From a virus (taxonomy: Duplodnaviria; Caudoviricetes), in IMG/VR virus record IMGVR_UViG_3300012953_000012, positions 128,001 through 192,000 of that record: a stretch of 64,000 bases of DNA. One strand, 5' to 3'. Positions 1-64,000 of the stretch are shown here, one piece after another (position 1 is the stretch's first letter; every line of letters begins with the position of its first letter). Both the position numbers and the translations under genes were made by a program. The notes beneath the pieces were generated by a model that did no database searches, was not told the origin of the DNA, and saw nothing but the letters and a program-made list of their open reading frames with translations.

Positions 1-28
1 AGGTCCAGCATCATCTGAGGGTCGCAAC

Positions 29-3000
29 GTGGGATTCAATCTAAACGGCTTTGTGCTTCGTCCAGCGCGTGTGGCGTCCGGCAACGATCCAGACACCAAC
101 GAGGCTGTCACAGGCGTAGACCGTGACCACATCCTTGCCAACGACCGCAGCACGCCTGTTGCCAATGAGACGACCCTGGAAAGCCTCGGCTACGACGCAC
201 GCCCCACAGGGGCAGCCGTCCTTGTGGAACCCTATGCCGACATGTACCGGGCAGCGGTGCTTGAACGGCCTCAAGACAAGCAATCCACCGAGCAGTACTG
301 CTTGTTCGCGGCGACCACAGGATCATTGAGCACCATCGAAGACACCGCGATGGCTATCGTAGGGGGCACCGCCACGGCTGACCCCATCGCAGGATCACTC
401 GACGTGGACGGTGGGGCCTACACAGACGGCACCTTGAACTTCTACATTCGGGACGGCGGTCAGCGAGACATCAGTGAGGTGGTCTCCATCACGATCCTCA
501 AAGGGCCGGTTGGTGGTGGCGCACTTCCGACACCCGTGGTGTGCGAGGGAACCACTGACGCATCGACCGGGAAGTTCACTCTCGACGCTGCTGCCGAAAC
601 CGCTCTGAGTGGTGGCTACTCCGAGGACCGGGGAGACAAGGTGGCTGCGACAGCCTATGTCCTCGCCAGTCCGTCCTTCTGGTGGTCCAGGAATGATGAC
701 GACCTGACCCGGTTCGGTTGGGACGGGAAGACCTCACGATGGTTGCCGTTGAAGGGTGGTGCAGCACAGTCCCTGGGCGCGGTGCTTCCTGATGAAGGCT
801 ACAAACTCGTCCCTCCCCCCACCCGGTTCCAGGTTGACGACACACTGCCCGGTGCGGCGACTGCCCCGGACGCCTACGCTCTGGTCCGCTGTGGCCTCTA
901 CGCGGACGCTGACAGTACGCCTCTGAGCATCCTGGTGGTGTCAGACACAGCCGCCCAGGACGGCACCTGGCAATCTGGAGGCTCCCCCGACTGGGATGGC
1001 TACAACGCCGTCGTGGGGGTCACCAACGGTGTGCTGCTCCTCAACCCCGCCTTTGCGGGTGCCCAGGCAGGACGCACACTCTGGTACAACGCCGAATCCT
1101 TCCAGTCGGATGCGGACGGTGATCTGGGGGTGGTGGCTGACCTCCCCACAGGATCAAACCAAGGCTTCCCGGCTCTCTCGCCTGTGCCCGGACCTACGGA
1201 CAGACCCTTCCTCCGCATCGGATCACGGCGCTACATGACGCCTATCCCTGTAGATCAGGACGAAGCAGACCCGGTTGCTGGGTTGACGGGCCTCCCCTCA
1301 CCCGGCTCCGTGCCCTCAGGTTCGTTTTACTGGAGCAAGGCCACCGGCAAGATTGTCCTCTCAGCCATCGACATCGCGAAGTGCATTCCCGGCTCCTCGG
1401 TGGGGGATGGGGACCCCGCCGATTACGAGATTCCGTTCCTGGGCGCACGGCTCTACTACGACGGAGTGGCCCTCAGCACACAGCCCCTTCCACTCAGGGA
1501 AGCCGTTCCGGCCCTCAATGCCGCAGGCAACTCGCTGGACGGGTCCGATCCTGTGGAGGACCACACGGTGCCCACGGACGGCGCGGTTTACGTCCCCCGC
1601 GCAGTCTGTATGCCCCCTCCTGGGGTGAGCGGTGTGCGGTGGGAGCCGGACGGCACCGGAGACACACCGGTCGTCCCTGGCCCCAGCGCCGTCGCGGTCA
1701 ACGAGGAGCCGCAGACCCGACCCAACGGAACGGGTCTGGTTCGCAGGATCACGGGCAGCGCGAGAAGGACCCTCTACGGGGATTCCTTCTTCTTCGCAGA
1801 GGAGTACGCCTACGAGAACACCGACGTCAAGGAGTACAACGACGACCTCAATGACTTCAAGTTCAAGGTGCGGAAGAACGAGGTTGAGATCTCCCGGATG
1901 GTCGCCCCCACGCAGCCTGCGGGGGGGTGGACGAACACCTCTCGCATCCAGTTGCGGCGCAGGAAGGTGAAGGGGCAGCCTCTCTACTTCCGTCAGGCTG
2001 AGGTGATCCCGTCCGTCCATGCCGATGAGGCCAGAATCTATTCCCGCCTCGCCGAGCCGTACTATGTCGCCGGTACAGAGACGCTGCGCTTCGTTATCGA
2101 CGGAGTAGTCCTCACCTGGCTGGGATCATCACTGAATGCGACCGGCACGGTTGCCGACTACACAGCGCAGGACGTGGCGGATTCCTTGAACGCCGTTCAG
2201 GCTGGCATCGCAAGCACCCTGCGTGGTCGCGTCTACCTTCGGGCTGCCAGCCTCACGACAGGAAGCGTGGAGATCGGCTGGAACACGGACCCCGGCGACG
2301 GGAGCACCGACTACAAGGACCTGTCGGGCCACGCTGCGCTGGGGTTTCTCCCCGGCTGGCGCGTGGACATGGCGGATCCCGACGACCGTTTCCGCTGGCT
2401 TCCCGACAATGGGGCCTACCTCGGGGTCTTCCGCAGCCCTGTGAACATGGACCGGACGGCATCTACGCCGGACATCCGGGCCGTGGGCAGGGTCGAAGAC
2501 ACTCCAATGATCACAAGCATCAACGCGAACCCGTTCGTTGCTGTGTCCCCACCCCCGCTTCTGGACGTACCTGGCTACACGGACGTCTCTCACTTTGAAG
2601 TCGTCGTGGGCCTCCTGACCATCCCGATGGAGAACTACCAGACAAGCCTGGAGGTGGGGGTCGTCTACGACTGGGTCAACGACCGCTTCATCTGGTGCGG
2701 AGAGGGGAAGACCAACGGCAAGCAGGTGCCGTACCCCACGTCCATGCTCCAACTCGACAACGTGAGTGTGTTCCCGCAGACCGTCAGCCCTCTCGCCATG
2801 GACGCTGGGACCTACGGGCTGAACCTTCGCCGGGCGACTGACGTAGCCGGGCGGACCTTGCCCGCCGACTTCCCCGTGCCGGAAGACCTCACGGGGTCAG
2901 ACACCACTATAGATTTCTTGATGCCTGGCGACGGCGGCCCCGGCCAGGCTCTGCTCGTGACCCCAGAGGGGGCCGAGGTTGCCTCTGGAGGCAAGGGCGA

Positions 3001-6000
3001 GACCGCAAGCGGAGTGGACGTCTTCCTCGACCCGAACGTCGCGGACCAGACTGACCTCTACAACGCAGTGGAGGTCGGCTACTTGCTCCACATCCTGAGC
3101 GGTGACAACGAGGGCATCTACACCATCACGCTCAAGGATGACACGACGGGGAACGCGATGTTCAGGGTGGTTCCACCCTTCCCGGCGACCGACACCAGCA
3201 CTCAATGGCGCATCTACGAAGCGAAGCCGCGCTCTGCTGTGGACATGACCCTGCTCGCGGACGTTCAGCAGGTCACCACGAGCCACTTCCCGGAGAACCC
3301 CTTCAAGGTCCGCACGTTGACTTCGGTGGGGCAGGTGGAGGTCACCCCGCTTGTGGCCAATGTCGCTGATGCCCTTGCTTCCGGTCGCACGGTGTCCGTG
3401 CGTCTGGGGCTTGCCCCCGTTGCCGCCAACGAACGAACGGTGGCCTACCTGAAACAAGGCTCCAACCTGGGGGCCATCGCGGCGTCCGGGCTGCTGTGCC
3501 CTGACCCCACTGACCCTCACCTGACGCTCTCGGGGCCGGACTCCTACTTCCAGATCCGCATCGGAGCGAAGGTCTACTCAACGGCAGCGGGGAACATGAC
3601 CCTGAATGTGGGGACGGCTAACGACGACGAAGTGGACGTGAACACCACCACAGGAGAAGTCCTGATTGGGGTCAACGTGGTCTCCGACCTGGCCGGAAGC
3701 ACGGTCTACTACGACCAGTTGTTCCTGGCCTCCACGGACGTACCCGCAGGCACTTGCGAGATCGCCCCGCTCGACGGAGCCGTGAACCTCAGCAACCAGG
3801 ACCTGTCGGATTTCGCTACGGGGACGGCCTACTTTGTCGAGCAGATGGTCACCGACAACGACCTTGACGCCAAGATCAACCCCCTGAACGGAAGCCTGCT
3901 GTTCATGCAGCCTCTCCGCGCCATGCAGATCGTTGAGGTCAACTACTTCCAGGCAGACACCAACGGAGACAAGAAACTCGATGACAGCGGGAACCCCATC
4001 GAGATCACCGAGTTCCTGCCGCTCATGGTGACCCTGGAGACCTGCGCCTACGTCAACGATACCGAGTGGACCTACAACCCCACAGGCCGCACGCTCTCCA
4101 CCACCGTGGAGCCGATGATGTGGGTGGGATCAAACCTGATGAACTACGCCGGGGTCAAAAACGCCACGGCGGCGGACGGTGTGCTCACCATCACGGCACA
4201 GGAGGCAGACCTCCTGGAGACTGATGCGGCCACGGTAGTCAGGATCAACTACGGCGTGCTTGAAGCCTTCGGCGGCGAGACCTCCTACACGGTGTCGAAA
4301 CCCCCTGTTTTCTGCAAGCCTTTCTGGATTGAGGCTGACTCCGACACCTTCACACTGGAGACAGACCGCACAGACGACTTCCAGCCGGGCCTCCTGATGC
4401 TCCTGGGGCCGGTGCCCCTTTACATCAACACCAGCGCCTACAACGCCACCACAGACACCACCACAGTCACCGTCTTCCCCACCCCTGAAAACGAGGTCGG
4501 CAGCCGCTCCCCTGGAGGAGATGCGTCGTTGACCCTCTCGGACTTCGTGGTGAGCACCTCTCGGGGAGGCGACACCGGCTTCATGCCTCTGCTGGACACA
4601 GACCCCACTACAGGCACCCCGCTGCTGGAGAGCGACAAAGGGCAGACCACCGTGTCCTTCTACGGCGACTGTCGCTACTACATGAAGACGGACCACCTGC
4701 TGGAGATCGGCGGCTACCCCTACCTCATCGTCAACTCCGAGATGTCGGACGACGGCTACTACACCAACGTGTTGCTGGCCTCCCCGCTCTACAAGCAGCA
4801 CGACAACTCCGAAGAAATCCGAGTGTCCGTCCGGCGCGTCTACCTCGGGCCGCCGGTTGACTTCACCGGGATCAGTCCCTTCTTGTCCACGGAGGAGTAC
4901 GACCTGTTCCTCATGGGAAGCCTCGACAGTGCTGGGAGCCTTCTGCCGGGCAAGGTGCTCGTCGAGGGCCTCGACTACACGGTTGAGCCCAACACGGGCG
5001 ACGTGACCTTCCAGGCACCTTCGCAGGGCGCTCTCCAACCGGGTGAGTACCTGCACTTCCGCTACACACGGCTCATCTCCGTGGGTCCGGGCGTCGTGGA
5101 AGGAGCCGTTGTCTACCCGGTCTACCGGGCGAAGTACCTCTACATGACCACACCCTCGGTCGAGAACCGGCTCCTGGGGGCGGTGTTGAAGGGTCAGTAC
5201 ACCTACCGCAGCCAGGACTCATTCTTCTTCGCGGTGCAGGCATTGGAGGAGTACCTCGGCGAGGTGTCCGTCATCTCGGCCTCGCAGGGTGTGATCCCAT
5301 TCTCCGGCGGGCCGACCTTCTTCAATGACCCCGGCAGTGACCCCAACAAACAGGGCTCTTTGGGGCTGCGCGGCGGAACGGTGGACGCCCAGGACCAGGA
5401 TCGGGCAGCACGGGTCTTCATCGAGTTTTTCAACGGAGTGATCCTGGCCTTTGAGCAGGTCCTTGAGGCCATCGACGGCAGGATCATCGGTGACCGGGAC
5501 GGCAAGTTTCGCTTCTTCATCGGGCACGACAAGCGGTACGCACCCCCCGGCTACGAGGACGCCATCACCGGCAACCTCAACCAACGGGAGTTGTGGCGCA
5601 CCATCATCGACGCCTGGGCACCCTCGGCGTTTGCGGCGGACGACGGCTACTACCGCACGAAGGACTACCTCTACTTGCCGACCACAGCGACAGTCGCAGA
5701 ACCCACGACTCGTCCAGGTGAGACCAGCGGGATCACGATGGACCCGGTTGGATTCTCCGTCTTCACGGAACGTCAGCGCAGGCTGATCAAGAACGACATG
5801 GACGACCGCATCCTGAAAGGGATGGGCCGCCCGAAGGTCGAGTTCATCGTCCCCCTCATGTTCCCGCTCGTGCGGTTCAAGGGCAACTTCGATGACATGT
5901 GGGAGGATCACCGATTCTCGCGGCTGTTCCCGACAGAGACTGAGCACTTCTCACGGCTGTTCCCTGGAGTCAACTACGACCCGGACGCCGGATATGCAGG

Positions 6001-9000
6001 CTTCTTCACCCCCGGACGGGACATCGAGATGCCCGGACCAGAGCCGGGCGAGACCAGTGTCCAGACGGTGCGGACCTTCGGCCAGCCGAACGGAAGCATC
6101 GCGAACCCGGCTCTCGGGGAGATCCCCAACATCATCGACGTGAGTGTCAAGGACAGGCTTCCACGGGGCCGTGTCTGGGCCTACTACCCCAACGGCTTCT
6201 CCGGTATGGGGTTGACCACCACCAGTGCTTGCTTCGTCCTCACCGTCGTGACGATGGACCAGTTCCCCATCGACCCCGCAACAGGGTTCCCTGACTACGC
6301 CAAGTTGATCGACGGGGCGTCCGGCGATGTCTACTCCATCGTGTCAGGCAATCCTGATCTGGCCACGCCTGCCTTTGAGGTTGGTCAGCGGGTCAACTAC
6401 GGCAAGCCGGACGGGACGGTCTACTCACTGAGCGACGTGGACGGAAACGGTATCTTCATCAAGGAGGTGCTCGCAGGGTGTGTGATCACACTGGCGACCA
6501 GCGACGGGTTGCCCAGCCCCACGTTCACTTCGGTGACTGGCGGCAGCATCTACACCGACAAGGACACCCTGACCCGACTCGGGGATGTGATCTCACCCGA
6601 CGATGGCTACTCCGACACGGTGTTCGTAGGCAACGGCGTGGGCGTGGAAATCGCAGATGAGGAGAACCCTACGACCGACGAGTTGGCCCTGCTTGCGTTG
6701 TCGATGCCCGAGTACAGGCAGTTTTTCGACATCTCCATGAGGCGCAAGTCCGGGGACCTCATCGACATCACGTTCCCCGGACCCGATGACAACTTCTTCC
6801 TGAACCTCCAGGCCCTGTTTGGACAGAACGCGCCTGACCCGCTCACCTGTGTCGAGGGGTCGGTCAGGTTCATCAACACGGAGTCGGAGCCGCTTCAACT
6901 GCCTTGCCTGCTGGGCGAGGACAAGGACGACTCGGGTGACCAGCAGATCCCGTTCCTGAGGGGCACCCCGAACGAGGTCAGTGTGCTGCGGGAGATTGCC
7001 CCGCTCCTGGAACGGCTCTACGCGGACACTCCCATCCCCCTTCCTTACGCCCCCGCCTACTACAACGACGCCCTCGGGCTGGGCACCGTGGCTGCTGTTG
7101 AGCAGCAGAACTTCAGGGCTGTGTACCCAGACGAGGTCTACATCGGTGATGGCGCGGTCTACGAAGAGGCGACGTACATCGGCTACCCACAGAACCCGGC
7201 CACGCTCTACACAGCCAACCGGTTGGACGAGGCTGCTGAGGAAGGAGCACCAGCGGCAGGGAAGGGCCTCGGTGATCTCAGGCGCTTTGATCTGCTGTTT
7301 TCTCAGGTCAACCAGGCTGTCATTGACCCCAACTGGAAGGGCATGACAGGAATCCTCGATGTAGGGGATGTGGTCTACGATGCTTCCGGGTCAAACACTC
7401 GGGCATCCGTCGAGATCCCACGCTTCGTGTCCCCCTGCGAAAAGGGGCTGGCCCACAACTACACGCTGTTGGGCTGGGCGGCCTACATCTCCGAGAAGGA
7501 CATCAACCCCGGTGAAGGTTTTGAGGTCTCGGCGGCTGTCAACCCGGCACCGAACATCTTCACCTCGGAACTTCTGTTCAACAGCGTCACGGACATGCCG
7601 GACCTGAGCCTGCTTGACCCCCTGATGAACGGCATTCCACTGCCTCTGGTGAACAACAACGCCTTCGTGATCCGCATCTACGACCCGGACCCGGCAGCAA
7701 CCGAAGCCTTCATCGGAGCCATCACCTTGATCACAGGGGCCGGGCCTACGATCAGGTCCTACTTCTACAACCATGCAACCGCCACAGTCACTGCACCTCA
7801 GGTGGTCGTGTCCCCCGTCTATGGCCCTACTGGAATCGAGATCCAGTACGACATGACCACCACCGCGACCCCAACCGACCCTCTGGAGACCGTCCTGGGG
7901 CTGGTTCCGGGTCAACGCTACGACTTCCGGTTGGACATCGACACCTACGGCTCCCTCTCCACCGCCAATGTTTCCTCGGTGGTGTTTGTTGGTGCTCTCT
8001 ACGGTTCCGACTCCTGTGCGGTGCTCCGCGACCGGCTGACCTTCACGGAGCAGTTGGACTTCACGATGGCGAAGCCTCGGGATTACACCACCGCCGCAGC
8101 CGCTCCAGCCGTAGCCTACGAGGTCGGCGCACAGTTGAATGTGGCCGAGTTCCGGGCCAACGGGGTCAGCGGGTTGACAGTCAACGGCATGGGCGAGATC
8201 AACGGAGGTAGCCCGCTCACGTTCCTCGACCGCTACAACACGACGCCAGCATTTTACGTCGGCACCTTTGATGGCACGGATGGACGGCTCCGAGCCATGT
8301 CCTGGGAAGGGCACGGCAACCAGCCAATCCCGGCTGAGGTCACAGGGGTCCGGCTCTCCTCTGCACCGTCCTCGGACGGGGACCAGACCGGGGTGATCCT
8401 GGAAGGCACCTTCCGGTTTTGGGATGGGGACTCCAGCCTCACGCCTACGACTACGGGGGTCGGCTCCTACGTCCGGGAGGGGAACCGCAACTACCTCACC
8501 ACCGTGAGCGAGGACTCTGGGGTGACCACGAATGTCCTCGCTGGGGACATCTGTGTGGTGACCCAGAACCCCTCTGAGAACGGGGCGGTCAAGACGGGAT
8601 CATACCTCGTGCGGCACGCTGTTCCGCTCGGCACAGACATCTGTGAGGCCGCCAGCAGCAACTTCGGTGACGCTCGACTTCTTGCTGCGAGACAGGGGCC
8701 GCTCGTCACTGATCCGGTGCCTGCGGTTCAAGCACCATCCAACCAACCCCGCGTAGACATTGGCACTGGTGTGGCCTCCGTCCCTCGTGCGGGCCAGGGA
8801 TGCCTGGACTTGGCTTTCCCCACGGTCCAGACGATCACCGACATCCTTCAACGGAAGATCACCCTCACCAACGTGGTTCCGGTCATCGGGGCAGCGACCG
8901 GATGCGGCTGGGCTGACCCGGCAACGGTCGGGTCCTACCGGCTCTACCTGATCCTCAAGGACCAGTACGCCACCTACAGCGACGACGCAGACGGTGGAGG

Positions 9001-11503
9001 TAATCCAGGCTGGGTGATAGATTCTGATGCCGTGTGGTCGGTCGAAGTGAGCAGCATCGACGTTGCCTACGACTCGGAAGAGAAGACCATCACCTTTGTG
9101 GCTTCCGCTGGGACCGTGCGGAGAGCCGATACCACCAGCCGCACCTGGTCCCAGTTAGTTGCGGCAGCAACGCCCGGCACCCGTGTCTCAGGGATGACCA
9201 CATTCGCCCTGAAGCAGATGGGGTCACACCTCCCCGCAAACAACCTGGTCGGCGGTGATTTCCTCGATGACGGAGGCATCGCCCAACCACTGCTGGGCGG
9301 GTTCCGCCGGATGTACATCGGCAACCGCAACGGGAACATGATCCAGCCCTACTTCGATGCTGGGTACGGGGATTCGCTCAAGGCGTTGTGGACGACGGGG
9401 GTCAACATGAGCCACGCGCTGGGGGCGGGAACCCCCGTCGCAGGTGATGTGGTGACGAACCTCCCCCGACCAGCCGACAACACAGACTTCTATGAGGACC
9501 CCAACACGCCGGTCTACGGTCGGATCTATGACTTCACCGGAGCCGCGATGGACCCCGTCGCAGGAGTGGTGCCCTCCCTGACGCTCTACGAGTGGCCAAA
9601 GGCCGTCTGGCAACTGCTCCACTTCGGCTCGCTTCCGGCGGGGCTCGACATCTACAGCGACACGGGGGTGGTGCTTACTGGGTCTCAGGTCCTGGACTGC
9701 CTGCTGCCCCAGGACCGCTTCACTTTCGGGAATGACATCGATCCGTCCGTGGCTGATCCCGGCTACTACGCCCTCTCAGGGGTGTTCATCGAGCCGTCGT
9801 TCCCACGCCCGGTGACCAACATCAACTCGACGGAGGCTAAGGTCACCTCAGCCTCCTACAACGGCTTGACTGTGGGCCAGATCGGAGCACGGGACTACAC
9901 GGACTTTGGTGGTGCGACCGAATACGAGCCTGTCCTCGCAGCCGTCCGACGAATCCGGCGGTTCCACGAGATCCAGGTAGACATCATCAACCTCATCGAA
10001 CCCTTGCGCTACGTCTACGAGATCCGGCGCGGGCTCGTGAACACCTACGACCAGGCAGCCCGCAGCCTGGAGGCACAGACCGGGTTGCTGATCACAGCCA
10101 CGAACCTCGGCTCGTTCGATGAACGGGACGTGAACATCAACCCCGGTGATGTGGTTCGCATCCTCAATGACGACGGTGATCTGGTGGACACCGCAGAAAT
10201 CCAGCGGGTCGATAGCGCCGACACCTTGATCCTACGGCGGCCTGGTCTGACAAACGCCGCGTTCCTGGCCGCCCCCGGAGACTTCAGTTTCGAGGTCTAC
10301 CTGGAGCAAGCCATCGTCCCCCACGAGCAAAGCAACGAGCAGTTGCTTGACCTGCTGACTCAGGAGGTCGTGTACACCCGGCGCGTGGACTACATCGACC
10401 CCACACCGGGCGCTGAGGACGGTGGTGAGGTCACGGTCGTCAACGAGATGAAGGACACCGGGGTCACCGACTGGGAGGCCGAGGGTGTCCAGGCAGGTGA
10501 CTACATCGTCATCGACCCTGCGGGTGATCTCTACAAGGACCAGGAGTCAGGCCAACGCCCCTCGGGGGACATGTCCGTCGAGAGCCGTCCTGCTCCGGGT
10601 CCGTACCTCCCCGGTGGCCCGGCGCGACTGGACGACAACCGAGGCTTCTACAAGGTCGATGAGGTCGGGCAGAACTCCGCAGGTGAGGCTCGCGACACGC
10701 TTATGGTCAGCGGTGTCTCTCGGTTCACAGACGGAGAGGTATTCGGGGATGGCGGCTTCGATGCAGAGTACGTCGTCATGCCGACCATCCACGGCTCCTG
10801 GCTCACGGGATCAGGCGACGGTCCCGAGGGTCAGCAGGACCTTCGGGTCACGGCTGGTCCGGTGGGGGACTCCTACACTGACCGACCCACGGACGACATC
10901 CCAGGAAACGATGGCTACAAGAGCATCACGCCCTTCGCCTACAGGATCATCCGACCGAACACCATCTTCTCGCAGGACACTGTGGAGTTGATCCTGTTCA
11001 CACGGGAACGGATGCTCTCCTGGATTGACGAGATCAACTCGCTCTGGAACAAGAGCGGCACCTACTACATCTTCCAGAAGGACGACCAGATCGAGGATGT
11101 CGGCTCGGACACGGATGCTGCTGCTGGCGCGGGCCTCCTGTCGAACCTGGTGGTGGACAGCCTCAAGGGCCTGACTGACGACACCCCCTTCGCCAACATG
11201 TCCGACTGCCTCTCAGTATTGGACCGGCGCTTCTGGATTCTCGACACCATGCTCGACAACGACGGCTACACCCAGTTCGCCACAGGAGGGTACTCCCAAC
11301 GGCCCGTGGAGCCCGACCTCATTGACGGAGCATTGAACACGGGCGACCTGTTCCGTGACCAACGGTACGGATGGATCACCTTCCGTGCGAACCGTGAGGA
11401 CGGCTCTATCCGCACTGCCACCCGTGAGGAGAACACACTGACGAAGCGATTGAAGAAACAACGCCAAGCCCTCATGCGACAGAAGGGTTTGGACAAGGCG
11501 TAG
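29..11503 (+). CDS. Giant putative virion structural protein (tail/baseplate-associated), 3824 aa
   Basis: 11.5-kb uninterrupted ORF with GTG start after GAGG. Acidic, Gly/Thr/Val/Pro-rich, beta-strand-like patterning (e.g. GLDYTVEPNTGDVTF). Heads a co-directional + strand cluster. Function inferred. Confidence 0.6.
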   Translation: MGFNLNGFVLRPARVASGNDPDTNEAVTGVDRDHILANDRSTPVANETTLESLGYDARPTGAAVLVEPYADMYRAAVLERPQDKQSTEQYCLFAATTGSLSTIEDTAMAIVGGTATADPIAGSLDVDGGAYTDGTLNFYIRDGGQRDISEVVSITILKGPVGGGALPTPVVCEGTTDASTGKFTLDAAAETALSGGYSEDRGDKVAATAYVLASPSFWWSRNDDDLTRFGWDGKTSRWLPLKGGAAQSLGAVLPDEGYKLVPPPTRFQVDDTLPGAATAPDAYALVRCGLYADADSTPLSILVVSDTAAQDGTWQSGGSPDWDGYNAVVGVTNGVLLLNPAFAGAQAGRTLWYNAESFQSDADGDLGVVADLPTGSNQGFPALSPVPGPTDRPFLRIGSRRYMTPIPVDQDEADPVAGLTGLPSPGSVPSGSFYWSKATGKIVLSAIDIAKCIPGSSVGDGDPADYEIPFLGARLYYDGVALSTQPLPLREAVPALNAAGNSLDGSDPVEDHTVPTDGAVYVPRAVCMPPPGVSGVRWEPDGTGDTPVVPGPSAVAVNEEPQTRPNGTGLVRRITGSARRTLYGDSFFFAEEYAYENTDVKEYNDDLNDFKFKVRKNEVEISRMVAPTQPAGGWTNTSRIQLRRRKVKGQPLYFRQAEVIPSVHADEARIYSRLAEPYYVAGTETLRFVIDGVVLTWLGSSLNATGTVADYTAQDVADSLNAVQAGIASTLRGRVYLRAASLTTGSVEIGWNTDPGDGSTDYKDLSGHAALGFLPGWRVDMADPDDRFRWLPDNGAYLGVFRSPVNMDRTASTPDIRAVGRVEDTPMITSINANPFVAVSPPPLLDVPGYTDVSHFEVVVGLLTIPMENYQTSLEVGVVYDWVNDRFIWCGEGKTNGKQVPYPTSMLQLDNVSVFPQTVSPLAMDAGTYGLNLRRATDVAGRTLPADFPVPEDLTGSDTTIDFLMPGDGGPGQALLVTPEGAEVASGGKGETASGVDVFLDPNVADQTDLYNAVEVGYLLHILSGDNEGIYTITLKDDTTGNAMFRVVPPFPATDTSTQWRIYEAKPRSAVDMTLLADVQQVTTSHFPENPFKVRTLTSVGQVEVTPLVANVADALASGRTVSVRLGLAPVAANERTVAYLKQGSNLGAIAASGLLCPDPTDPHLTLSGPDSYFQIRIGAKVYSTAAGNMTLNVGTANDDEVDVNTTTGEVLIGVNVVSDLAGSTVYYDQLFLASTDVPAGTCEIAPLDGAVNLSNQDLSDFATGTAYFVEQMVTDNDLDAKINPLNGSLLFMQPLRAMQIVEVNYFQADTNGDKKLDDSGNPIEITEFLPLMVTLETCAYVNDTEWTYNPTGRTLSTTVEPMMWVGSNLMNYAGVKNATAADGVLTITAQEADLLETDAATVVRINYGVLEAFGGETSYTVSKPPVFCKPFWIEADSDTFTLETDRTDDFQPGLLMLLGPVPLYINTSAYNATTDTTTVTVFPTPENEVGSRSPGGDASLTLSDFVVSTSRGGDTGFMPLLDTDPTTGTPLLESDKGQTTVSFYGDCRYYMKTDHLLEIGGYPYLIVNSEMSDDGYYTNVLLASPLYKQHDNSEEIRVSVRRVYLGPPVDFTGISPFLSTEEYDLFLMGSLDSAGSLLPGKVLVEGLDYTVEPNTGDVTFQAPSQGALQPGEYLHFRYTRLISVGPGVVEGAVVYPVYRAKYLYMTTPSVENRLLGAVLKGQYTYRSQDSFFFAVQALEEYLGEVSVISASQGVIPFSGGPTFFNDPGSDPNKQGSLGLRGGTVDAQDQDRAARVFIEFFNGVILAFEQVLEAIDGRIIGDRDGKFRFFIGHDKRYAPPGYEDAITGNLNQRELWRTIIDAWAPSAFAADDGYYRTKDYLYLPTTATVAEPTTRPGETSGITMDPVGFSVFTERQRRLIKNDMDDRILKGMGRPKVEFIVPLMFPLVRFKGNFDDMWEDHRFSRLFPTETEHFSRLFPGVNYDPDAGYAGFFTPGRDIEMPGPEPGETSVQTVRTFGQPNGSIANPALGEIPNIIDVSVKDRLPRGRVWAYYPNGFSGMGLTTTSACFVLTVVTMDQFPIDPATGFPDYAKLIDGASGDVYSIVSGNPDLATPAFEVGQRVNYGKPDGTVYSLSDVDGNGIFIKEVLAGCVITLATSDGLPSPTFTSVTGGSIYTDKDTLTRLGDVISPDDGYSDTVFVGNGVGVEIADEENPTTDELALLALSMPEYRQFFDISMRRKSGDLIDITFPGPDDNFFLNLQALFGQNAPDPLTCVEGSVRFINTESEPLQLPCLLGEDKDDSGDQQIPFLRGTPNEVSVLREIAPLLERLYADTPIPLPYAPAYYNDALGLGTVAAVEQQNFRAVYPDEVYIGDGAVYEEATYIGYPQNPATLYTANRLDEAAEEGAPAAGKGLGDLRRFDLLFSQVNQAVIDPNWKGMTGILDVGDVVYDASGSNTRASVEIPRFVSPCEKGLAHNYTLLGWAAYISEKDINPGEGFEVSAAVNPAPNIFTSELLFNSVTDMPDLSLLDPLMNGIPLPLVNNNAFVIRIYDPDPAATEAFIGAITLITGAGPTIRSYFYNHATATVTAPQVVVSPVYGPTGIEIQYDMTTTATPTDPLETVLGLVPGQRYDFRLDIDTYGSLSTANVSSVVFVGALYGSDSCAVLRDRLTFTEQLDFTMAKPRDYTTAAAAPAVAYEVGAQLNVAEFRANGVSGLTVNGMGEINGGSPLTFLDRYNTTPAFYVGTFDGTDGRLRAMSWEGHGNQPIPAEVTGVRLSSAPSSDGDQTGVILEGTFRFWDGDSSLTPTTTGVGSYVREGNRNYLTTVSEDSGVTTNVLAGDICVVTQNPSENGAVKTGSYLVRHAVPLGTDICEAASSNFGDARLLAARQGPLVTDPVPAVQAPSNQPRVDIGTGVASVPRAGQGCLDLAFPTVQTITDILQRKITLTNVVPVIGAATGCGWADPATVGSYRLYLILKDQYATYSDDADGGGNPGWVIDSDAVWSVEVSSIDVAYDSEEKTITFVASAGTVRRADTTSRTWSQLVAAATPGTRVSGMTTFALKQMGSHLPANNLVGGDFLDDGGIAQPLLGGFRRMYIGNRNGNMIQPYFDAGYGDSLKALWTTGVNMSHALGAGTPVAGDVVTNLPRPADNTDFYEDPNTPVYGRIYDFTGAAMDPVAGVVPSLTLYEWPKAVWQLLHFGSLPAGLDIYSDTGVVLTGSQVLDCLLPQDRFTFGNDIDPSVADPGYYALSGVFIEPSFPRPVTNINSTEAKVTSASYNGLTVGQIGARDYTDFGGATEYEPVLAAVRRIRRFHEIQVDIINLIEPLRYVYEIRRGLVNTYDQAARSLEAQTGLLITATNLGSFDERDVNINPGDVVRILNDDGDLVDTAEIQRVDSADTLILRRPGLTNAAFLAAPGDFSFEVYLEQAIVPHEQSNEQLLDLLTQEVVYTRRVDYIDPTPGAEDGGEVTVVNEMKDTGVTDWEAEGVQAGDYIVIDPAGDLYKDQESGQRPSGDMSVESRPAPGPYLPGGPARLDDNRGFYKVDEVGQNSAGEARDTLMVSGVSRFTDGEVFGDGGFDAEYVVMPTIHGSWLTGSGDGPEGQQDLRVTAGPVGDSYTDRPTDDIPGNDGYKSITPFAYRIIRPNTIFSQDTVELILFTRERMLSWIDEINSLWNKSGTYYIFQKDDQIEDVGSDTDAAAGAGLLSNLVVDSLKGLTDDTPFANMSDCLSVLDRRFWILDTMLDNDGYTQFATGGYSQRPVEPDLIDGALNTGDLFRDQRYGWITFRANREDGSIRTATREENTLTKRLKKQRQALMRQKGLDKA

Positions 11504-11543
11504 CCGGTAGTGTGGCTCTACGCCTTGTCCAAAGGGAGACCCC

Positions 11544-11777
11544 ATGGAAGACATCGACGAAATCAAGCGGATGCTGAAAGAGAGGGGGATTCCCTTCAAC
11601 GGCGGGTGGGGCGAGACCACCGAACGCACCAACATCGAGTCGCCCATGGTCAAGAAGCAGAAGGTGGCTCTACGCCGCCTGGAAGGCATCCTCCAGACTC
11701 AGTTGGAGCAGGACCAGGCGAAGGTCGCGGCGCTCCACGTCCAACTCCAACGCCTGAAGCACGGCGGAGGGTCGTAG
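11544..11777 (+). CDS. Small coiled-coil protein
   Basis: GGGAGA RBS; heptad-like C-terminal half (LRRLEGILQTQLEQDQAKVAALHVQLQRLK). Confidence 0.6.
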   Translation: MEDIDEIKRMLKERGIPFNGGWGETTERTNIESPMVKKQKVALRRLEGILQTQLEQDQAKVAALHVQLQRLKHGGGS

Positions 11778-11780
11778 GGA

Positions 11781-14372
11781 ATGGCCGAGACACCCAAAGA
11801 CTGGATCACGGTACAGCCCAACCTTGACCCCATCATGGTGATCCCGAACGCGATCATCAAGACCATCGACTCGGTGCTGGCGTTCCTGGTCACTCTGCTG
11901 AACATCGCCAACATCATCTTGAACGTGGTCAAGGTGTTCCTGCTCGGGTTGCTCGACCCCATCCGGGCCATCATCGAAGCCATCATCGAGGAGGTCCGGG
12001 CGTTCATCCATGACCTGCGGCAGTTGGGTTTCTACCTCACTGGGGACTGGAACCTCGTCACCGTCAAACCTCTCCGCGCCCCGGAGTTGCTTGGCGGCTA
12101 CGAGTCCTACGAACGCCGGATGCTCAAGCGATTGCTGAACCGCAAAGACCCCGGACGCCCTGACTTCACTTCCCGGTCGGCGGTGATCGGGTTGTTCACC
12201 TACCTGTCCACGGGGGACATCTTCGCGCTGATCGAGTTGATCAACCGCATCAAGGCATTCTTCGGTGCCATGACCTCACCGAGCCAGGCTCCGCTTGTCG
12301 CCCCGACCGTCCCCGAGGCCGAGTTCAAGTCCTCGACCTCCATCCTGCAAAAGCCCCTCTCCCAGTTGACCGGCCCACCAGACCAGGTGACCCTGTCCTG
12401 GAGTATGCCGGGCACGGGATCCCTGTTTTCAGCGGCTCCAGGAGGCTTCCTGGTTCATATCTCCACCGTTGCCAACGGCTTCGGTCTGCGGACCTTCAAG
12501 AACGAGCAGACGGGTGACGCCGCGAACGTGGAGGCTCCCACTTTCCAGCCTTCGGTGGGCATCGACGGGACCAACGGAACGGAGTTGCGTTTGTTTGGGG
12601 GCGTCTGCGACCTCTCCACAGGGGCGTCCGACTACTCAGATGTCGAGGCTGACTCACCTCAGGCGAACAAGTTGCTCCTGTCGTTGGACCAGAACACGCC
12701 GATGGTCCCACCGTCCGAACTTGTGGGGTCAGGCACAGTGCCTATGGGGGCGGCCACATACTTCGTCAAGGTCTCGGGATTCAGCAAGGCGTTCCCCGGC
12801 CAATCGTATTCAGCCTCCTTCTCCTACGACGATCTGCCTCAGAACCCCGCTATCAAGGCGGACGGTCGCGGTGGGGTCGAGGTCACTGGCGAGGACTGCT
12901 ACAACTTCTACGCCCGAGCCAGGCCCGTCACTCCCGAGTACGCTGAGGCCCTGGGGCTGGACGGCAACGCGAAGTCACCGGCACTTGTGACCCCGACCAG
13001 CCTGAAGTTGAACAACTACGCCAACGAGATGATCACCTCCAACGGGAAGGCGCTGTTCAAGCCTCGGCCAGGACCTTCAGGAAAGACGCCAACGCTGTCG
13101 TCCGGGGAGATAGGACCGGCCTCAGCCCCGTGCGTCTTCAGTATGCCCACCGCTGCCGCGATGGACCTGGTCACGGCGACAACCGTGGCGCTGGAGATCC
13201 TGCTCCTCGTTCGCGTGGACCTCGTGGAGGGTGTGCGGCCTGATGATTGGGTTGAGGGGGACAAGTACGGAGGGGCGAACACCTACGCGATAGACCAAGG
13301 GACCGGTCTGGAGCCCCTCAAGGATCTCCTGGCCAACCTCAAGATCGATGACATCTCCCTCTTCTACAAGCAGAAGGATGCGAAGAAGTGGCGGCGTCAG
13401 GTCCGTAGGAAGTGCAAGGCAGCCGCAGCCAGAATGTTCCTGGAAGCCCCCTCGGAAGCGATGGCAGTTGCCCTCGCAGACGAAGTGAGGTTGCTCCTGG
13501 AGTTCAAGTGGTCCGACATTGACTCCGACTGGCCCGACAAGACCATCATTGAAACGATAGCCAACCAGGACCCGACCTGGGGGGTGGCCGCCTACCCCAA
13601 CGGGATCGGGCTTCCGAATACCCTGCGGAGGCTCAGGAGGGGGCCGTCAAGCGGAGAGGCAGACTTGTGGTTGGATCGTTCGACCCTCTTCCCCCCGAAA
13701 CCACTGCCGAGCGGGGCGGACATCAGCGCACAGTTGGCCCTCAAGGGCTACGGAGGGGCCTGGACGACCGGCTTCGGCTGGTCAGACTACTGCCCCGTCC
13801 TGTTCAGTGCCCCGGACGGCACGGCAGCGAATATGTACACCCTCCGCATCAAGTTTGTCCGGCGTTTGCTCATGGACTACGAGAGCGGGAGCCTGCTCGA
13901 CGCAGCGAGCATGGTCTTGAAGGTGGCAGCGGCGGCCAACTCTCGCTCCCCTACGGAGTCTGAGTGGATTACCAAACGGTTCCTCGACGAGGCCCTGGCT
14001 CCCCTCGACAAGTTGCTGGTGGACATCGAGAAGTTCCTGCTGGCCATCCTGGACGGGCTGCAAGGCATGATCGACAAGATCATCGCCTACATCGAAGCCA
14101 TCCAGGCCCGCATCTACCAGATCCAGCAACTCATCCAGATGATCCGGGCGCTGTTGAACTCACTGACGATGTTCGACCTGCCGTCCATGTCGGGTCTGCT
14201 CCTGGTGGAGAACGGCACGGATGGGATCACGAAAGGCTTGATCACCGCAGGGAACAAGCCTTCAGACTCGGCTCTCTCCTACGGCGGTGGGGTGCTTGTC
14301 ATGGCAGGCGGGGTCCCGGCGATTCTGCTTGAGATCCTGGAGTTGATCCTGGGCGGCGGGGGGAGCGAGTAG
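11781..14372 (+). CDS. Putative virion protein with N- and C-terminal amphipathic helical segments, 863 aa
   Basis: Long ORF coupled to its neighbours; helical I/L-rich termini flank a beta-rich core. Confidence 0.6.
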   Translation: MAETPKDWITVQPNLDPIMVIPNAIIKTIDSVLAFLVTLLNIANIILNVVKVFLLGLLDPIRAIIEAIIEEVRAFIHDLRQLGFYLTGDWNLVTVKPLRAPELLGGYESYERRMLKRLLNRKDPGRPDFTSRSAVIGLFTYLSTGDIFALIELINRIKAFFGAMTSPSQAPLVAPTVPEAEFKSSTSILQKPLSQLTGPPDQVTLSWSMPGTGSLFSAAPGGFLVHISTVANGFGLRTFKNEQTGDAANVEAPTFQPSVGIDGTNGTELRLFGGVCDLSTGASDYSDVEADSPQANKLLLSLDQNTPMVPPSELVGSGTVPMGAATYFVKVSGFSKAFPGQSYSASFSYDDLPQNPAIKADGRGGVEVTGEDCYNFYARARPVTPEYAEALGLDGNAKSPALVTPTSLKLNNYANEMITSNGKALFKPRPGPSGKTPTLSSGEIGPASAPCVFSMPTAAAMDLVTATTVALEILLLVRVDLVEGVRPDDWVEGDKYGGANTYAIDQGTGLEPLKDLLANLKIDDISLFYKQKDAKKWRRQVRRKCKAAAARMFLEAPSEAMAVALADEVRLLLEFKWSDIDSDWPDKTIIETIANQDPTWGVAAYPNGIGLPNTLRRLRRGPSSGEADLWLDRSTLFPPKPLPSGADISAQLALKGYGGAWTTGFGWSDYCPVLFSAPDGTAANMYTLRIKFVRRLLMDYESGSLLDAASMVLKVAAAANSRSPTESEWITKRFLDEALAPLDKLLVDIEKFLLAILDGLQGMIDKIIAYIEAIQARIYQIQQLIQMIRALLNSLTMFDLPSMSGLLLVENGTDGITKGLITAGNKPSDSALSYGGGVLVMAGGVPAILLEILELILGGGGSE

Positions 14373-15173
14373 ATGCCTTCATTCTCTTACCAAGGTGCGT
14401 TCCGTGAGGGTCAGTGGCGAGCCTTCCGAACCTTTGCGTTGCGCGAGCGGCGGGACTTCTCGTCCAGGTCCATGGTCATCTCCACCGAGATGGAGCGCAT
14501 CGGGAAGATTGATCTCCTCTACGCCCGTGACCTGACCACAGGTGCGGTGACACAGGAGCGCATCGGGGTCGTGATCGAGAACCCTACCTCCAGCATCGGG
14601 AAACTCCTGACGGCTTACTGCACACTGGGAGGCAATCCCCTGGACATCAGCCTGTTTCTCTACCCCAATGATTCCGATCTTCCGGGGGATGGGTTCGCGT
14701 ACCCGAAGGGGTTCACCTACTCACTCCAAGGCCAGGAGCAGGACGCAGACAGCAACATCGAAAAGTACCAGCCCTCCCGTATCGGCGGTACGCGGGACAC
14801 CCCCAGCGAGGTCACAAGCGTGACCCTGGGCCTTGTGCGTGACCCCATCATCCAGGAGATGTACCAGAAGCGTATCCTCCTGGAGGAACGCATCCTCAAA
14901 CTGGCCGACCTCTACGACCAACTGGAGAAGGAGCAGACCTTGATGCTCCGCGCACAGGGTGTTGGGACTATCGGACAACAGGCGTGGTCCTCGGAGAAGT
15001 ACGACAAGAACCACAGCATCCCGTGTGTGGTGTTCCTGCTCGACCGGACGTTCCGCACGGCAGCACCTGACGGACGGGTTGAGGCCGTGTCCAATGTCAA
15101 CCTGACCAACCTGGGACCGCTGCCGCAGTTGCTGGGCGATGTCCTTCCGGGGGATGGGAACAACGCTCTGTGA
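14373..15173 (+). CDS. Hypothetical protein (structural cluster)
   Basis: ORF abuts the preceding stop (TAGATG). Confidence 0.65.
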   Translation: MPSFSYQGAFREGQWRAFRTFALRERRDFSSRSMVISTEMERIGKIDLLYARDLTTGAVTQERIGVVIENPTSSIGKLLTAYCTLGGNPLDISLFLYPNDSDLPGDGFAYPKGFTYSLQGQEQDADSNIEKYQPSRIGGTRDTPSEVTSVTLGLVRDPIIQEMYQKRILLEERILKLADLYDQLEKEQTLMLRAQGVGTIGQQAWSSEKYDKNHSIPCVVFLLDRTFRTAAPDGRVEAVSNVNLTNLGPLPQLLGDVLPGDGNNAL

Positions 15174-15215
15174 TCCGTTAGAGCGCCTATCGGGTCCTTC
15201 CTGGCAGGAGACCCC

Positions 15216-16196
15216 ATGCGCCCTGACCCTACGAACGTCGCCAACCGCTTCGCCAAGAAGTGGAAGAAACTGCCCCCTGGATGGACCGACGAGTCCGTCA
15301 AGAAGTTTTGGAAGACGCTCGGCAAGGGCACTCCCGAGCACAAGGTGTGGAACTGCATCGAGAAGATGGACGGACACATCCCCAACACGGGAGCCTTCTG
15401 CGGCGGCCTGGCCGACTGGCAGATGCCTGGGTGGCGAGAGAAAAACAAGAAGGAGTCCCCCGAGGCTCGCTCCGATGCGAAGTCCTACTGGAAGGGCAAG
15501 ATCAAGAAGAAGATGAAGGGGAAGAAGGCATCGGAGAAGTACGACTGGGAGGTCAGCGGCTACCCTATCGAGGAAGATCGTGGGGCGGTCGCCAAGTTCC
15601 GAGGAACAGAGCAGGAGTTTGTTCGGTGGTACAACTCCGAAAGGTTCGATGACCTGTGGGACGACATCCAGATTGAAACCTACGACATCCGCTCCAAGAG
15701 GAGGCTTGACGACTGGGCTGTGGAAAGAGGCCGTCTGGAAAAACTGGCTTCGGCTCAACGGGTGGCGCTCCGGTACGCAGCCCGGCACTCTCCTCCCTCG
15801 ATCATGGGATCAGCCAACATGCTGAAGCGCCAGGGTCTGACCCCGGTGGACGTGTGGTTCGGCGAAGTGAAGCCCCATCGACGCCCCATGCTGGAGTTGG
15901 GTGACATGGTGCAGACCCGAGGCGGTGATCTCATGTACTTCGCTGGCGTAGCCTCCGATGGTGGGGCCATCCTCGGCAAGAACGAGCGCGAAGCCGAGCG
16001 CCTTCACAAGCAGGTGATCGAGGACCGCAAGCACCACTCGTCACGCGCCGCGTTTGGCAGCCCTCTCATGCTCCAGCCTGACTACGGCCACGGTGATGCA
16101 GCGGTGCCGGACGGTCGCGTGCCTCCATGCCAGCAGGGATACCACCCATGCCAGCACGGACTCCCCTGCGAATGTGGCGGCGGGTGCGGCAAGTAG
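15216..16196 (+). CDS. Hypothetical Lys-rich protein with VANRFA/RVALRYA motifs; possible head internal protein
   Basis: GGAGA RBS; preceded by CGTTAG-N5-CTAT at 15176-15190; Cys-rich C-terminal tail. Confidence 0.6.
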   Translation: MRPDPTNVANRFAKKWKKLPPGWTDESVKKFWKTLGKGTPEHKVWNCIEKMDGHIPNTGAFCGGLADWQMPGWREKNKKESPEARSDAKSYWKGKIKKKMKGKKASEKYDWEVSGYPIEEDRGAVAKFRGTEQEFVRWYNSERFDDLWDDIQIETYDIRSKRRLDDWAVERGRLEKLASAQRVALRYAARHSPPSIMGSANMLKRQGLTPVDVWFGEVKPHRRPMLELGDMVQTRGGDLMYFAGVASDGGAILGKNEREAERLHKQVIEDRKHHSSRAAFGSPLMLQPDYGHGDAAVPDGRVPPCQQGYHPCQHGLPCECGGGCGK

Positions 16197-16256
16197 CAAA
16201 CACACCCTCCCCGTTGGGTATGACGTAGACAGGTCAACACTAACGGGAGCAGACCA

Positions 16257-16421
16257 GTGTACGAGAGCCGTGACCAGCGCCAAGAAGTCCAGGACTGGGT
16301 GGACGCCCAGTCCGAATGTCCCAGCCGAAAGGAAACCCAGCGACGGTTCCCTGAGATCCCCATCAAGCACGTCCGGGCCGCGATCCAGTCGCGCAAGGAC
16401 CGTGATGGGAGGGGACAATGA
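16257..16421 (+). CDS. Small hypothetical protein, 54 aa (below the ORF-track cutoff)
   Basis: GGGAG RBS then GTG; MYESRDQRQEVQDWVDAQSECPSRKETQRRFPEIPIKHVRAAIQSRKDRDGRGQ; stop overlaps the next ATG (ATGA). Confidence 0.55.
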   Translation: MYESRDQRQEVQDWVDAQSECPSRKETQRRFPEIPIKHVRAAIQSRKDRDGRGQ

Positions 16422-16999
16422 CCCGCGAAGGCAGGGAGGAGGCGACCCTCCTTCTGTTCGGGGTGGTGTTCCTGATGCTCTGGCAGTGTGACGAGCCTTC
16501 GGCGCGTGCGCTCCCTCCACTGGAGATCCCGGACACGGCGGTGGCAGCACCTGAGCCTGACCCTCCCGAGGACTTCGCACGGCACTGTGACGTCAAGCCG
16601 CCGGTCGGCTTCAACCGCATGGTCGAGAAGGCTGCCCAGGAGTCCGAGATCAACCCCCGACTCCTGGCGCTGACCGTGTACCGCGAGAGCCGGTGCAAGG
16701 TGGACGCAGTCGGGGCGGTCGGGGAGATCGGTCTGGGGCAGGTGTACCCGGCCATCTGGACCAAGGTACTGACCGACGAGGGGATCATCGGCTCGGTAGA
16801 TGACCTCTACGATCCTGAGGTCAACCTGCGTGCGGTCGGCTTCATCCTGGGCGAAGCCTTGCGTTACGCGAAGGGAGACCCCACCGATGCACTCCGAAGA
16901 TACAACGGCACCGGCCCCGCAGCAGAGCGGTACGCCCACGAGCAAACCCACCTCTACCAAGCCATGTGGGGAGAATCCCTCTGGTTCCGAGACAGGTAG
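16418..16999 (+). CDS. Lytic transglycosylase (SLT domain) with N-terminal membrane anchor
   Basis: Catalytic Glu motif VYRESRC, GEIGLGQV, LYDPEVNL, ALRRYNG; hydrophobic N-terminus. Confidence 0.85.
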   Translation: MTREGREEATLLLFGVVFLMLWQCDEPSARALPPLEIPDTAVAAPEPDPPEDFARHCDVKPPVGFNRMVEKAAQESEINPRLLALTVYRESRCKVDAVGAVGEIGLGQVYPAIWTKVLTDEGIIGSVDDLYDPEVNLRAVGFILGEALRYAKGDPTDALRRYNGTGPAAERYAHEQTHLYQAMWGESLWFRDR

Positions 17000-17256
17000 C
17001 CTGACCCTGTGTGGCCCCAGCCTACGACCCCAGCCTATCTGCGACTGGGGAGGCTGCTCCCAGCGGGCGACACAGGCCCGGCTGTGGCAACGGCTGTGGC
17101 TGCCCGTCTGTGATACCTGTGCCGTGAGATAGCCTCACCGACCCGCCTGCCCCCGCCGTCTTTCACTCTTCTTGTTCAGCGGCCAGGACAGGCGGGTCGT
17201 TTTGGTACTTCGTCTATGGGGCACGGGTATGGTGGGGCTTCCCCGTGGAGCCGACC

Positions 17257-17451
17257 ATGCCTCTCTTTGAATACCGCTGCCAGAAGTGCGGACACGAGTT
17301 TGAACGGCTCGTCAAACACTCCGAACGCGACACACCCCAGAAATGCGTCAACCCGAAATGCGAGTCCACGGACACGAGGAAACTCGTCTCCCGGACTTCC
17401 TTCTCTCTCAAAGGAGGAGGCTGGGCAGCAGACGGCTACGCGAACGACTGA
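17257..17451 (+). CDS. FmdB-family zinc-ribbon protein
   Basis: MPLFEYRCQKCGHEFE...C..C...KLVSRTSFSLKGGGW..DGY matches the FmdB/CxxC_CxxC_SSSS pattern. Confidence 0.85.
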   Translation: MPLFEYRCQKCGHEFERLVKHSERDTPQKCVNPKCESTDTRKLVSRTSFSLKGGGWAADGYAND

Positions 17452-17458
17452 GTGACCC

Positions 17459-18712
17459 ATGCCATACCGCCTACTGACTGCCCTACTGACCGTGACCCTT
17501 GCTGGGTGTCCCAGCCCAACGCCCCCGGAGCCAACGACGTGCCAGGCTGATCCCGCGTGGATCACCAACCCGTCGATGCCCGGAGAGGTGCCTGAGGCTG
17601 AGTCCTTCTGCGACTTCTACCAGTTCAGTTGGCAGTGGATGATCGCCCAGGCCAGCCCTGACCAGAGCGGAGAGCCGGTGTTCATGCAGAACCGGGTCTA
17701 CTCCCCGACCGGAGGCAACGACCAGTGTGCCGATGCGCCCATCACAGGCGTCCTGGGGGCCATGGAGCAGTTGATCCCACGTCAGGGCAAGCCCACCAAC
17801 TTTGAGGACGCCCAGGCGGACGGCAACGCCCTCTACGACCAGAACGGCAACGTCCTCTACTACAACGCCTTCTACTCCCAGGAGTTGTGCAGCGCGACCT
17901 CAGCCGGGTTCGTGCCGGGCACGCTGGAAGCAAAGGTGTCGTGGATGATCCTCCAGGAAGGGACGCACCACACCTACTACACGGTCAGCGCCTCGCTACC
18001 GGGTCACGAGGAGCAACTCACCCTCGGCCTGGTCGGGCTTCACCTGGCCATCTGGACACCCCACCACCCGGAAATGATCTGGGCCACCTGGGAGCACAAG
18101 ACCAACGCACCGCTGTGCAACGGGAGCAGCGCCGCGAGCGGTTGGTCCCTGGCCTCGGACGAGGCGGCGGCGTGTCTACAGGCCAATGCGACCGTAGGAC
18201 CTGGACCGTCGCCTCGGTGCGCGTCGTTCAACTTCAACACGGCCCACCCTCACTCCAGTGAGGTCCCTGTCACGGGTGATCCCATCAACGTCTGTCGGCA
18301 GTACGCCTACGGCAACCAGGACGGCACCGCAGTCAACGGGAACGACAACGTGGCGAACCTGGCGGCGATCACAGAACTCAACACTGCGCTCGTCGGCGAC
18401 GAAGGGCTCCTGACCCAACTGCCCTCGGACAACCCGATGCAGGTCTGGTCCAACTACGAGATGGTGGGAGCCATCTGGACGAAGGACGGTGCGGACTCTG
18501 GACCGCCTCCCGTGCCGAGCACTCAGACGCAAGGCCCCGGTGATGCCAACAGCCCCCAGCGCGGCTCGTTGGAACTGACCAACATGACCCTGGAAACCTT
18601 CCAGCAGGGCGACACCAGTGCGGTGCCTAACTGCTTCGGGTGCCACAACTACGACTCGTCGAAGCCTCTGGACGTCTCACACATCCAGTCGAAGTTGCTG
18701 CCGTCAGAGTGA
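17459..18712 (+). CDS. Predicted lipoprotein with one c-type heme-binding motif
   Basis: Lipobox LAGC after a hydrophobic signal; C-terminal NCFGCH; FYQFSWQW, LGLVGLHLA, IWATWEH, LTNMTLETFQQ segments. Confidence 0.7.
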   Translation: MPYRLLTALLTVTLAGCPSPTPPEPTTCQADPAWITNPSMPGEVPEAESFCDFYQFSWQWMIAQASPDQSGEPVFMQNRVYSPTGGNDQCADAPITGVLGAMEQLIPRQGKPTNFEDAQADGNALYDQNGNVLYYNAFYSQELCSATSAGFVPGTLEAKVSWMILQEGTHHTYYTVSASLPGHEEQLTLGLVGLHLAIWTPHHPEMIWATWEHKTNAPLCNGSSAASGWSLASDEAAACLQANATVGPGPSPRCASFNFNTAHPHSSEVPVTGDPINVCRQYAYGNQDGTAVNGNDNVANLAAITELNTALVGDEGLLTQLPSDNPMQVWSNYEMVGAIWTKDGADSGPPPVPSTQTQGPGDANSPQRGSLELTNMTLETFQQGDTSAVPNCFGCHNYDSSKPLDVSHIQSKLLPSE

Positions 18713-18760
18713 GACCGGTAGTCCGTCTATCGAAAACCACCAGCAACGAAGGAGGTCAAC

Positions 18761-19261
18761 ATGGCCCGCAAACTGATGGCTTCTGACCGGAAGTCCCTGA
18801 TCCGTCTGGCGTCCTCACTCCCCGTAGGTAGTGAGGATCGGAGAACCATCCTCTCCGCGCTCAAGAAAGCCCGGACCTTCAACCCGTACCGCACGGGTCA
18901 CAAGTACGGCATCGACTTGAAGACCGTGGACAACAAGACCGTGAAGCGGTACGGCTCTGATGGTAATGCCACTTCGGGACTCAGCGGGCTGTTTTACGCC
19001 ACCGGAACCGTCACTGACTCCAGCCGCCCCGGAGAGCACCCCTTCATGGCGGTGTTCCGCATCGACCAATCACCACGGTCGGGGACAATGATCTTTGATG
19101 TGGAGCGGGTGTATGGCAGAAGTGCCGAGGCCGCGATGAACGCCGAGATCGCCTCGTATGTCTTTTTTCAGAACTCCAGGGCTGCTTCCAAGTTGGTGGA
19201 CATGCTGGGCCGCATCCAGTACGTTCCCGCACCCGGAACCGAGCGTGACTTCATGGATTGA
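18761..19261 (+). CDS. Hypothetical protein with N-terminal LIRLAxxLPxGS motif
   Basis: AAGGAGG RBS; CGGTAG-N5-CTAT at 18716-18730; ASDRKSLIRLASSLPVGSEDRRTILSALKKA. Confidence 0.8.
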   Translation: MARKLMASDRKSLIRLASSLPVGSEDRRTILSALKKARTFNPYRTGHKYGIDLKTVDNKTVKRYGSDGNATSGLSGLFYATGTVTDSSRPGEHPFMAVFRIDQSPRSGTMIFDVERVYGRSAEAAMNAEIASYVFFQNSRAASKLVDMLGRIQYVPAPGTERDFMD

Positions 19262-19361
19262 GGCCGTACTTGAGCAGGCGGTAGATCTTGAGGACGAGGT
19301 AACCGTAGACGGCGGTGCAGATGAACACGCCCGCAGCCATGCCGAGAATGAAGTGGGTCAC
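19251..19361 (-). CDS. Small single-TM peptide, 36 aa
   Basis: MTHFILGMAAGVFICTAVYGYLVLKIYRLLKYGLNP; GTGA overlap with the upstream ORF stop. Confidence 0.4.
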   Translation of the reverse strand: MTHFILGMAAGVFICTAVYGYLVLKIYRLLKYGLNP

Positions 19362-19597
19362 GGATCACCCTGCTTCATCGAGGGGGCTTGCCCATCCTCC
19401 AAAGCAGGAACAGGCAGACGCCGAGGACGAAGGTGATCTGGTACACCAGCGGGAGCAGCATCGGACGCGCTCTCCTTGCGAAGGCGTTCGACCTCAGCGA
19501 GCAGCCTCTTGAGATCCTGCTGCGCGGTCAGGATGTGCCACTTGTAGAAACTGTCCGCCATGCGGCTTCGGATGGCTTCCAGTTCGTCGTCGGTCAT
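19358..19597 (-). CDS. Hypothetical phage protein
   Basis: MTDDELEAIRSR...DLKRLLAEVERLR, a pattern common in small phage ORFs. Confidence 0.5.
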   Translation of the reverse strand: MTDDELEAIRSRMADSFYKWHILTAQQDLKRLLAEVERLRKESASDAAPAGVPDHLRPRRLPVPALEDGQAPSMKQGDP

Positions 19598-19829
19598 TGG
19601 TCTCTCTCGCCAAAAGCGCACGGGCCTTGTGGTACGCCTCCTCGGAGCAGGAGGCGCGGACGTGAGCATGGTACGCATCCGCATGATCTTCCGTGGCGTA
19701 CCACGGAGTCAATGGGTCTCCGTTGTCGGGGTTGGCGTCAACGGGGCGAGGGGGGACAAGGCGTCCCTCCTTGCGTGGCAGCAACTTGCCGCCGGATCGG
19801 ATGAAGTAGTACCAGCGCATGACCCTATG

Positions 19830-20138
19830 CTACCCGGCGTCGTCCATGATGGAGGCGTACTCCTCGGGGGTCAGGGTGACCTCCGCACCGGATTCGTCCA
19901 GGGCCTCGACGACCCAGTGGTTGGAGACTGTCCAGGCCAGTGACCCCATGTCCACGCCGTCGTGCGTCAGGGTCTTTTCCTCCGGGGGTGGTCCCAGGAT
20001 CACCCGTCCGTTGCACTCGGCCCAGGGGAACTTCTCGCCTCCCTCGGCCAGGTACGCTGTGATGGTCTGATCTTCACGTCGGATGTTGATCTGCAAGTCC
20101 GCCGGAAGTCCGGTCGGTGTGGTGATTGCTCCGCTCAT
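19830..20138 (-). CDS. Hypothetical protein
   Basis: AGGAG RBS, ATGA overlap with the upstream gene; starts MSGAITT. Confidence 0.6.
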   Translation of the reverse strand: MSGAITTPTGLPADLQINIRREDQTITAYLAEGGEKFPWAECNGRVILGPPPEEKTLTHDGVDMGSLAWTVSNHWVVEALDESGAEVTLTPEEYASIMDDAG

Positions 20139-21448
20139 GCTGACTCCTTTGAAGTCTCGGCTGGGGTTCCCAGCACATAGGTGTGGCTGTCGGGGACCGA
20201 GCCTCGGCTTCCCTTCTTGTAGGGCTTCACCCATCGCCGTTTCAGAGCGAGTTGTTCGGTGATCGTTTGCTTTTCGGTTCGGTGATGGGCCTCAGCCCGG
20301 CGCAGAGCCGCGACAATAGGCACTAAGGTAGTGATCTCAGGGTCGTCTTCGGAGAGGCTTGCCAGACGCTTGCGGGCTTTGTTGGCCTCTTCCTGGGCCT
20401 CGTCGTGTGCTTGCGTGGCTTCCCGGATGCGGTGGGCGATGGTGTCTCGTCGAGGCCACCAGTGGCCTCGGACCCAATGCTCACGTTGGGAGGTCCCCGT
20501 ACCAGTGCTGGTGGAGGGTTCGTTGCCTCGGATGCGGACGGAACGCCCAACCCACGAAACGATGTCGGTGGGCAGCGTGGTCAACTGCTTCCGCAACTTA
20601 CGCCCCCGACTCTTGTTTGGATTCTTCATGCGGCCCAGAGCGGTCGTGATCTCCTTGCGGCGGAGGTTGGCCTCGACCACAGCCTCGTCCAGAGTGACCT
20701 CCGCGTCCTGGCAGTCCATATAGAGCAGAGCGTTGAAGAGCACGCGCATCACATGGAGGACGCCCGCGATGGCCGTCCCTCCGTCGTTCCTGGGCATCTG
20801 GGTGGACAGTCCGAGGCTGCGTCCAAAATCAGTCATCTCAGTCAGCGAGGCATCGCGCTCGGGATCATTCAGCATGGCAAGGAGGTAGGTCTCCAGGTCC
20901 GTATTCCTCATCTCCGCGAGATCGAAGGTGAACCACATGGACGCATCGTCGCCGGGGCCGTGGGAGCGTTCATTCTCCATGCCCCAGATATAGACGTTGA
21001 TCATCCCTTCGGGGCAGGTGACCTCACCTTCCACGTCCTGGATGCACTCGCCTGGGGGGACGTAGCGCACGAACACGCCTCCGACCTTGTGCCAGAGGGT
21101 CTTTTCGCCACCCCAGATCTGGGCCTCGCAGTCCGGCAACGCCATGTAGAGACAGCGGTAGGGCAACTTGAGTTCGTTGAACCCAATGTCCTTCAACGAG
21201 GTGCGGGCCAATGCGTCCTGCATCTCGTTGGGGACCACAAAGGTCTGACGGCCTTGTGTGCGGTACTCCGCAAGGAACAGGGTGAGGGTGTAGAGGGCAC
21301 GGTGGAACCCCACGCCGGGCATATCGAAAAGAGGCATCACCGACTGTTGGTCAGTGCCATCTACGAGGGCCTGGACGATCTGCTCGTGGAAGGGGTCACG
21401 GGGAACCTCTCGGGGGAGCATCCGAATCTGGTCAAACACGTTGATCAT
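20135..21448 (-). CDS. Hypothetical protein, 437 aa
   Basis: AGGA RBS; long ORF; HWVRGHW and WVKPYKKG motifs. Confidence 0.7.
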   Translation of the reverse strand: MINVFDQIRMLPREVPRDPFHEQIVQALVDGTDQQSVMPLFDMPGVGFHRALYTLTLFLAEYRTQGRQTFVVPNEMQDALARTSLKDIGFNELKLPYRCLYMALPDCEAQIWGGEKTLWHKVGGVFVRYVPPGECIQDVEGEVTCPEGMINVYIWGMENERSHGPGDDASMWFTFDLAEMRNTDLETYLLAMLNDPERDASLTEMTDFGRSLGLSTQMPRNDGGTAIAGVLHVMRVLFNALLYMDCQDAEVTLDEAVVEANLRRKEITTALGRMKNPNKSRGRKLRKQLTTLPTDIVSWVGRSVRIRGNEPSTSTGTGTSQREHWVRGHWWPRRDTIAHRIREATQAHDEAQEEANKARKRLASLSEDDPEITTLVPIVAALRRAEAHHRTEKQTITEQLALKRRWVKPYKKGSRGSVPDSHTYVLGTPAETSKESA

Positions 21449-21529
21449 GGTCAGTCCTACTTGATGGGGGGCGAGATCACCCCCCTACAGACAAGACGCC
21501 AGCCGAGAGCCTTCGCGGACAGACTCGGA

Positions 21530-21700
21530 TTAGGACTTTTCTCGGAGGTCCTGGGCCATCTTCAACAGGCGGCCTTCCGGCATCGCGTCACCCTTCTCGT
21601 CCATGACGTAGGACAAGGCCACCAGGATCATGGCGAGATGTTCTTCCGGGTCCTTGTGGGTGGTGCAGATCGTGTCGCAGAGAAACTTCCAGTTATCCAT
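21530..21700 (-). CDS. Small hypothetical protein
   Basis: GGAG RBS, starts MDNWKFL. Confidence 0.5.
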   Translation of the reverse strand: MDNWKFLCDTICTTHKDPEEHLAMILVALSYVMDEKGDAMPEGRLLKMAQDLREKS

Positions 21701-22094
21701 GGTGGCTCCAGACGTAGGGGACGGGGCAGGCGTTGAGGTCCTGCTGAGGTTTGGGGGATTGCGAAAGGGTGTCGATGACCTCGGGAGGCCACCCTGCTCG
21801 GCCACAAGGCTCGGTCAGCAGGGGATCGAACCAGGCGCACTCCTGACACGCGGTGCTGGGCCACACGTTGTCTTCACGCCCCACTCCCAGGAGGGCGAGA
21901 CGCTCCTCCTTCTGCTCGGTGGTCTGACGGGCAGTGTACGCCAGGTCTACCTCGCCGCCGTAGCCTTCCAGCAACACACGAAGGTCGGCGGCGTCCTCGT
22001 CGGTCATGACAAGGTGGACAGCGGTGGTGCCTCCGTCATGTTCGACAACGGGGTTGTGCTTCGGTTGGACCGTGAAGGGGCTACCTCTCTGCAC
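21693..22094 (-). CDS. Hypothetical protein (CxxC)
   Basis: Coupled ORF in the - strand operon; start uncertain. Confidence 0.5.
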   Translation of the reverse strand: MQRGSPFTVQPKHNPVVEHDGGTTAVHLVMTDEDAADLRVLLEGYGGEVDLAYTARQTTEQKEERLALLGVGREDNVWPSTACQECAWFDPLLTEPCGRAGWPPEVIDTLSQSPKPQQDLNACPVPYVWSHHG

Positions 22095-22425
22095 CCACAA
22101 ACGGAATAACCTTGCCCTCGTACCACCGTCCGACATCCTGGGCCTCCTGCTTAGAGAGCACTCTACCCCCGTTGCAAACCCTCACAGCAGGTCGTCCCTG
22201 GTAGGGGGGACAAGCATCGTCGTACCGCTTGACGCTGACACGCTTTCCGCTCGGTGCCATCCATACGGCTCCGGTGCTGGTAGACCCATGCGGCATGGCG
22301 GTTCCAACGGCGCGACGGACGGCGTCGGAGTCGGCTGCGCTGGTGAGGATGACGAGGTGGTCGTTGCCCCTGCGAAGGGATTCGTGGGTGAGGCGACAAG
22401 CGCACTCGGTTGCGATTCTGTTCAT
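22081..22425 (-). CDS. Hypothetical protein
   Basis: ATGA overlap with the upstream stop; starts MNRIATEC. Confidence 0.55.
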   Translation of the reverse strand: MNRIATECACRLTHESLRRGNDHLVILTSAADSDAVRRAVGTAMPHGSTSTGAVWMAPSGKRVSVKRYDDACPPYQGRPAVRVCNGGRVLSKQEAQDVGRWYEGKVIPFVGAER

Positions 22426-23444
22426 GTTGTCCGCTCCTTCGGTCCCGCTGCGAGGGTCCATCCGAACCTCCGATCTGCGATTCCGTTGTAGGGGGACACG
22501 CTGATGCAAACCTCGGCGTGTCCGGTGATGGACTCCATGGCATCGCTGCACATGGAGTGGATGGCTGTGGTGATGGGGTTGAACCCATCGGAAAGGTCGT
22601 CCGCCCCCCAGAGGGTGACGGTCCACATGGTGATCGTGGCCGCATCGTCGTGTGGCTTGCCTGCCACAGCGTTGATGTTGTGCGCCCGCAGGTAGTCGAT
22701 GACGCCCTTCTGGACGACTCCTGTGAGGCTCACGCGGCCTTGTGTGGTCGAGAGAGCCTTGTAGGAGTACAACCGCCGTTGGTCGTCCGAGAGGTCCGCC
22801 AGGGTGGCCGTAGGGATCTGTGTGGCCTTGCGAAGCATGGGGAGAGACCCTGCCTCGTAGCCTTTCACGCCTGTCGGGATTGCAGGCAGCCCCTTCTTCG
22901 CGATCTCGATGGCGTACTCCACGTCCATGCCTTCCTTGGTTGCGTCGGCTTCGACCCGGTCCATGATCTGGGCACAAGTGTCGGTGTGAGCGGAGACCTG
23001 GAGCCGCATTTCTTCGGCGACCTCCATGGAGGCGATCTCCAACTGCATCCCCAGGACCACAGGGTCCAGTGTGTCGGTCAGTACAGGGACCGCCGGGTGC
23101 CCTTCTTCAGGCAACAGCCCGGAACGCAACTCGGGAACGTCCCCGTCCAGGGACGCCCGTTCCGCGATGGCTGCCTCCATGAGAGGGTTCAGCATGGTCA
23201 TGCCGTTGTCATGCGTCAGGGTGAGCGGGGCACCGTGCGCCTCCCGTGCTGCCTTCTCCATGCGGGTGGATGCGGCGACGAGAGCGTCCCCGTGGCCTGC
23301 CTGGAGAGCGAGTTCAGCCAACTTGGTCAGGGCCTCCTCGGGTGCCAGCCGACCTTCCTGGAGAGCCAGCAAGACCGGTGCGGCCCCTGGTGTATCTTCC
23401 AGGAGGCGTTGAACCTGAGCAACGATGTCGAGCACGTCCCTCAC
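22422..23444 (-). CDS. Hypothetical protein
   Basis: GTGA overlap with the upstream stop; ~340-aa ORF. Confidence 0.65.
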   Translation of the reverse strand: MRDVLDIVAQVQRLLEDTPGAAPVLLALQEGRLAPEEALTKLAELALQAGHGDALVAASTRMEKAAREAHGAPLTLTHDNGMTMLNPLMEAAIAERASLDGDVPELRSGLLPEEGHPAVPVLTDTLDPVVLGMQLEIASMEVAEEMRLQVSAHTDTCAQIMDRVEADATKEGMDVEYAIEIAKKGLPAIPTGVKGYEAGSLPMLRKATQIPTATLADLSDDQRRLYSYKALSTTQGRVSLTGVVQKGVIDYLRAHNINAVAGKPHDDAATITMWTVTLWGADDLSDGFNPITTAIHSMCSDAMESITGHAEVCISVSPYNGIADRRFGWTLAAGPKERTT

Positions 23445-23623
23445 CCTTTCACCTGCGCCTGTGCCGCTGGGGGACGTGGGGGTGCGAACACCACGCGGAT
23501 CGTGCCACACTTGTTGTTGCGTCTGACGCGGGTTTCGTACTGGTCTGGGACCGTTACACCACGCGCTCTGAGTGCTTGCCTTAGCAGACTGTCGATCTCG
23601 TCCTGTTCAAGTACGAGTTCCAT
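23441..23623 (-). CDS. Small hypothetical protein
   Basis: AGGAGA RBS; coupled to the next gene. Confidence 0.6.
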   Translation of the reverse strand: MELVLEQDEIDSLLRQALRARGVTVPDQYETRVRRNNKCGTIRVVFAPPRPPAAQAQVKG

Positions 23624-23664
23624 GAGGGTTCTCCTGTGTGCCCCGGAAGTGGGGCATTGTGGGA

Positions 23665-24588
23665 CTATTTCTTCTTACTTGACCCGAATGTGATCTTACC
23701 CCCCACACCGATGACCCGTTCTTTTGGGGCTTCAGGTGCGGCCCACGGGTCAGGTTCCGGTGGGGGAGGTGGTCCGCCTCCGACCATGACCCCACCGGAA
23801 GGCATGTTCGTGTTGAAGGAGGGTCGTGGAGGCGTGGGAGCCTTGCGCTCGGGCCTGGTCGGGTGGGCGGCAGGCTTCTCAGGGATCATGTCGGCGGCGC
23901 GGGCACGCTTGATGGCGATGTCTCGTGCGTGCTTGCAGGGAACCTCTCGGGACGCACAAGTGCATTCCCACTGACCGTCATGGTGAAGGGTGACCTCATA
24001 GATGACCCGCTTGCCCTTCGCGTCTTTTGAGTCTCCCTGGACACGCCAACGCCCGATGATCTCGTCGGGGGTTTCCTCTGGGACATCAGGGATTTCCTGG
24101 GACCCATCCACATGAGTAGGCTGCGGAGATGGATCTGGGGTCACTGTTGTGGGGTCTACGGGGTCATTGTCGGGGATCGGGTCCTCAGGTGGTTCCGGCT
24201 CTGGTTCCGGCTCCTTCTGAAAGCCCGAAGGGGCCACCATGCCCATCATCTCGGCTGCTGCTCGTCCAACGTCGGCGTCCGTGACGGGCTCCCAGTCCCC
24301 ACGCTGGTCGCTGATCTCAATCGCCAACGCCTGTCGGAGCATGTCTGGGAAGTCGGGGAGGCCGAGGACCGTCGCCGTGTTCTCCGGGGCGAAGTCCGGG
24401 TTGTGAAGAAGGCGGTCCTCCTGGGTCAGGATCCGCTTGTTCCACTTGGTGCCTGCGCCCTTGCTGTTGCGACAGCCCACGTTCATGCACACGCCGCAAA
24501 ACATCTGCTTGAACTGCTCAGGTGCGAGCAACTTGCGGTGCTCACCGTCGTAGCAGCCGTCGAACAAGTCTGGGAGGGATTTACTCAT
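23665..24588 (-). CDS. SWIM zinc-finger-containing protein with Pro-rich linkers
   Basis: WECTCASREVPCKH (CxCx(n)CKH); N-terminal CxxCxxxxC; ATGA overlap. Confidence 0.65.
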   Translation of the reverse strand: MSKSLPDLFDGCYDGEHRKLLAPEQFKQMFCGVCMNVGCRNSKGAGTKWNKRILTQEDRLLHNPDFAPENTATVLGLPDFPDMLRQALAIEISDQRGDWEPVTDADVGRAAAEMMGMVAPSGFQKEPEPEPEPPEDPIPDNDPVDPTTVTPDPSPQPTHVDGSQEIPDVPEETPDEIIGRWRVQGDSKDAKGKRVIYEVTLHHDGQWECTCASREVPCKHARDIAIKRARAADMIPEKPAAHPTRPERKAPTPPRPSFNTNMPSGGVMVGGGPPPPPEPDPWAAPEAPKERVIGVGGKITFGSSKKK

Positions 24589-25157
24589 GACTCCTTCTTC
24601 TTGCGGAACCAGATCTGGTCGGGGCTGGTGTAGGTGAGAGTCAACTCCGTGCCGGGGGTGACGTCCTTCGTCGCGAAGAAATCCATGTAGCGTCGGTCGG
24701 TGTCCGGTTCGATGTAGGGTTGGCACCTCATGTTGGCCTCTTTCCTGGGGGCGTGGTTGTAGAGCATCCCGTTGCCCAGCACCAACGCTCGGATCTCGTC
24801 CTTGCGCCACGGATGGACCATGTGCTTGAGTAGCACCCCGCCCCGCCCCACATAGGGATGCAGCATGGTGCCTTGCAGCGTTCGCTCCAGAGGCATGTCA
24901 GGGGTGTCCAGGATGTAGGCGGCACAGCGTTCGACAAGCATCCCTTCCTGGAGAGGTGAGCGGCTGAAGACCCCCAACCCCTTCCCTGGAATGTGTTGGA
25001 TGTACAAGCCTCCGCCGTAGTGGACCAGGCGGGCCTCTCGGGCCTCTCGGAGCGGGGATCCACAAAACTCGCAAAGAGGGTTGTGGTCGGCACCCCTTCT
25101 CTCAACGATCTCGTTGACGACCCCGCAGTGGGCGCATGGGATCTGGCTGACGTCCAT
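24585..25157 (-). CDS. SET-domain protein-lysine methyltransferase-like, with N-terminal zinc ribbon
   Basis: GKGLGVF, GMLYNH..., FFATKDVTPGTELTLTY (SET motifs GxG, NH, ELxxxY); CxxC..CxxC N-terminus. Confidence 0.85.
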   Translation of the reverse strand: MDVSQIPCAHCGVVNEIVERRGADHNPLCEFCGSPLREAREARLVHYGGGLYIQHIPGKGLGVFSRSPLQEGMLVERCAAYILDTPDMPLERTLQGTMLHPYVGRGGVLLKHMVHPWRKDEIRALVLGNGMLYNHAPRKEANMRCQPYIEPDTDRRYMDFFATKDVTPGTELTLTYTSPDQIWFRKKKES

Positions 25158-25165
25158 CTCTACTC

Positions 25166-25663
25166 CTACGCTACGTTGAAGCCGCCACCCCGCACTACAA
25201 CGACATGGCGGCCTTCCCGCCATGCAAACACTACCCGCTGGAAGACCTCGACAGCCTCCGTAGGAACGCCGTCAGACAGGGGCGGCTCGTAGCACTCAGG
25301 CGGCCCGTGCTTGAGTCTACGGCCCTTTCCCTTACTCCCCCCAGGTCGGCAGAGCGGTTCGTCCCAGGTCAGGCACGCCTTCCCGATCTTGCACACGCCT
25401 TCATCGGAGGCCACGCGCCTGGCGCTGGCTCGGGGGTCTCGCCCCAACTCCCGCACCAGAGGTAGAAAACGCCCGTGTAGGGCGTGTGATAGGGACTCGG
25501 CGGTGATCTCCTTGACCCCCGCTTCCCAGGTGGTCCCCCGGAGCGATTCAAGTACCCCCCAGTGGTCCGCGTCCTCGGGGACCTCCTCCACCAGGAGCAG
25601 CACCTTTTCGGCCTCCCGTCCGGGAAGGGGGGAGGGGTCGGTGAGGTCAAGGATTCTCACCAC
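25166..25663 (-). CDS. Hypothetical protein
   Basis: ORF in the - strand operon with several Cys. Confidence 0.55.
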   Translation of the reverse strand: MVRILDLTDPSPLPGREAEKVLLLVEEVPEDADHWGVLESLRGTTWEAGVKEITAESLSHALHGRFLPLVRELGRDPRASARRVASDEGVCKIGKACLTWDEPLCRPGGSKGKGRRLKHGPPECYEPPLSDGVPTEAVEVFQRVVFAWREGRHVVVVRGGGFNVA

Positions 25664-26252
25664 TCCCCCCTACTTGTTTGAAGAAGCGACTGGCTCCCCC
25701 GGTGTCTCCGAACCGATGGCCGTCTCCGTCCATGGGGAACATGCCGGTCTTCCCGGCTTCGCGCTTTGCGGATCGGCTCGACCCCGCGCTGTGCATCCCT
25801 CCAGCAAGCGAATCAGCATCCAATCGAGCAACGGGGCAATCCGGCTCGCAGATCCAGTTGGCGACAGTCTCCTTGCCTTCTGCGTCCCCATGCTCCACTT
25901 TGTTTTGAAGTCCTTCTGCTGTTCCGTAGACTCCGTGTTTCCCGAAGGCTCCTGTGCTTCCCGGCTTCATGCCCCCAGTAATAGCCTTCACCCTCTTGAC
26001 CCCACCACACCGACAACCTTCAAGGTGCTGGAGGATCACGTTGGCGGGCCATCTTCCTTTCGAGGTCGTAGCGACATAGGCGGGTCGCTCCTTTCGCCCA
26101 AACCCGCTCCAAACCTCCAGTCGGTTGATGGGTATCCGATCCGACCCGACCCGAGAGGCGTCGATGTTGATCCCCCCCGTCCCATGACGGAGGGTGTTGG
26201 CTGCGACGGTCCCTTCGGACAAGGGCTTCCGTAGGACGTGGATCATCCTCAT
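25647..26252 (-). CDS. DNA amino-methyltransferase middle module, copy 2 (no catalytic or SAM motif)
   Basis: RKPLSEGTVAANTLRHGTGGINID..GRWPAN..GDTGGASRFF; ATGA overlap with the tdk stop. Confidence 0.75.
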   Translation of the reverse strand: MRMIHVLRKPLSEGTVAANTLRHGTGGINIDASRVGSDRIPINRLEVWSGFGRKERPAYVATTSKGRWPANVILQHLEGCRCGGVKRVKAITGGMKPGSTGAFGKHGVYGTAEGLQNKVEHGDAEGKETVANWICEPDCPVARLDADSLAGGMHSAGSSRSAKREAGKTGMFPMDGDGHRFGDTGGASRFFKQVGGSGENP

Positions 26253-26857
26253 TGTCGCCCCTTCACCCAGCACGCTCGACAGCGGGCCTCGTACATCCCC
26301 GTCGAGCCGACCTGCACCTGCTCCCCGGAGTCTTGATCAGGCAACCGGAACGAACGAGTGGCAGGCTTGCCACACACCTCGTCCCACTTCCACTGACCCC
26401 CCACGGTTCGTGTTCTTGTGGTCCCGTGTACGCATACGGCAGTCAGTTTGGTCACCTTGTCGGCCACCGCGAGAAGTCGTGCCATCGGCCCGAACGGCTG
26501 ACCATCAGAGTCGAGATCAAGCCCCGCGACGATGACCCGGCGACCTCTGTTTGCTTCTGACTCCAGCACGTCCACGATCTCGTCGTCAAGGAACTGCACC
26601 TCGTCCACTCCGATGACCTTCCCTGTCATGTAGAAGGGCTGTGTTCGGAGAAGGCGTTTGACGTGATCCACGTCCTTGACGGCGACCGCTTCCAGTGTGC
26701 CCCCAACGTGGGTCGCCAGCGAATCCTTGGAGTAGCGGTCGTCAATCGCGGGCTTCATCACAAGGGTGAACTGGTCCGCGATCTGGCACCGACGCAGACG
26801 CCGGATCAACTCCTCTGACTTGCCGCTGTACATGCAGCCTGTGATGGCCTCAAGCAT
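26249..26857 (-). CDS. tdk: Thymidine kinase
   Basis: GCMYSGKSEELIRR, VIGVDEVQF, VAGLDLD..GQPFG, KLTAVC..C, YEARCRAC. Confidence 0.95.
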   Translation of the reverse strand: MLEAITGCMYSGKSEELIRRLRRCQIADQFTLVMKPAIDDRYSKDSLATHVGGTLEAVAVKDVDHVKRLLRTQPFYMTGKVIGVDEVQFLDDEIVDVLESEANRGRRVIVAGLDLDSDGQPFGPMARLLAVADKVTKLTAVCVHGTTRTRTVGGQWKWDEVCGKPATRSFRLPDQDSGEQVQVGSTGMYEARCRACWVKGRQ

Positions 26858-27527
26858 CCTCCTTCCCTCCGATCTGTTTGTAGAAGCGTGAGGCTCCTCC
26901 TGTGTCTCCAAAACCGGGGTCTCCCCGCACCTCATCTGCGGACAATGCCTGACCCAGTCCGTTGCCCCCGCCGTAGATCGTAGAGGTGGTGGAGATGTTG
27001 GCGGTGCGCCCGCCTGTGCTCTTGGTCACACCGCTCTGCTCATCCAATCGTGCGACAGGACAGCCGGATTCACAGATCCAGTTGGCTACCGTCTCCTTGC
27101 CGTCCTTGTCCGTGTGATTGAAGTAGGGGCGGTTCTGCTTCTCGGCAAAGCCGCCGTGCGCTGTAATGGGGGCGGCATGTCGGTGGGGTTTCGTCCCTCC
27201 AGTGATCCCCTTCACCTTCTTGACCCCAGCACGCCTACACCCGTCGAGGTGCTGGAGGACCACGTTCGCGGGCCACCTGCCGAGTTTCTGTGCGTCCGAA
27301 GGCACATAGGACGATCCCGCTGCGTACATGCCAGGGCCGTCACCGATGCCTGTCCTGTCAGCCATCAGGTTGTCCTTCCCTCGACGCACGACGCCTGTGA
27401 CAACGTGCGAGCCGTCACTGGAGATGCGGGATGCGTCGATATTCAACCCGCCCGTGCCGTGCTTCAAGGTGTTCGCGGCCACGGTGCCTTCGGAGAGAGG
27501 CTTACGGAGGACGTGGATCATCCTCAT
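26850..27527 (-). CDS. DNA amino-methyltransferase middle module, copy 1
   Basis: MRMIHVLRKPLSEGTVAANTLKHGTGGLNID..GRWPAN..GGASRFY; ATGA overlap with the N-module stop. Confidence 0.75.
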   Translation of the reverse strand: MRMIHVLRKPLSEGTVAANTLKHGTGGLNIDASRISSDGSHVVTGVVRRGKDNLMADRTGIGDGPGMYAAGSSYVPSDAQKLGRWPANVVLQHLDGCRRAGVKKVKGITGGTKPHRHAAPITAHGGFAEKQNRPYFNHTDKDGKETVANWICESGCPVARLDEQSGVTKSTGGRTANISTTSTIYGGGNGLGQALSADEVRGDPGFGDTGGASRFYKQIGGKEDA

Positions 27528-28126
27528 TCCGGCTTCCTCCCCACACAAACCGGTTCCCACGAAGGTTTCAAAGCGGTTCCCCACCCATCCCAGCGTTGAG
27601 CCTTTTCAACAAGAGGGACGTGGTGCCTCTCCCCGCTCTCTTTCATGAAAGATCCCGGTCCCGCACCAAAACCTTGGCCTCTGTCCAGCGCACCCCTTTT
27701 CCCTTCAGTCTTTTGGGTTTTGTAGCGACCGTGATTCGGGCTTGTGGGATCAGGCCCCCCGTGGGGAACCCCACGCGCCGCCTTGTCCAGAGCCTTGCCG
27801 ATGTTCATGCTCTTGGGGAAGCCTGAGCCGTAGTTCCACGACTCGATCCGAAGGTCGGTGAACCCGGCCTCGGCCATAGCCGCAGCCATCCGATGATAGG
27901 TGCGAGTACCGGAGAACGCCTTGATGACCCCACCGGGTCGGAGCACTCGGTACACTTCGTCCCAGAGGTCGGCTGAGAAGGCGATGCCTGCGCCCTCGGC
28001 ATCCCACGTCTTGCCCATGAACGAGATGTGGTACGGAGGGTCGCAGATGAACGCTCCAACGAAGCCTTCCTCGTATTCACCGAGGACTTCCACACAGTCA
28101 CCGTGTCGTAGAGTCAGCCACTGCAT
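27524..28126 (-). CDS. DNA amino-methyltransferase (beta class) N-terminal catalytic module, copy 1
   Basis: HGDC, DPPY, FMGKTWD, YGSGFPKS, WGTALKPSWEP; lacks FxGxG. Confidence 0.85.
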   Translation of the reverse strand: MQWLTLRHGDCVEVLGEYEEGFVGAFICDPPYHISFMGKTWDAEGAGIAFSADLWDEVYRVLRPGGVIKAFSGTRTYHRMAAAMAEAGFTDLRIESWNYGSGFPKSMNIGKALDKAARGVPHGGPDPTSPNHGRYKTQKTEGKRGALDRGQGFGAGPGSFMKESGERHHVPLVEKAQRWDGWGTALKPSWEPVCVGRKPE

Positions 28127-28134
28127 CGTGCCCC

Positions 28135-28959
28135 CTACAGTCCGAACAGGTCGTCGAGAGAAATGGTCTCGGGCTCGGCTTCGCGTGCCTCGGTGATCTC
28201 AGTGAGGTCGGAAGACACTTCGGCAGCGTTCCATCCAGCATCACGGGTGTTCCAGTACCGGACCCGGCCCTCGGCGATGGTCAGGTACTCCTTCTCCCGT
28301 TCGATGCCGATGAAGTCGTGCCCTGTCTGGACACAGGCGATGCCCGTAGTCCCGCTGCCCATGAACGGGTCCACCACAGGACCTACGTCCTTCGGCACAT
28401 CGTGGAGCAGCCGTGCCATGACGGCGTAGGGCTTCACGGTGGGGTGGACGTTGCGGCGCTTCTTCACCCGGTTCAGGCCGATGTCCTGACCTCCAGGTGC
28501 CTCGACATCCTCGCCTTCCTCGGTCGATGCGATGGCCCCCTGTGCGCCCCCGGACATGCCGAAGACCTTGAGGGGTAGGTGGTCCAGTCCGGCCTCACGT
28601 TCCTTGCGGGCGGCTTTGGCGACGTAGTGCATCTGGTCGGTCGTGCTGTCGGCCACCATGATGCAGTCGCGGACCTCAAAGCCAGTGTCCTCAGCGAAGC
28701 AGGCTCCGGTGTGTCCCGTGGGTTCAGCGGGGTCGTTGGCGAGCATCAGGTGTCCGCCCGGCTTCAAAGCCCGATGGGCCTCGGTGATCTCGTCGAGGGA
28801 GTCCAGAGAAGACTCCAGCACGATGCCGTGAACGCTCTCGTCCTCGTGCTGGGACCAGTCGTAGCCTTTGGTGGCGTAGACGAACACACCCTCGACCCCC
28901 TGGGGGTCACCGGGCGTGATCATGTCACGCAGGTAGTCAATCAGTTCGGGGTTCATCAC
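28135..28959 (-). CDS. DNA amino-methyltransferase C-terminal SAM-binding module with a degenerate N-half
   Basis: GFEVRD, YVAKAARKER, HPTVKP, VDPFMGSGTTG, IGIERE; no DPPY. Confidence 0.85.
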   Translation of the reverse strand: MMNPELIDYLRDMITPGDPQGVEGVFVYATKGYDWSQHEDESVHGIVLESSLDSLDEITEAHRALKPGGHLMLANDPAEPTGHTGACFAEDTGFEVRDCIMVADSTTDQMHYVAKAARKEREAGLDHLPLKVFGMSGGAQGAIASTEEGEDVEAPGGQDIGLNRVKKRRNVHPTVKPYAVMARLLHDVPKDVGPVVDPFMGSGTTGIACVQTGHDFIGIEREKEYLTIAEGRVRYWNTRDAGWNAAEVSSDLTEITEAREAEPETISLDDLFGL

Positions 28960-29157
28960 GGGCAGGTCCTCGGGTCACGGAGTGGGCAATAAGCACGACG
29001 GAGAGTGCCCACACGCAGGCCAATGTACCCACAACCTCCGCGACCCTACGGGTGCGTCGGAAGCGTCGGGGGCGCTTGGTTTTCATGGTCATAGAAGGGA
29101 GTACCCGTTGGTCTGTCTATGGTGACCCCCCATCGTAGACGACGAAGGAACACCCCG

Positions 29158-30609
29158 ATGCCCCGCTACCCAGCACCACAGGTCCAGTACAAGAAGGACG
29201 AACGAGCACGAGCGAAGCACATCGCGGCGGCTCGACGCGACTTCCGAGCCCTGTTGAAGGCGGTGGCACCGGACGCGGCGAAGATCAAGGCGCTCCACAA
29301 GCGAGATCAAAACAAGCAGAAGCGTGCGTTGGTCAAGAGCCTCAAGGGGCGGGGCGACGTGCGTGCATTTCTCGACAAGTACATGGGCACCGAGTCGGCG
29401 AGTCCGAAGGCGTACTCGTGGCGAAACACGGGGCAGTATCTGGTCCGGGACGCGGCGCTTGGGATCAAGAGCCTCCGGGATGTCCTGCCTGCACTGGACA
29501 AGGTGACGAGCAACGGCTTCCAGGCATTGACCGTCGAGGAGTTTCAAGCACCCCTGCGGTCTACGATCCCAGCCCTGCTGCGGGAGTACCTGCCCCAGAC
29601 GGTCGAGGTCAACGTAGACGAGAACGGGACCATCCAGCGGGTCACGGACAGGTTCAACAACGAGTACAAGACCCTGGCAGTCAAGATCGCCCACCAGAAG
29701 GCGCTCCTGAAGAAGTACAACGCCATCGCCAAGCGGGTGAAGCGGGACCTCAAGTCCTCGGACGAGATCACCCGGCTCTCGGCGCTGATCACATCGATCC
29801 TCATGGAGACCGGCATCCGACCCGGCAAGCGAGGCAACGGCGTGGTCAAGACCATCGGCGACAAGGAAGAGTTCATCGAAACCTTCGGAGCCGTGACCCT
29901 GGGGCCTGGGCACGTCAACTTCGTCCGGGACAACTTCGTGGAGTTGAGTTTCCTGGGCAAGATGACCGGCCAGAACACGGCCACGCTGTCCGACCGGGTG
30001 ATCATCAAGGCGCTCCAGGACTATGTGAACAACGCCCTCAAGTCGGGGAGCAAGTACGTCTTCGTGGCCGACGATGGCTACGAGTACACATACAACGACC
30101 TGTACAAGTACTTCCAGAAGCACTTCAAGGGGATTGACCCCACGGACTGGCGCAAACTCAAAGCCTCCGAGACCGTGTTCGATGCCATCCAGGAAGAACA
30201 GGAAGCCCTGTACAGCAGGATTCTGGCCTTCGCAGACAGCGAGGGTGATGATCTCATGGACCGGGTGACCGAAGAGATCGCAGCGACGTTGGACCGAGCC
30301 ATCGCCAAAGCCCAGGTCGCCCTGTCTCACGACAAGGCCACGACGACGAAGAAGCAGTACATCAACCCAGAGGTACTGCTTCGGTTCCTGAGCACCGCGA
30401 CGATGGGAGGCGCGACGTTCCGCGATGCCATCCTCGCAGGGAAGCCGACGTTGGCGTTTGACCCGCAACGGTTCATCGAGGTCGCCAGCGCAGCAGCCGT
30501 AGGCAAGAGAGCCAGCCGCCGTCTGCTCCTCGCCGGGGGTGCGGCCATGACCTTGGAAGAGATGCTGGACGTGCTGGCGGACTCACTGATGATTGAAGGG
30601 GAGAGGTAG
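29158..30609 (+). CDS. Type IB DNA topoisomerase (poxvirus/bacterial TopIB-like)
   Basis: Catalytic pentad recognisable: ETGIRPG (R), FLGK (K), TDWRK (R), ALSH (H), KQYINP (Y); ETFGAVTL; start may be 29119. Confidence 0.85.
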   Translation: MPRYPAPQVQYKKDERARAKHIAAARRDFRALLKAVAPDAAKIKALHKRDQNKQKRALVKSLKGRGDVRAFLDKYMGTESASPKAYSWRNTGQYLVRDAALGIKSLRDVLPALDKVTSNGFQALTVEEFQAPLRSTIPALLREYLPQTVEVNVDENGTIQRVTDRFNNEYKTLAVKIAHQKALLKKYNAIAKRVKRDLKSSDEITRLSALITSILMETGIRPGKRGNGVVKTIGDKEEFIETFGAVTLGPGHVNFVRDNFVELSFLGKMTGQNTATLSDRVIIKALQDYVNNALKSGSKYVFVADDGYEYTYNDLYKYFQKHFKGIDPTDWRKLKASETVFDAIQEEQEALYSRILAFADSEGDDLMDRVTEEIAATLDRAIAKAQVALSHDKATTTKKQYINPEVLLRFLSTATMGGATFRDAILAGKPTLAFDPQRFIEVASAAAVGKRASRRLLLAGGAAMTLEEMLDVLADSLMIEGER

Positions 30610-30612
30610 ACG

Positions 30613-30882
30613 ATGGAAGTGAACCCGAAAGACCCGAAGACCTACATCCCTGTCCTGGTCGTCCTGGCGGGAACGCTCGGCGCGGGGTCGATGCTGGGAC
30701 TGACCATCGAACCGGAAGAGACTACGGCCCTACGGGTCGAGAACGCCATGCTCACAGAGCGCACGTCGAACCTGGAGGCGCAGACCGAGACCCTGGAAGC
30801 GCGGGTAGCATCCCTTGAACGGATCGTCGAAGGGTGCCGGGCGGTCGTGGATGCGTGCCGCACGGCGACCACAGGCCCATAG
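30613..30882 (+). CDS. Membrane-anchored coiled-coil protein
   Basis: N-terminal TM helix then heptads. Confidence 0.6.
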   Translation: MEVNPKDPKTYIPVLVVLAGTLGAGSMLGLTIEPEETTALRVENAMLTERTSNLEAQTETLEARVASLERIVEGCRAVVDACRTATTGP

Positions 30883-30898
30883 AGGGGAGACAAGACCC

Positions 30899-31228
30899 AT
30901 GATGAAGCACCTTTCCGACCTCATGACCGTGGTCCAGATCGCAGTGGTCTGGACCTTCGTCTTCTGCGCCGCAACCATCGTGGCCACCGGCCACGCACAG
31001 ACGCCAGGTCCGAAGATGGACCCTCAGTCGGCAGACGAAGCCATCGAGAACCTGGAAGAACTTATGGGTCAGTACGAGCAGGGTCAGTACGCGAACCAAC
31101 CATCGGGACTGGCAGCAGCACAAGCCAGGATCACGGAGTTGGAGATGGCCCTGGGACTGTTGAGCAAGCAACACGAAAGCCTACAGGCAGAGCACGTTGC
31201 ACTACAGGAACGGTGCGCCCAGCGGTGA
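30899..31228 (+). CDS. Membrane-anchored or secreted coiled-coil protein
   Basis: GGAGA RBS; hydrophobic N-terminus, heptad C-terminus. Confidence 0.6.
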   Translation: MMKHLSDLMTVVQIAVVWTFVFCAATIVATGHAQTPGPKMDPQSADEAIENLEELMGQYEQGQYANQPSGLAAAQARITELEMALGLLSKQHESLQAEHVALQERCAQR

Positions 31229-31271
31229 CCCTACCGCCGCCACCATGACCCGTCCCGAAGGGGGGAGAGAG

Positions 31272-31556
31272 TCAAGCGTCTCCCTGGGATTGCTCGGCAG
31301 TCATAGCCAGAATGACCTCGTCCAACTCTCCTGCGATGTCTTTCAACTGTTGCCGTAGGGCGAGGGCTTCCAGCAGGGAGTGAGAAGTCACGTCGTGGAA
31401 GACCCTACGAGGAAGCACAGCCAGGATGGACCCCGTGCTCTCGGCAAGTGAGACCGCCATCTCATGAACCTCTTCCAGGTCCACGTCTGACACACCGCCC
31501 TCGGTCCAGAGGATCACGAGGTCGTAGGGACCCGCACGCACCGTGGTCCACGGCAT
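31272..31556 (-). CDS. Hypothetical protein
   Basis: Ordered C-terminal part of a longer ORF; start uncertain. Confidence 0.45.
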   Translation of the reverse strand: MPWTTVRAGPYDLVILWTEGGVSDVDLEEVHEMAVSLAESTGSILAVLPRRVFHDVTSHSLLEALALRQQLKDIAGELDEVILAMTAEQSQGDA

Positions 31557-32164
31557 GTTCACAGGAGTGCTGGGAGGAGGGGTTCGCCGGGTCATGGGAG
31601 GGACTGTACCCCCCGCCTCGCCCCAGCCGTAGTATGGGCTCACAGGCATCCCTGTTGGGCGTGGGGTTGTGTGCGGGTTCCTTGGGGCATGATCGGGCCG
31701 GGTGGGGGGACGATGGACGTAAGATCCAGGTCGTGATCCTGCGTGAGAGCCGGAAAACCAGGGATCAAGACAAACAGGCATAGAAATCAGGAACCGAAAT
31801 GGGTTCGTAGTGATCCTGGCCGGGCCGGGCTGTAGCGATTCCAAACCTGGCCGCAGTGAAATCGGGAGTGATCTCTGTTCCGTGATCTCTGACCCCTAAG
31901 CCCGGACGACTGGCTTCTGCTGCTTTGAGTGAGTGGGTGCTTGAGATGGCGTGACACCTACGACAGTGATCCCACGTTGTTGTAGATCGGCAGAGCCCCG
32001 GACCCGCACAACCAACGTGTAGTCACATCCGACCCAACAGCATGTAGTCACACGAGATCACGGTGACCCCACAACAGCCGCTGCGAAGAGACCTGAGGAG
32101 GCGGAGAGGAGCAGCCGAGGAGACGCTGAGGAGCCAGAGTGAGAAATCGCTGAACGCAAAAAAG

Positions 32165-32216
32165 CGCCCCCGCCCTCGCGCCTTCCTGGAACAAGGGAAG
32201 GGCGAGGGCGGGGGCG
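32165..32216 (-). terminator. Intrinsic terminator
   Basis: cgcccccgccctcgc...gcgagggcgggggcg stem with an A-run on its left (U-tail on the - strand), directly after a - strand ORF. Confidence 0.65.
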
Positions 32217-32233
32217 GTCAGATTGTCGAGGGC

Positions 32234-32731
32234 TTACTTGCCTTCGGAAGCGCGGACCTTGGCAACGCTGTTGCGCTTGTCGCCGTTGGCGAAGTCAGCC
32301 AACTGGGCGGCGTGGTGGTGAGCCAGGCGGTGGCAGACAGCCACCATCGACTGGCCTGCGAAGGTCTTGCTGAACTCCTTGGCGGGGGTTTTGCTCCAGG
32401 ACTTGCGCCCGGTGTAGGGGCACTTGCGAAGGAGGATCCAGGGGCTCTTACGGAAGCAGCCCTGGACGCGCTGGCGCATCACGCCGTCTTGCTGGCCACC
32501 GTCGAGGATGGCACCGAGGCGGGAGCCGACCTTGGAGTAGTTGTGGCCGAAGCCGATCCGGTTGTCGGCGTGGGTGGACTCGCTGGCCTTCTCAGAGGCC
32601 AACTGGCTGGCGTAGATGCGAGCCACGCCGCGCATGGCGGCGAAGTCGCCGCGAGTCATCCAGCCGAAGGGGGTCTTGACCCGGCGGGTGTCAGCAAGGA
32701 GGGCGCGGATGGAGGAAGCAGTGTGGGTCAT
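32234..32731 (-). CDS. Hypothetical early-type protein
   Basis: GGAGA RBS, leader hairpin and bipartite motif upstream. Confidence 0.7.
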   Translation of the reverse strand: MTHTASSIRALLADTRRVKTPFGWMTRGDFAAMRGVARIYASQLASEKASESTHADNRIGFGHNYSKVGSRLGAILDGGQQDGVMRQRVQGCFRKSPWILLRKCPYTGRKSWSKTPAKEFSKTFAGQSMVAVCHRLAHHHAAQLADFANGDKRNSVAKVRASEGK

Positions 32732-32810
32732 GTAATCTCCGTTGGCTGCATGGCAGCACTGGGGGAAGGGGAGCAGTCGGAGGGGCCGGGGTGGCTCCCT
32801 CTCTCACATA

Positions 32811-32838
32811 CTTACGGAAGCAGCAGACGGTTTTAACG
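32811..32838 (-). promoter_or_regulatory. Bipartite CGTTAA-N16-CGTAAG element (putative early promoter)
   Basis: One of 9 copies with identical spacing, all intergenic and oriented into the downstream gene. Confidence 0.7.
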
Positions 32839-32969
32839 GGACGGGATCAAAAAAGATCACGGGCCGATTTCTCGCTGGGGCAAGACGCAAAAAACCCGCC
32901 CCCGTGGCAGTCCTGACATCTCTTCCAGAGCAGGACCGCACACGGGGGCGGGAGTAAGTCGGGGCCAGG

Positions 32970-33281
32970 CTACGACCTGGCCTTCTTGATGGCAGCACGG
33001 CCAGCCTTCTCGGCCTCGGCCATGCCGTTGGCGAAGCCGCTGGCGAGGAGCACCTGCGGCGGCCAGCCGCGCCACGCACGACGCTTGTCGTGAGGGCCAC
33101 GGCGCATGACGCGCCAGGCCACAACGCCTTGCTGCCAGTCTTGCACCGACTCCCCGGAGAGGGGGCGGGTGTGGATCTCGCTCTCGCTCTTGTCCGCGTG
33201 GCGGATCGAGTTGGAGCAGTAGGACTGCCAGTCGGCCAACGCCAGGGCGTTGGCGACGGCGTGGATGTCGAGAGTAGGCAT
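32970..33281 (-). CDS. Hypothetical early-type protein
   Basis: GGAGA RBS plus leader hairpin; starts MPTLDIH. Confidence 0.7.
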   Translation of the reverse strand: MPTLDIHAVANALALADWQSYCSNSIRHADKSESEIHTRPLSGESVQDWQQGVVAWRVMRRGPHDKRRAWRGWPPQVLLASGFANGMAEAEKAGRAAIKKARS

Positions 33282-33373
33282 GGGGTCTCCAGTGGCTCCA
33301 GGGGAGCGCGGGGAAGGAGTGGGGAGGTTGGGGGAGGGGGCCTTTGTTTGTCGGTAGGCCCAAACCGCCGGGA

Positions 33374-33916
33374 TCACCCGGCGTGGAAGGAAGCGCAGAG
33401 CACCTTGCCGTGCTCCATGCCCTCGACCGCAGCGCCAATCTCGATCACCTCAAGGGTGTCGATGGCGTCGGTCCAGGAGCCGTACTCCCCCTCGGAAGGG
33501 GAGCCGTCGTACTTGGACACGAAGCAACGCTGGTCGCTGTCCCAGCGGTCGTAGTCGCTGGGGTGGACCCGGCGAGCCAGGTCAGCGGTCGGAGCAGCCA
33601 CGACGAAGCGGCTGTAGGTGTCGTAGCCACCCCGGCAGGTGCGGGTGACTTGCCAGAGGCGCATCGGACCTTCGGTCTCGATGTTGGCCTCGCGCTCGGC
33701 GGCGGCAGCCTCAGCGGCCTCGGCCTGGGCCAGGGCGCGAGCCTCGTCAGCGGCGTGGTTGGCTGCCGCAAGGGCAGCGAGGGCGATGCGACGGCCCTCG
33801 TGGCGGCGAGAGGCGTTCGCCTGGGTCTGGATGAACAGGGCGTAGCCAGCGTCGGAGTACGGGTACTCCATCGCCTTGCGGCGGGTCTCGCCGCGTCGGT
33901 GGTTGATGTGGGGCAT
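33374..33916 (-). CDS. Hypothetical early-type protein
   Basis: AAAGGA RBS plus leader hairpin; Ala-rich helix then a globular domain. Confidence 0.7.
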   Translation of the reverse strand: MPHINHRRGETRRKAMEYPYSDAGYALFIQTQANASRRHEGRRIALAALAAANHAADEARALAQAEAAEAAAAEREANIETEGPMRLWQVTRTCRGGYDTYSRFVVAAPTADLARRVHPSDYDRWDSDQRCFVSKYDGSPSEGEYGSWTDAIDTLEVIEIGAAVEGMEHGKVLCASFHAG

Positions 33917-34105
33917 GGTGTTCCTTTGGCAGCGTGGCTGCACTGGGGGTTGGAAGGGGACGGGCCTTTCACCCGGACGCCACTGTGTCGCGTGGTCCGC
34001 CTCGGCTCTTATATCCCTCGTGGCCTGCTACTAAGTCGAGGTGAACTCGCGGGCCGGGAGTGACCGTTTCCCCCCGTGGGGTCAAGGCGTCTTCCCTTGT
34101 GCTTA

Positions 34106-34133
34106 CTTACGGAAGCAGCGGCCCGGTTTAACG
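34106..34133 (-). promoter_or_regulatory. Bipartite CGTTAA-N16-CGTAAG element
   Basis: Exact consensus and spacing. Confidence 0.7.
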
Positions 34134-34157
34134 GCCAGGCCACAAAAAAAGTGAAAG

Positions 34158-34192
34158 ACCCCCTGCGCCGCGCTTTGCGGAACAGGGGGTCA
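34158..34192 (-). terminator. Probable intrinsic terminator
   Basis: gaccccctg...cagggggtc stem with A-runs on its left. Confidence 0.5.
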
Positions 34193-34349
34193 GCATCACA
34201 CACGCTTCTCCGGGGTCGGTAGTCCGTGCCTCGGCGCGGGGAGCGATGCAGTCAGTGTTGTCGTGTCTTCCAATCAGCCGGAACCTCCTACCGTGGCGCT
34301 ACTACGGAGAAGGGTCGTACAACCACCTCGCTCGACGGCGAGGGGTTCA

Positions 34350-34600
34350 TCACTCTTCGGCGGCGATAGCCATCAGGCTATCGTTCACAGCCTCGACCTC
34401 GGCCACCAACTCCCAGAGTTCGCTGACATTGAGCAGCGAAACTCCGAGGAGCCAGTTCCGGGGTCGCAGGCTACCGAAGACGTCCTTGTGCAGTTCCAGG
34501 TAGTGAAACACCGCCCAGTGAAGGCGGTATCTCGCGTCCCAGGTGCGAACATCGAAGGTGATGCGAAACTCCAGGTTGGGGTTGATGGGGAAGGGTGGAC
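34350..34600 (-). CDS. Hypothetical protein (5' end unresolved)
   Basis: Protein-like C-terminal part (LEFRITFDVRTWD...); no clear RBS or start found. Confidence 0.35.
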
Positions 34601-34880
34601 AAAGTGGTGAGGGACGTGAGAGGTCAAGCGCCACCCGGCCCCTCGTGGGGACCGGATGACGCGACCCTTCTTCACTCCCATGTGAAGTGTGGCCCGTCAG
34701 GGTGGGCCAGTCCCTTCTGCGCCTTGTCGCATTTCGCAGTCGCGTCCCCGTGTGGTGGGATGAAACCCCGCAGTTTCGCTCGCAGGTCGCGCTGTCGGTC
34801 ACGTCGTGAGCACGTCCAGTTTAGCGCCATTGGGAAGGGCGTCCCTCCCCCCCCCGAAGGGGGAAGGGAAGGGGTTGAGC

Positions 34881-35675
34881 CTACGCAGCCACGGTGTCGA
34901 GGATGTTGGCGACCACCGTGGGGTCCACAGTGATGCCAGCGGCATCGGAAGCCGACACAGCCTCAGCGCCGAGGTTCAGGACAAAGTCCGTACCGGGCTC
35001 CAGGCAGTAGGAAACGTAGCGGCGGCTGGGGAGGAGGCGGGTGATGATCCGCTTCGCGACCGTCTTGCCGCCGCTCTTGCTCTGGGGGCGGGCGTACTGG
35101 GCAGCCTCGATGACCTTGCGGCCCACGCGGAGGCCCTGGACGTAGATGGTGCCAGGGGTGCTCGCGGGAGCCTCGTTGGGGTCAGCGGGGCCGACGTAGA
35201 CGCGGTAGCCCTTGAGGGCCTTGCCGTCCACGACCAGGGGCTCGTAGACATGGTCGGTCGTGCTGGTGTTGGTGCCAGCGATGGACTTCGCGGTGCTGGC
35301 GATCATGTCGGCCAGGGCAGCGTCAAAGTCCGCACGGGTCACAGCCACCTGCGTGGCGTTCTTGCCGCGACCGCTCCAGGCCATGTGGCCGTCAGCGACC
35401 ATGGCGTCGAGGTCAGCGCCGGTCAGCGCGTCGAGGATGACAGCATCCTTGCGCTTGAGGGCGGTGTAGGACCGTCCAGCGACGAACGTGTCGCGGACCG
35501 TGTCGTTGCCCATCTGCACCTTCTTGCCACCGCGCTTTTCGCCGGGGGCGAGGCGGGTGACACCCTTGAGGGTGGTGACGACGGACATGAAGGAAGCGCC
35601 CTGGGCGCTACGGCTGCCAGCGACGGCAGCGGCGAGGGTGGAGGAGTTGGCGTTGGTCTTGGTTGCGGTGGTCAT
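34881..35675 (-). CDS. Hypothetical early-type protein
   Basis: AAAGGA RBS plus hairpin plus bipartite motif; strong GC3 codon bias. Confidence 0.75.
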   Translation of the reverse strand: MTTATKTNANSSTLAAAVAGSRSAQGASFMSVVTTLKGVTRLAPGEKRGGKKVQMGNDTVRDTFVAGRSYTALKRKDAVILDALTGADLDAMVADGHMAWSGRGKNATQVAVTRADFDAALADMIASTAKSIAGTNTSTTDHVYEPLVVDGKALKGYRVYVGPADPNEAPASTPGTIYVQGLRVGRKVIEAAQYARPQSKSGGKTVAKRIITRLLPSRRYVSYCLEPGTDFVLNLGAEAVSASDAAGITVDPTVVANILDTVAA

Positions 35676-35749
35676 GATGATGTTCCTTTGGCCCCTGTGG
35701 GGCACTGGGTCTGGGAGCGGAGAGCAGCAGTGTGCCGCCCTCTCACATA

Positions 35750-35777
35750 CTTACGGAAGCAGGAGGGAGTTTTAACG
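35750..35777 (-). promoter_or_regulatory. Bipartite CGTTAA-N16-CGTAAG element
   Basis: Exact consensus and spacing. Confidence 0.7.
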
Positions 35778-35801
35778 AGACAGGGTGAAAGTTTTTTCGG
35801 A

Positions 35802-35842
35802 GATCGCTGAAAACCCCCACAGTGAAGGGGTTTTCAGCGATC
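35802..35842. terminator. 16-bp perfect inverted repeat (terminator-like)
   Basis: gatcgctgaaaacccc-9nt-ggggttttcagcgatc directly after a - strand stop. Confidence 0.65.
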
Positions 35843-35845
35843 CGA

Positions 35846-36151
35846 CTACTTGAGCATCCGGGAGGGGCAGATCACGACATCGCCTACGATGTCTCCCTCA
35901 GGGCCGAAGGCTGCTGAGGCGACCACGTTCTTCGGGAGGCCGTGGAGTCGGCCTTCCTCGTTCATGATCATGATCCGCTTGATCTCGCGGCTCTTGGTCT
36001 TGGGCATCGGGTAGGTCTGGATGTAGCCTCCCACGGCCTTCTGCAACTCTTTGAGTCCGAAGTGCTTGCCGCTCTCGGGGTGGATGGGGGTCACCTTGCC
36101 ATCGGAGGTGATCAGGACAGGTTGGTGCGGGTCGAAGGTGGAAGTAGAGAT
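35846..36151 (-). CDS. DUF3846-like small phage protein
   Basis: LKELQKAVGGYIQ, MNEEGRLHGLPKN..AS, IVGDVVIC; start is either ATC at 36151 or GTG at 36220. Confidence 0.7.
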   Translation of the reverse strand: MSTSTFDPHQPVLITSDGKVTPIHPESGKHFGLKELQKAVGGYIQTYPMPKTKSREIKRIMIMNEEGRLHGLPKNVVASAAFGPEGDIVGDVVICPSRMLK

Positions 36152-36216
36152 AGGAGCCTCCTTGGAAAGGCAGACCCCACCTCTCCAGGAGAGGCGGGGT
36201 CGTAGGGTTGGGGGGA

Positions 36217-36687
36217 TCACTGAGCAGGCTTGAAGCCTACGCGCGGGGTCGGTTCATCAAGCACGACGTACTGGAGGATCTCTTCGGCGTTGCCGTCCTG
36301 GAGCCTCTCCATTTCGGCGGTCAAGAGATCGTTGATGTCGGGGCGCGTCCGAACGGTGGTGACAGTGCGGAAGTACTTGTCGAAGTCAGGGCCGAGATCC
36401 TTGCGGGCCTTCGACCAGTCAGCGCCCTTCAGAGCCTCGTAGCGGGTCTCAGGGAACGTGACGGACACGCGCCCGTTGGACACCTGGTAGGCAACGTGGC
36501 CCGCTCCAGGCTCCCGCTCGGTACGGGCGAGGTCTCGGAGCAACCCTTTGAGGGGTTCCAGAGCGTCCTGGGCCTGTCGAACGTGGCGAGCCAGTTCGAC
36601 AGCGACTTCAGACAGGGAATCAGCACTGCCGCCTCGCTTGGCAAGGTCAGCGGCGTCGTCGAGTAGTTGGTTGAATGGGGTAGTCAT
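36217..36687 (-). CDS. Hypothetical early-type protein
   Basis: GGAGA RBS plus leader hairpin. Confidence 0.7.
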   Translation of the reverse strand: MTTPFNQLLDDAADLAKRGGSADSLSEVAVELARHVRQAQDALEPLKGLLRDLARTEREPGAGHVAYQVSNGRVSVTFPETRYEALKGADWSKARKDLGPDFDKYFRTVTTVRTRPDINDLLTAEMERLQDGNAEEILQYVVLDEPTPRVGFKPAQ

Positions 36688-36765
36688 GGGGTCTCCGGCG
36701 GCTGGGCCGCAACAGGTGACCACAGAGGGTGCGGCAACCCGCACCCCCGTGGCGGGGGGTGGGGG

Positions 36766-37584
36766 TTACTGGGCGAAGCACTCAGGGTGGAACACACCAC
36801 CACCGTCCTCAGCGGGGCGGTAGTGGGCAGTCGATCCAGCCGGGATCGTCTTGCCGCAAGAGTGACAAGGGCAGGCGAAGGGGACCGTGACTCCTGTCGG
36901 GGTCACAGGGACCTCCACCGTGTCTTCGGCAGCAGAGAGGCCCGCAGCCAGGACGAGTTCAGTCTTCGCGTCGAGCGCCGCAGCGACCTCAGCGAAGTCC
37001 GCCATGCCAGCCTGCTGACACAAGCCAGCGAGCGGGCAGGTGCGGCACTGATCGGAGCGGGAAGACCACGCACCGAAGCACCGGGTCTGCTCGGCAGCCA
37101 TGCGCCGCAAGCCCATGTCGGCAGCCTCGTAGCCGACGCTGTTCACAGCATCGGCCTGAGGGGTGAAGGACACGCCGTCCTTCGTGACCACGTTGACGGC
37201 CACAGGAGCGGCCACAGGAGCCTTCGCAGGCTCCTTCGGGGTCTGGACAGGCATCTCGGCCACAGGGGCCTCAGGAGCGGCCACAGGGGCCTCCACAGGC
37301 CCGGAGAGGGCGTAGTAGCCCCGGCGGGGGCAGGTGATCGCGCCTTCGGCCTTCAACTTGCCAGCGGCGAGGGTGACGGCACGCATCCCGCGAGGGTAGG
37401 GCTTCCCCCTCTTGGTCATGTTGCCCCAGGTGTCCCAGCCGGGGAAGGACGGCTGGATCTCACACCAGTTCAGGACGGAGGCGAATCGAATCTCGCCACC
37501 ACACGGGGCGAGTGCTGTAAGGGCGGCGATGACGACGCCCTTCCAGGCGTCGGCGTTGTGGGTCGTGGGGAAAGTGAAGGACAT
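36766..37584 (-). CDS. Protein with a putative N-terminal winged helix and two C-terminal Cys/His zinc sites
   Basis: Mrr-N-like pattern (..LKAEGAITCPRRGYYALS); CFGAW..CRTCPLAGLC; CHSCGKTI..HPEC. Confidence 0.6.
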   Translation of the reverse strand: MSFTFPTTHNADAWKGVVIAALTALAPCGGEIRFASVLNWCEIQPSFPGWDTWGNMTKRGKPYPRGMRAVTLAAGKLKAEGAITCPRRGYYALSGPVEAPVAAPEAPVAEMPVQTPKEPAKAPVAAPVAVNVVTKDGVSFTPQADAVNSVGYEAADMGLRRMAAEQTRCFGAWSSRSDQCRTCPLAGLCQQAGMADFAEVAAALDAKTELVLAAGLSAAEDTVEVPVTPTGVTVPFACPCHSCGKTIPAGSTAHYRPAEDGGGVFHPECFAQ

Positions 37585-37651
37585 GAGGTATCTCCGTTGG
37601 CCCGAGGCGGGCACTGGGTTGGGAGTGGTTGGGAGTGGTTGGGTTCAGGTA

Positions 37652-37679
37652 CTTACGGGAGCAGGAGGCAAGATTAACG
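37652..37679 (-). promoter_or_regulatory. Bipartite CGTTAA-N16-CGTAAG element
   Basis: Exact consensus and spacing. Confidence 0.7.
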
Positions 37680-37721
37680 CCCACGGGGTCACTTTTTTCA
37701 GTGACCCCGTGGGCGTCGGGT

Positions 37722-38927
37722 CTACAGGTCCTCGTCAGCGAACACGCCACCAGTGACGTGAGCGTCGATCAGGGACTTGGCGATCAGCCGGTTGTCGGGG
37801 TCGAGCCGGTCAAGCCAGGCCCGGAAGCCCTTCTTGAGCAGACCCTTCGGCGGGGTGCCCTTCCCGAACCACAGGAGATCATCACACTCGGCAAGGATCT
37901 CGCAGAGTCCCCGGTGAGTGAGGTCAGCCTCCAGGTCCACCGTGGACTCGCCACGGATCGCGTTGCGGATCGCCACGGTAGCAGCCCCCAACTCATCGAA
38001 GACCAGGGGAGCCTTCGCAGCGAGGTCAGCAAACTTGCCTCGCAGGATGGCACCCTCGTCCTTCCAGTCGAGGTATTCGGCCTCCACGAAGCGGCCCATG
38101 CGGTCAAGCAGGGACGCATCCATGACCCGAGAGGACATGCGACCGTCCACGTCACCGGTCCCGCAGGAGTTCGCCGTGAAGGCGAAGCGGGTGCCGGGGA
38201 ACAGGGTGTGAACCTGACCCGTGGGGCCGACGAGCCGCTTGCTGGTGGTGTCCAGCATCAGCCGGAACTCTTCCAACTGCTCAGGCGTGCCACGGTCCAC
38301 GTCGCTGAAACAGATCAACGCGGGGTGGCGGCTGCCGTCTGCGGCCTGGATGCCGTGGATCAGCGCGTCCCAGAGGATGCCGTAGGACCAGGAGGTCCCG
38401 TTGGCACCGATCTCGCGGCTGTAAAACCACCGCTTCACGTCGGTGCCCGACGTGAACGTGTAGATCAGGCTCGGAGTGCGCGTGTCGGCGCAGAAGGCCG
38501 AGATCGCGGCGTCCTTACCGGTGCCCGAGGGACCCCAGTAAAAGACAGGGTGGCCACGACGCAGCGCCAGGACGACCCGGCGGGTGCGCTCCAGCGCCTT
38601 CCCGCAGGAGGGCCACTGGTAGCCTTCGGGCTTCGGAAGGCACTGGCCCTCCGCGATGGCCACGTTGACAGGGGCCTTGACGCCCATCATGTCGTGACTG
38701 AGGGTGGCGAGAGCCGGGGCCGGGGATCGGCGCTGACCCTTGCGCTTGTCCTTCACACCCTGGATCAGGGCGTGGCTGACAGTGGCAGCACCGGGGTGAG
38801 CGGAGAGGTAGTCGGCCACCGAGAGGCCGTGGGCCTCACGAAGGTGGTCGAGGAGGGAGTGTGACTTGTGGCCACAGCCAGGGACCTGGCAGACGACGCG
38901 GTCGTCAACGAGTTTCAAAGCAGTCAT
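37722..38927 (-). CDS. MoxR/CbbQ/CobS-like AAA+ ATPase with N-terminal C2H2 zinc finger
   Basis: Walker A GPSGTGKD, Walker B variant ICFSDVDR, FTANSCG, DASLLDRM; CQVPGC..HLREAH. Confidence 0.85.
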   Translation of the reverse strand: MTALKLVDDRVVCQVPGCGHKSHSLLDHLREAHGLSVADYLSAHPGAATVSHALIQGVKDKRKGQRRSPAPALATLSHDMMGVKAPVNVAIAEGQCLPKPEGYQWPSCGKALERTRRVVLALRRGHPVFYWGPSGTGKDAAISAFCADTRTPSLIYTFTSGTDVKRWFYSREIGANGTSWSYGILWDALIHGIQAADGSRHPALICFSDVDRGTPEQLEEFRLMLDTTSKRLVGPTGQVHTLFPGTRFAFTANSCGTGDVDGRMSSRVMDASLLDRMGRFVEAEYLDWKDEGAILRGKFADLAAKAPLVFDELGAATVAIRNAIRGESTVDLEADLTHRGLCEILAECDDLLWFGKGTPPKGLLKKGFRAWLDRLDPDNRLIAKSLIDAHVTGGVFADEDL

Positions 38928-38988
38928 GGTAGTGTTCCTTTGGCCGCTCAGTGCGGCTCTGGGGGATGGAGGGAAATGCTCTCAGGTA

Positions 38989-39016
38989 CTTACGGAAGCA
39001 GGGGACGGTTTTAACG
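38989..39016 (-). promoter_or_regulatory. Bipartite CGTTAA-N16-CGTAAG element
   Basis: Exact consensus and spacing. Confidence 0.7.
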
Positions 39017-39036
39017 CCGCCCCCCTGAAAAAAGTC

Positions 39037-39420
39037 TCAAAGGCCGAACATCTCGGCCATGTCGCGGAGCAGGAGGTACTCGTTGCGACGTGCGGTGATG
39101 TACCGCTGCCCCACAGCAACGATGTGCTTGCAGGGACGACCGTTGCGGCCAAAGTCCTTGCAGGTGCAGGACATGGACCGGGTACGGCCTCGGACAGGAC
39201 CGGCGATGACGACGGTGTAGACCTTGTCGGACGTGGCCGACTCGACGGTGGCCCGGATGGCTCCTGTCTTCTTGCTCTCGGTCGCCTTGACGATGGCGAC
39301 AGTAGCGGCTCGCTCGGTGCGGCGACCGCAGGCACCGTCCAGCATGATGCGGACGGCCTTGCCACGCTCAACGAGCGTGGCCTTGCGCTGCTCAATGTCA
39401 GCGGTGGTGATGGTGTTCAT
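39037..39420 (-). CDS. SWIM zinc-finger protein
   Basis: YTVVI...SCTCKDF...PCKHIVAV. Confidence 0.8.
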   Translation of the reverse strand: MNTITTADIEQRKATLVERGKAVRIMLDGACGRRTERAATVAIVKATESKKTGAIRATVESATSDKVYTVVIAGPVRGRTRSMSCTCKDFGRNGRPCKHIVAVGQRYITARRNEYLLLRDMAEMFGL

Positions 39421-39446
39421 GGGGTGCTCCAGAAGGGGTTCATGGT

Positions 39447-39474
39447 CTTACGGGAGCAGGGGGAGGTTTTAACG
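39447..39474 (-). promoter_or_regulatory. Bipartite CGTTAA-N16-CGTAAG element
   Basis: Exact consensus and spacing. Confidence 0.7.
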
Positions 39475-39510
39475 GCCTGTGGGTCAACTTTTTCGTGATC
39501 CCACGAACGG

Positions 39511-39544
39511 CACCAACCTCCTCTCGTAAGAGAGGAGGTTGGTG
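39511..39544. repeat. 15-bp perfect inverted repeat with GTAA loop between divergent promoters
   Basis: caccaacctcctctc-gtaa-gagaggaggttggtg. Confidence 0.8.
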
Positions 39545-39644
39545 AATCCGACGAGATTCACTGTTGTTCGGTGAGATCACGGCACGGGGTCACTGTTGCA
39601 CAACGGCGTGGTGTGGGTGGTTTTCATCTTTTTCAGGGGGGTCC

Positions 39645-39672
39645 CGTTAAAACATGCGGCTGCTTCCGTAAG
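39645..39672 (+). promoter_or_regulatory. Bipartite CGTTAA-N16-CGTAAG element
   Basis: Exact consensus on +, divergent from the 39447 copy. Confidence 0.7.
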
Positions 39673-39734
39673 TACCTGACACCAATCACCCACCACTTCA
39701 CCCTGCGCCGCGACGAGCGGCCATCGGAGAGACC

Positions 39735-40853
39735 ATGCCTACGAAGCAAGCCGCCCCACGGGGCACGACGACCCTCAGTGGTCGCAAGTGGATCGGAGCC
39801 GCCCAGGCTTCGGTCGATTCAATCCTGGGGGATGCGTCCCCCAAAGTCTCCAGCCGTGGAGGCTCGTTCTTCAACGTCAACCGCTGGACCGCCCGGATCC
39901 TGTTCGGTCGGCTGACCGAGAGCATCAAGTACGGCAACGAGATGGACGAGACCACCGTCCGCAACGGTCTCGACCTGGCCAACGGCACCAAGGTGCCCAA
40001 GCGCGAGATCGTGATCGCTGCGGTTCCTGACCGCATCCCGCCCTGGCTGGCACGGTCCTCCGTTGGAGGCCGCTACCACGAGGCGTGGCATGATCTCTAC
40101 TCGTGTACGCGGGACCTGACCTTCGACGAGGTCAACGGGCCGCTGATGGCTCGCTGGGATCTGCTCGACGACTGGGGTCCTTTCGTTGGCGCTGTCCTCA
40201 CCTGGGGCAACGTGATCGAGGACATCCGCATCGAGCGTCACGGCTGCCGGGAGTTTCCCGGCTCCCAGGACAAGATGGAAGACCTCCAGGACTTGATCCT
40301 GGTCATGGAGTCCGAGGGCCGGACGGCTGCGGAGCACCGTGGTCTGCCTACCAACGACGACATGGCTGTGGTCATGGGCGCGTTCCGTGATCTCGGTCTG
40401 GGCTACCAGACTGAGAAGCAGGAGGCCGCGCTCGCTGGCTACCAGAAGCGGTCGCCCGCTGGCTGGCGGCTCGTCACTGAGGGACCGTTGAAGCCTCTCC
40501 TGGACCGTGCCATCACCATGGGCCGGGACGATGACCTGGGTCACTGGTGGCTCGCCATGGAGGTCGTGGCTGTGCTGGCATCCCTCGGGAAGCAGACTCA
40601 GCAGCAGCCTCCACCCCCTGGCGGCGAAGGCGACGAAAGCCAGCCCCCGCCTCCCGGACCTCCGAGTGATTGTGACGACTCGGATGGTGAGAGCGGCAAG
40701 GGCAAGCCTCCCCGGTTCCCCCTGTTCAAGGTGGGTGATCGTGCGAAGGCGAAGCGTGGAGCCTACGCGGGCAAGATCGTCGAGGTGACCTTCGCTGGTC
40801 CTCCCGACGAGGAAGGCCGCCAGAGCCTCAAGTTTGCCGTCGTCGAAGATTGA
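39735..40853 (+). CDS. vWA-associated putative zinc metallopeptidase (CobT N-terminal-like)
   Basis: YHEAWH (HExxH) plus NVIEDIRIE third-ligand motif. Confidence 0.7.
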   Translation: MPTKQAAPRGTTTLSGRKWIGAAQASVDSILGDASPKVSSRGGSFFNVNRWTARILFGRLTESIKYGNEMDETTVRNGLDLANGTKVPKREIVIAAVPDRIPPWLARSSVGGRYHEAWHDLYSCTRDLTFDEVNGPLMARWDLLDDWGPFVGAVLTWGNVIEDIRIERHGCREFPGSQDKMEDLQDLILVMESEGRTAAEHRGLPTNDDMAVVMGAFRDLGLGYQTEKQEAALAGYQKRSPAGWRLVTEGPLKPLLDRAITMGRDDDLGHWWLAMEVVAVLASLGKQTQQQPPPPGGEGDESQPPPPGPPSDCDDSDGESGKGKPPRFPLFKVGDRAKAKRGAYAGKIVEVTFAGPPDEEGRQSLKFAVVED

Positions 40854-40872
40854 GACTTTTCGGGCCGGTGGC

Positions 40873-40900
40873 CGTTAAAACGGTCGCCGGTTTCCGTAAG
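40873..40900 (+). promoter_or_regulatory. Bipartite CGTTAA-N16-CGTAAG element
   Basis: Exact consensus and spacing. Confidence 0.7.
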
Positions 40901-40957
40901 TATGTGAACCCCTTCCCCCTACCCCCAGACGCCCATCGAGGGCGCACAGGAGATCCC

Positions 40958-42604
40958 ATGACTACTTCCATTTTGACCAGCCTGATGCGGCTGGGTGCCG
41001 AGATCTTCGGCAGCAACGAAGACCTCACCATGCTTCCCAAGGACGACCAGTCCGGCGGCGGCGATGGTGAGTCTGATGACGACGACTCGGACCAGGACGG
41101 CGACGATGCCGATGAGTCCGGTGGCGACCAGGACGACAGCGATGCTGGCGACCAGGACGGTGACCAGGACGGTGACCAGGACGACCAGTCCGGCGACGAT
41201 GCCGATGGCGAGTCCGGCGAGTCTGGCGATGACCAGGACGACACCGATGGTGACGGCTCTGGTGAGTCCGGCGATGACACCGATGGTGACGAAGGCCAGG
41301 ACGACGACGGCGACGACGGCGACGAGTCCAACGGTTCCGATGACGGTTCCGAGGGCGACGAGTCCGGCGACCAGCCCGGTGACGAGTCCGGTGACTCTGG
41401 CGAGGGCGACGGCTCCGACAAGACCGACGACAGCGACAGCGGCGAGCAGACCGACGACGTTGATCCCCAGTCTGACAAGACCGCTGGCGGCTTTGATCCT
41501 GGCGAGGACTTCGCTGACGCCATGGTCGATGGCCTCAAGGCCCCCCAGGATCACATCAAGGACGCGGCTGACGCGCTGGCCGAAGCCACGGACAAGTGCC
41601 GCGACGAAGACGATGTTCACCCTGGTGAGCAGGTCTGGCGTCCCTACAACCCTGAGGCGGACGTCATCGTCAAGCCGAAGGGCGACCGAGAGTCGGCTGA
41701 GACCCTGCGGAAGGAGGCCAAGTTGCTGACCGCTGCCCTCCGCACACAGTTTCGGCGTCGGTTCCTGGCTGCGAAGAACCCCCGTGAACAGCACGGTGTT
41801 CGGCGCGGCAAGGACCTCTCCGAGCGTCGGCTCGTGGAGTCGTTCGTCGAGATCAAGTCCGGCGTGCGCCCCAGCCGCCCCGACTTCAAGGTCGAGTCCC
41901 AGAGGGACGTATCCCTGGCCCTCGGCGTCGTGATCGACCAGTCCGGCTCCATGCACGGTCGCGAGCAGCACGCTGCTGCGGTGGCTGCCCTGGCACTGGC
42001 TGAGTCCTTCGACTCCCTGAACTCCCCTGTGATGGTCTGCGGACCTCGCAACAGTGGGCGGGACGTTCGACGGGCGGACACCGGCTACTACACGGACATC
42101 GACAACGACGACAGCCACACCGGCAGCGTCGATGTGATGCGAGGTCCGAGGTGTCACCGCTACGTCGCCACGGCCATCGACCTGTTCATGGACTGGGACG
42201 AGTCCTTCAAGCAGGTCAAGCACCGCTTCAGCAACGTCCGGGCTACGGGCTCCACGCCCCTGTCTGACGGCATCCAGTTCGCCATGCAGGAGTTGTCCAA
42301 CCGCCCTGAGCGTCACCGGATCATCGTGGTCCTGACGGACGGGGAGCCGGACAACTCCGCTGTGGTGACCCGCCAGATCCGCCTGGCTCGTGAGGCCGGG
42401 ATCACCGTGATCGGTGTCGGCATCAGCGGGGCCGAGTACGCGGTCCCCCGCCTGTTCGTTGACCACCACATCGTCGTCAACGACCTCACGGAGTTGCCGA
42501 AGGCGATGATGGCTGTCGTCGGTGCCATCGTGTTCCCCCGGAGTGCCAAGAAGGCGGTCCTGGACGGGCGCATCGGCACCCGGCGGCAACGTCGGCGGGC
42601 GTAG
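40958..42604 (+). CDS. vWA-domain protein with long acidic linker (CobT/NorD-like C-terminal half)
   Basis: MIDAS DQSGSM, STP, VLTDGEP; ~140-aa D/G/S/E tract. Confidence 0.85.
   Translation: MTTSILTSLMRLGAEIFGSNEDLTMLPKDDQSGGGDGESDDDDSDQDGDDADESGGDQDDSDAGDQDGDQDGDQDDQSGDDADGESGESGDDQDDTDGDGSGESGDDTDGDEGQDDDGDDGDESNGSDDGSEGDESGDQPGDESGDSGEGDGSDKTDDSDSGEQTDDVDPQSDKTAGGFDPGEDFADAMVDGLKAPQDHIKDAADALAEATDKCRDEDDVHPGEQVWRPYNPEADVIVKPKGDRESAETLRKEAKLLTAALRTQFRRRFLAAKNPREQHGVRRGKDLSERRLVESFVEIKSGVRPSRPDFKVESQRDVSLALGVVIDQSGSMHGREQHAAAVAALALAESFDSLNSPVMVCGPRNSGRDVRRADTGYYTDIDNDDSHTGSVDVMRGPRCHRYVATAIDLFMDWDESFKQVKHRFSNVRATGSTPLSDGIQFAMQELSNRPERHRIIVVLTDGEPDNSAVVTRQIRLAREAGITVIGVGISGAEYAVPRLFVDHHIVVNDLTELPKAMMAVVGAIVFPRSAKKAVLDGRIGTRRQRRRA
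41050..41470 (+). repeat. Low-complexity coding repeats (GACCAGGACGGT-type) encoding the Asp/Gly linker
   Basis: Repeated DQDG/DESGD units. Confidence 0.8.
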
Positions 42605-42678
42605 CCCTCCCCTCTCCCCCAGGAAGCCCCCACGGGCTTCCTGGGGCTTCCCTTTCAACCTTCAACCCAGGAGTCCAC

Positions 42679-42879
42679 ATGGACATCACTGACATGGGTG
42701 ACGGGCGCATGGCCGTCACCGGAACCAAGGACGAGTTGGACGCGGCTACCCTCTGGGCACGCGCCATGCTCCACGCGGTCTTCGGTCCCGAGGGTGGTGA
42801 GCAACGCTTCAAGGCTATCCCGGCCCTGGCTGTGCTCATGGCCTACCGTGAGCGAGTCGCACACGCCCCCGACTGCTGA
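42679..42879 (+). CDS. Small hypothetical protein
   Basis: AGGAG RBS. Confidence 0.6.
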   Translation: MDITDMGDGRMAVTGTKDELDAATLWARAMLHAVFGPEGGEQRFKAIPALAVLMAYRERVAHAPDC

Positions 42880-42901
42880 TCTCAACAAACCCTTCAACCC
42901 G

Positions 42902-42943
42902 AAAACGGCCCCCACCTTGCCTTATGGCGGTGGGGGCCGTTTT
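42902..42943 (+). terminator. Intrinsic terminator
   Basis: aaacggcccccacc...ggtgggggccgtttt. Confidence 0.7.
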
Positions 42944-42958
42944 CGTCGTTGCGGTGCC

Positions 42959-42986
42959 CGTTAAAAGTGCCTCCTGCTTCCGTAAA
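42959..42986 (+). promoter_or_regulatory. Bipartite element variant (CGTTAA-N16-CGTAAA)
   Basis: One mismatch, same spacing. Confidence 0.65.
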
Positions 42987-43059
42987 GAGACACAGGGCAG
43001 CACCGCCCACCACCCTCTGCCCCGTTGGGGGCCTGGCCCACTGAGGCCCAAAGGAACCT

Positions 43060-43212
43060 ATCGCTACCAACGACCCCATCGTCCTCCCCACCGTCCCTGC
43101 CACCCCTTCCCTCATTGACCTGGCCAACCAGGCCGAAGACGCCCAGGTCGAAGCCCTGACCCCGGAGCAGGTCGAAGCCCTGCTCCGTCGCTTCACGCAG
43201 ATGCTCGACTGA
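43060..43212 (+). CDS. 50-aa ORF with an ATC codon at the start position
   Basis: Promoter-like element, hairpin and AAAGGA RBS, then ATC; followed by a terminator. Confidence 0.45.
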   Translation: MATNDPIVLPTVPATPSLIDLANQAEDAQVEALTPEQVEALLRRFTQMLD

Positions 43213-43219
43213 TCCTGCT

Positions 43220-43254
43220 GCCCCCGCTCGCCCCGTGCGAGCGGGGGCCGTTTC
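43220..43254 (+). terminator. Intrinsic terminator
   Basis: gcccccgctcgc...gcgagcgggggc followed by cgtttcgtt. Confidence 0.6.
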
Positions 43255-43690
43255 GTTCGTCTCGGCTACCCCTCCGCGCTACCCCTCCACGGTGGCCCTC
43301 CAGGACGCGCCTCTCCCCCCACCGAGAAATAGGTGGAACCGCCGACATAAATCAAGGGGGGTCCCCGGCCTGTCATGACGGGCGCATTGAAACCGCGTCC
43401 AAAATCAGATTGCTGATCCCAACCCCCCTTGCCATCCCCTTTCCCTGCGGGAATCGAACCGGCGAGTAGACCCACAAGCAGACCTCCGAGCAGACCCACA
43501 AGTAGACGCTCTCACAGAGGGGGGCCTCTCTCACACGGGATCACGGGATCACGGGATCACTGACTCCCCGGCTGCGAAATAGTTTCGCGGCTGGTCCCAG
43601 AACAAAAATCCCAACCCCCTCTCGGTGAGGGGACAGGACCAGGGGTGCGGACCCGTACAACAGGTCTCAACCCCAACGTGAGACTGAACC

Positions 43691-44329
43691 ATGCCCAGTG
43701 ACGCCATTGACCTTCTGTTCGACTGGCAGGACGAAAGGCGGGAAGCGGATCGGGAGGAAGCCCCCCACGCCTCGCGCACGGAATCTCGGACGACGATTAC
43801 GCCCAGAAAGGGTGGTTACAAGGTGAAGCCGTGGCCTCCCCGTGAGGTCACGGCGGAAGAACTCGCCAGCGGTCCTTCAAGAACTTGTATCCGGTGTGGG
43901 GTGGCCTACCCGGAGACAAAGGAGTTTTTCAAGTACCATCCACCTACCCGAACATGGAGGCAGGGTGGGTTTCTACCCCGATGTCGAGGCTGTCACCGCA
44001 AGGTAGTCCGTGACAATAAGCGTCGAGCACGCCACACCTTTGCTCAACGGTGCAGGACTATGCGATTCGGGGCGCGTAAGCGGGAGATCGAGTGGGGTTT
44101 CGATGATCAAGAAGACCTCCGTGATCTCTACGACACCCCCTGCCACTACTGCGACGGCGAGGTAAAGAGCCGGATCGCTCTGGACCGAGTAGACAGCACC
44201 AAGGGGTATGTCCCCGGCAACGTGGTGCAGTGCTGTTCGACATGCAACGTGATGAAAATGCGCCTCTCCGTAGACGAGTGGGTGGACCACATGGAACGGG
44301 TGCTCAGTCACCTGCGCGGGACTTCTTGA
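43691..44329 (+). CDS. HNH-type endonuclease
   Basis: PCHYC...LDRVDSTKGYVPGNVVQCCSTCNVMK; extra CxxC. Confidence 0.8.
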   Translation: MPSDAIDLLFDWQDERREADREEAPHASRTESRTTITPRKGGYKVKPWPPREVTAEELASGPSRTCIRCGVAYPETKEFFKYHPPTRTWRQGGFLPRCRGCHRKVVRDNKRRARHTFAQRCRTMRFGARKREIEWGFDDQEDLRDLYDTPCHYCDGEVKSRIALDRVDSTKGYVPGNVVQCCSTCNVMKMRLSVDEWVDHMERVLSHLRGTS

Positions 44330-44543
44330 AGCCCAGCCAGAAGCCCAGGGCGACCATCAGGTGCAGGCTGATGCTTGCGAACGTCTCAAAGTCGGCGTGG
44401 TAGTCGGTCAGATGCAGGTGTACCTGGCCTACGACCCAGAACGGGATCGCAAACTGCTCGCTGTACCAGATCAGGCTGTACTCGATGAAGTCCTTGAACG
44501 CCTGCCTGGGTTGAGGCTCTGCGGCTTTGGGGTCATCCGTCAT
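44304..44543 (-). CDS. Small membrane protein
   Basis: Two hydrophobic segments; late-type element variant at 44559-44573. Confidence 0.55.
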   Translation of the reverse strand: MTDDPKAAEPQPRQAFKDFIEYSLIWYSEQFAIPFWVVGQVHLHLTDYHADFETFASISLHLMVALGFWLGFKKSRAGD

Positions 44544-44616
44544 GCCCCTGGCGTCTCTATAGAAATCTCACCGCCGAGGGGGCGTTGATCCTCCGTTGAT
44601 CTCGGTAGTAGGACCC

Positions 44617-45060
44617 ATGACGAAAGACCCACCACGCTTGACTGTTGAACTTGTCCCAAAGGGCCAGTGGGGTGCGAACCTCCGCTCGGAGTTGTCCCGC
44701 AAGGAGTGGGACCGCCTGCGAAGGGCTTCCTACAAGGCTGCCGACTACCGCTGCGAGATCTGCGGTGGCGTCGGGCGTCGGCATCCTGTCGAGTGCCATG
44801 AACGCTGGGACTACAACGAGGCTACGAAGACCCAGACCCTCGTGGGCTTGATCTCCCTGTGTCCTGCTTGTCATCAGGTCAAGCACATCGGGCGTTCGTT
44901 CGCCATCGGGAAGGGACCCCAGGCGATGGCTCACCTGATGAAGGTCAACGGCTGGAGCGAGGACGAGGCCACCCTCTACGTCGAGGGTGCGTTTGAGGTC
45001 TGGCATCGCAGGAGCAACGAGGATTGGACCCTGGACATCTCCTGGGCCACCGATGCCTAA
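44617..45060 (+). CDS. HNH-like nuclease-domain protein
   Basis: YRCEICGG..VECHERW..LISLCPACHQVKH. Confidence 0.75.
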   Translation: MTKDPPRLTVELVPKGQWGANLRSELSRKEWDRLRRASYKAADYRCEICGGVGRRHPVECHERWDYNEATKTQTLVGLISLCPACHQVKHIGRSFAIGKGPQAMAHLMKVNGWSEDEATLYVEGAFEVWHRRSNEDWTLDISWATDA

Positions 45061-45262
45061 ACGGATCACGGAGGTCCAGATGCGCGTGCTGCGTGCGATG
45101 GACCCGAACGGCCCCGACTTCGACCCCGACCACCGACCCCGTGGTTCGCTGGAGCGTCTGGCGAAGAAGGGACTGGTCACCGGGGGCCGAAAAGAGGGTT
45201 GGAAGTTGACGTTTGCCGGGCGAGAGACCGTCCGCCGCCGCAGCGGGGAAGCGCCAGAATGA
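45053..45262 (+). CDS. Small winged-helix-like protein
   Basis: SLERLAKKGLV...WKLTFAGR. Confidence 0.55.
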   Translation: MPKRITEVQMRVLRAMDPNGPDFDPDHRPRGSLERLAKKGLVTGGRKEGWKLTFAGRETVRRRSGEAPE

Positions 45263-45345
45263 CCTCATCAACGCAGTTTTCGCAAGGCTACCCGGTAGGA
45301 TCACGCCTCGTATCAGTAAAGACCCTCACCAGAGAGGGTTTTACG

Positions 45346-46692
45346 ATGGCATCCAGCAACACCACGACGTACAAAGGCGACTCACCCGGAAAAGCATTGG
45401 TCCGCATCCGCACCTGGGGGGCTATCCGAGCAACGATGTCTCGGTTGGGCATTCCTTTCCAGGGGGCGATGGTCCTCGCAGGGGAAGGAGGTGACCTCGG
45501 TGTCCTCGACGGAATGGGCTTCGACATGTCGAAGGTCGTCGCAGTAGACCGTGATCCCTTCATGGTCGAGTGGTGTCAGCACCACTACCCGGAAGTGGTC
45601 CCCGGCAAAGGCGAGTTGATGGACATCGCCGCAAGCGGCATCCTCCCCTACAACACCGCCCACATCGACCTTTGTGGTGGTATCCGCAAGGCAGACAACA
45701 TCCTCACTGTGGCTCGTGTGGCTCAAGGCATCCACTCACACCCTGCTGTGGTCGCCGTGACCATGATCAAGGGCCGGGAAGGCAAAGCCGAGCAGGGCTT
45801 GATGGAGGGTGTCAAACGCGGTGTTCGACGACGCCTTCAGTTGCTCGCCCGGAAGAAGGGCGACTCTCTGGCTGAACACGTTTACTCAGGCAAGCCCTTT
45901 CAGTCCCGGCAGATGTTGGATGTTGTCCACGCACAGATGCAGGAGATCATCCGCCGTGACCCGGAAACCCACGCGGGCATCTTGAAGAAGAACGGCAAGC
46001 CGACGACCTGGGGCATGGCGATGCAGCGGGCCATCATCCTTCAACACACCGTCGAGTACCTCTGGGAAGCCTGGAACGAGAGCGGGTGCGGGGTCAAGAT
46101 GAACCTGCCGCCGGGGGAGCGCCTACACATGCAGCAGGTGGGCCTCATGGCCTACCACTCAGGGACGAAGAAGGGTGGCGGTACGCCGTTCGTGACCGTG
46201 CTCTACCTCATCTACCGGACCTCCCAGAACCGAGCGGTGGTCGATTGGTTGGTCGATGGAGAACGCCGCATGAACGCGACCGGCCTCTCTGGGGGGAGCC
46301 TTCCCTACGGGGAGATCACGCTCAAGGAGGCCCTGGAGTCCTTCAACCCCACCGTGGCCGCGATGGCACGGGTCCAGGACCACAGCAAAGTGGCCCGGAT
46401 GTTCGGGATCGATCCGAAGTCGATCCCCGCCATTCTCGCCCACGACACCCGAGGCACCTACAAAGGCAAGGCCCTCTGGCAAGCCCGCAAGGTGTTGGTC
46501 CCACAAGGGGCTGAGGGATCCTTCGCTACCAATGGTTGGGGCGGCCACGTCGCAACCTCCGACGAACACAGCGCCGCCACGAACGCCATGCGGGAACAGG
46601 TGGAAGCCTGGCTCGCCGCAGGGGGGACGGTCGAGACGTTCCCTGGCTTCCGCGAGATTGAACTCGCCAACTCACATTCGGAGTCGAAATGA
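45346..46692 (+). CDS. Hypothetical protein with a possible Rossmann/SAM-MTase-like N-domain
   Basis: MVLAGEGGD, VVAVDRD, AHIDLCG spacing resembles class I MTase strands; inference only. Confidence 0.5.
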   Translation: MASSNTTTYKGDSPGKALVRIRTWGAIRATMSRLGIPFQGAMVLAGEGGDLGVLDGMGFDMSKVVAVDRDPFMVEWCQHHYPEVVPGKGELMDIAASGILPYNTAHIDLCGGIRKADNILTVARVAQGIHSHPAVVAVTMIKGREGKAEQGLMEGVKRGVRRRLQLLARKKGDSLAEHVYSGKPFQSRQMLDVVHAQMQEIIRRDPETHAGILKKNGKPTTWGMAMQRAIILQHTVEYLWEAWNESGCGVKMNLPPGERLHMQQVGLMAYHSGTKKGGGTPFVTVLYLIYRTSQNRAVVDWLVDGERRMNATGLSGGSLPYGEITLKEALESFNPTVAAMARVQDHSKVARMFGIDPKSIPAILAHDTRGTYKGKALWQARKVLVPQGAEGSFATNGWGGHVATSDEHSAATNAMREQVEAWLAAGGTVETFPGFREIELANSHSESK

Positions 46693-47213
46693 CCACCTCC
46701 ACCGACACGACAGTGCAAGCCGTCTTCATCTCTGAGGAGTACACCTTCCTCTGCCACATCGTCCTCCTGGCCGAAGGCACCACCACGGCTCAGATCGAAC
46801 AGTGGTGGCAGGAGTCGAAGGGGCGCTACAGCGACCCGCTTCCTGGGGAGGTCCGGCGCGACACCATCATCTGGAAGCACAACCTGGAACCCGAGGACGG
46901 TTGGACCCCCGTGGACGAAACCTGGCCCCATCCAGGACAGGTGTTCCACCTCCTCAACCGGGAGGTCCACACCTACGACCCCACTGAGTACAAGATGCCT
47001 GAGGATTCAGCCTTCGTTCACACCCACATGGACGAGGACTCGTTCCTACGGCTCCCGGACGGCACCTGTCACCCGCACCCGGACTACGACCCGTCCGACG
47101 ACGACTCGGAGGACGACCAACCCCTGCTGTCCACCATGCTGCTGTGGGGCATGACCTCAGCGAGCAGCCTGCTGCCAACGTACAACAACCGCCGTAAGAA
47201 GGAGGCACGATGA
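46689..47213 (+). CDS. Hypothetical protein (paralog of 47464-47769)
   Basis: EEY..WW..HTHMDEDSFLRLPD. Confidence 0.65.
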   Translation: MTTSTDTTVQAVFISEEYTFLCHIVLLAEGTTTAQIEQWWQESKGRYSDPLPGEVRRDTIIWKHNLEPEDGWTPVDETWPHPGQVFHLLNREVHTYDPTEYKMPEDSAFVHTHMDEDSFLRLPDGTCHPHPDYDPSDDDSEDDQPLLSTMLLWGMTSASSLLPTYNNRRKKEAR

Positions 47214-47461
47214 CCAACCGAAGCAAAGGCGAAGAGAACTTCATCGACCAGTACACCCGCAAGTTGATGGTGGACTGGGCGATCACCCAGGTCTCACGTC
47301 CAATGGACGAGGATCCTCTCAAGGCGATCACCCAGGGTCGTCCCGGCTCCCTCACGATCTTCGTTGAACACGCCTTGAAGAAGGGCTGGCTCACGAAGCG
47401 GGAGCCCCGCAGGCTCACGGCGAAAGGCTTCCAGGTCGCTGCATCCTTCCTCAAGAGGTAG
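47210..47461 (+). CDS. Small winged-helix-like protein
   Basis: ALKKGWLT...RLTAKGF; ATGA overlap. Confidence 0.6.
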   Translation: MTNRSKGEENFIDQYTRKLMVDWAITQVSRPMDEDPLKAITQGRPGSLTIFVEHALKKGWLTKREPRRLTAKGFQVAASFLKR

Positions 47462-47463
47462 TC

Positions 47464-47769
47464 ATGGCTGTCACGGTTTTTCTGGTCGAGGAGTACGGCT
47501 ACCGCACCTGGATCTGGCGCACGGGCATGACCCCGACGCGGCTGATCGCCTGGTGGAAGGCCCTGCCGACTGTCTCACCCTTCTTCTTCAACCCCAGCGA
47601 GAGCGGACTGCCTGGCGACCTGACGCAGGCGGGAGAGACCGACCATGAGCCAGGCTGGTGGAGCGCACACCTCCACATGGACGAGGACTCCTGGCTCCGC
47701 ACCCCCGACGACATTGAGATCCACCACGAAGGCTACACCGGAGAAAGGCATGAAACCCCACCCTCGTGA
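47464..47769 (+). CDS. Hypothetical protein (paralog of 46689-47213)
   Basis: EEY..WW..HLHMDEDSWLRTPD. Confidence 0.65.
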   Translation: MAVTVFLVEEYGYRTWIWRTGMTPTRLIAWWKALPTVSPFFFNPSESGLPGDLTQAGETDHEPGWWSAHLHMDEDSWLRTPDDIEIHHEGYTGERHETPPS

Positions 47770-47983
47770 GCGGGTCGCCCGCAACTTCATCAAGCGGTAC
47801 GGCAGAGAGCAGTTTCGCTGGACCATCGAAGCCTTCGGGGAGCCCCGGTCAGGCCAGGAGGTCGCAAAGCGCCTGGGCGTGTCCCGAGAGCGCGTCCGAC
47901 AGTGGCGCAACGCCTTTGGTCAGACCATCACCTTCTATCGCCTGCACCCGGAAACGAAGCGCATCCTGGACGAGCCGGAATGA
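47750..47983 (+). CDS. HTH DNA-binding protein
   Basis: SGQEVAKRLGVSRERVRQW (sigma region-4-like HTH). Confidence 0.7.
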   Translation: MKPHPRERVARNFIKRYGREQFRWTIEAFGEPRSGQEVAKRLGVSRERVRQWRNAFGQTITFYRLHPETKRILDEPE

Positions 47984-48037
47984 GGGGCGGTAGTGCGACT
48001 ATAGGATCAGAAGGTCAAGACTTCTGGAGCGACCCCG

Positions 48038-48634
48038 ATGCCTCGTACCCTGACTGCCGCCGACCGTAGTGCCCTGATTCGCCTTGCTTCGACCCTGGAG
48101 AAGGGTTCGCCCGAACGCAAGGCCATCCTCGCCGGACTGGGGAAGATGGCGTATGGCTGGAGCAGGTCTGAGAAGGAACTCGGTCGTAAGGCGATGGCGG
48201 AACTCGGACTCACCCAGGGCCAGATGTATGCCCTCCTGGACAGCATGGGTGCTATGTCCGCCCACAATAAGAGCCTTCGTGACGGTGATGGCGAGAAGCC
48301 CATGAAGGGAAAGCGTGATTGGATCGCCATGTCCATGACAGACGGGTTGGTCCGCCCTCTCGGCAGGAAGACTCTGGGCCGCTTCTACGACATCGTGTAC
48401 GGCGACCGGCGGCGTGCCGGACTGGAGAAGATGGCAAGGATGCCTTCTATGGTGCTCAACGATCCCAAAGCCTACTTGCGGTGGGCGCGGAAGACCTGGG
48501 AATACAACGTCAACAACCCCCGCCTGAAGTTCGATGCTGCCGTCGAAAAGACGCGCAAGAAGAACCGGCTTCCCGATACTCCCGAAGGGCGTGCCGAGGC
48601 GGCATACCACGAGATCACGCTGCTCCAGGACTGA
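48038..48634 (+). CDS. Hypothetical protein with N-terminal LIRLAxxLxxGS motif
   Basis: AADRSALIRLASTLEKGSPERKAILAGLGKMA; CGGTAG-N5-CTAT at 47988-48002. Confidence 0.8.
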   Translation: MPRTLTAADRSALIRLASTLEKGSPERKAILAGLGKMAYGWSRSEKELGRKAMAELGLTQGQMYALLDSMGAMSAHNKSLRDGDGEKPMKGKRDWIAMSMTDGLVRPLGRKTLGRFYDIVYGDRRRAGLEKMARMPSMVLNDPKAYLRWARKTWEYNVNNPRLKFDAAVEKTRKKNRLPDTPEGRAEAAYHEITLLQD

Positions 48635-48646
48635 CTTACCTCGGGC

Positions 48647-49543
48647 CTACACGAACGAGCGGGGGCTCAGGACTCCACGCCCGACGTAGGGTCCGAAGGC
48701 TGACCTGACCCCACGACCGAACCGGGGCTGCGCCAGACCACGCATGTAGTGGACCGTCCGGGACTTCGCCTCGGTGAGTTTGTCCCACTGGTCCTCAGCG
48801 TTTTGCTTCATGCCTTCGTACTTGCCGGACTTCTCGATGGAGAGGCTGATCCCGCCGATGCTGTAGTCGAACTCGTTGGCGATCCAGTTGTAGACGAGCG
48901 CCTGAGCCGCGTTCACGAGTGCCCCCCACAGCAACGCTGCCTTCCAGGAAGGTTTCTGCTGGCACAGCATCTCGATGTTCTTGATCTCCTCGGTCGAGGG
49001 TGGGTGCATGTTCCACTTCCAGAGGGCGATCTCCAGGTACTCGGCAAACTCTTCGTCGGTCCAGATGTAGCCGAACACCTGGTTGTAGCAGCCCACCGTG
49101 CCTTCGCCTTCGGGAGGCATGAAGCGGTAGTTGCGGTCGGGATTGTTGTCCCTCGTCAGGAAGCGCATCTTGCGGATCAGGTCCGTCAGGCAGTCCGAGT
49201 AGGGGTTGGCCTCGGTTTCGACGGCACTGGACACGACGCCGAACTCCTGGACGGCCCCTTCCTCGGCGCTCGTTGCTGTCTCCCGGAAGCGCCAACGGAT
49301 GCGGTAGTCCCCCGGAGCCGCACTGGAGGGCACCTGGAGGCTCGCGTAGTACTCACCCACCGTGGGGTTCACCGGAGTCCTGGTCGCGGACCCAATCAGG
49401 ACCTCGGCGGTCGTGGTGGGGTCCACATAGTAGACGGCGTAGGAGATGCTGAAGGCGTTGGTGGGGTTGCCGTCCGCGTTGGACAGGTAGATGTCCAGGT
49501 CGCCGCGAGCGAGGGTCTGACCCTGAGTGAATACGACAGCCAT
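48647..49543 (-). CDS. Putative virion neck/head-tail adaptor-like protein with N-terminal Ig-like domain
   Basis: DYSIGGISLSIEKS..Y pattern; late-type element at 49575-49589; function inferred. Confidence 0.5.
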   Translation of the reverse strand: MAVVFTQGQTLARGDLDIYLSNADGNPTNAFSISYAVYYVDPTTTAEVLIGSATRTPVNPTVGEYYASLQVPSSAAPGDYRIRWRFRETATSAEEGAVQEFGVVSSAVETEANPYSDCLTDLIRKMRFLTRDNNPDRNYRFMPPEGEGTVGCYNQVFGYIWTDEEFAEYLEIALWKWNMHPPSTEEIKNIEMLCQQKPSWKAALLWGALVNAAQALVYNWIANEFDYSIGGISLSIEKSGKYEGMKQNAEDQWDKLTEAKSRTVHYMRGLAQPRFGRGVRSAFGPYVGRGVLSPRSFV

Positions 49544-49583
49544 GTGCTACCTCCTTGCCTACGGGTGCGATCCCATAGCCGCA

Positions 49584-49685
49584 CTACCGGGTGAGGCTCC
49601 ATCTCCAGAGATCGAACGCCAGCAGCGTGCCGATGACGAGAGCCAGCAGCGACCAGATGACCCACGTTGGAACCTTGTCGTTCAC
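49584..49685 (-). CDS. 33-aa single-TM peptide
   Basis: MNDKVPTWVIWSLLALVIGTLLAFDLWRWSLTR; stop lies inside the late-type element. Confidence 0.4.
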   Translation of the reverse strand: MNDKVPTWVIWSLLALVIGTLLAFDLWRWSLTR

Positions 49686-49725
49686 ACCCTACCGCGACCA
49701 TAGGGTCGCCACCGGCATCCCGCTG

Positions 49726-49765
49726 ACCCCACAACAACAGTGACCCCACAACAACAGTGACCCAG
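49726..49765. repeat. Tandem repeat TGACCCCACAACAACAG x2.3
   Basis: Direct reading; a related GTGACCCCACAACA occurs at ~32063. Confidence 0.75.
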
Positions 49766-50191
49766 GGAAGGCTGAAACCTCCTCCTTGGGGACATCGGAC
49801 CTTTGGCCTTTTCTGCCCCTCGTAAGGGGGCGTAGTTACTGGGTTTTTTTGAAGCGAATAAAAACAGAGTGACTTCGAGCCTCCTCAAAAGCCTCCGGCT
49901 CCGTGATCCCACGGCCCATCTCCGCCCATCTCGGACGCACCTCGGAGCCCTTGCGGACAGGCACCTACGGACAGAATGATCCCAGTTCAGCCTCTCGTCA
50001 GGCAAAGGCTCTCGTCGAAAACCCCGGAAGGACCTATGCTTTGAACTTTTTTGAAGTTTTTTGGTTTAGTCTGTCCGCCGAGCGGGGTTCGCCCCGTCTC
50101 GCGCACGCGAGGCTCTGGAGGGCCACTGTTGTGTGACCCCATGACCCCAGGCGGTATCTCGGCTATCCATCCCCAGGGGTAGAGGTTTCCC

Positions 50192-51514
50192 ATGGCTCAC
50201 GACGACGACGCACCGAAGACCGGCGAAGACCAGGCCCCGTTTGCCCTGGCTCAGAACCCTGCGCCCAACCCTCCCTCGGGCCAGGCGTACCTGACGGACA
50301 AGGAATCGCTGACCCAGCAGATCATGGCGACCTTCCGTGCGGTGCTGCCGAGCAACTACGTCGCCCAGGTCAACGGCCCCTGGTACTCACTCCAGTTTCA
50401 GGCCATGGCCGAGCAGTTGGCTGAGATCCAGATCAGCACGACTGAGATCTACAAGGACTCCGGGTTCGATTTCACCCGAACAGACTTCTTGTGGCAGGTG
50501 CTGGGGTCGCTGGTGTTCCCAGGAGCCACGGACCAGTCAGGTATCCCTCAGATTGACGGTGACCTGGCCTACCGCGAGTTCCTGCACAAGATGGTCATGC
50601 TCCTGCTTCAAGGAGCAACGAAGGCCAGCATGGAAGGCGGCCTTGAAGCCCTGGACCCGAACGTGGTGGCGACCATCACCGAACGCTACCTGGAGACACC
50701 CCCGCGTGATCCTGTGGGTGCATGGACCATCGAGGACCAGTTCCTGATCGACATCTTCATCGAAGGTTCCACGGGGAACACCTTCCCGGCTGACCCTTTC
50801 GTGCTCCAGCGAAATGCAGAACTCGTCCTGGCCGCCTTGAAGCCTGCCCACGTCTTCTACGGCTACTCGTACCTGTTCCGGGACGCCTTCGACAAGGTAG
50901 CGGACGACACAGGGGGCATGAGCCTCGACCTGGACTCCTACTACTACGCCGACCTGCGGAAGTGGTGCCTGGGGGCGCAGCGCATCAGCGGCACCGGAGA
51001 CACCCTCTCCACCAGGACCCTGTTCACCGACCCCGACGTGTCGTTCCAGAGCATCCGGGCGGGAGCCGTCCTGGAGATTGCTGACGGCACGAACGCAGGC
51101 CGCCACCGCGTCGTGAGCACCCGCGCCCTTCTCTATGGGGCAGAAGCCGTCGCCAGGTCGTACACGACCTCCACGGGCCTCACAGGCACCCTCACGGCGG
51201 TCTCCGATGACACGGTAGTGGACCCTGGGCGAGACTGGGGTGCTTTGCCGGTGGACACGACCATCACCATCGCAGATGGCCCCAATGCGGGGACGTACCG
51301 GCTCGACACCGTGCTGGGAGAAACCGGCGGCCCTATCGGCACGGTTGGCATCAGCGGCACTGAGGTCAGGCTCTCTCCGAGCACCCTCCAGGTGGCGCGG
51401 CGCATGGACGTGGTTGCGACAGGGCAGACCTACACGGTGAGCGTGGACCGCCTGGGTGTGCAGACCCCACGGCCTGTGTCGGGCGAGGACGTCACGCTCC
51501 AGTTTCTCCTGTGA
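50192..51514 (+). CDS. Putative baseplate wedge/tail protein (P2 gpI-like N-domain)
   Basis: YREFL..L..LLLQGATK, LAALKPAHVF; beta-rich C-half; late-type element at 50152-50166. Confidence 0.6.
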   Translation: MAHDDDAPKTGEDQAPFALAQNPAPNPPSGQAYLTDKESLTQQIMATFRAVLPSNYVAQVNGPWYSLQFQAMAEQLAEIQISTTEIYKDSGFDFTRTDFLWQVLGSLVFPGATDQSGIPQIDGDLAYREFLHKMVMLLLQGATKASMEGGLEALDPNVVATITERYLETPPRDPVGAWTIEDQFLIDIFIEGSTGNTFPADPFVLQRNAELVLAALKPAHVFYGYSYLFRDAFDKVADDTGGMSLDLDSYYYADLRKWCLGAQRISGTGDTLSTRTLFTDPDVSFQSIRAGAVLEIADGTNAGRHRVVSTRALLYGAEAVARSYTTSTGLTGTLTAVSDDTVVDPGRDWGALPVDTTITIADGPNAGTYRLDTVLGETGGPIGTVGISGTEVRLSPSTLQVARRMDVVATGQTYTVSVDRLGVQTPRPVSGEDVTLQFLL

Positions 51515-51558
51515 CGGTAGACGCTCTATGTTTTCGGGGGGTGTAGGAGAGTAGGATC

Positions 51559-52044
51559 ATGCCCCCCTACGATGTGGCTGTGAAGCGTGACGACTACAGC
51601 GTAGAGCCAATGGGGTCAGTGCGGTCCTACCTGGGGACGTACAAGGACATCATCGTCTACCACGACTACCAGCCGCTCTTGCTGTTTTGGAACATCTCGG
51701 ACATCGCGAACAACCGGGTGATCTGGGAGACCTACTGGGACTACAAGGAGATGGGGGCCGAGTCGGCCTACATTCAGTACGCCCTGTACTTCTGCGTGTC
51801 GCTGGGAATGCTCTTCAGCCTCCCGAACCTGCGCTCCTGTGCTCGCTTCGTGGCGGCCTACCTGCTGCTCTACGTCTTCTCCACCGCGAAGTTCGTCGTG
51901 ACCTTCCTGACGGACGAGGAGTTTGCCCAGAACCCGGACATCAAGCGGAGCCTGGTCGTGACCGGGGTCTACTTCACCCTCTGGTGCTGGATCTACTTGA
52001 AGATGCGGGTCGAGTTGGCCCATCGGAACGCCAATGGCGAATGA
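51559..52044 (+). CDS. Multi-pass membrane protein
   Basis: 3 hydrophobic segments; AGGA RBS; late-type element at 51515-51529. Confidence 0.65.
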   Translation: MPPYDVAVKRDDYSVEPMGSVRSYLGTYKDIIVYHDYQPLLLFWNISDIANNRVIWETYWDYKEMGAESAYIQYALYFCVSLGMLFSLPNLRSCARFVAAYLLLYVFSTAKFVVTFLTDEEFAQNPDIKRSLVVTGVYFTLWCWIYLKMRVELAHRNANGE

Positions 52045-52375
52045 CGCTACCACTACGGCTGCCATCGTCGCCGCTGTGACAGGGGTGATGTCCGCAGGTG
52101 CGTTCAAGTTTTACGAGTTCATCCTAAAGCAGCGCCGTGAGGTCCAGAAGGAGGAGAAGGCCGAGCAGATGCTCTACCGCGATGACCTCATTCGCCGAGT
52201 CGAGAAACTGGAGAGCGAGCGGGACGACCGGATAGAGGAAGCCATCGGATTCCGCGCTGAGATCAGCGCCATGAAGGTCCAGATCGACTTCATGAAGCAG
52301 GAGAATGACCTGCTGAAAGGGCAGGTCGAACTGGTCAAGCACGAGAACCAGATCCTCAAAGACACCCTACGGTAG
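52034..52375 (+). CDS. Single-TM plus coiled-coil protein (possible lysis accessory)
   Basis: TM helix then heptads; function inferred. Confidence 0.55.
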   Translation: MANDATTTAAIVAAVTGVMSAGAFKFYEFILKQRREVQKEEKAEQMLYRDDLIRRVEKLESERDDRIEEAIGFRAEISAMKVQIDFMKQENDLLKGQVELVKHENQILKDTLR

Positions 52376-52409
52376 TGATTCGATAGGCTGCTCCCGGTAG
52401 GAGATCACC

Positions 52410-53180
52410 ATGAACCGAACCGTGCTACGACGTATCCTTGCCTCCGAAGGCTTGCTCCCTCGGAATAAGCAGGCGTCAAAGGGACTTGCTCGCGCCTTCG
52501 CCGACTTCTACAGGGGGGTCCAGAGAGATTTGGGGCCTGACCCGGCAGAGCGTTTGGATGTTCGCAAGGCTGTCTCTGCCGACTTGAAGAAGATCGTGGC
52601 CGGGATGGGGAACGCCTCGGCCAACCTCGGTACTGTGTATGCTGACGACGACAACTTCCTGTACGAGACAGAGGTGACGATTGCCGACGACGATTGGTCG
52701 AGCCTTGAAGAAAACATCGTACTCCCCACAAGGTACTACGTCACAGGCACGATCTCGGTGAGTCCCCTTCCATTCAAGGACTCCTACCTCTACGACTTCC
52801 TTGAATCCTTGATCTCCCAGCGCGAAAAGAGAGCGATGGTGAAGAAGTGGGACGCCTTCATCCTCAAGGTCATGGAGTCGGAGGACTTTCAGCAAGCCCT
52901 CTTGCGGAAGTTCTCTCGATGGCAAGAGGATGCTCACAGTGCGCTGCAAATCGAAGCCTATGATTGGGTAGACTCGGTAGCAAGTGGGATCGAACCCTTC
53001 TCCAATGAGGGGTCCACGGTCACCTACTTCCCATCACCGGAAGACGATTCCTACTGGAACATCCGCGCTGACTTGCTCGGAGTTAACCGTCGTGGGGAGT
53101 ACACCATCAAGTTCACCGGGGTGATGGATGCGGAGAAGATCGTGGACGGGATGGAGTTTGATTGGGTAAACCCCCGCTAA
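52410..53180 (+). CDS. Hypothetical protein with LRRILASEGL..KQAS leader
   Basis: AGGAGA RBS; late-type variant at 52370-52384. Confidence 0.7.
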   Translation: MNRTVLRRILASEGLLPRNKQASKGLARAFADFYRGVQRDLGPDPAERLDVRKAVSADLKKIVAGMGNASANLGTVYADDDNFLYETEVTIADDDWSSLEENIVLPTRYYVTGTISVSPLPFKDSYLYDFLESLISQREKRAMVKKWDAFILKVMESEDFQQALLRKFSRWQEDAHSALQIEAYDWVDSVASGIEPFSNEGSTVTYFPSPEDDSYWNIRADLLGVNRRGEYTIKFTGVMDAEKIVDGMEFDWVNPR

Positions 53181-53524
53181 TCGGTCGGCTTGATCCGGGC
53201 CATCGCTTCTTCGACAGCACCGCCGACAAACTGCTCGGCCATCTTCGCCACATGCACCCGGACACGCTCTTCCAGGTCACCAGGCGTGATCTCCTCGGGC
53301 TTCTTGCCTTGTGAGATCATCGTGATCGCCATGACGTAGGCTTCACGTCGCAGGTACTCGATGATGAACGCATGGGCGACCTGGACCAGTCCACCGGACG
53401 GCCACTCAGCAGCACGCTGGGCATCCCCAGGCGTGGCAGGACGATGCGCCGTGAACAGGGCGTCGTCTGTGACTCGGCGTCGGACCTCCAGAAGGAAGCG
53501 GACGGTGTCGAACTGATCGGTCAT
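53177..53524 (-). CDS. Hypothetical protein
   Basis: Coupled - strand ORF. Confidence 0.6.
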   Translation of the reverse strand: MTDQFDTVRFLLEVRRRVTDDALFTAHRPATPGDAQRAAEWPSGGLVQVAHAFIIEYLRREAYVMAITMISQGKKPEEITPGDLEERVRVHVAKMAEQFVGGAVEEAMARIKPTD

Positions 53525-53533
53525 GAGGCTACT

Positions 53534-53992
53534 CTACCCAGCCCATGCCTCCGACTCGGGGGCGATGCTGGGGAATCGACCGCCGCCACCCATGCCGTAC
53601 AAGAGAACCGCGAGCCCTTCGTCGTCACGGGCCATCTCCTTGAGCCTTTCGGTGAGGGACTTCTCCAGGTTGTACTCGGCCTTCGCCTCGTCCATACCGT
53701 CGCGGTACTTGACGAAGAAGGTGACCCTGTTGCCCTTGTCAGTGACCTGTGTCACGTCACCCAGGCCGAGGCGTCTGCCGACGTCCTTCAGATCATCAAC
53801 CGCACTGTCGTAGTCACGGCCATAAGGGTCGTCGAAACGGCCCCATTCAGATGCCCTCGTGTCCAGAGGGACCTCCACGCTCAGGAGGTTGTCGTCCATC
53901 CCGATGCGGCGGAAGTAGGCACGCCGCACCATCCGGTCCTGCCGGTAGGCGTACTCCAGTGCGACACGGTGGGTAGATGCGGTACGAATCAT
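53534..53992 (-). CDS. Hypothetical protein with RTAS/RVALEYA leader
   Basis: AGGAGA RBS; CGGTAG-N5-CTAT at 54021-54035. Confidence 0.7.
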   Translation of the reverse strand: MIRTASTHRVALEYAYRQDRMVRRAYFRRIGMDDNLLSVEVPLDTRASEWGRFDDPYGRDYDSAVDDLKDVGRRLGLGDVTQVTDKGNRVTFFVKYRDGMDEAKAEYNLEKSLTERLKEMARDDEGLAVLLYGMGGGGRFPSIAPESEAWAG

Positions 53993-54029
53993 GGCGGTAT
54001 CTCCTGCCTCTGCCGAGGCGATAGAGACC

Positions 54030-56096
54030 CTACCGCGCAGACTGCTGAACCGTGTCCTCTGCTGGGGTCAGGGTTTCCCAGTCGATCTCACAGGAACCAC
54101 CGACACAGGCCAGGGTCTGTGCGCCGTTGCCCATGTCCTCGGTTTCGTACCGAGAGAGCAGCGCGTAGTCGAGAACAGGGAAGTCCAGGAGCCGGGTGCG
54201 GTACTCGGACTCGGTGATCTCTTCGTAGGGGGCCAACTCGTACTTGCCGCCGTCGTAGGGCAGGAAGGAAAGCCCCGTGACCTCGTCGAAGTGCTCGTAG
54301 AGCCAGTCACCAACCTGACCCCACTCGTCTTCGCGGACGTAGACCGTGGCGCTCTGGTTGTGGCCGCGCTCCGAGCACCAGGTCCGCATGATGTGGAGGT
54401 AGCGGCCCAACTGCTCCAGGGCGGTCTCGTCGTTCCGGGTCATGCAGCCTTCGGGGGCCTTGACTGGAAACTCGACAACCCAGGTCGGGCAGTCAGCATC
54501 GGGGCCATTCTTGTACTTCACGTCCTTGAAGACAGGAGCACCGGAGTCCCGGACCAGGTGGAACAAGGGGTCGTTGGCACTCACCCGGACGCGCCGGATG
54601 TAGAACTCTGCGTACCGGGTGTGGAAGCCGCTCGCGCAGTCCACCGCCTGGGAGGAGTTGCCGCTGGGCTTGCCACAGGTCACGGACGCAGGCATCTCGA
54701 TGCCCAGGTGTGCAGCCGCTTCGGCGGCAGTCTCCAGGGCGACCTGGTTGAAGTAGGACATCGCCTCGGCATCGTTGGAGAGCGCCGGGTTGTCACAGTG
54801 GCCGGTGATGTCCACCCCGAGCAGGCGGTCTTCGTTGCAGTGCTGAGTCCAGGCAGGACGCAGGTAGGGGAAGTCGGTGAACGACGCCTGGAGGGCACCG
54901 ATCCAGGTGGCGGTGCGAACCTTCGCAGCGAAGGACTCGCGGGTGTCTGTCTCCCGCATGACGGCAGCCGAGAGGTTGCAGAACTGCCCGCCGCCGCCCT
55001 TGCCTGTCCAGGGGCACTCGGCTCTGGAGAAGCGAAGCAGGATCTCACCGCAGGGGTTGGACCGCATCTCGCCGTTGCGCTCTTCACGACGGCTGGAGGG
55101 GATCATGTAGAAGCCGCGTTCGCCGGAACCGCTGTTCCGAAGGGCGTCCCACTCGCGGTCGAAGATGTCACGGTCTGGCTTGGCGTCCCAGAACGCCGAG
55201 ATATTCGCCATGTAGCGACACTCGGGGAACGACCCCTTGCGCCAATCCTTTGCGTGTCGCATGAGTTCGTCGTCAGGGTCAGAGAAGCAGATCAACGCTG
55301 CGCGGCGCACACCACCAGCCTTGACGATCTCACCGATCATGCAGGCGATGTCACTGACCTCGATGGTCCGCAACTGGCGGCCTGAGGCACCGTCGATGAT
55401 CTCTTGGCAGAACTCCAGGAGGAGACGGAGAGGCTTCGGCCCGGAAGCACGGCCACCCTTCGTCTGGCAGCGGGCACCTTCGGGGCGGATCTGCGAGTAG
55501 TCAAACTCGACGGTGTGTCCCTTCCACATGTGGGTCAACCCGTTGAACACCGCATCGGCCCAGCCGACTGTGCTGTCCGGGATGGTGTACTGGATCGCGT
55601 CACCAGAACGAGGGGCGACCTCTGGGAGGTTGCCGACGAACTTGCGCTCGACCGAGTAGCCGACACCCGTGCCCATCATCAGGATGTACAGCATCTCCCC
55701 AAACGCCTTGAGGTTGTCGAGGGGCACGAAGGAGCAGTTGTAGATCATCGTGTTGTCACGCGCTGCCGCAGGGCCAGCGGACCACAGAGCACGCATCGAC
55801 GGAAGGACTCCCATCGAGAGCATCCCCTCCCGGATGTCCCCCAAAACCGCAGAAGGAACGGAACGCTCACCACCAACGAAGTCGCAGTAGCGGTCCACCG
55901 CCTCCTCGTAGGTCTCGCGGCGGCCCTCTTCTTCGCGCCAGCGTAGGTACGAGCGGGTCACAACAAACTGAGACAGGGCGTTGGGGTAGCCGAAAACCGG
56001 CTTGCGGGTGGGAACGAGGTCAGGGCTGCTACTACACGACTCATGCCTGGTCGGGGTGCTGGATTGTGCGTCTGACAGGGGCATGAGTTCGATCAT
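54030..56096 (-). CDS. nrdJ: Class II (B12-dependent) ribonucleotide reductase
   Basis: PSMRALW, YNCSF, GTGVGYSV, GGRASGP, GGVRRAALI, NPCGEI, CNLS, KPSGNSSQ, C-terminal CxxxxC; no nrdB partner. Confidence 0.9.
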   Translation of the reverse strand: MIELMPLSDAQSSTPTRHESCSSSPDLVPTRKPVFGYPNALSQFVVTRSYLRWREEEGRRETYEEAVDRYCDFVGGERSVPSAVLGDIREGMLSMGVLPSMRALWSAGPAAARDNTMIYNCSFVPLDNLKAFGEMLYILMMGTGVGYSVERKFVGNLPEVAPRSGDAIQYTIPDSTVGWADAVFNGLTHMWKGHTVEFDYSQIRPEGARCQTKGGRASGPKPLRLLLEFCQEIIDGASGRQLRTIEVSDIACMIGEIVKAGGVRRAALICFSDPDDELMRHAKDWRKGSFPECRYMANISAFWDAKPDRDIFDREWDALRNSGSGERGFYMIPSSRREERNGEMRSNPCGEILLRFSRAECPWTGKGGGGQFCNLSAAVMRETDTRESFAAKVRTATWIGALQASFTDFPYLRPAWTQHCNEDRLLGVDITGHCDNPALSNDAEAMSYFNQVALETAAEAAAHLGIEMPASVTCGKPSGNSSQAVDCASGFHTRYAEFYIRRVRVSANDPLFHLVRDSGAPVFKDVKYKNGPDADCPTWVVEFPVKAPEGCMTRNDETALEQLGRYLHIMRTWCSERGHNQSATVYVREDEWGQVGDWLYEHFDEVTGLSFLPYDGGKYELAPYEEITESEYRTRLLDFPVLDYALLSRYETEDMGNGAQTLACVGGSCEIDWETLTPAEDTVQQSAR

Positions 56097-56199
56097 CGTG
56101 GTGTCCTCGGAGGCGTAGGGTTCGGGTTTCATAAAGCGTCGGGCAGCCATTAGAGCCTCGACTGTGAAGCCCTCTCTGAACCCGCCCCTATACGGCGGG

Positions 56200-57201
56200 C
56201 TATTGACCCCCTACCGAGGAACAGCCCCTTAAGAGAGCCGCCTCACATGCTACCCACGGAGCGGGAACACCCCTCAACACGCCCCTGTCTACATGAGCAA
56301 GATCACGGACGAGGTTCACAAGATTTCTTGTGCCCCACTTTTTCGCGGCGGGGATTGTCGTGCGCTCCGTTACCCAGGAGGGTGACCCCAGCATGGCACC
56401 GATCTGATGAGGGGTGGTGCCACGCTCCAGGAGCAGGGATGCCTGGAGCCATCGGTAGGCGAGGTCTGCCGGGCCACCGCGTGCTCGGAGGAGGAGCATC
56501 GTCGGGTCAGTCACCGACTTACGGCGTAGGGTCACAAGGGCTTTGGCCATCTTCGCCGTGTGCCTCGACGCGAGAGCATCCCGAACGGGCTGCATGTCTA
56601 CGCCGATGTGGCCCTTCACAACAGCCTTGACCTCAGCCGAGGTGATCTGCTTGCCGCCTTGCGACCGGACCAAAGCCGTGATCTTGCTCATCTCGTAGGA
56701 GAGGACACCGAGGTCCACGCCCATGACGCCGACCATGGCTTTCGCCAGGTCAGTGCTGAGAGCCTGCTGGTTGAGGGTGAGTCGATGTGCCTCCATGACG
56801 AGGAACTTGACGGCCCGCCCCTCCCTGTCCTGTTTCCGGGCAGGGATGCAGTAGGTGACTGTGTGTTTCTTCTTCACCAGGGCGACCGCTGGATGCTTCT
56901 TCGGGTCTGCGTTGCCCTCCACCTCCATGAGGATGCACACCCGCCCAGGCTTGTCGGCCTCGTGGGCACTCACAGTCTCGGGATCAACCTTTCCGCCTGG
57001 CACCAGGATCAACGTCGGCTGCCCGAAGGTAGTGCCCATGGAGAGCGCGTCGATGACCTCACCGTCTGACCCGGCATGGACAACCTCGTAGCCTGCCTGG
57101 TACGCGCCCATCATGGCGTGACGTAGCCATCGACGGCACAGGAACCGCTCGTCCCCGGTCACGGCCAGCACGGGAGGGGGTTTGTCCCACGAGAGTTTCA
57201 C
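56200..57201 (-). CDS. holA: DNA polymerase III delta subunit-like
   Basis: AVTGDERFL, DLGVLSYEMSKITAL, ITSAEV..VV, D.D..VLRG. Confidence 0.75.
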   Translation of the reverse strand: MKLSWDKPPPVLAVTGDERFLCRRWLRHAMMGAYQAGYEVVHAGSDGEVIDALSMGTTFGQPTLILVPGGKVDPETVSAHEADKPGRVCILMEVEGNADPKKHPAVALVKKKHTVTYCIPARKQDREGRAVKFLVMEAHRLTLNQQALSTDLAKAMVGVMGVDLGVLSYEMSKITALVRSQGGKQITSAEVKAVVKGHIGVDMQPVRDALASRHTAKMAKALVTLRRKSVTDPTMLLLRARGGPADLAYRWLQASLLLERGTTPHQIGAMLGSPSWVTERTTIPAAKKWGTRNLVNLVRDLAHVDRGVLRGVPAPWVACEAALLRGCSSVGGQ

Positions 57202-57785
57202 GGCTTCCTTCCCACGATGACAGGCTCCCACGAAGGCTTCAAGGCGGTGCCCCACCCATCCCACCTCTGTGCCTCGGGGGTGGCTGGAGCGGTAAGAAGA
57301 CCTGGTTCGGAGGTGTACTGGTACTTCGACGCATCTCGATCCCCCGCGAAACCGTGCGTCCCTGTGCGTTTACCTTCTCCATGGTAGTTGGGGTCTCTCC
57401 CGATCACCTCACGCTTGGCCCCCGCAGCCTTGTCGAACGCCTTGCCGATGTTCATCGACTTGGGGAACCCGCTTCCGTAGTTCCATGAGTCCACCTGAAG
57501 GTCGATGAACCCTGCCTGCTCCATCGCGTAAGCCATGTGATGGAAGGTCCGCGTCCCGGAGAATGCCTTGATGACCCCGCCGGGCCGGAGGACCCGAAAG
57601 GCTTCCGTGACCCATGCTTCATGCCACTTTCGCTGGGCCGCGCCTTCCCCCAACTTGTCAAAGTCCTTCCCCATGAAGGACAGGCCATAGGGAGGGTCGG
57701 AGACCACAGCCCCGATGGAACCGTCTTCGTAGCCTTTGAGCACATCCACGCAGTCCCCGTGTCGCAGGATCAATCTCTGGGTCAT
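57198..57785 (-). CDS. DNA amino-methyltransferase N-terminal catalytic module, copy 2
   Basis: HGDC, DPPY, YGSGFPKS, WGTALKPSWEP..GRKP stop; no FxGxG. Confidence 0.85.
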   Translation of the reverse strand: MTQRLILRHGDCVDVLKGYEDGSIGAVVSDPPYGLSFMGKDFDKLGEGAAQRKWHEAWVTEAFRVLRPGGVIKAFSGTRTFHHMAYAMEQAGFIDLQVDSWNYGSGFPKSMNIGKAFDKAAGAKREVIGRDPNYHGEGKRTGTHGFAGDRDASKYQYTSEPGLLTAPATPEAQRWDGWGTALKPSWEPVIVGRKP

Positions 57786-58399
57786 TCCATCGCCTCCAGG
57801 AGTGCCGTAGCGGCACACAGGTGTGACCCCCTGCCGTCCAGCAGAGGGCGCACATGGTTCCAGACAGCAGCGGTTTCCCGGCTGCCCAGGTCAGGGTGTT
57901 CCTCCACGATAAACTCGCAGAAGCCGTGAAGTAGGGCGGGCCAGTCGCGCTGGCTGGCGTGGATCACCGATAGGCATGTCGCCACGTCTTTCTTGGACCA
58001 GGCCCTGTAGAGAGCACGGGCGTTGTCATCCATGAACGGAGAGGTCCAGCGTTCGTCGGGCGGACACCAGCGGTCCAGGGTCCTGGAGCGGATGGTGCCG
58101 ATGACCCCACCGTAGAAGTCGGCCCACAGGAGGATCCTGACAGGGCCGTCTGCGAGGTCTTCAAGGGTCTTCAACAGGCCGTCCACCGCTTCTGGGGTCG
58201 CCCGGTCCAGGGGGCCTACGACCAGGACGGGGGGTCTGTCTCCCACGCCAGCGTTCCCAGCAAGGCGGACAATCTCACGCGAGTCATCCACCTTCAGTCC
58301 GGTGTCCCCGATAGGCTCCCCGAGCAGACGCCCCAGACTACGGGCGTGGGCAACCGCTTCGCCTCGCGCAAGGGGGCCGTGAAACAACAAAGGGGTCAT
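57782..58399 (-). CDS. holB: Shortened DNA polymerase III delta-prime-like protein
   Basis: LLFHGP, KVDDSREI, LDRATPEAVDGLLKTLED, GTIRSR. Confidence 0.7.
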   Translation of the reverse strand: MTPLLFHGPLARGEAVAHARSLGRLLGEPIGDTGLKVDDSREIVRLAGNAGVGDRPPVLVVGPLDRATPEAVDGLLKTLEDLADGPVRILLWADFYGGVIGTIRSRTLDRWCPPDERWTSPFMDDNARALYRAWSKKDVATCLSVIHASQRDWPALLHGFCEFIVEEHPDLGSRETAAVWNHVRPLLDGRGSHLCAATALLEAME

Positions 58400-58411
58400 G
58401 CTCGCAACCCC

Positions 58412-58612
58412 TTAGAATCGTGTGCTGAAACGCTTCTTGCACTTCTGGCAGCGGTAGTGGATGGCGGTCCCACCTCCCTGGTCAGGAGAGAGGTCCTGGA
58501 CCATAAGGATCACAGCCTGGTTGCCATCACAGAGTTCACTGACCCGGCAAGAGACCCACTTGGTCTCACCGACCGTTTTCTTCACCCGGTTGCTGAACTT
58601 ACTCATGGTCAC
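58412..58612 (-). CDS. Small zinc-ribbon protein
   Basis: CRVSELC...YRCQKC. Confidence 0.6.
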   Translation of the reverse strand: MTMSKFSNRVKKTVGETKWVSCRVSELCDGNQAVILMVQDLSPDQGGGTAIHYRCQKCKKRFSTRF

Positions 58613-58660
58613 CTTCCTCCATGTGGAGACATACCCACATGACCCGAGAGGTGACCCCCC

Positions 58661-59164
58661 TCAATAGCCTTGGGAGACAGCCCGAGCCTTGATGATCCCG
58701 GACAACTGCTGCAAGTAGTCACCAACCTCGTACTGGTACAACCCCCCGACAGCCGCAGTGCTGTGGGAAGAAGTCCCAACCACAGCGCCAGCAGGGTACT
58801 GCACCTGTCCTCCGCTCTGGGGGATCAGGACATTCGTAGGCAGAGTCAGGGTGTCTCCCGTAGAGGGATCAACACCGGCCCACCAGTTTGTTCGCAGGTC
58901 GTCCACCACAGGAACCACGACGTTTTGCCACTGAGTCCAGTGGACCCACACAGGAAGACTGCCCCTCAAGGTAGGGATGGTGTCAGGAAGCGGTTCGATC
59001 CCGATGATCCCCACCTTCACAGATGGGTTGGAACGATCTGTACCAGGGAACACAGGCTTGGCGTGTCCCTTGACCAGCAGAAAGATCGGGATGGGGAGCA
59101 GATCAGCCAACTCCGTGGCTGTCCTCACAGGGGCTATGCCCGTTCGATAGTCAGCCCGTGCCAT
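58661..59164 (-). CDS. Hypothetical late-type protein
   Basis: AGGAGGA RBS; CCGTAG-N5-CTAT at 59190-59204. Confidence 0.65.
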   Translation of the reverse strand: MARADYRTGIAPVRTATELADLLPIPIFLLVKGHAKPVFPGTDRSNPSVKVGIIGIEPLPDTIPTLRGSLPVWVHWTQWQNVVVPVVDDLRTNWWAGVDPSTGDTLTLPTNVLIPQSGGQVQYPAGAVVGTSSHSTAAVGGLYQYEVGDYLQQLSGIIKARAVSQGY

Positions 59165-59763
59165 GGTTCCTCCTACAGCGAGGGGTCCGATAGACGGACT
59201 ACGGAGAGGATCACAGGATCACTCGTCGCGGGTGTCGTTGTACTACTACTTGTATGCGTATGGGGTGTCTGGTGGTTGGTGGTTGTCGTGTCATTCATCG
59301 TGAGTGTCTTATTCAATCGGTCAACCTACGGTTTCCCTACTCCTAAGAGAAGGTAGTACTCCTTCTCTCGGTCCCTCTCCTTGTGTGTCAGTGGAGAGGG
59401 CTGAGGATGCCTGGCTGAAGAACCTGACCCTTGAACACGGCTCGCTTGTGGATCCCCCTGACTCCCTTCCCAGTTGGGTGGTCAGGTTGTGGGAAGCACA
59501 AGGCCGAGTAGGCTGGCTCCGAAGACCCGCTCCTGTGGGGGAGGTAGGGTCAACCCTTCATCGGTTCCGTCGTGAGAAAGATCGTGTGACTGAGGCTGTT
59601 CCTTGACCTTCGGGTTTCCCCGATCCCGCACCGAGGGACCTCAAGCGAGCACACGATCTGACGAACCGGCCCATCCTGTTTCCCCCAGCCTGAGACTGGT
59701 GTCACGGGTAGTATCTACTCGACAGCAGGGCTCCGAGCAACCCCCCTGTGTGAGGATGGCCTT

Positions 59764-60075
59764 GTGTACCACGTTTGGATTGTGACGAGCCGCGATCTGG
59801 AACCGATCCAGTTGGGTGCTTCCTTCACTGACGAGCAGGATGCACTGGGGGCCGCATCAGGCACTCTCACCGCGATGGGTGCTGCTGTCCTGGCTGCCCG
59901 GAACGCCTACAGGAACGGGTCGTTGACCTTGCTGGTGTACGACCCCACTGGCCTGTTGCCCGTGAGCGCCTTCGTGGAGGGCGCAGTCCTGTCGGAGAAC
60001 GGTCGCAGCCTTCCCCCCAACGAGACTACCGAAACCATCGTCACGCGCCTCGTGGAGGGCGCGGAGGTCCACTGA
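59764..60075 (+). CDS. Hypothetical protein
   Basis: Protein-like ORF converging on the next gene; start uncertain. Confidence 0.5.
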   Translation: MYHVWIVTSRDLEPIQLGASFTDEQDALGAASGTLTAMGAAVLAARNAYRNGSLTLLVYDPTGLLPVSAFVEGAVLSENGRSLPPNETTETIVTRLVEGAEVH

Positions 60076-61365
60076 CTACCGGGCTACGAAGGTGTCACCC
60101 CAGCCTTTGCGGACGAGGCCCTGAATGTCGAGGTAGGCCAGGCACCGGTCGAGTCGTGGCTGGTCCATCCGCAGCGCCTCCTTGATTTCCTTCTTGGTGG
60201 ACCACGGCTCCATGCGGAGCAGGGCCAGAGTGTTTTGGGCATCTTCACGAGTCTGGATGCCTTCGCGCAACGCCGCCCGGACCTTGCTCCGGTTGGTGAG
60301 GGCACGGGTCACCGAGCACTCGTCCATGTCGGCAATCTCCTCGGCACTCGCTCCTGCGATCATGGCGTCGTACACAGCAGTGTACCGCTCGACTGCGCCC
60401 CGGAACGCGGAGGCAACGATCTCCCGACCGACTCGGACCATCTCCTCTCGGTCCCGGTGAGTTGCGACCTCGTCCTCAGGGGTCATGCTGGGGTCCACCA
60501 GGACATGCTCCACAACCAGGTCCCCTTCGTCGGGCTTCATTCGGATGACCTCGATGTCCCCTGCCACCAGGCTCTCAGGGGCGACATAGTCCTCCTGACC
60601 GAGTTCAATGCGTTGGTTGATCTCATGCTGGGTGCGAGCGCCGCGCTGACGGGCAAGAGCGTCCTGAGCGGACTTGTAGATGGAAGAGGTGCGCTTGCGC
60701 TCCAATGCCCGGCACAACCACGAGAACGGGACCGCGCCCTTCTCCTTGATGACGGCATCGAACGTGCCCTTCTGTCCCCAGGTTGCCAACCACAGGCCAG
60801 CGTCTGAACGGAGGTCATCGAAGTCAGCATGGACATCGCGCTTCGCCAACATCGCGGCAAGTCGTTTGATGAGGCCGTGCTCCGCGATCTGAACCGCCAG
60901 CCACTCTTGGGTCAGGGTGGTGGAGGCAGCGGGAGCCTTCACAGGAGCCGCAGGAGCCTCGACAGGGGCTTCCTCGACCACAGGCTCCGGTGCAGCCTCG
61001 ACAACGGGCTCGACAGGCTGTGGGGTCTCGACGGGGGTTGAGTCGGTGTTGCTCTCCGGGAGCACGTCGAGGACGATCTCGCGGTCTCCGTCACGGAGGG
61101 TGGCGAGCAGGGTCTCGGGCTGACCTCGGAGGGCAGCGAGTAGAGCGGATGCAAAGCGGGTCTGAGCCCCAGCGCCCTTGAAGCCATTTTGGAGCACGAG
61201 GTCACGGCGCACGATGCTGCGCTTGCGGCCCTGCTCTTCGGCGGTGGCGGTGATCCAGACGCTGATCTCTCGCTCGACCGAGGCGTCGTCCTCGGGAGTG
61301 GCGGTGAAGCCGCTGATCAGGTTGGTGAGGAGGGCGAGACGGCGTGGGGTGGTCTTGATAGACAT
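60076..61365 (-). CDS. Putative sigma-70/ECF-like factor with extra N-terminal domain and C-terminal winged helix
   Basis: Region-2-like DFDDLRSDA.LWL...FD..PFSW; region-4-like GASAEEIADMDECS..A...R.K..AALR; terminal wHTH ..LAYLDIQGLV. Confidence 0.55.
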   Translation of the reverse strand: MSIKTTPRRLALLTNLISGFTATPEDDASVEREISVWITATAEEQGRKRSIVRRDLVLQNGFKGAGAQTRFASALLAALRGQPETLLATLRDGDREIVLDVLPESNTDSTPVETPQPVEPVVEAAPEPVVEEAPVEAPAAPVKAPAASTTLTQEWLAVQIAEHGLIKRLAAMLAKRDVHADFDDLRSDAGLWLATWGQKGTFDAVIKEKGAVPFSWLCRALERKRTSSIYKSAQDALARQRGARTQHEINQRIELGQEDYVAPESLVAGDIEVIRMKPDEGDLVVEHVLVDPSMTPEDEVATHRDREEMVRVGREIVASAFRGAVERYTAVYDAMIAGASAEEIADMDECSVTRALTNRSKVRAALREGIQTREDAQNTLALLRMEPWSTKKEIKEALRMDQPRLDRCLAYLDIQGLVRKGWGDTFVAR

Positions 61366-61555
61366 GGCGTTCCTGGGTTTGCCAGCAGGGCTGGTCATGC
61401 GATGGTTTTTTCGATCAGGTCAGGACAGGCGACAGTGCTACAAGGAGCGGGTCTTTGGTCGTGACCCTTCGGTTGTAGCATGGGAGGAGCGGCGGGTCAA
61501 CCCGGTTTGGCCACTTTTGTCCCACTTTGCTCCACGTCCCCCGATTAGCGTTGCT

Positions 61556-61604
61556 CGGTAGAGTGGCTATGATCACGGACCAGTGATCTCGGTAGTCCCT
61601 CTAT
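61556..61604 (+). promoter_or_regulatory. Tandem CGGTAG-N5-CTAT elements (putative late promoters)
   Basis: Two exact copies at 61556-61570 and 61590-61604. Confidence 0.7.
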
Positions 61605-61640
61605 GGGACGCCGGGGTGTACGACCTACGGAGACTCCCCC

Positions 61641-63911
61641 ATGTTTCAGCCAACTGACCGCGCCCCCCTGTTGCGCCTTGCGTCGAGCCTCCCTGTAGGC
61701 TCTTCGGAGCGTAGAACCATCCTTGCCACCTTGAAGAAGGAGGCCGGGATCATGGACGACACGCTGGCGCGGGCGGACCTGCTTTCAGGTGCTCTCAAGA
61801 AGAGCAAGACCGCTGACCGTGGGCCTGTCCTGGAGGTCATGCAGGGCGGCATCGGAGGATTCTTCGACAAGTGGAACACATGGGTGAAGGAAAAGGCTCC
61901 CGAGTACGGAGCCAAAGACCTCGCAGAACTCCGTGAGTCTCCTGATCTCAACGACGAGGACCGTGATGCTCTGGAGGGCTTCGACAAGCGGCTCAAGACC
62001 TACGGTCCCGTCGCATCCCAACTCCTTGATCTGCTGGGTCAGATCGGAGAGGCCGAGAAAGACGCCTACGATGTCCTGTCCAACCGCAAGGACTACAAGT
62101 TGCGCGAAGCCGTCATGGCAGGCGCGGCCAAAGGCATCCACGGCATGGTTTCTACGATGGACTCGGGTCGTCGCCAGGTCACGGACATCGGACGGGGTGG
62201 GATCACCACTCCTGGGTCACACGGCGTAGACGCGGAAGACCTCGCCCAGGTCATGCTGGGCGGCGGCATGTTCATGCCAGGCATGATCTTCGACATGAAC
62301 ATCAAGGACAAGACCGACATTGGTCAGGGCTACAAGGTCAAAGGCGCGTTCAAGGAGCGCAAGAAGGTCTGGTCACCTGCGGGAACGAGCGTCTACACCA
62401 TCTCTGGTGCCGCACGCGGACCCTACATCAAGCCTGCCGCCAACTACGCCCGCACTGTGGCTATGAACGCCGCTGTGGACTGGAAGCGCAGCGTCCACGT
62501 CGAGTTGGAGTACATCCTCACCCCTGCCGACGAGCAGGACGGTGCGGACACGGGTGCCATCAACATGGGCGGCAAGGTCAGCCTGGAGACTCTCATGGGA
62601 GCCGAAGAGATCGCGGGCGTCCCTGTCAGCAGGCAGATGATCCTGGCTCAGTACTACATCAGGAAGATCGAGTCGAAGTTGGACAAGATGCTCAAGGAGG
62701 GAGTCGCCAAGGCTACCTGGCAGGCAGTCATGGCCCTGATCAAGGACCGGAAGAACCCCTGGAAGAAGGGTGGGGCTGGAGACTTCTCCATCGCTGTCCC
62801 CGTCGTCGCAAAGTTCCTGGAGAGCACCCGCGAAGGCCAGGAGATCATGGAAGCGAACGGCATGGAGAAGGCGGATCCGCGCACCATGCAGGCTCGCTGG
62901 AAGGACGCTGTGAAGAGCCTGAGGAAGGCGCTGTCTCAGTTGTCCGACGACGATCTGCTCTCCTCCCTCCACCTCACCCTGGAAGGGTTGGTGGATGATG
63001 TCCCCGCGTACATCCGCCAAATCAAGGACGACAAGGACCTCTACCAGACATACCTCTCGGACCTGCGAAAGACCGCCTCGGAGCAGAAGACCCTCACTGC
63101 ATCTGACCGTTCGGCACTGATTCGCCTGGCCGCATCCCTGCCTGTGGGATCACCGGAACGCCGTGCGATCCTTGCTGGCTGCGAGAAGTTGCCCGCTGGC
63201 CCGATGCGGGACAACTGCGAGAAGTCCAAGAAGGACGGTGTGCAGCCTGGCAAGGGCAAGTCGAAGGCGAAGTCCGACGACAAGAAGAAGGACGACGGCA
63301 AGATGCCCGCCGAGTTGCTGGAGAAGTTCAAGGCGAAGAAGGCTGGCAAGGATATGTCTCCCGCCGAGATCAAGAAGAAGATCGAGGAGATGGAACACTT
63401 CCTCGACATGATGCAGAACTACGACCCCTTCCTCCGAGGCCCCATCCACCATCAGTTCCAAGCCACCTCCAAGCAAGTGGCGGACTTGAAGAAGGCTCTC
63501 GACAAGGCCCTCCGTGGAAAGAAGGCTGCTGGTAGCCCTGACCCCAAGGGTCGCAACAGGAAGGAAGCCGCTGGCAACACGACGACCCTGACCTTCGATG
63601 TGAAGTACCTCATGCCCCTCATGTCCGTGCTCCAGAAGAACGGCTACAAGATCCGGCAGTCGGGTCGCGGGATGGAAGTGGTTGGCCATGACCGGTTCGA
63701 CAAGGCTGCGGGCAAGGTGCCCGACGCTCTCAAGAAGCACCAGTTCAAGCCCGGTGAGGGCGCGGGCGAGGATGCTGACGGTGACGGCAAGACCAACGAG
63801 CCGAAGCCCGACTTCCTCAAGAAGAAGGCCGCGCTGATTCGCCTGGCTGCCACACTCCCTGTGGGATCACACGAGCGCAAGACCATCCTTCGCATGGCCG
63901 CTGGAGCATGA
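61641..63911 (+). CDS. 756-aa protein with three LIRLAxxLPVGS motif copies; putative head-internal polyprotein
   Basis: Motif at the N-terminus, internally and at the C-terminus; Lys-rich spacers with repeated K-x-A. Confidence 0.75.
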   Translation: MFQPTDRAPLLRLASSLPVGSSERRTILATLKKEAGIMDDTLARADLLSGALKKSKTADRGPVLEVMQGGIGGFFDKWNTWVKEKAPEYGAKDLAELRESPDLNDEDRDALEGFDKRLKTYGPVASQLLDLLGQIGEAEKDAYDVLSNRKDYKLREAVMAGAAKGIHGMVSTMDSGRRQVTDIGRGGITTPGSHGVDAEDLAQVMLGGGMFMPGMIFDMNIKDKTDIGQGYKVKGAFKERKKVWSPAGTSVYTISGAARGPYIKPAANYARTVAMNAAVDWKRSVHVELEYILTPADEQDGADTGAINMGGKVSLETLMGAEEIAGVPVSRQMILAQYYIRKIESKLDKMLKEGVAKATWQAVMALIKDRKNPWKKGGAGDFSIAVPVVAKFLESTREGQEIMEANGMEKADPRTMQARWKDAVKSLRKALSQLSDDDLLSSLHLTLEGLVDDVPAYIRQIKDDKDLYQTYLSDLRKTASEQKTLTASDRSALIRLAASLPVGSPERRAILAGCEKLPAGPMRDNCEKSKKDGVQPGKGKSKAKSDDKKKDDGKMPAELLEKFKAKKAGKDMSPAEIKKKIEEMEHFLDMMQNYDPFLRGPIHHQFQATSKQVADLKKALDKALRGKKAAGSPDPKGRNRKEAAGNTTTLTFDVKYLMPLMSVLQKNGYKIRQSGRGMEVVGHDRFDKAAGKVPDALKKHQFKPGEGAGEDADGDGKTNEPKPDFLKKKAALIRLAATLPVGSHERKTILRMAAGA

Positions 63912-63912
63912 C

Positions 63913-64000
63913 ATGAACAAGCAAGCACTCCGAGAAGCGATGATCGCTGAGGGCATGATCCGAAAGGCAAGCCCCTCTCTCCCCAGGCCACGGCGCAACA
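63913..64000 (+). CDS. Partial ORF with LREAMIAEGM..KAS leader
   Basis: GGAG RBS; MNKQALREAMIAEGMIRKAS; runs off the window. Confidence 0.6.
   Translation, partial: MNKQALREAMIAEGMIRKASPSLPRPRRN

What the first reader, a model, noticed from the sequence alone, without database searches (positions are those of the whole stretch)
32745..61394. Sequence-variable, structure-conserved 5-bp hairpin just upstream of the RBS of ten early-type genes
Seen (sense strand): GCTGC-cat-GCAGC (32745), GCTCC-cct-GGAGC (33295), GCAGC-cac-GCTGC (33929), GCCCC-aca-GGGGC (35691), GCGGC-cca-GCCGC (36698), GCCCG-cct-CGGGC (37600), GCCGC-actga-GCGGC (38943), GCCGC-gacga-GCGGC (39707), CGCCC-atcga-GGGCG (40930), CCAGC-cct-GCTGG (61382). 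Each is followed within a few nt by C(A)nnGGA(G/A) plus the start codon, and is often preceded by CCCAG(T)-like C-rich sequence. Stems covary while stem length stays at 5 bp with a 3- or 5-nt loop. Inference: a leader RNA element (translation enhancer, RNase shield or binding site of a phage regulator). The 5-bp/3-nt geometry also resembles N4 vRNAP DNA-hairpin promoters, an alternative reading.
Basis: partly seen in the sequence, partly recalled or inferred. Interest (0 to 1): 0.65.

Follow-up and report, generated by a model that had tools for sequence, protein, structure and literature searches.

The report
Early-gene leader RNA hairpin, huge phages
A group of uncultured huge marine phages puts the same tiny RNA hairpin, kept by compensating mutations, about four bases in front of the ribosome-binding site of roughly a dozen early genes, so it is a real and apparently undescribed control tag on early messages whose exact job is still unproven.

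Summary

The element is a module. A G-free, C-rich tract of about 20-25 nt ends in CCC-A-G-T. Then comes a 5-bp GC stem with a 3- or 5-nt loop, then CAA(C), a minimal GGAG/AGGA site and ATG. In the 205-kb phage record, 12 of 16 genes behind the phage's own bipartite promoter (GTTAAAA-N-TTCCGTAAGTA) carry it, against 1 of 205 other genes.

The hairpin is conserved before orthologous genes in at least 15 related phage contigs (56-96% protein identity). All five pairs show compensatory changes and none is broken. It matches no Rfam family.

It is therefore a selected RNA structure in early-mRNA translation-initiation regions. My best guess (about 40%) is a shared operator or docking tag, read by a trans-acting protein or the ribosome platform. 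The rivals are a purely cis standby-site element, an mRNA stability or processing signal, and a nut-like site.

The N4-type DNA-hairpin promoter reading is not supported.

This scan has noted analogous, non-homologous leader hairpins before on other phage and plasmid DNA.

The parts
32729..32767 (-). Leader module 1. Hairpin 32745-32757 is GCTGC-cat-GCAGC, followed by CAAC-GGAG and the ATG of gene 32234-32731.
   Evidence: sequence; model, 38.2 bits.
33279..33317 (-). Leader module 2. Hairpin 33295-33307 is GCTCC-cct-GGAGC, before gene 32970-33281. No promoter copy lies nearby, so this is probably an internal gene of an operon.
   Evidence: (35.5 bits).
33914..33951 (-). Leader module 3. Hairpin 33929-33941 is GCAGC-cac-GCTGC, before gene 33374-33916. 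The promoter lies about 170 nt upstream.
   Evidence: (32.3 bits).
35673..35713 (-). Leader module 4. Hairpin 35691-35703 is GCCCC-aca-GGGGC, before gene 34881-35675.
   Evidence: (41.0 bits). The orthologue L008:4248-4289 keeps the stem with the loop agcaa.
36685..36720 (-). Leader module 5 (peripheral member). Hairpin 36698-36710 is GCGGC-cca-GCCGC, only 1 nt from GGAG, before gene 36217-36687. It has no nearby promoter and no G-free tract.
   Evidence: The model does not recover it in this genome. The orthologous copy L008:5171-5210 is GCGGC-cct-GCCGC and scores 26.5 bits.
37582..37622 (-). Leader module 6. Hairpin 37600-37612 is GCCCG-cct-CGGGC, before gene 36766-37584.
   Evidence: (40.6 bits). 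In 14 orthologous leaders, 13 fold the hairpin at the same place.
38925..38967 (-). Leader module 7. Hairpin 38943-38957 is GCCGC-actga-GCGGC, before the AAA_5/CobS-like ATPase gene 37722-38927.
   Evidence: (43.2 bits). Orthologue test: five of five pairs show compensatory changes.
39697..39737 (+). Leader module 8. Hairpin 39707-39721 is GCCGC-gacga-GCGGC, before gene 39735-40853.
   Evidence: (39.7 bits).
40920..40960 (+). Leader module 9. Hairpin 40930-40944 is CGCCC-atcga-GGGCG, before the CobT/VWA-like gene 40958-42604.
   Evidence: (31.8 bits). The orthologue in L008 has GCCCC-acag-GGGGC.
61363..61404 (-). Leader module 10 (peripheral member). Hairpin 61382-61394 is CCAGC-cct-GCTGG, 7 nt from AGGA, before gene 60076-61365. 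It sits behind a sigma70-like promoter, not the bipartite one.
   Evidence: The model does not recover it. The same hairpin is kept in two relatives, but without covariation.
23621..23665 (-). Possible extra member. Hairpin 23640-23655 is GCCCC-acttcc-GGGGC, followed by CAC-AGGAG and an ATG at 23621-23623.
   Evidence: 24.4 bits, E about 0.004.
43035..43062 (+). Variant copy. GGCC-cactga-GGCC is followed by CAA-AGGA. The open frame that follows begins with ATC, not ATG.
32804..32837 (-). Bipartite promoter copy (GTTAAAA-N-TTCCGTAAGTAnnTGA) feeding module 1.
34107..34132 (-). Bipartite promoter copy feeding module 3 through a long leader.
35743..35776 (-). Bipartite promoter copy feeding module 4. 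It is followed by a 10-bp hairpin near the predicted 5' end.
37645..37678 (-). Bipartite promoter copy feeding module 6.
38982..39015 (-). Bipartite promoter copy feeding module 7.
39440..39473 (-). Bipartite promoter copy before gene 39037-39420. Its leader is short, G-free and has no hairpin.
39646..39679 (+). Bipartite promoter copy feeding module 8.
40874..40907 (+). Bipartite promoter copy feeding module 9.
42960..42985 (+). Bipartite promoter copy feeding the variant hairpin at 43035.

Best explanation
Shown. The element is an RNA hairpin, selected for its structure, inside the translation-initiation region of the phage's early-class messages. Reading 5' to 3' on the mRNA, the module has these parts:
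- a G-free, C-rich single-stranded tract of about 20-25 nt, ending CCC-A-G-N;
- a 5-bp GC stem with a C-rich 5' arm and a G-rich 3' arm, about -7.4 kcal/mol, with a loop of 3 nt or of 5 nt ending in GA;
- C-A-A, then a minimal 4-nt Shine-Dalgarno site 3-5 nt after the stem;
- the AUG, 13-16 nt after the stem.

Inferred (about 40%). The hairpin is a common tag, or operator, that one trans-acting partner recognises by shape plus the conserved flanks. The partner would be a phage or host RNA-binding protein, or the 30S platform itself. In this way the translation, and with it the lifetime, of the whole early gene set would be set together.

The G-free tract would have two jobs. It would let the tag fold on its own. 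It would also give the ribosome enough single-stranded standby surface for the hairpin to cost nothing in initiation.

That the element is a functional leader RNA structure I hold at about 0.9. The 0.4 below is for the operator or tag mechanism.
For: Structure under selection:
- The 55 nt before the orthologous AAA-ATPase gene were chosen by gene position only, in 14 phages. RNAalifold finds only this 5-bp helix there. All five pairs show double changes and none is broken.
- In 63 model hits, 98.7% of cells pair against 71% in shuffles and 27-56% in slid controls. There are 66 double-change cells against 13 in shuffles.
- There are three U.G pairs and no A.C pair.

Tie to translation start, not to the promoter:
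- The hairpin-to-SD distance is 3-5 nt in 55 of 63 copies, and hairpin-to-AUG is 13-16 nt in 54 of 63.
- The promoter-to-hairpin distance ranges from 8 to about 170 nt.

Regulon-like distribution:
- 12 of 16 promoter-class genes carry the element, against 1 of 205 others (Fisher 1e-15).
- One more copy sits on a sigma70-type leader.

Constraints beyond pairing, which suggest recognition by a partner:
- the stem is almost always exactly 5 bp;
- G at -2 in 53 of 63 copies, C at +1 in 59 of 63, A at +2 in 55 of 63;
- the pentaloop ends in GA, and this holds in every copy in the more distant lineages.

Other points:
- Hairpin genes have uniformly minimal SD sites (-6.3 against -8.0 kcal/mol, p = 0.003).
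- The standby-site model of PMC3936740 uses As = 15 + P + D - H. This module gives As of about 34, so no penalty. Without the tract As would be about 12, which by my arithmetic is roughly a 3 kcal/mol penalty.
- Precedents exist for protein-read hairpins at phage ribosome-binding sites and for early-mRNA regulons: the T4 gene 43 operator and RegA (PMC3014915).
Against: - No binding protein was identified. Pfam and PHROGs show no RNA-binding domain in the neighbouring early proteins, and no S1-domain gene is present in the record.
- Orthologous copies switch between 3-nt and 5-nt loops, which is awkward for a loop-reading protein.
- G at -2 is lost in the more distant lineages.
- One promoter-class gene does without the hairpin entirely.
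- No transcript ends, binding data or expression data exist for these uncultured phages.
Confidence: 0.4

Rival explanations
1. Purely cis-acting translation element. The short hairpin and the G-free tract together form a fixed standby-site module, or insulator. It gives every early gene the same local ribosome-loading context whatever lies upstream, and no dedicated trans factor is involved.
For: - The module's geometry (P about 4, D about 20-25, H about 7) lies on the no-penalty plateau of the standby model.
- The whole region from the tract to the second codon is G-poor apart from the stem and the SD.
- Loop identity is loosely constrained in the near clade.
- The hairpin is predicted to fold with P > 0.8 in 11 of 14 leaders.
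Against: - An unstructured leader would load ribosomes equally well, so this idea does not explain why a hairpin is kept by compensatory change over roughly 50% protein divergence.
- It does not explain the fixed 5-bp length, the conserved C-A-A and G(-2) flanks, or the GA loop end.
- Forbidding the hairpin in silico changes predicted SD accessibility only modestly and inconsistently.
Confidence: 0.25
2. mRNA stability or processing signal. Either the hairpin shields the coding region from 5'-to-3' attack, or the leader is cut at the conserved CCCA-G-U just before the stem. A cut there would leave the mature message starting with a protective 5'-terminal hairpin.
For: - A conserved G sits 2 nt before the stem in an otherwise G-free tract (53 of 63 copies). 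A cut there would leave no more than 2 unpaired nt before the stem, the classic requirement for 5' stem-loop stabilisers (my own knowledge of the ompA work).
- Several leaders also carry a separate hairpin right after the promoter, so these phages do use 5' structures.
Against: [quoted passage not shown]
- A barrier would not need a fixed 5-bp length or a 3-5 nt spacing to the SD.
- No nuclease candidate was found, and no 5' ends are known.
Confidence: 0.15
3. Transcription-level signal in the nascent RNA. This would be a boxB-like site for a processive antiterminator, one per early promoter, or a pause hairpin that holds RNA polymerase near the start codon.
For: - There is roughly one hairpin per early promoter.
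- A 5-bp stem with a 5-nt loop matches the geometry of lambda and P22 boxB (my own knowledge).
- Several loops are G-N-N-G-A.
- The stem base lies 10-17 nt before the AUG, close to the hairpin-to-3'-end distance of hairpin-stabilised pauses.
Against: - The position is tied to the SD, not to the promoter or to any terminator.
- Loop sequence is not conserved, and a third of the copies have 3-nt loops.
- No boxA-like conserved word lies upstream; only the composition is conserved.
- Two copies lie inside operons without a promoter.
Confidence: 0.07
4. N4-type promoter. The hairpin extrudes in the DNA and is read by a virion-delivered single-subunit RNA polymerase.
For: - 21 of 63 copies have a 5-bp stem and a 3-nt loop, as N4 early promoters do.
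- With the commonest 4-nt spacer, the N4 rule would start the RNA at the first G of GGAG.
- The window opens with a 3824-aa ORF of unknown function.
Against: - The bases N4 vRNAP reads (-11 purine, -10 G, -8 G on the template strand; PMC4496689) are not conserved. Template-strand -8 would be C in 37 copies and G in 21, and triloop centres are mixed.
- 37 of 63 loops are 5 nt.
- Hairpin-to-SD spacing varies from 2 to 7 nt (1 nt at site 5), so starts would fall inside or after a conserved, correctly spaced SD.
- A conserved bipartite promoter already lies upstream.
- U.G wobbles favour RNA.
- The giant ORF has no Pfam, PHROG or PDB match and no T7-type motif B.
- PF00940 found nothing in the record. 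Its control search also found nothing, so that result says little.
Confidence: 0.02
5. By-product of cassette shuffling. The hairpin would simply travel with a duplicated promoter-leader cassette, as in PeSL elements, and have no role of its own.
For: - Identical hairpin-plus-flank copies stand before unrelated genes: GCCCC-aca-GGGGC twice and GCCGC-actga-GCGGC twice.
- The layout of terminator-like T-run, promoter, leader and SD recalls PeSL cassettes (PMC2839356).
Against: - Ten different stems occur among 14 copies, all perfectly paired.
- Compensatory changes occur at orthologous sites.
- This pattern needs selection on pairing and is not explained by copying alone.
Confidence: 0.03

Closest known systems
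Start-associated sequences (SAS) and extended SAS of Cluster K mycobacteriophages (PMC3203893)
   Same: - A repeated motif sits at the translation starts of 11-19 non-structural genes per phage.
- About half of the copies have an inverted repeat just upstream.
- It is orientation-specific and conserved gene by gene among relatives.
- Its function is unknown, and a role in translation initiation is suspected.
   Different: - SAS is a conserved 13-bp sequence, and ESAS is a 17-bp imperfect inverted repeat with a lineage-specific consensus and a 4-13 bp spacer.
- Here the stems are 5 bp, free in sequence and kept by covariation, and only the flanks and the loop end are conserved.
- There is no sequence relation between the two.
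T4/RB69 gene 43 translational operator, and the T4 RegA early-mRNA regulon (PMC3014915)
   Same: - A small hairpin lies 5' of, and adjoining, the ribosome-binding site of a phage message and is read by a protein that represses translation (gp43).
- One protein controls many early messages at their initiation regions (RegA).
   Different: - The gp43 operator is a single autoregulatory site with a conserved loop.
- RegA sites have no defined hairpin.
- Here about a dozen genes share a structured site, loops vary, and no protein is known.
PeSL (promoter-early stem-loop) cassettes of T4-type phages (PMC2839356)
   Same: Repeated regulatory cassettes stand before small early genes of unknown function. 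Each has a strong early promoter, a GC stem-loop and an SD at the 3' end.
   Different: - PeSL stem-loops sit within or next to the promoter and act as terminators or attenuators.
- Here the hairpin is downstream of the promoter at variable distance, is fixed relative to the SD, and has no U-run.
Structured standby-site modules of bacterial 5' UTRs (PMC3936740; tisB standby site PMC6690012)
   Same: A single-stranded tract plus a hairpin lies upstream of the SD. The lengths of the tract, the hairpin and the proximal spacer together set ribosome loading.
   Different: Those are synthetic or single-gene cases. None is a conserved multi-gene phage motif, and the model gives no reason for keeping a hairpin.
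Lambda-type nut sites (boxA-boxB)
   Same: A 5-bp stem with a 5-nt loop lies in the leader RNA, one per early promoter (my own knowledge).
   Different: - boxB has a conserved GNRA-like loop and a boxA partner, and has no fixed relation to an SD.
- None of these holds here.
N4 virion-RNA-polymerase hairpin promoters (PMC4496689)
   Same: 5-7 bp stem, 3-nt loop, upstream of early genes.
   Different: - The required bases are absent.
- Most loops are 5 nt.
- The start site would destroy the SD.
- No vRNAP was found.

Membership tests
N4-type vRNAP hairpin promoter | Hairpin with a 5-7 bp stem and a 3-nt loop | tested here: not met
   The stem length fits, but only 21 of 63 copies have a 3-nt loop and 37 of 63 have 5 nt.
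N4-type vRNAP hairpin promoter | Conserved template-strand bases: -11 purine, -10 G, -8 G, +1 C (PMC4496689) | tested here: not met
   The corresponding alignment columns are variable. At -8 the sense strand is G in 37, C in 21 and A in 5 copies. Triloop centres are A or C on the sense strand.
N4-type vRNAP hairpin promoter | The phage encodes a giant virion RNA polymerase with a T7-like core | tested here: inconclusive
   The 3824-aa ORF has no Pfam, PHROG or PDB match and no motif B. PF00940 found nothing, but its control also failed to ring, and the record is only about 46% complete.
N4-type vRNAP hairpin promoter | Transcription starts a fixed 5 nt after the stem, giving a usable message | tested here: not met
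   The stem-to-SD distance is 1-7 nt across the copies, so the predicted starts fall in or after the conserved SD. No 5' ends have been measured.
Lambda-type nut site (boxA-boxB) | boxB loop of conserved GNRA-like sequence | tested here: not met
   The loops are of 3 or 5 nt and vary. Only the terminal GA of the pentaloops is conserved.
Lambda-type nut site (boxA-boxB) | Conserved boxA word a few nt upstream | tested here: not met
   Upstream tracts share composition, not sequence. Motif counts equal those of shuffles.
Lambda-type nut site (boxA-boxB) | An N-like arginine-rich antiterminator protein | not tested
   No search was made for one. The small early proteins have no recognisable domains.
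Protein-read translational operator (T4 gp43 / RegA type) | RNA site adjoining or overlapping the ribosome-binding site | tested here: met
   The hairpin ends 3-5 nt before the SD in 55 of 63 copies.
Protein-read translational operator (T4 gp43 / RegA type) | A specific protein binds the site and changes translation | not testable with these tools
   This needs binding and reporter assays. No candidate protein was found.
PeSL cassette | Stem-loop placed within or beside the early promoter and acting as a terminator | tested here: not met
   The hairpin lies 8-170 nt downstream of the promoter, has no U-run and is fixed to the SD.
SAS/ESAS of Cluster K mycobacteriophages | Conserved 13-bp start-associated sequence, with or without 17-bp sequence-conserved inverted repeats | tested here: not met
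   Only a 4-nt SD core and the C-A-A flank are shared here. The stems are 5 bp and variable in sequence.
5'-terminal stem-loop mRNA stabiliser (ompA type) | Hairpin within a few nt of the transcript's 5' end | tested here: inconclusive
   It is not met relative to the start inferred from the bipartite promoter, which lies 8-170 nt upstream. It would be met only if the leader is processed at -2. No 5' ends are known.
Any Rfam family | Match to a curated covariance model | tested here: not met
   There is no relevant match at E <= 1 over window 30000-64000.

The most novel reading that the evidence does not exclude
The hairpin would be the structured operator of a regulon-wide translational switch. 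One phage-made, or virion-delivered, RNA-binding protein would recognise the 5-bp stem with its C-A-A flank on every early message. It would turn the whole early programme on or off together. That would be a structured counterpart of T4 RegA in a clade of uncultured huge marine phages, and a new and compact RNA-protein recognition pair.
Probability: 0.3. Interest if true: 0.7.

Novelty: new variant of a known kind. Interest (0 to 1): 0.55.

Why it matters
How huge phages time their gene expression is almost unknown, because none of this clade is cultured.

This work defines a small, testable RNA signal that marks one temporal class of messages. Covariation evidence for it comes from more than a dozen genomes.

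It pairs with a phage-specific promoter. Together they give a complete 'early expression cassette': promoter, G-free standby tract, hairpin and minimal SD.

If a protein reads the tag, it would be a new post-transcriptional regulon and a potential orthogonal RNA-protein tool. If the tag acts alone, it is a natural example of an insulated ribosome-loading module.

This scan has turned up similar but unrelated hairpins in other phages and a plasmid. SD-adjacent leader hairpins on early genes may therefore be a general, under-described theme.

Tried and rejected
1. A second helix that sequesters the SD. RNAfold often pairs GGAG with CUCC or UCC words in the tract. This pairing is no better than chance:
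   - whole tract: -4.70 against -4.90 +/- 0.17 in shuffled tracts;
   - proximal flank: -3.00 against -2.94 +/- 0.16 in shuffles, and -2.92 +/- 0.07 with permuted partners.
   Rejected.
2. A G(-2):C(+1) pair with a bulged base. Neither position covaries, and G(-2) is lost in distant lineages while C(+1) stays. Not supported.
3. MAFFT plus RNAalifold on a second set of orthologues, the gene after the ATPase, gave no consensus structure. The cause was register shifts between 3-nt and 5-nt loops. Folded singly, 13 of 14 show the hairpin at the same place.
4. The G-free tract as a single-subunit RNA polymerase promoter. Its sequence is too variable, and in one copy it is only about 9 nt long. Rejected.
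5. Searches that found nothing useful:
   - megablast against phage records;
   - exact promoter pattern in viral contigs, single chance hits only;
   - relatives in GTDB genomes;
   - Rfam;
   - S1 domain;
   - T7-type polymerase (control silent);
   - Pfam and PHROGs on the early proteins: only AAA_5, VWA/CobT, SWIM and DUF3846.
Distant relatives were fetched instead with a profile scan of viral contigs.

Full report
**Where the window lies**

The window is bases 128001-192000 of a 205,564-bp IMG/VR virus record. GC content is about 62%. CheckV rates the record 46% complete, so this is a fragment of a huge phage. I called genes with a codon-usage model trained on the record's own long ORFs. 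This gave 221 genes covering 92% of the sequence.

All ten hairpins have the stated coordinates, stems and loops. Each is on the sense strand of the next gene.

Read on that strand, the copies share more than a hairpin:
- a C-rich tract that ends in CCC-A-G-T;
- a 5-bp GC stem;
- a loop of 3 nt (CAT, CCT, CAC, ACA, CCA) or 5 nt (ACTGA, GACGA, ATCGA);
- C-A-A/C;
- GGAG or AGGA, then 5-8 nt, then ATG.

A scan that ignored the gene calls found four more clear copies elsewhere in the record, at genome positions 78659, 94142, 94272 and 95208. A 4-bp variant lies at 39418.

Chance does not explain this:
- 20 of 220 genes have a perfect 5-bp hairpin ending 10-17 nt before the start;
- dinucleotide shuffles give 5.7 +/- 2.5;
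- other upstream offsets and a coding control are at background.

**Link to a promoter class**

About 17 copies of a bipartite element, GTTAAAA-N(9-16)-(T/C)CCGTAAGTAnnTGA, occur in the record, nine of them in the window. I confirmed the motif and its copy number, but not its timing.

Twelve of the 16 genes within 260 nt downstream of this element carry the hairpin, as judged by the covariance model. Only 1 of 205 other genes does (Fisher p about 1e-15).

The distance from promoter to hairpin runs from 8 to about 170 nt. The distance from hairpin to SD is 3-5 nt in 55 of 63 copies, and to the AUG 13-16 nt in 54 of 63. The hairpin therefore belongs to the translation start, not to the promoter.

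Site 10 (61382) sits behind a different, sigma70-like promoter (TTGACC-N17-TACAAC). It is kept in two relatives, so the element is not strictly bound to one promoter type.

**Relatives and covariation**

I used the AAA_5/CobS-like ATPase that follows hairpin 7 as the probe. It found one IMG/VR relative at 90% identity and one at 60%. It also found 16 metagenome loci at 56-92% identity, one of them on a 552-kb contig. A further protein, 96% identical, lies on a 258,585-bp contig binned as a Planctomycetaceae MAG. That is only a weak hint at the host.

I took the 55 nt before the orthologous start codon in 14 distinct phages. The choice used gene position only, without looking for hairpins. RNAalifold predicted one structure, the 5-bp helix. 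Every pair showed compensatory double changes and there was no broken pair. The fourth pair is C-G in 7, G-C in 4 and U-A in 3 sequences.

A covariance model built from 58 copies gave these results:
- It recovered 13 copies in this record at E <= 2e-4, plus two weaker matches.
- It found 63 copies across the loci.
- On that alignment 98.7% of cells pair, against 71% after shuffling partners and 27-56% when the 3' arm is slid.
- There are 66 double-change cells against 13 in shuffles.

That alignment was fitted to the structure, so one search is the cleaner test. The only non-Watson-Crick pairs that are not register artefacts are three U.G wobbles, and there is no A.C. This fits RNA of the sense strand rather than a DNA cruciform.

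**How far the element reaches**

A profile scan brought in phages whose ATPase is 31-59% identical.
- The hairpin module is present at 59% identity: six model hits in 11 kb, and 11 in the whole 297-kb record.
- It is present at 52%: three hits, with stem TCTCCC/GGGAGA.
- One phage at 42% shows a look-alike by eye (TCTCTC-aca-GAGAGA).
- The model finds none in a 288-kb record at 48%, nor in any more distant locus.

It is thus a trait of one clade, with roughly 10-15 copies per genome.

**Constraints beyond pairing**

- From about -25 to -3 the tract is nearly free of G, about 5% against 31% in the genome.
- Positions -6 to -4 are C in 42-47 of 63 copies.
- G stands at -2 in 53 of 63 copies.
- After the stem come C (59 of 63), A (55) and A (52).
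- The 5' arm is C-rich and the 3' arm G-rich, 208 C against 79 G in the 5' arm. The G depletion therefore runs into the stem.
- Pentaloops end in GA. In the more distant lineages every copy is a pentaloop of this kind. In the near clade about half the copies have C/A-rich triloops, and orthologous sites can switch class.
- Stem stability is narrow, -7.4 +/- 1.4 kcal/mol.
- Hairpin genes have uniformly short SD sites, -6.3 against -8.0 kcal/mol for other genes (p = 0.003).

**What it is not**

- Rfam has no match.
- The N4 reading fails. By PMC4496689, N4 vRNAP needs -11 purine, -10 G and -8 G on the template strand and starts 5 nt after the stem. Those bases vary here, most loops are 5 nt, and starts would fall in or after a conserved, correctly spaced SD.
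- The 3824-aa ORF at the window's start shows no polymerase signal.
- A second helix hiding the SD is no better than chance.
- A bare stem-loop is a poor block to RNase E scanning (PMC9943677).

**How it most likely works**

What is shown is a structure-selected RNA hairpin fixed at the 5' edge of the ribosome-binding site of one class of messages. What follows is inference.

The combination of these features points to recognition by a partner rather than to simple folding:
- exact stem length;
- conserved flanks and loop end;
- regulon-like distribution.

The G-free tract fits the standby-site model of PMC3936740. With P about 4, D about 20-25 and H about 7, the accessible surface is about 34. 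That is well above the value of about 21 at which the penalty vanishes. Without the tract the surface would be about 12, which by my arithmetic from the published formula costs roughly 3 kcal/mol. The tract therefore looks like compensation that lets ribosomes load despite a hairpin kept for another reason.

I put the shared operator or docking tag at about 40%. My estimates for the rivals are:
- a purely cis module: 25%;
- stability or processing: 15%;
- a transcription-level signal: 7%;
- cassette by-product: 3%;
- N4-type promoter: 2%.

**Comparison with known systems**

- The closest published analogue is the SAS/ESAS repeats at the gene starts of Cluster K mycobacteriophages, whose function is also unknown (PMC3203893). 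They are conserved in sequence, and longer.
- T4's gene 43 operator and RegA regulon are the nearest mechanistic models (PMC3014915).
- PeSL cassettes share the repeated-cassette logic but place their stem-loop at the promoter, where it acts as a terminator (PMC2839356).
- Earlier notes of this scan describe analogous, unrelated SD-adjacent leader hairpins in T4-like phages, a jumbo Erwinia phage, giant myxobacterial phages and an Acinetobacter plasmid. I did not test those.

**Limits**

There are no transcript ends, expression data or binding data. Gene timing is inferred from promoter class.

Noticed in passing
window 29-11503 (+): A 3824-aa ORF has good coding statistics but no match in Pfam, PHROGs or PDB sequences, and no T7-type polymerase motif B. 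Its function is unknown.
   Followed up: partly
window 61470-61560 (-), upstream of gene 60076-61365: A sigma70-like promoter, TTGACC-N17-TACAAC, lies about 100 nt before the start. It is conserved in two relatives (L084, L086).
   Followed up: partly
window 35712-35742 (-) and 32770-32803 (-); also L008 leaders: Several early leaders begin, right after the promoter's TGA, with a separate 6-10 bp hairpin of variable sequence. In relative L008 almost every leader has one. This is a likely 5'-terminal stem-loop, distinct from the SD-adjacent hairpin.
   Followed up: partly
window 42960-43212 (+): A promoter copy and two hairpins are followed by a 50-codon open frame. The only in-frame start at the right distance from AGGA is ATC (43060-43062). 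This may be a non-canonical start or a decayed gene.
   Followed up: no
window 36725-36775 (-): A strong long hairpin (about 15 bp, GUAACCC...GGGUUGC) lies between genes 36766-37584 and 36217-36687, just upstream of hairpin 5. It is conserved in relative L008. It may be an attenuator or terminator without a U-run.
   Followed up: no
window 54005-54045 (-), 59165-59200 (-); genome 69640-69700 (+): The late-type motif (C)GGTAG-N5-CTAT noted earlier in this scan is often followed at once by its own small hairpin, or overlaps one, and a strong AGGAG(G) site follows. Late leaders therefore also seem to start with a structure.
   Followed up: no
upstream of most promoter copies, e.g. window 37679-37715 (-), 39016-39040 (-): A T-run, often inside a short GC hairpin (for example GGGGTCAC-tgaaaaaa-GTGACCCC), lies about 10 nt before the promoter's GTTAAAA box. 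It could be a terminator of the preceding unit or an UP-like element, as in PeSL cassettes.
   Followed up: no
window 39037-39420 (-) and 35846-36220 (-): Two small early-block proteins have recognisable domains. One has a SWIM zinc finger (E 5e-8) and the other DUF3846 (E 3e-9). The other hairpin-led proteins have no family match.
   Followed up: no
protein P0001 (MBQ73383.1): A 96%-identical ATPase lies on a 258,585-bp contig deposited as part of a Planctomycetaceae MAG. This is probably the same phage binned with a possible host.
   Followed up: partly
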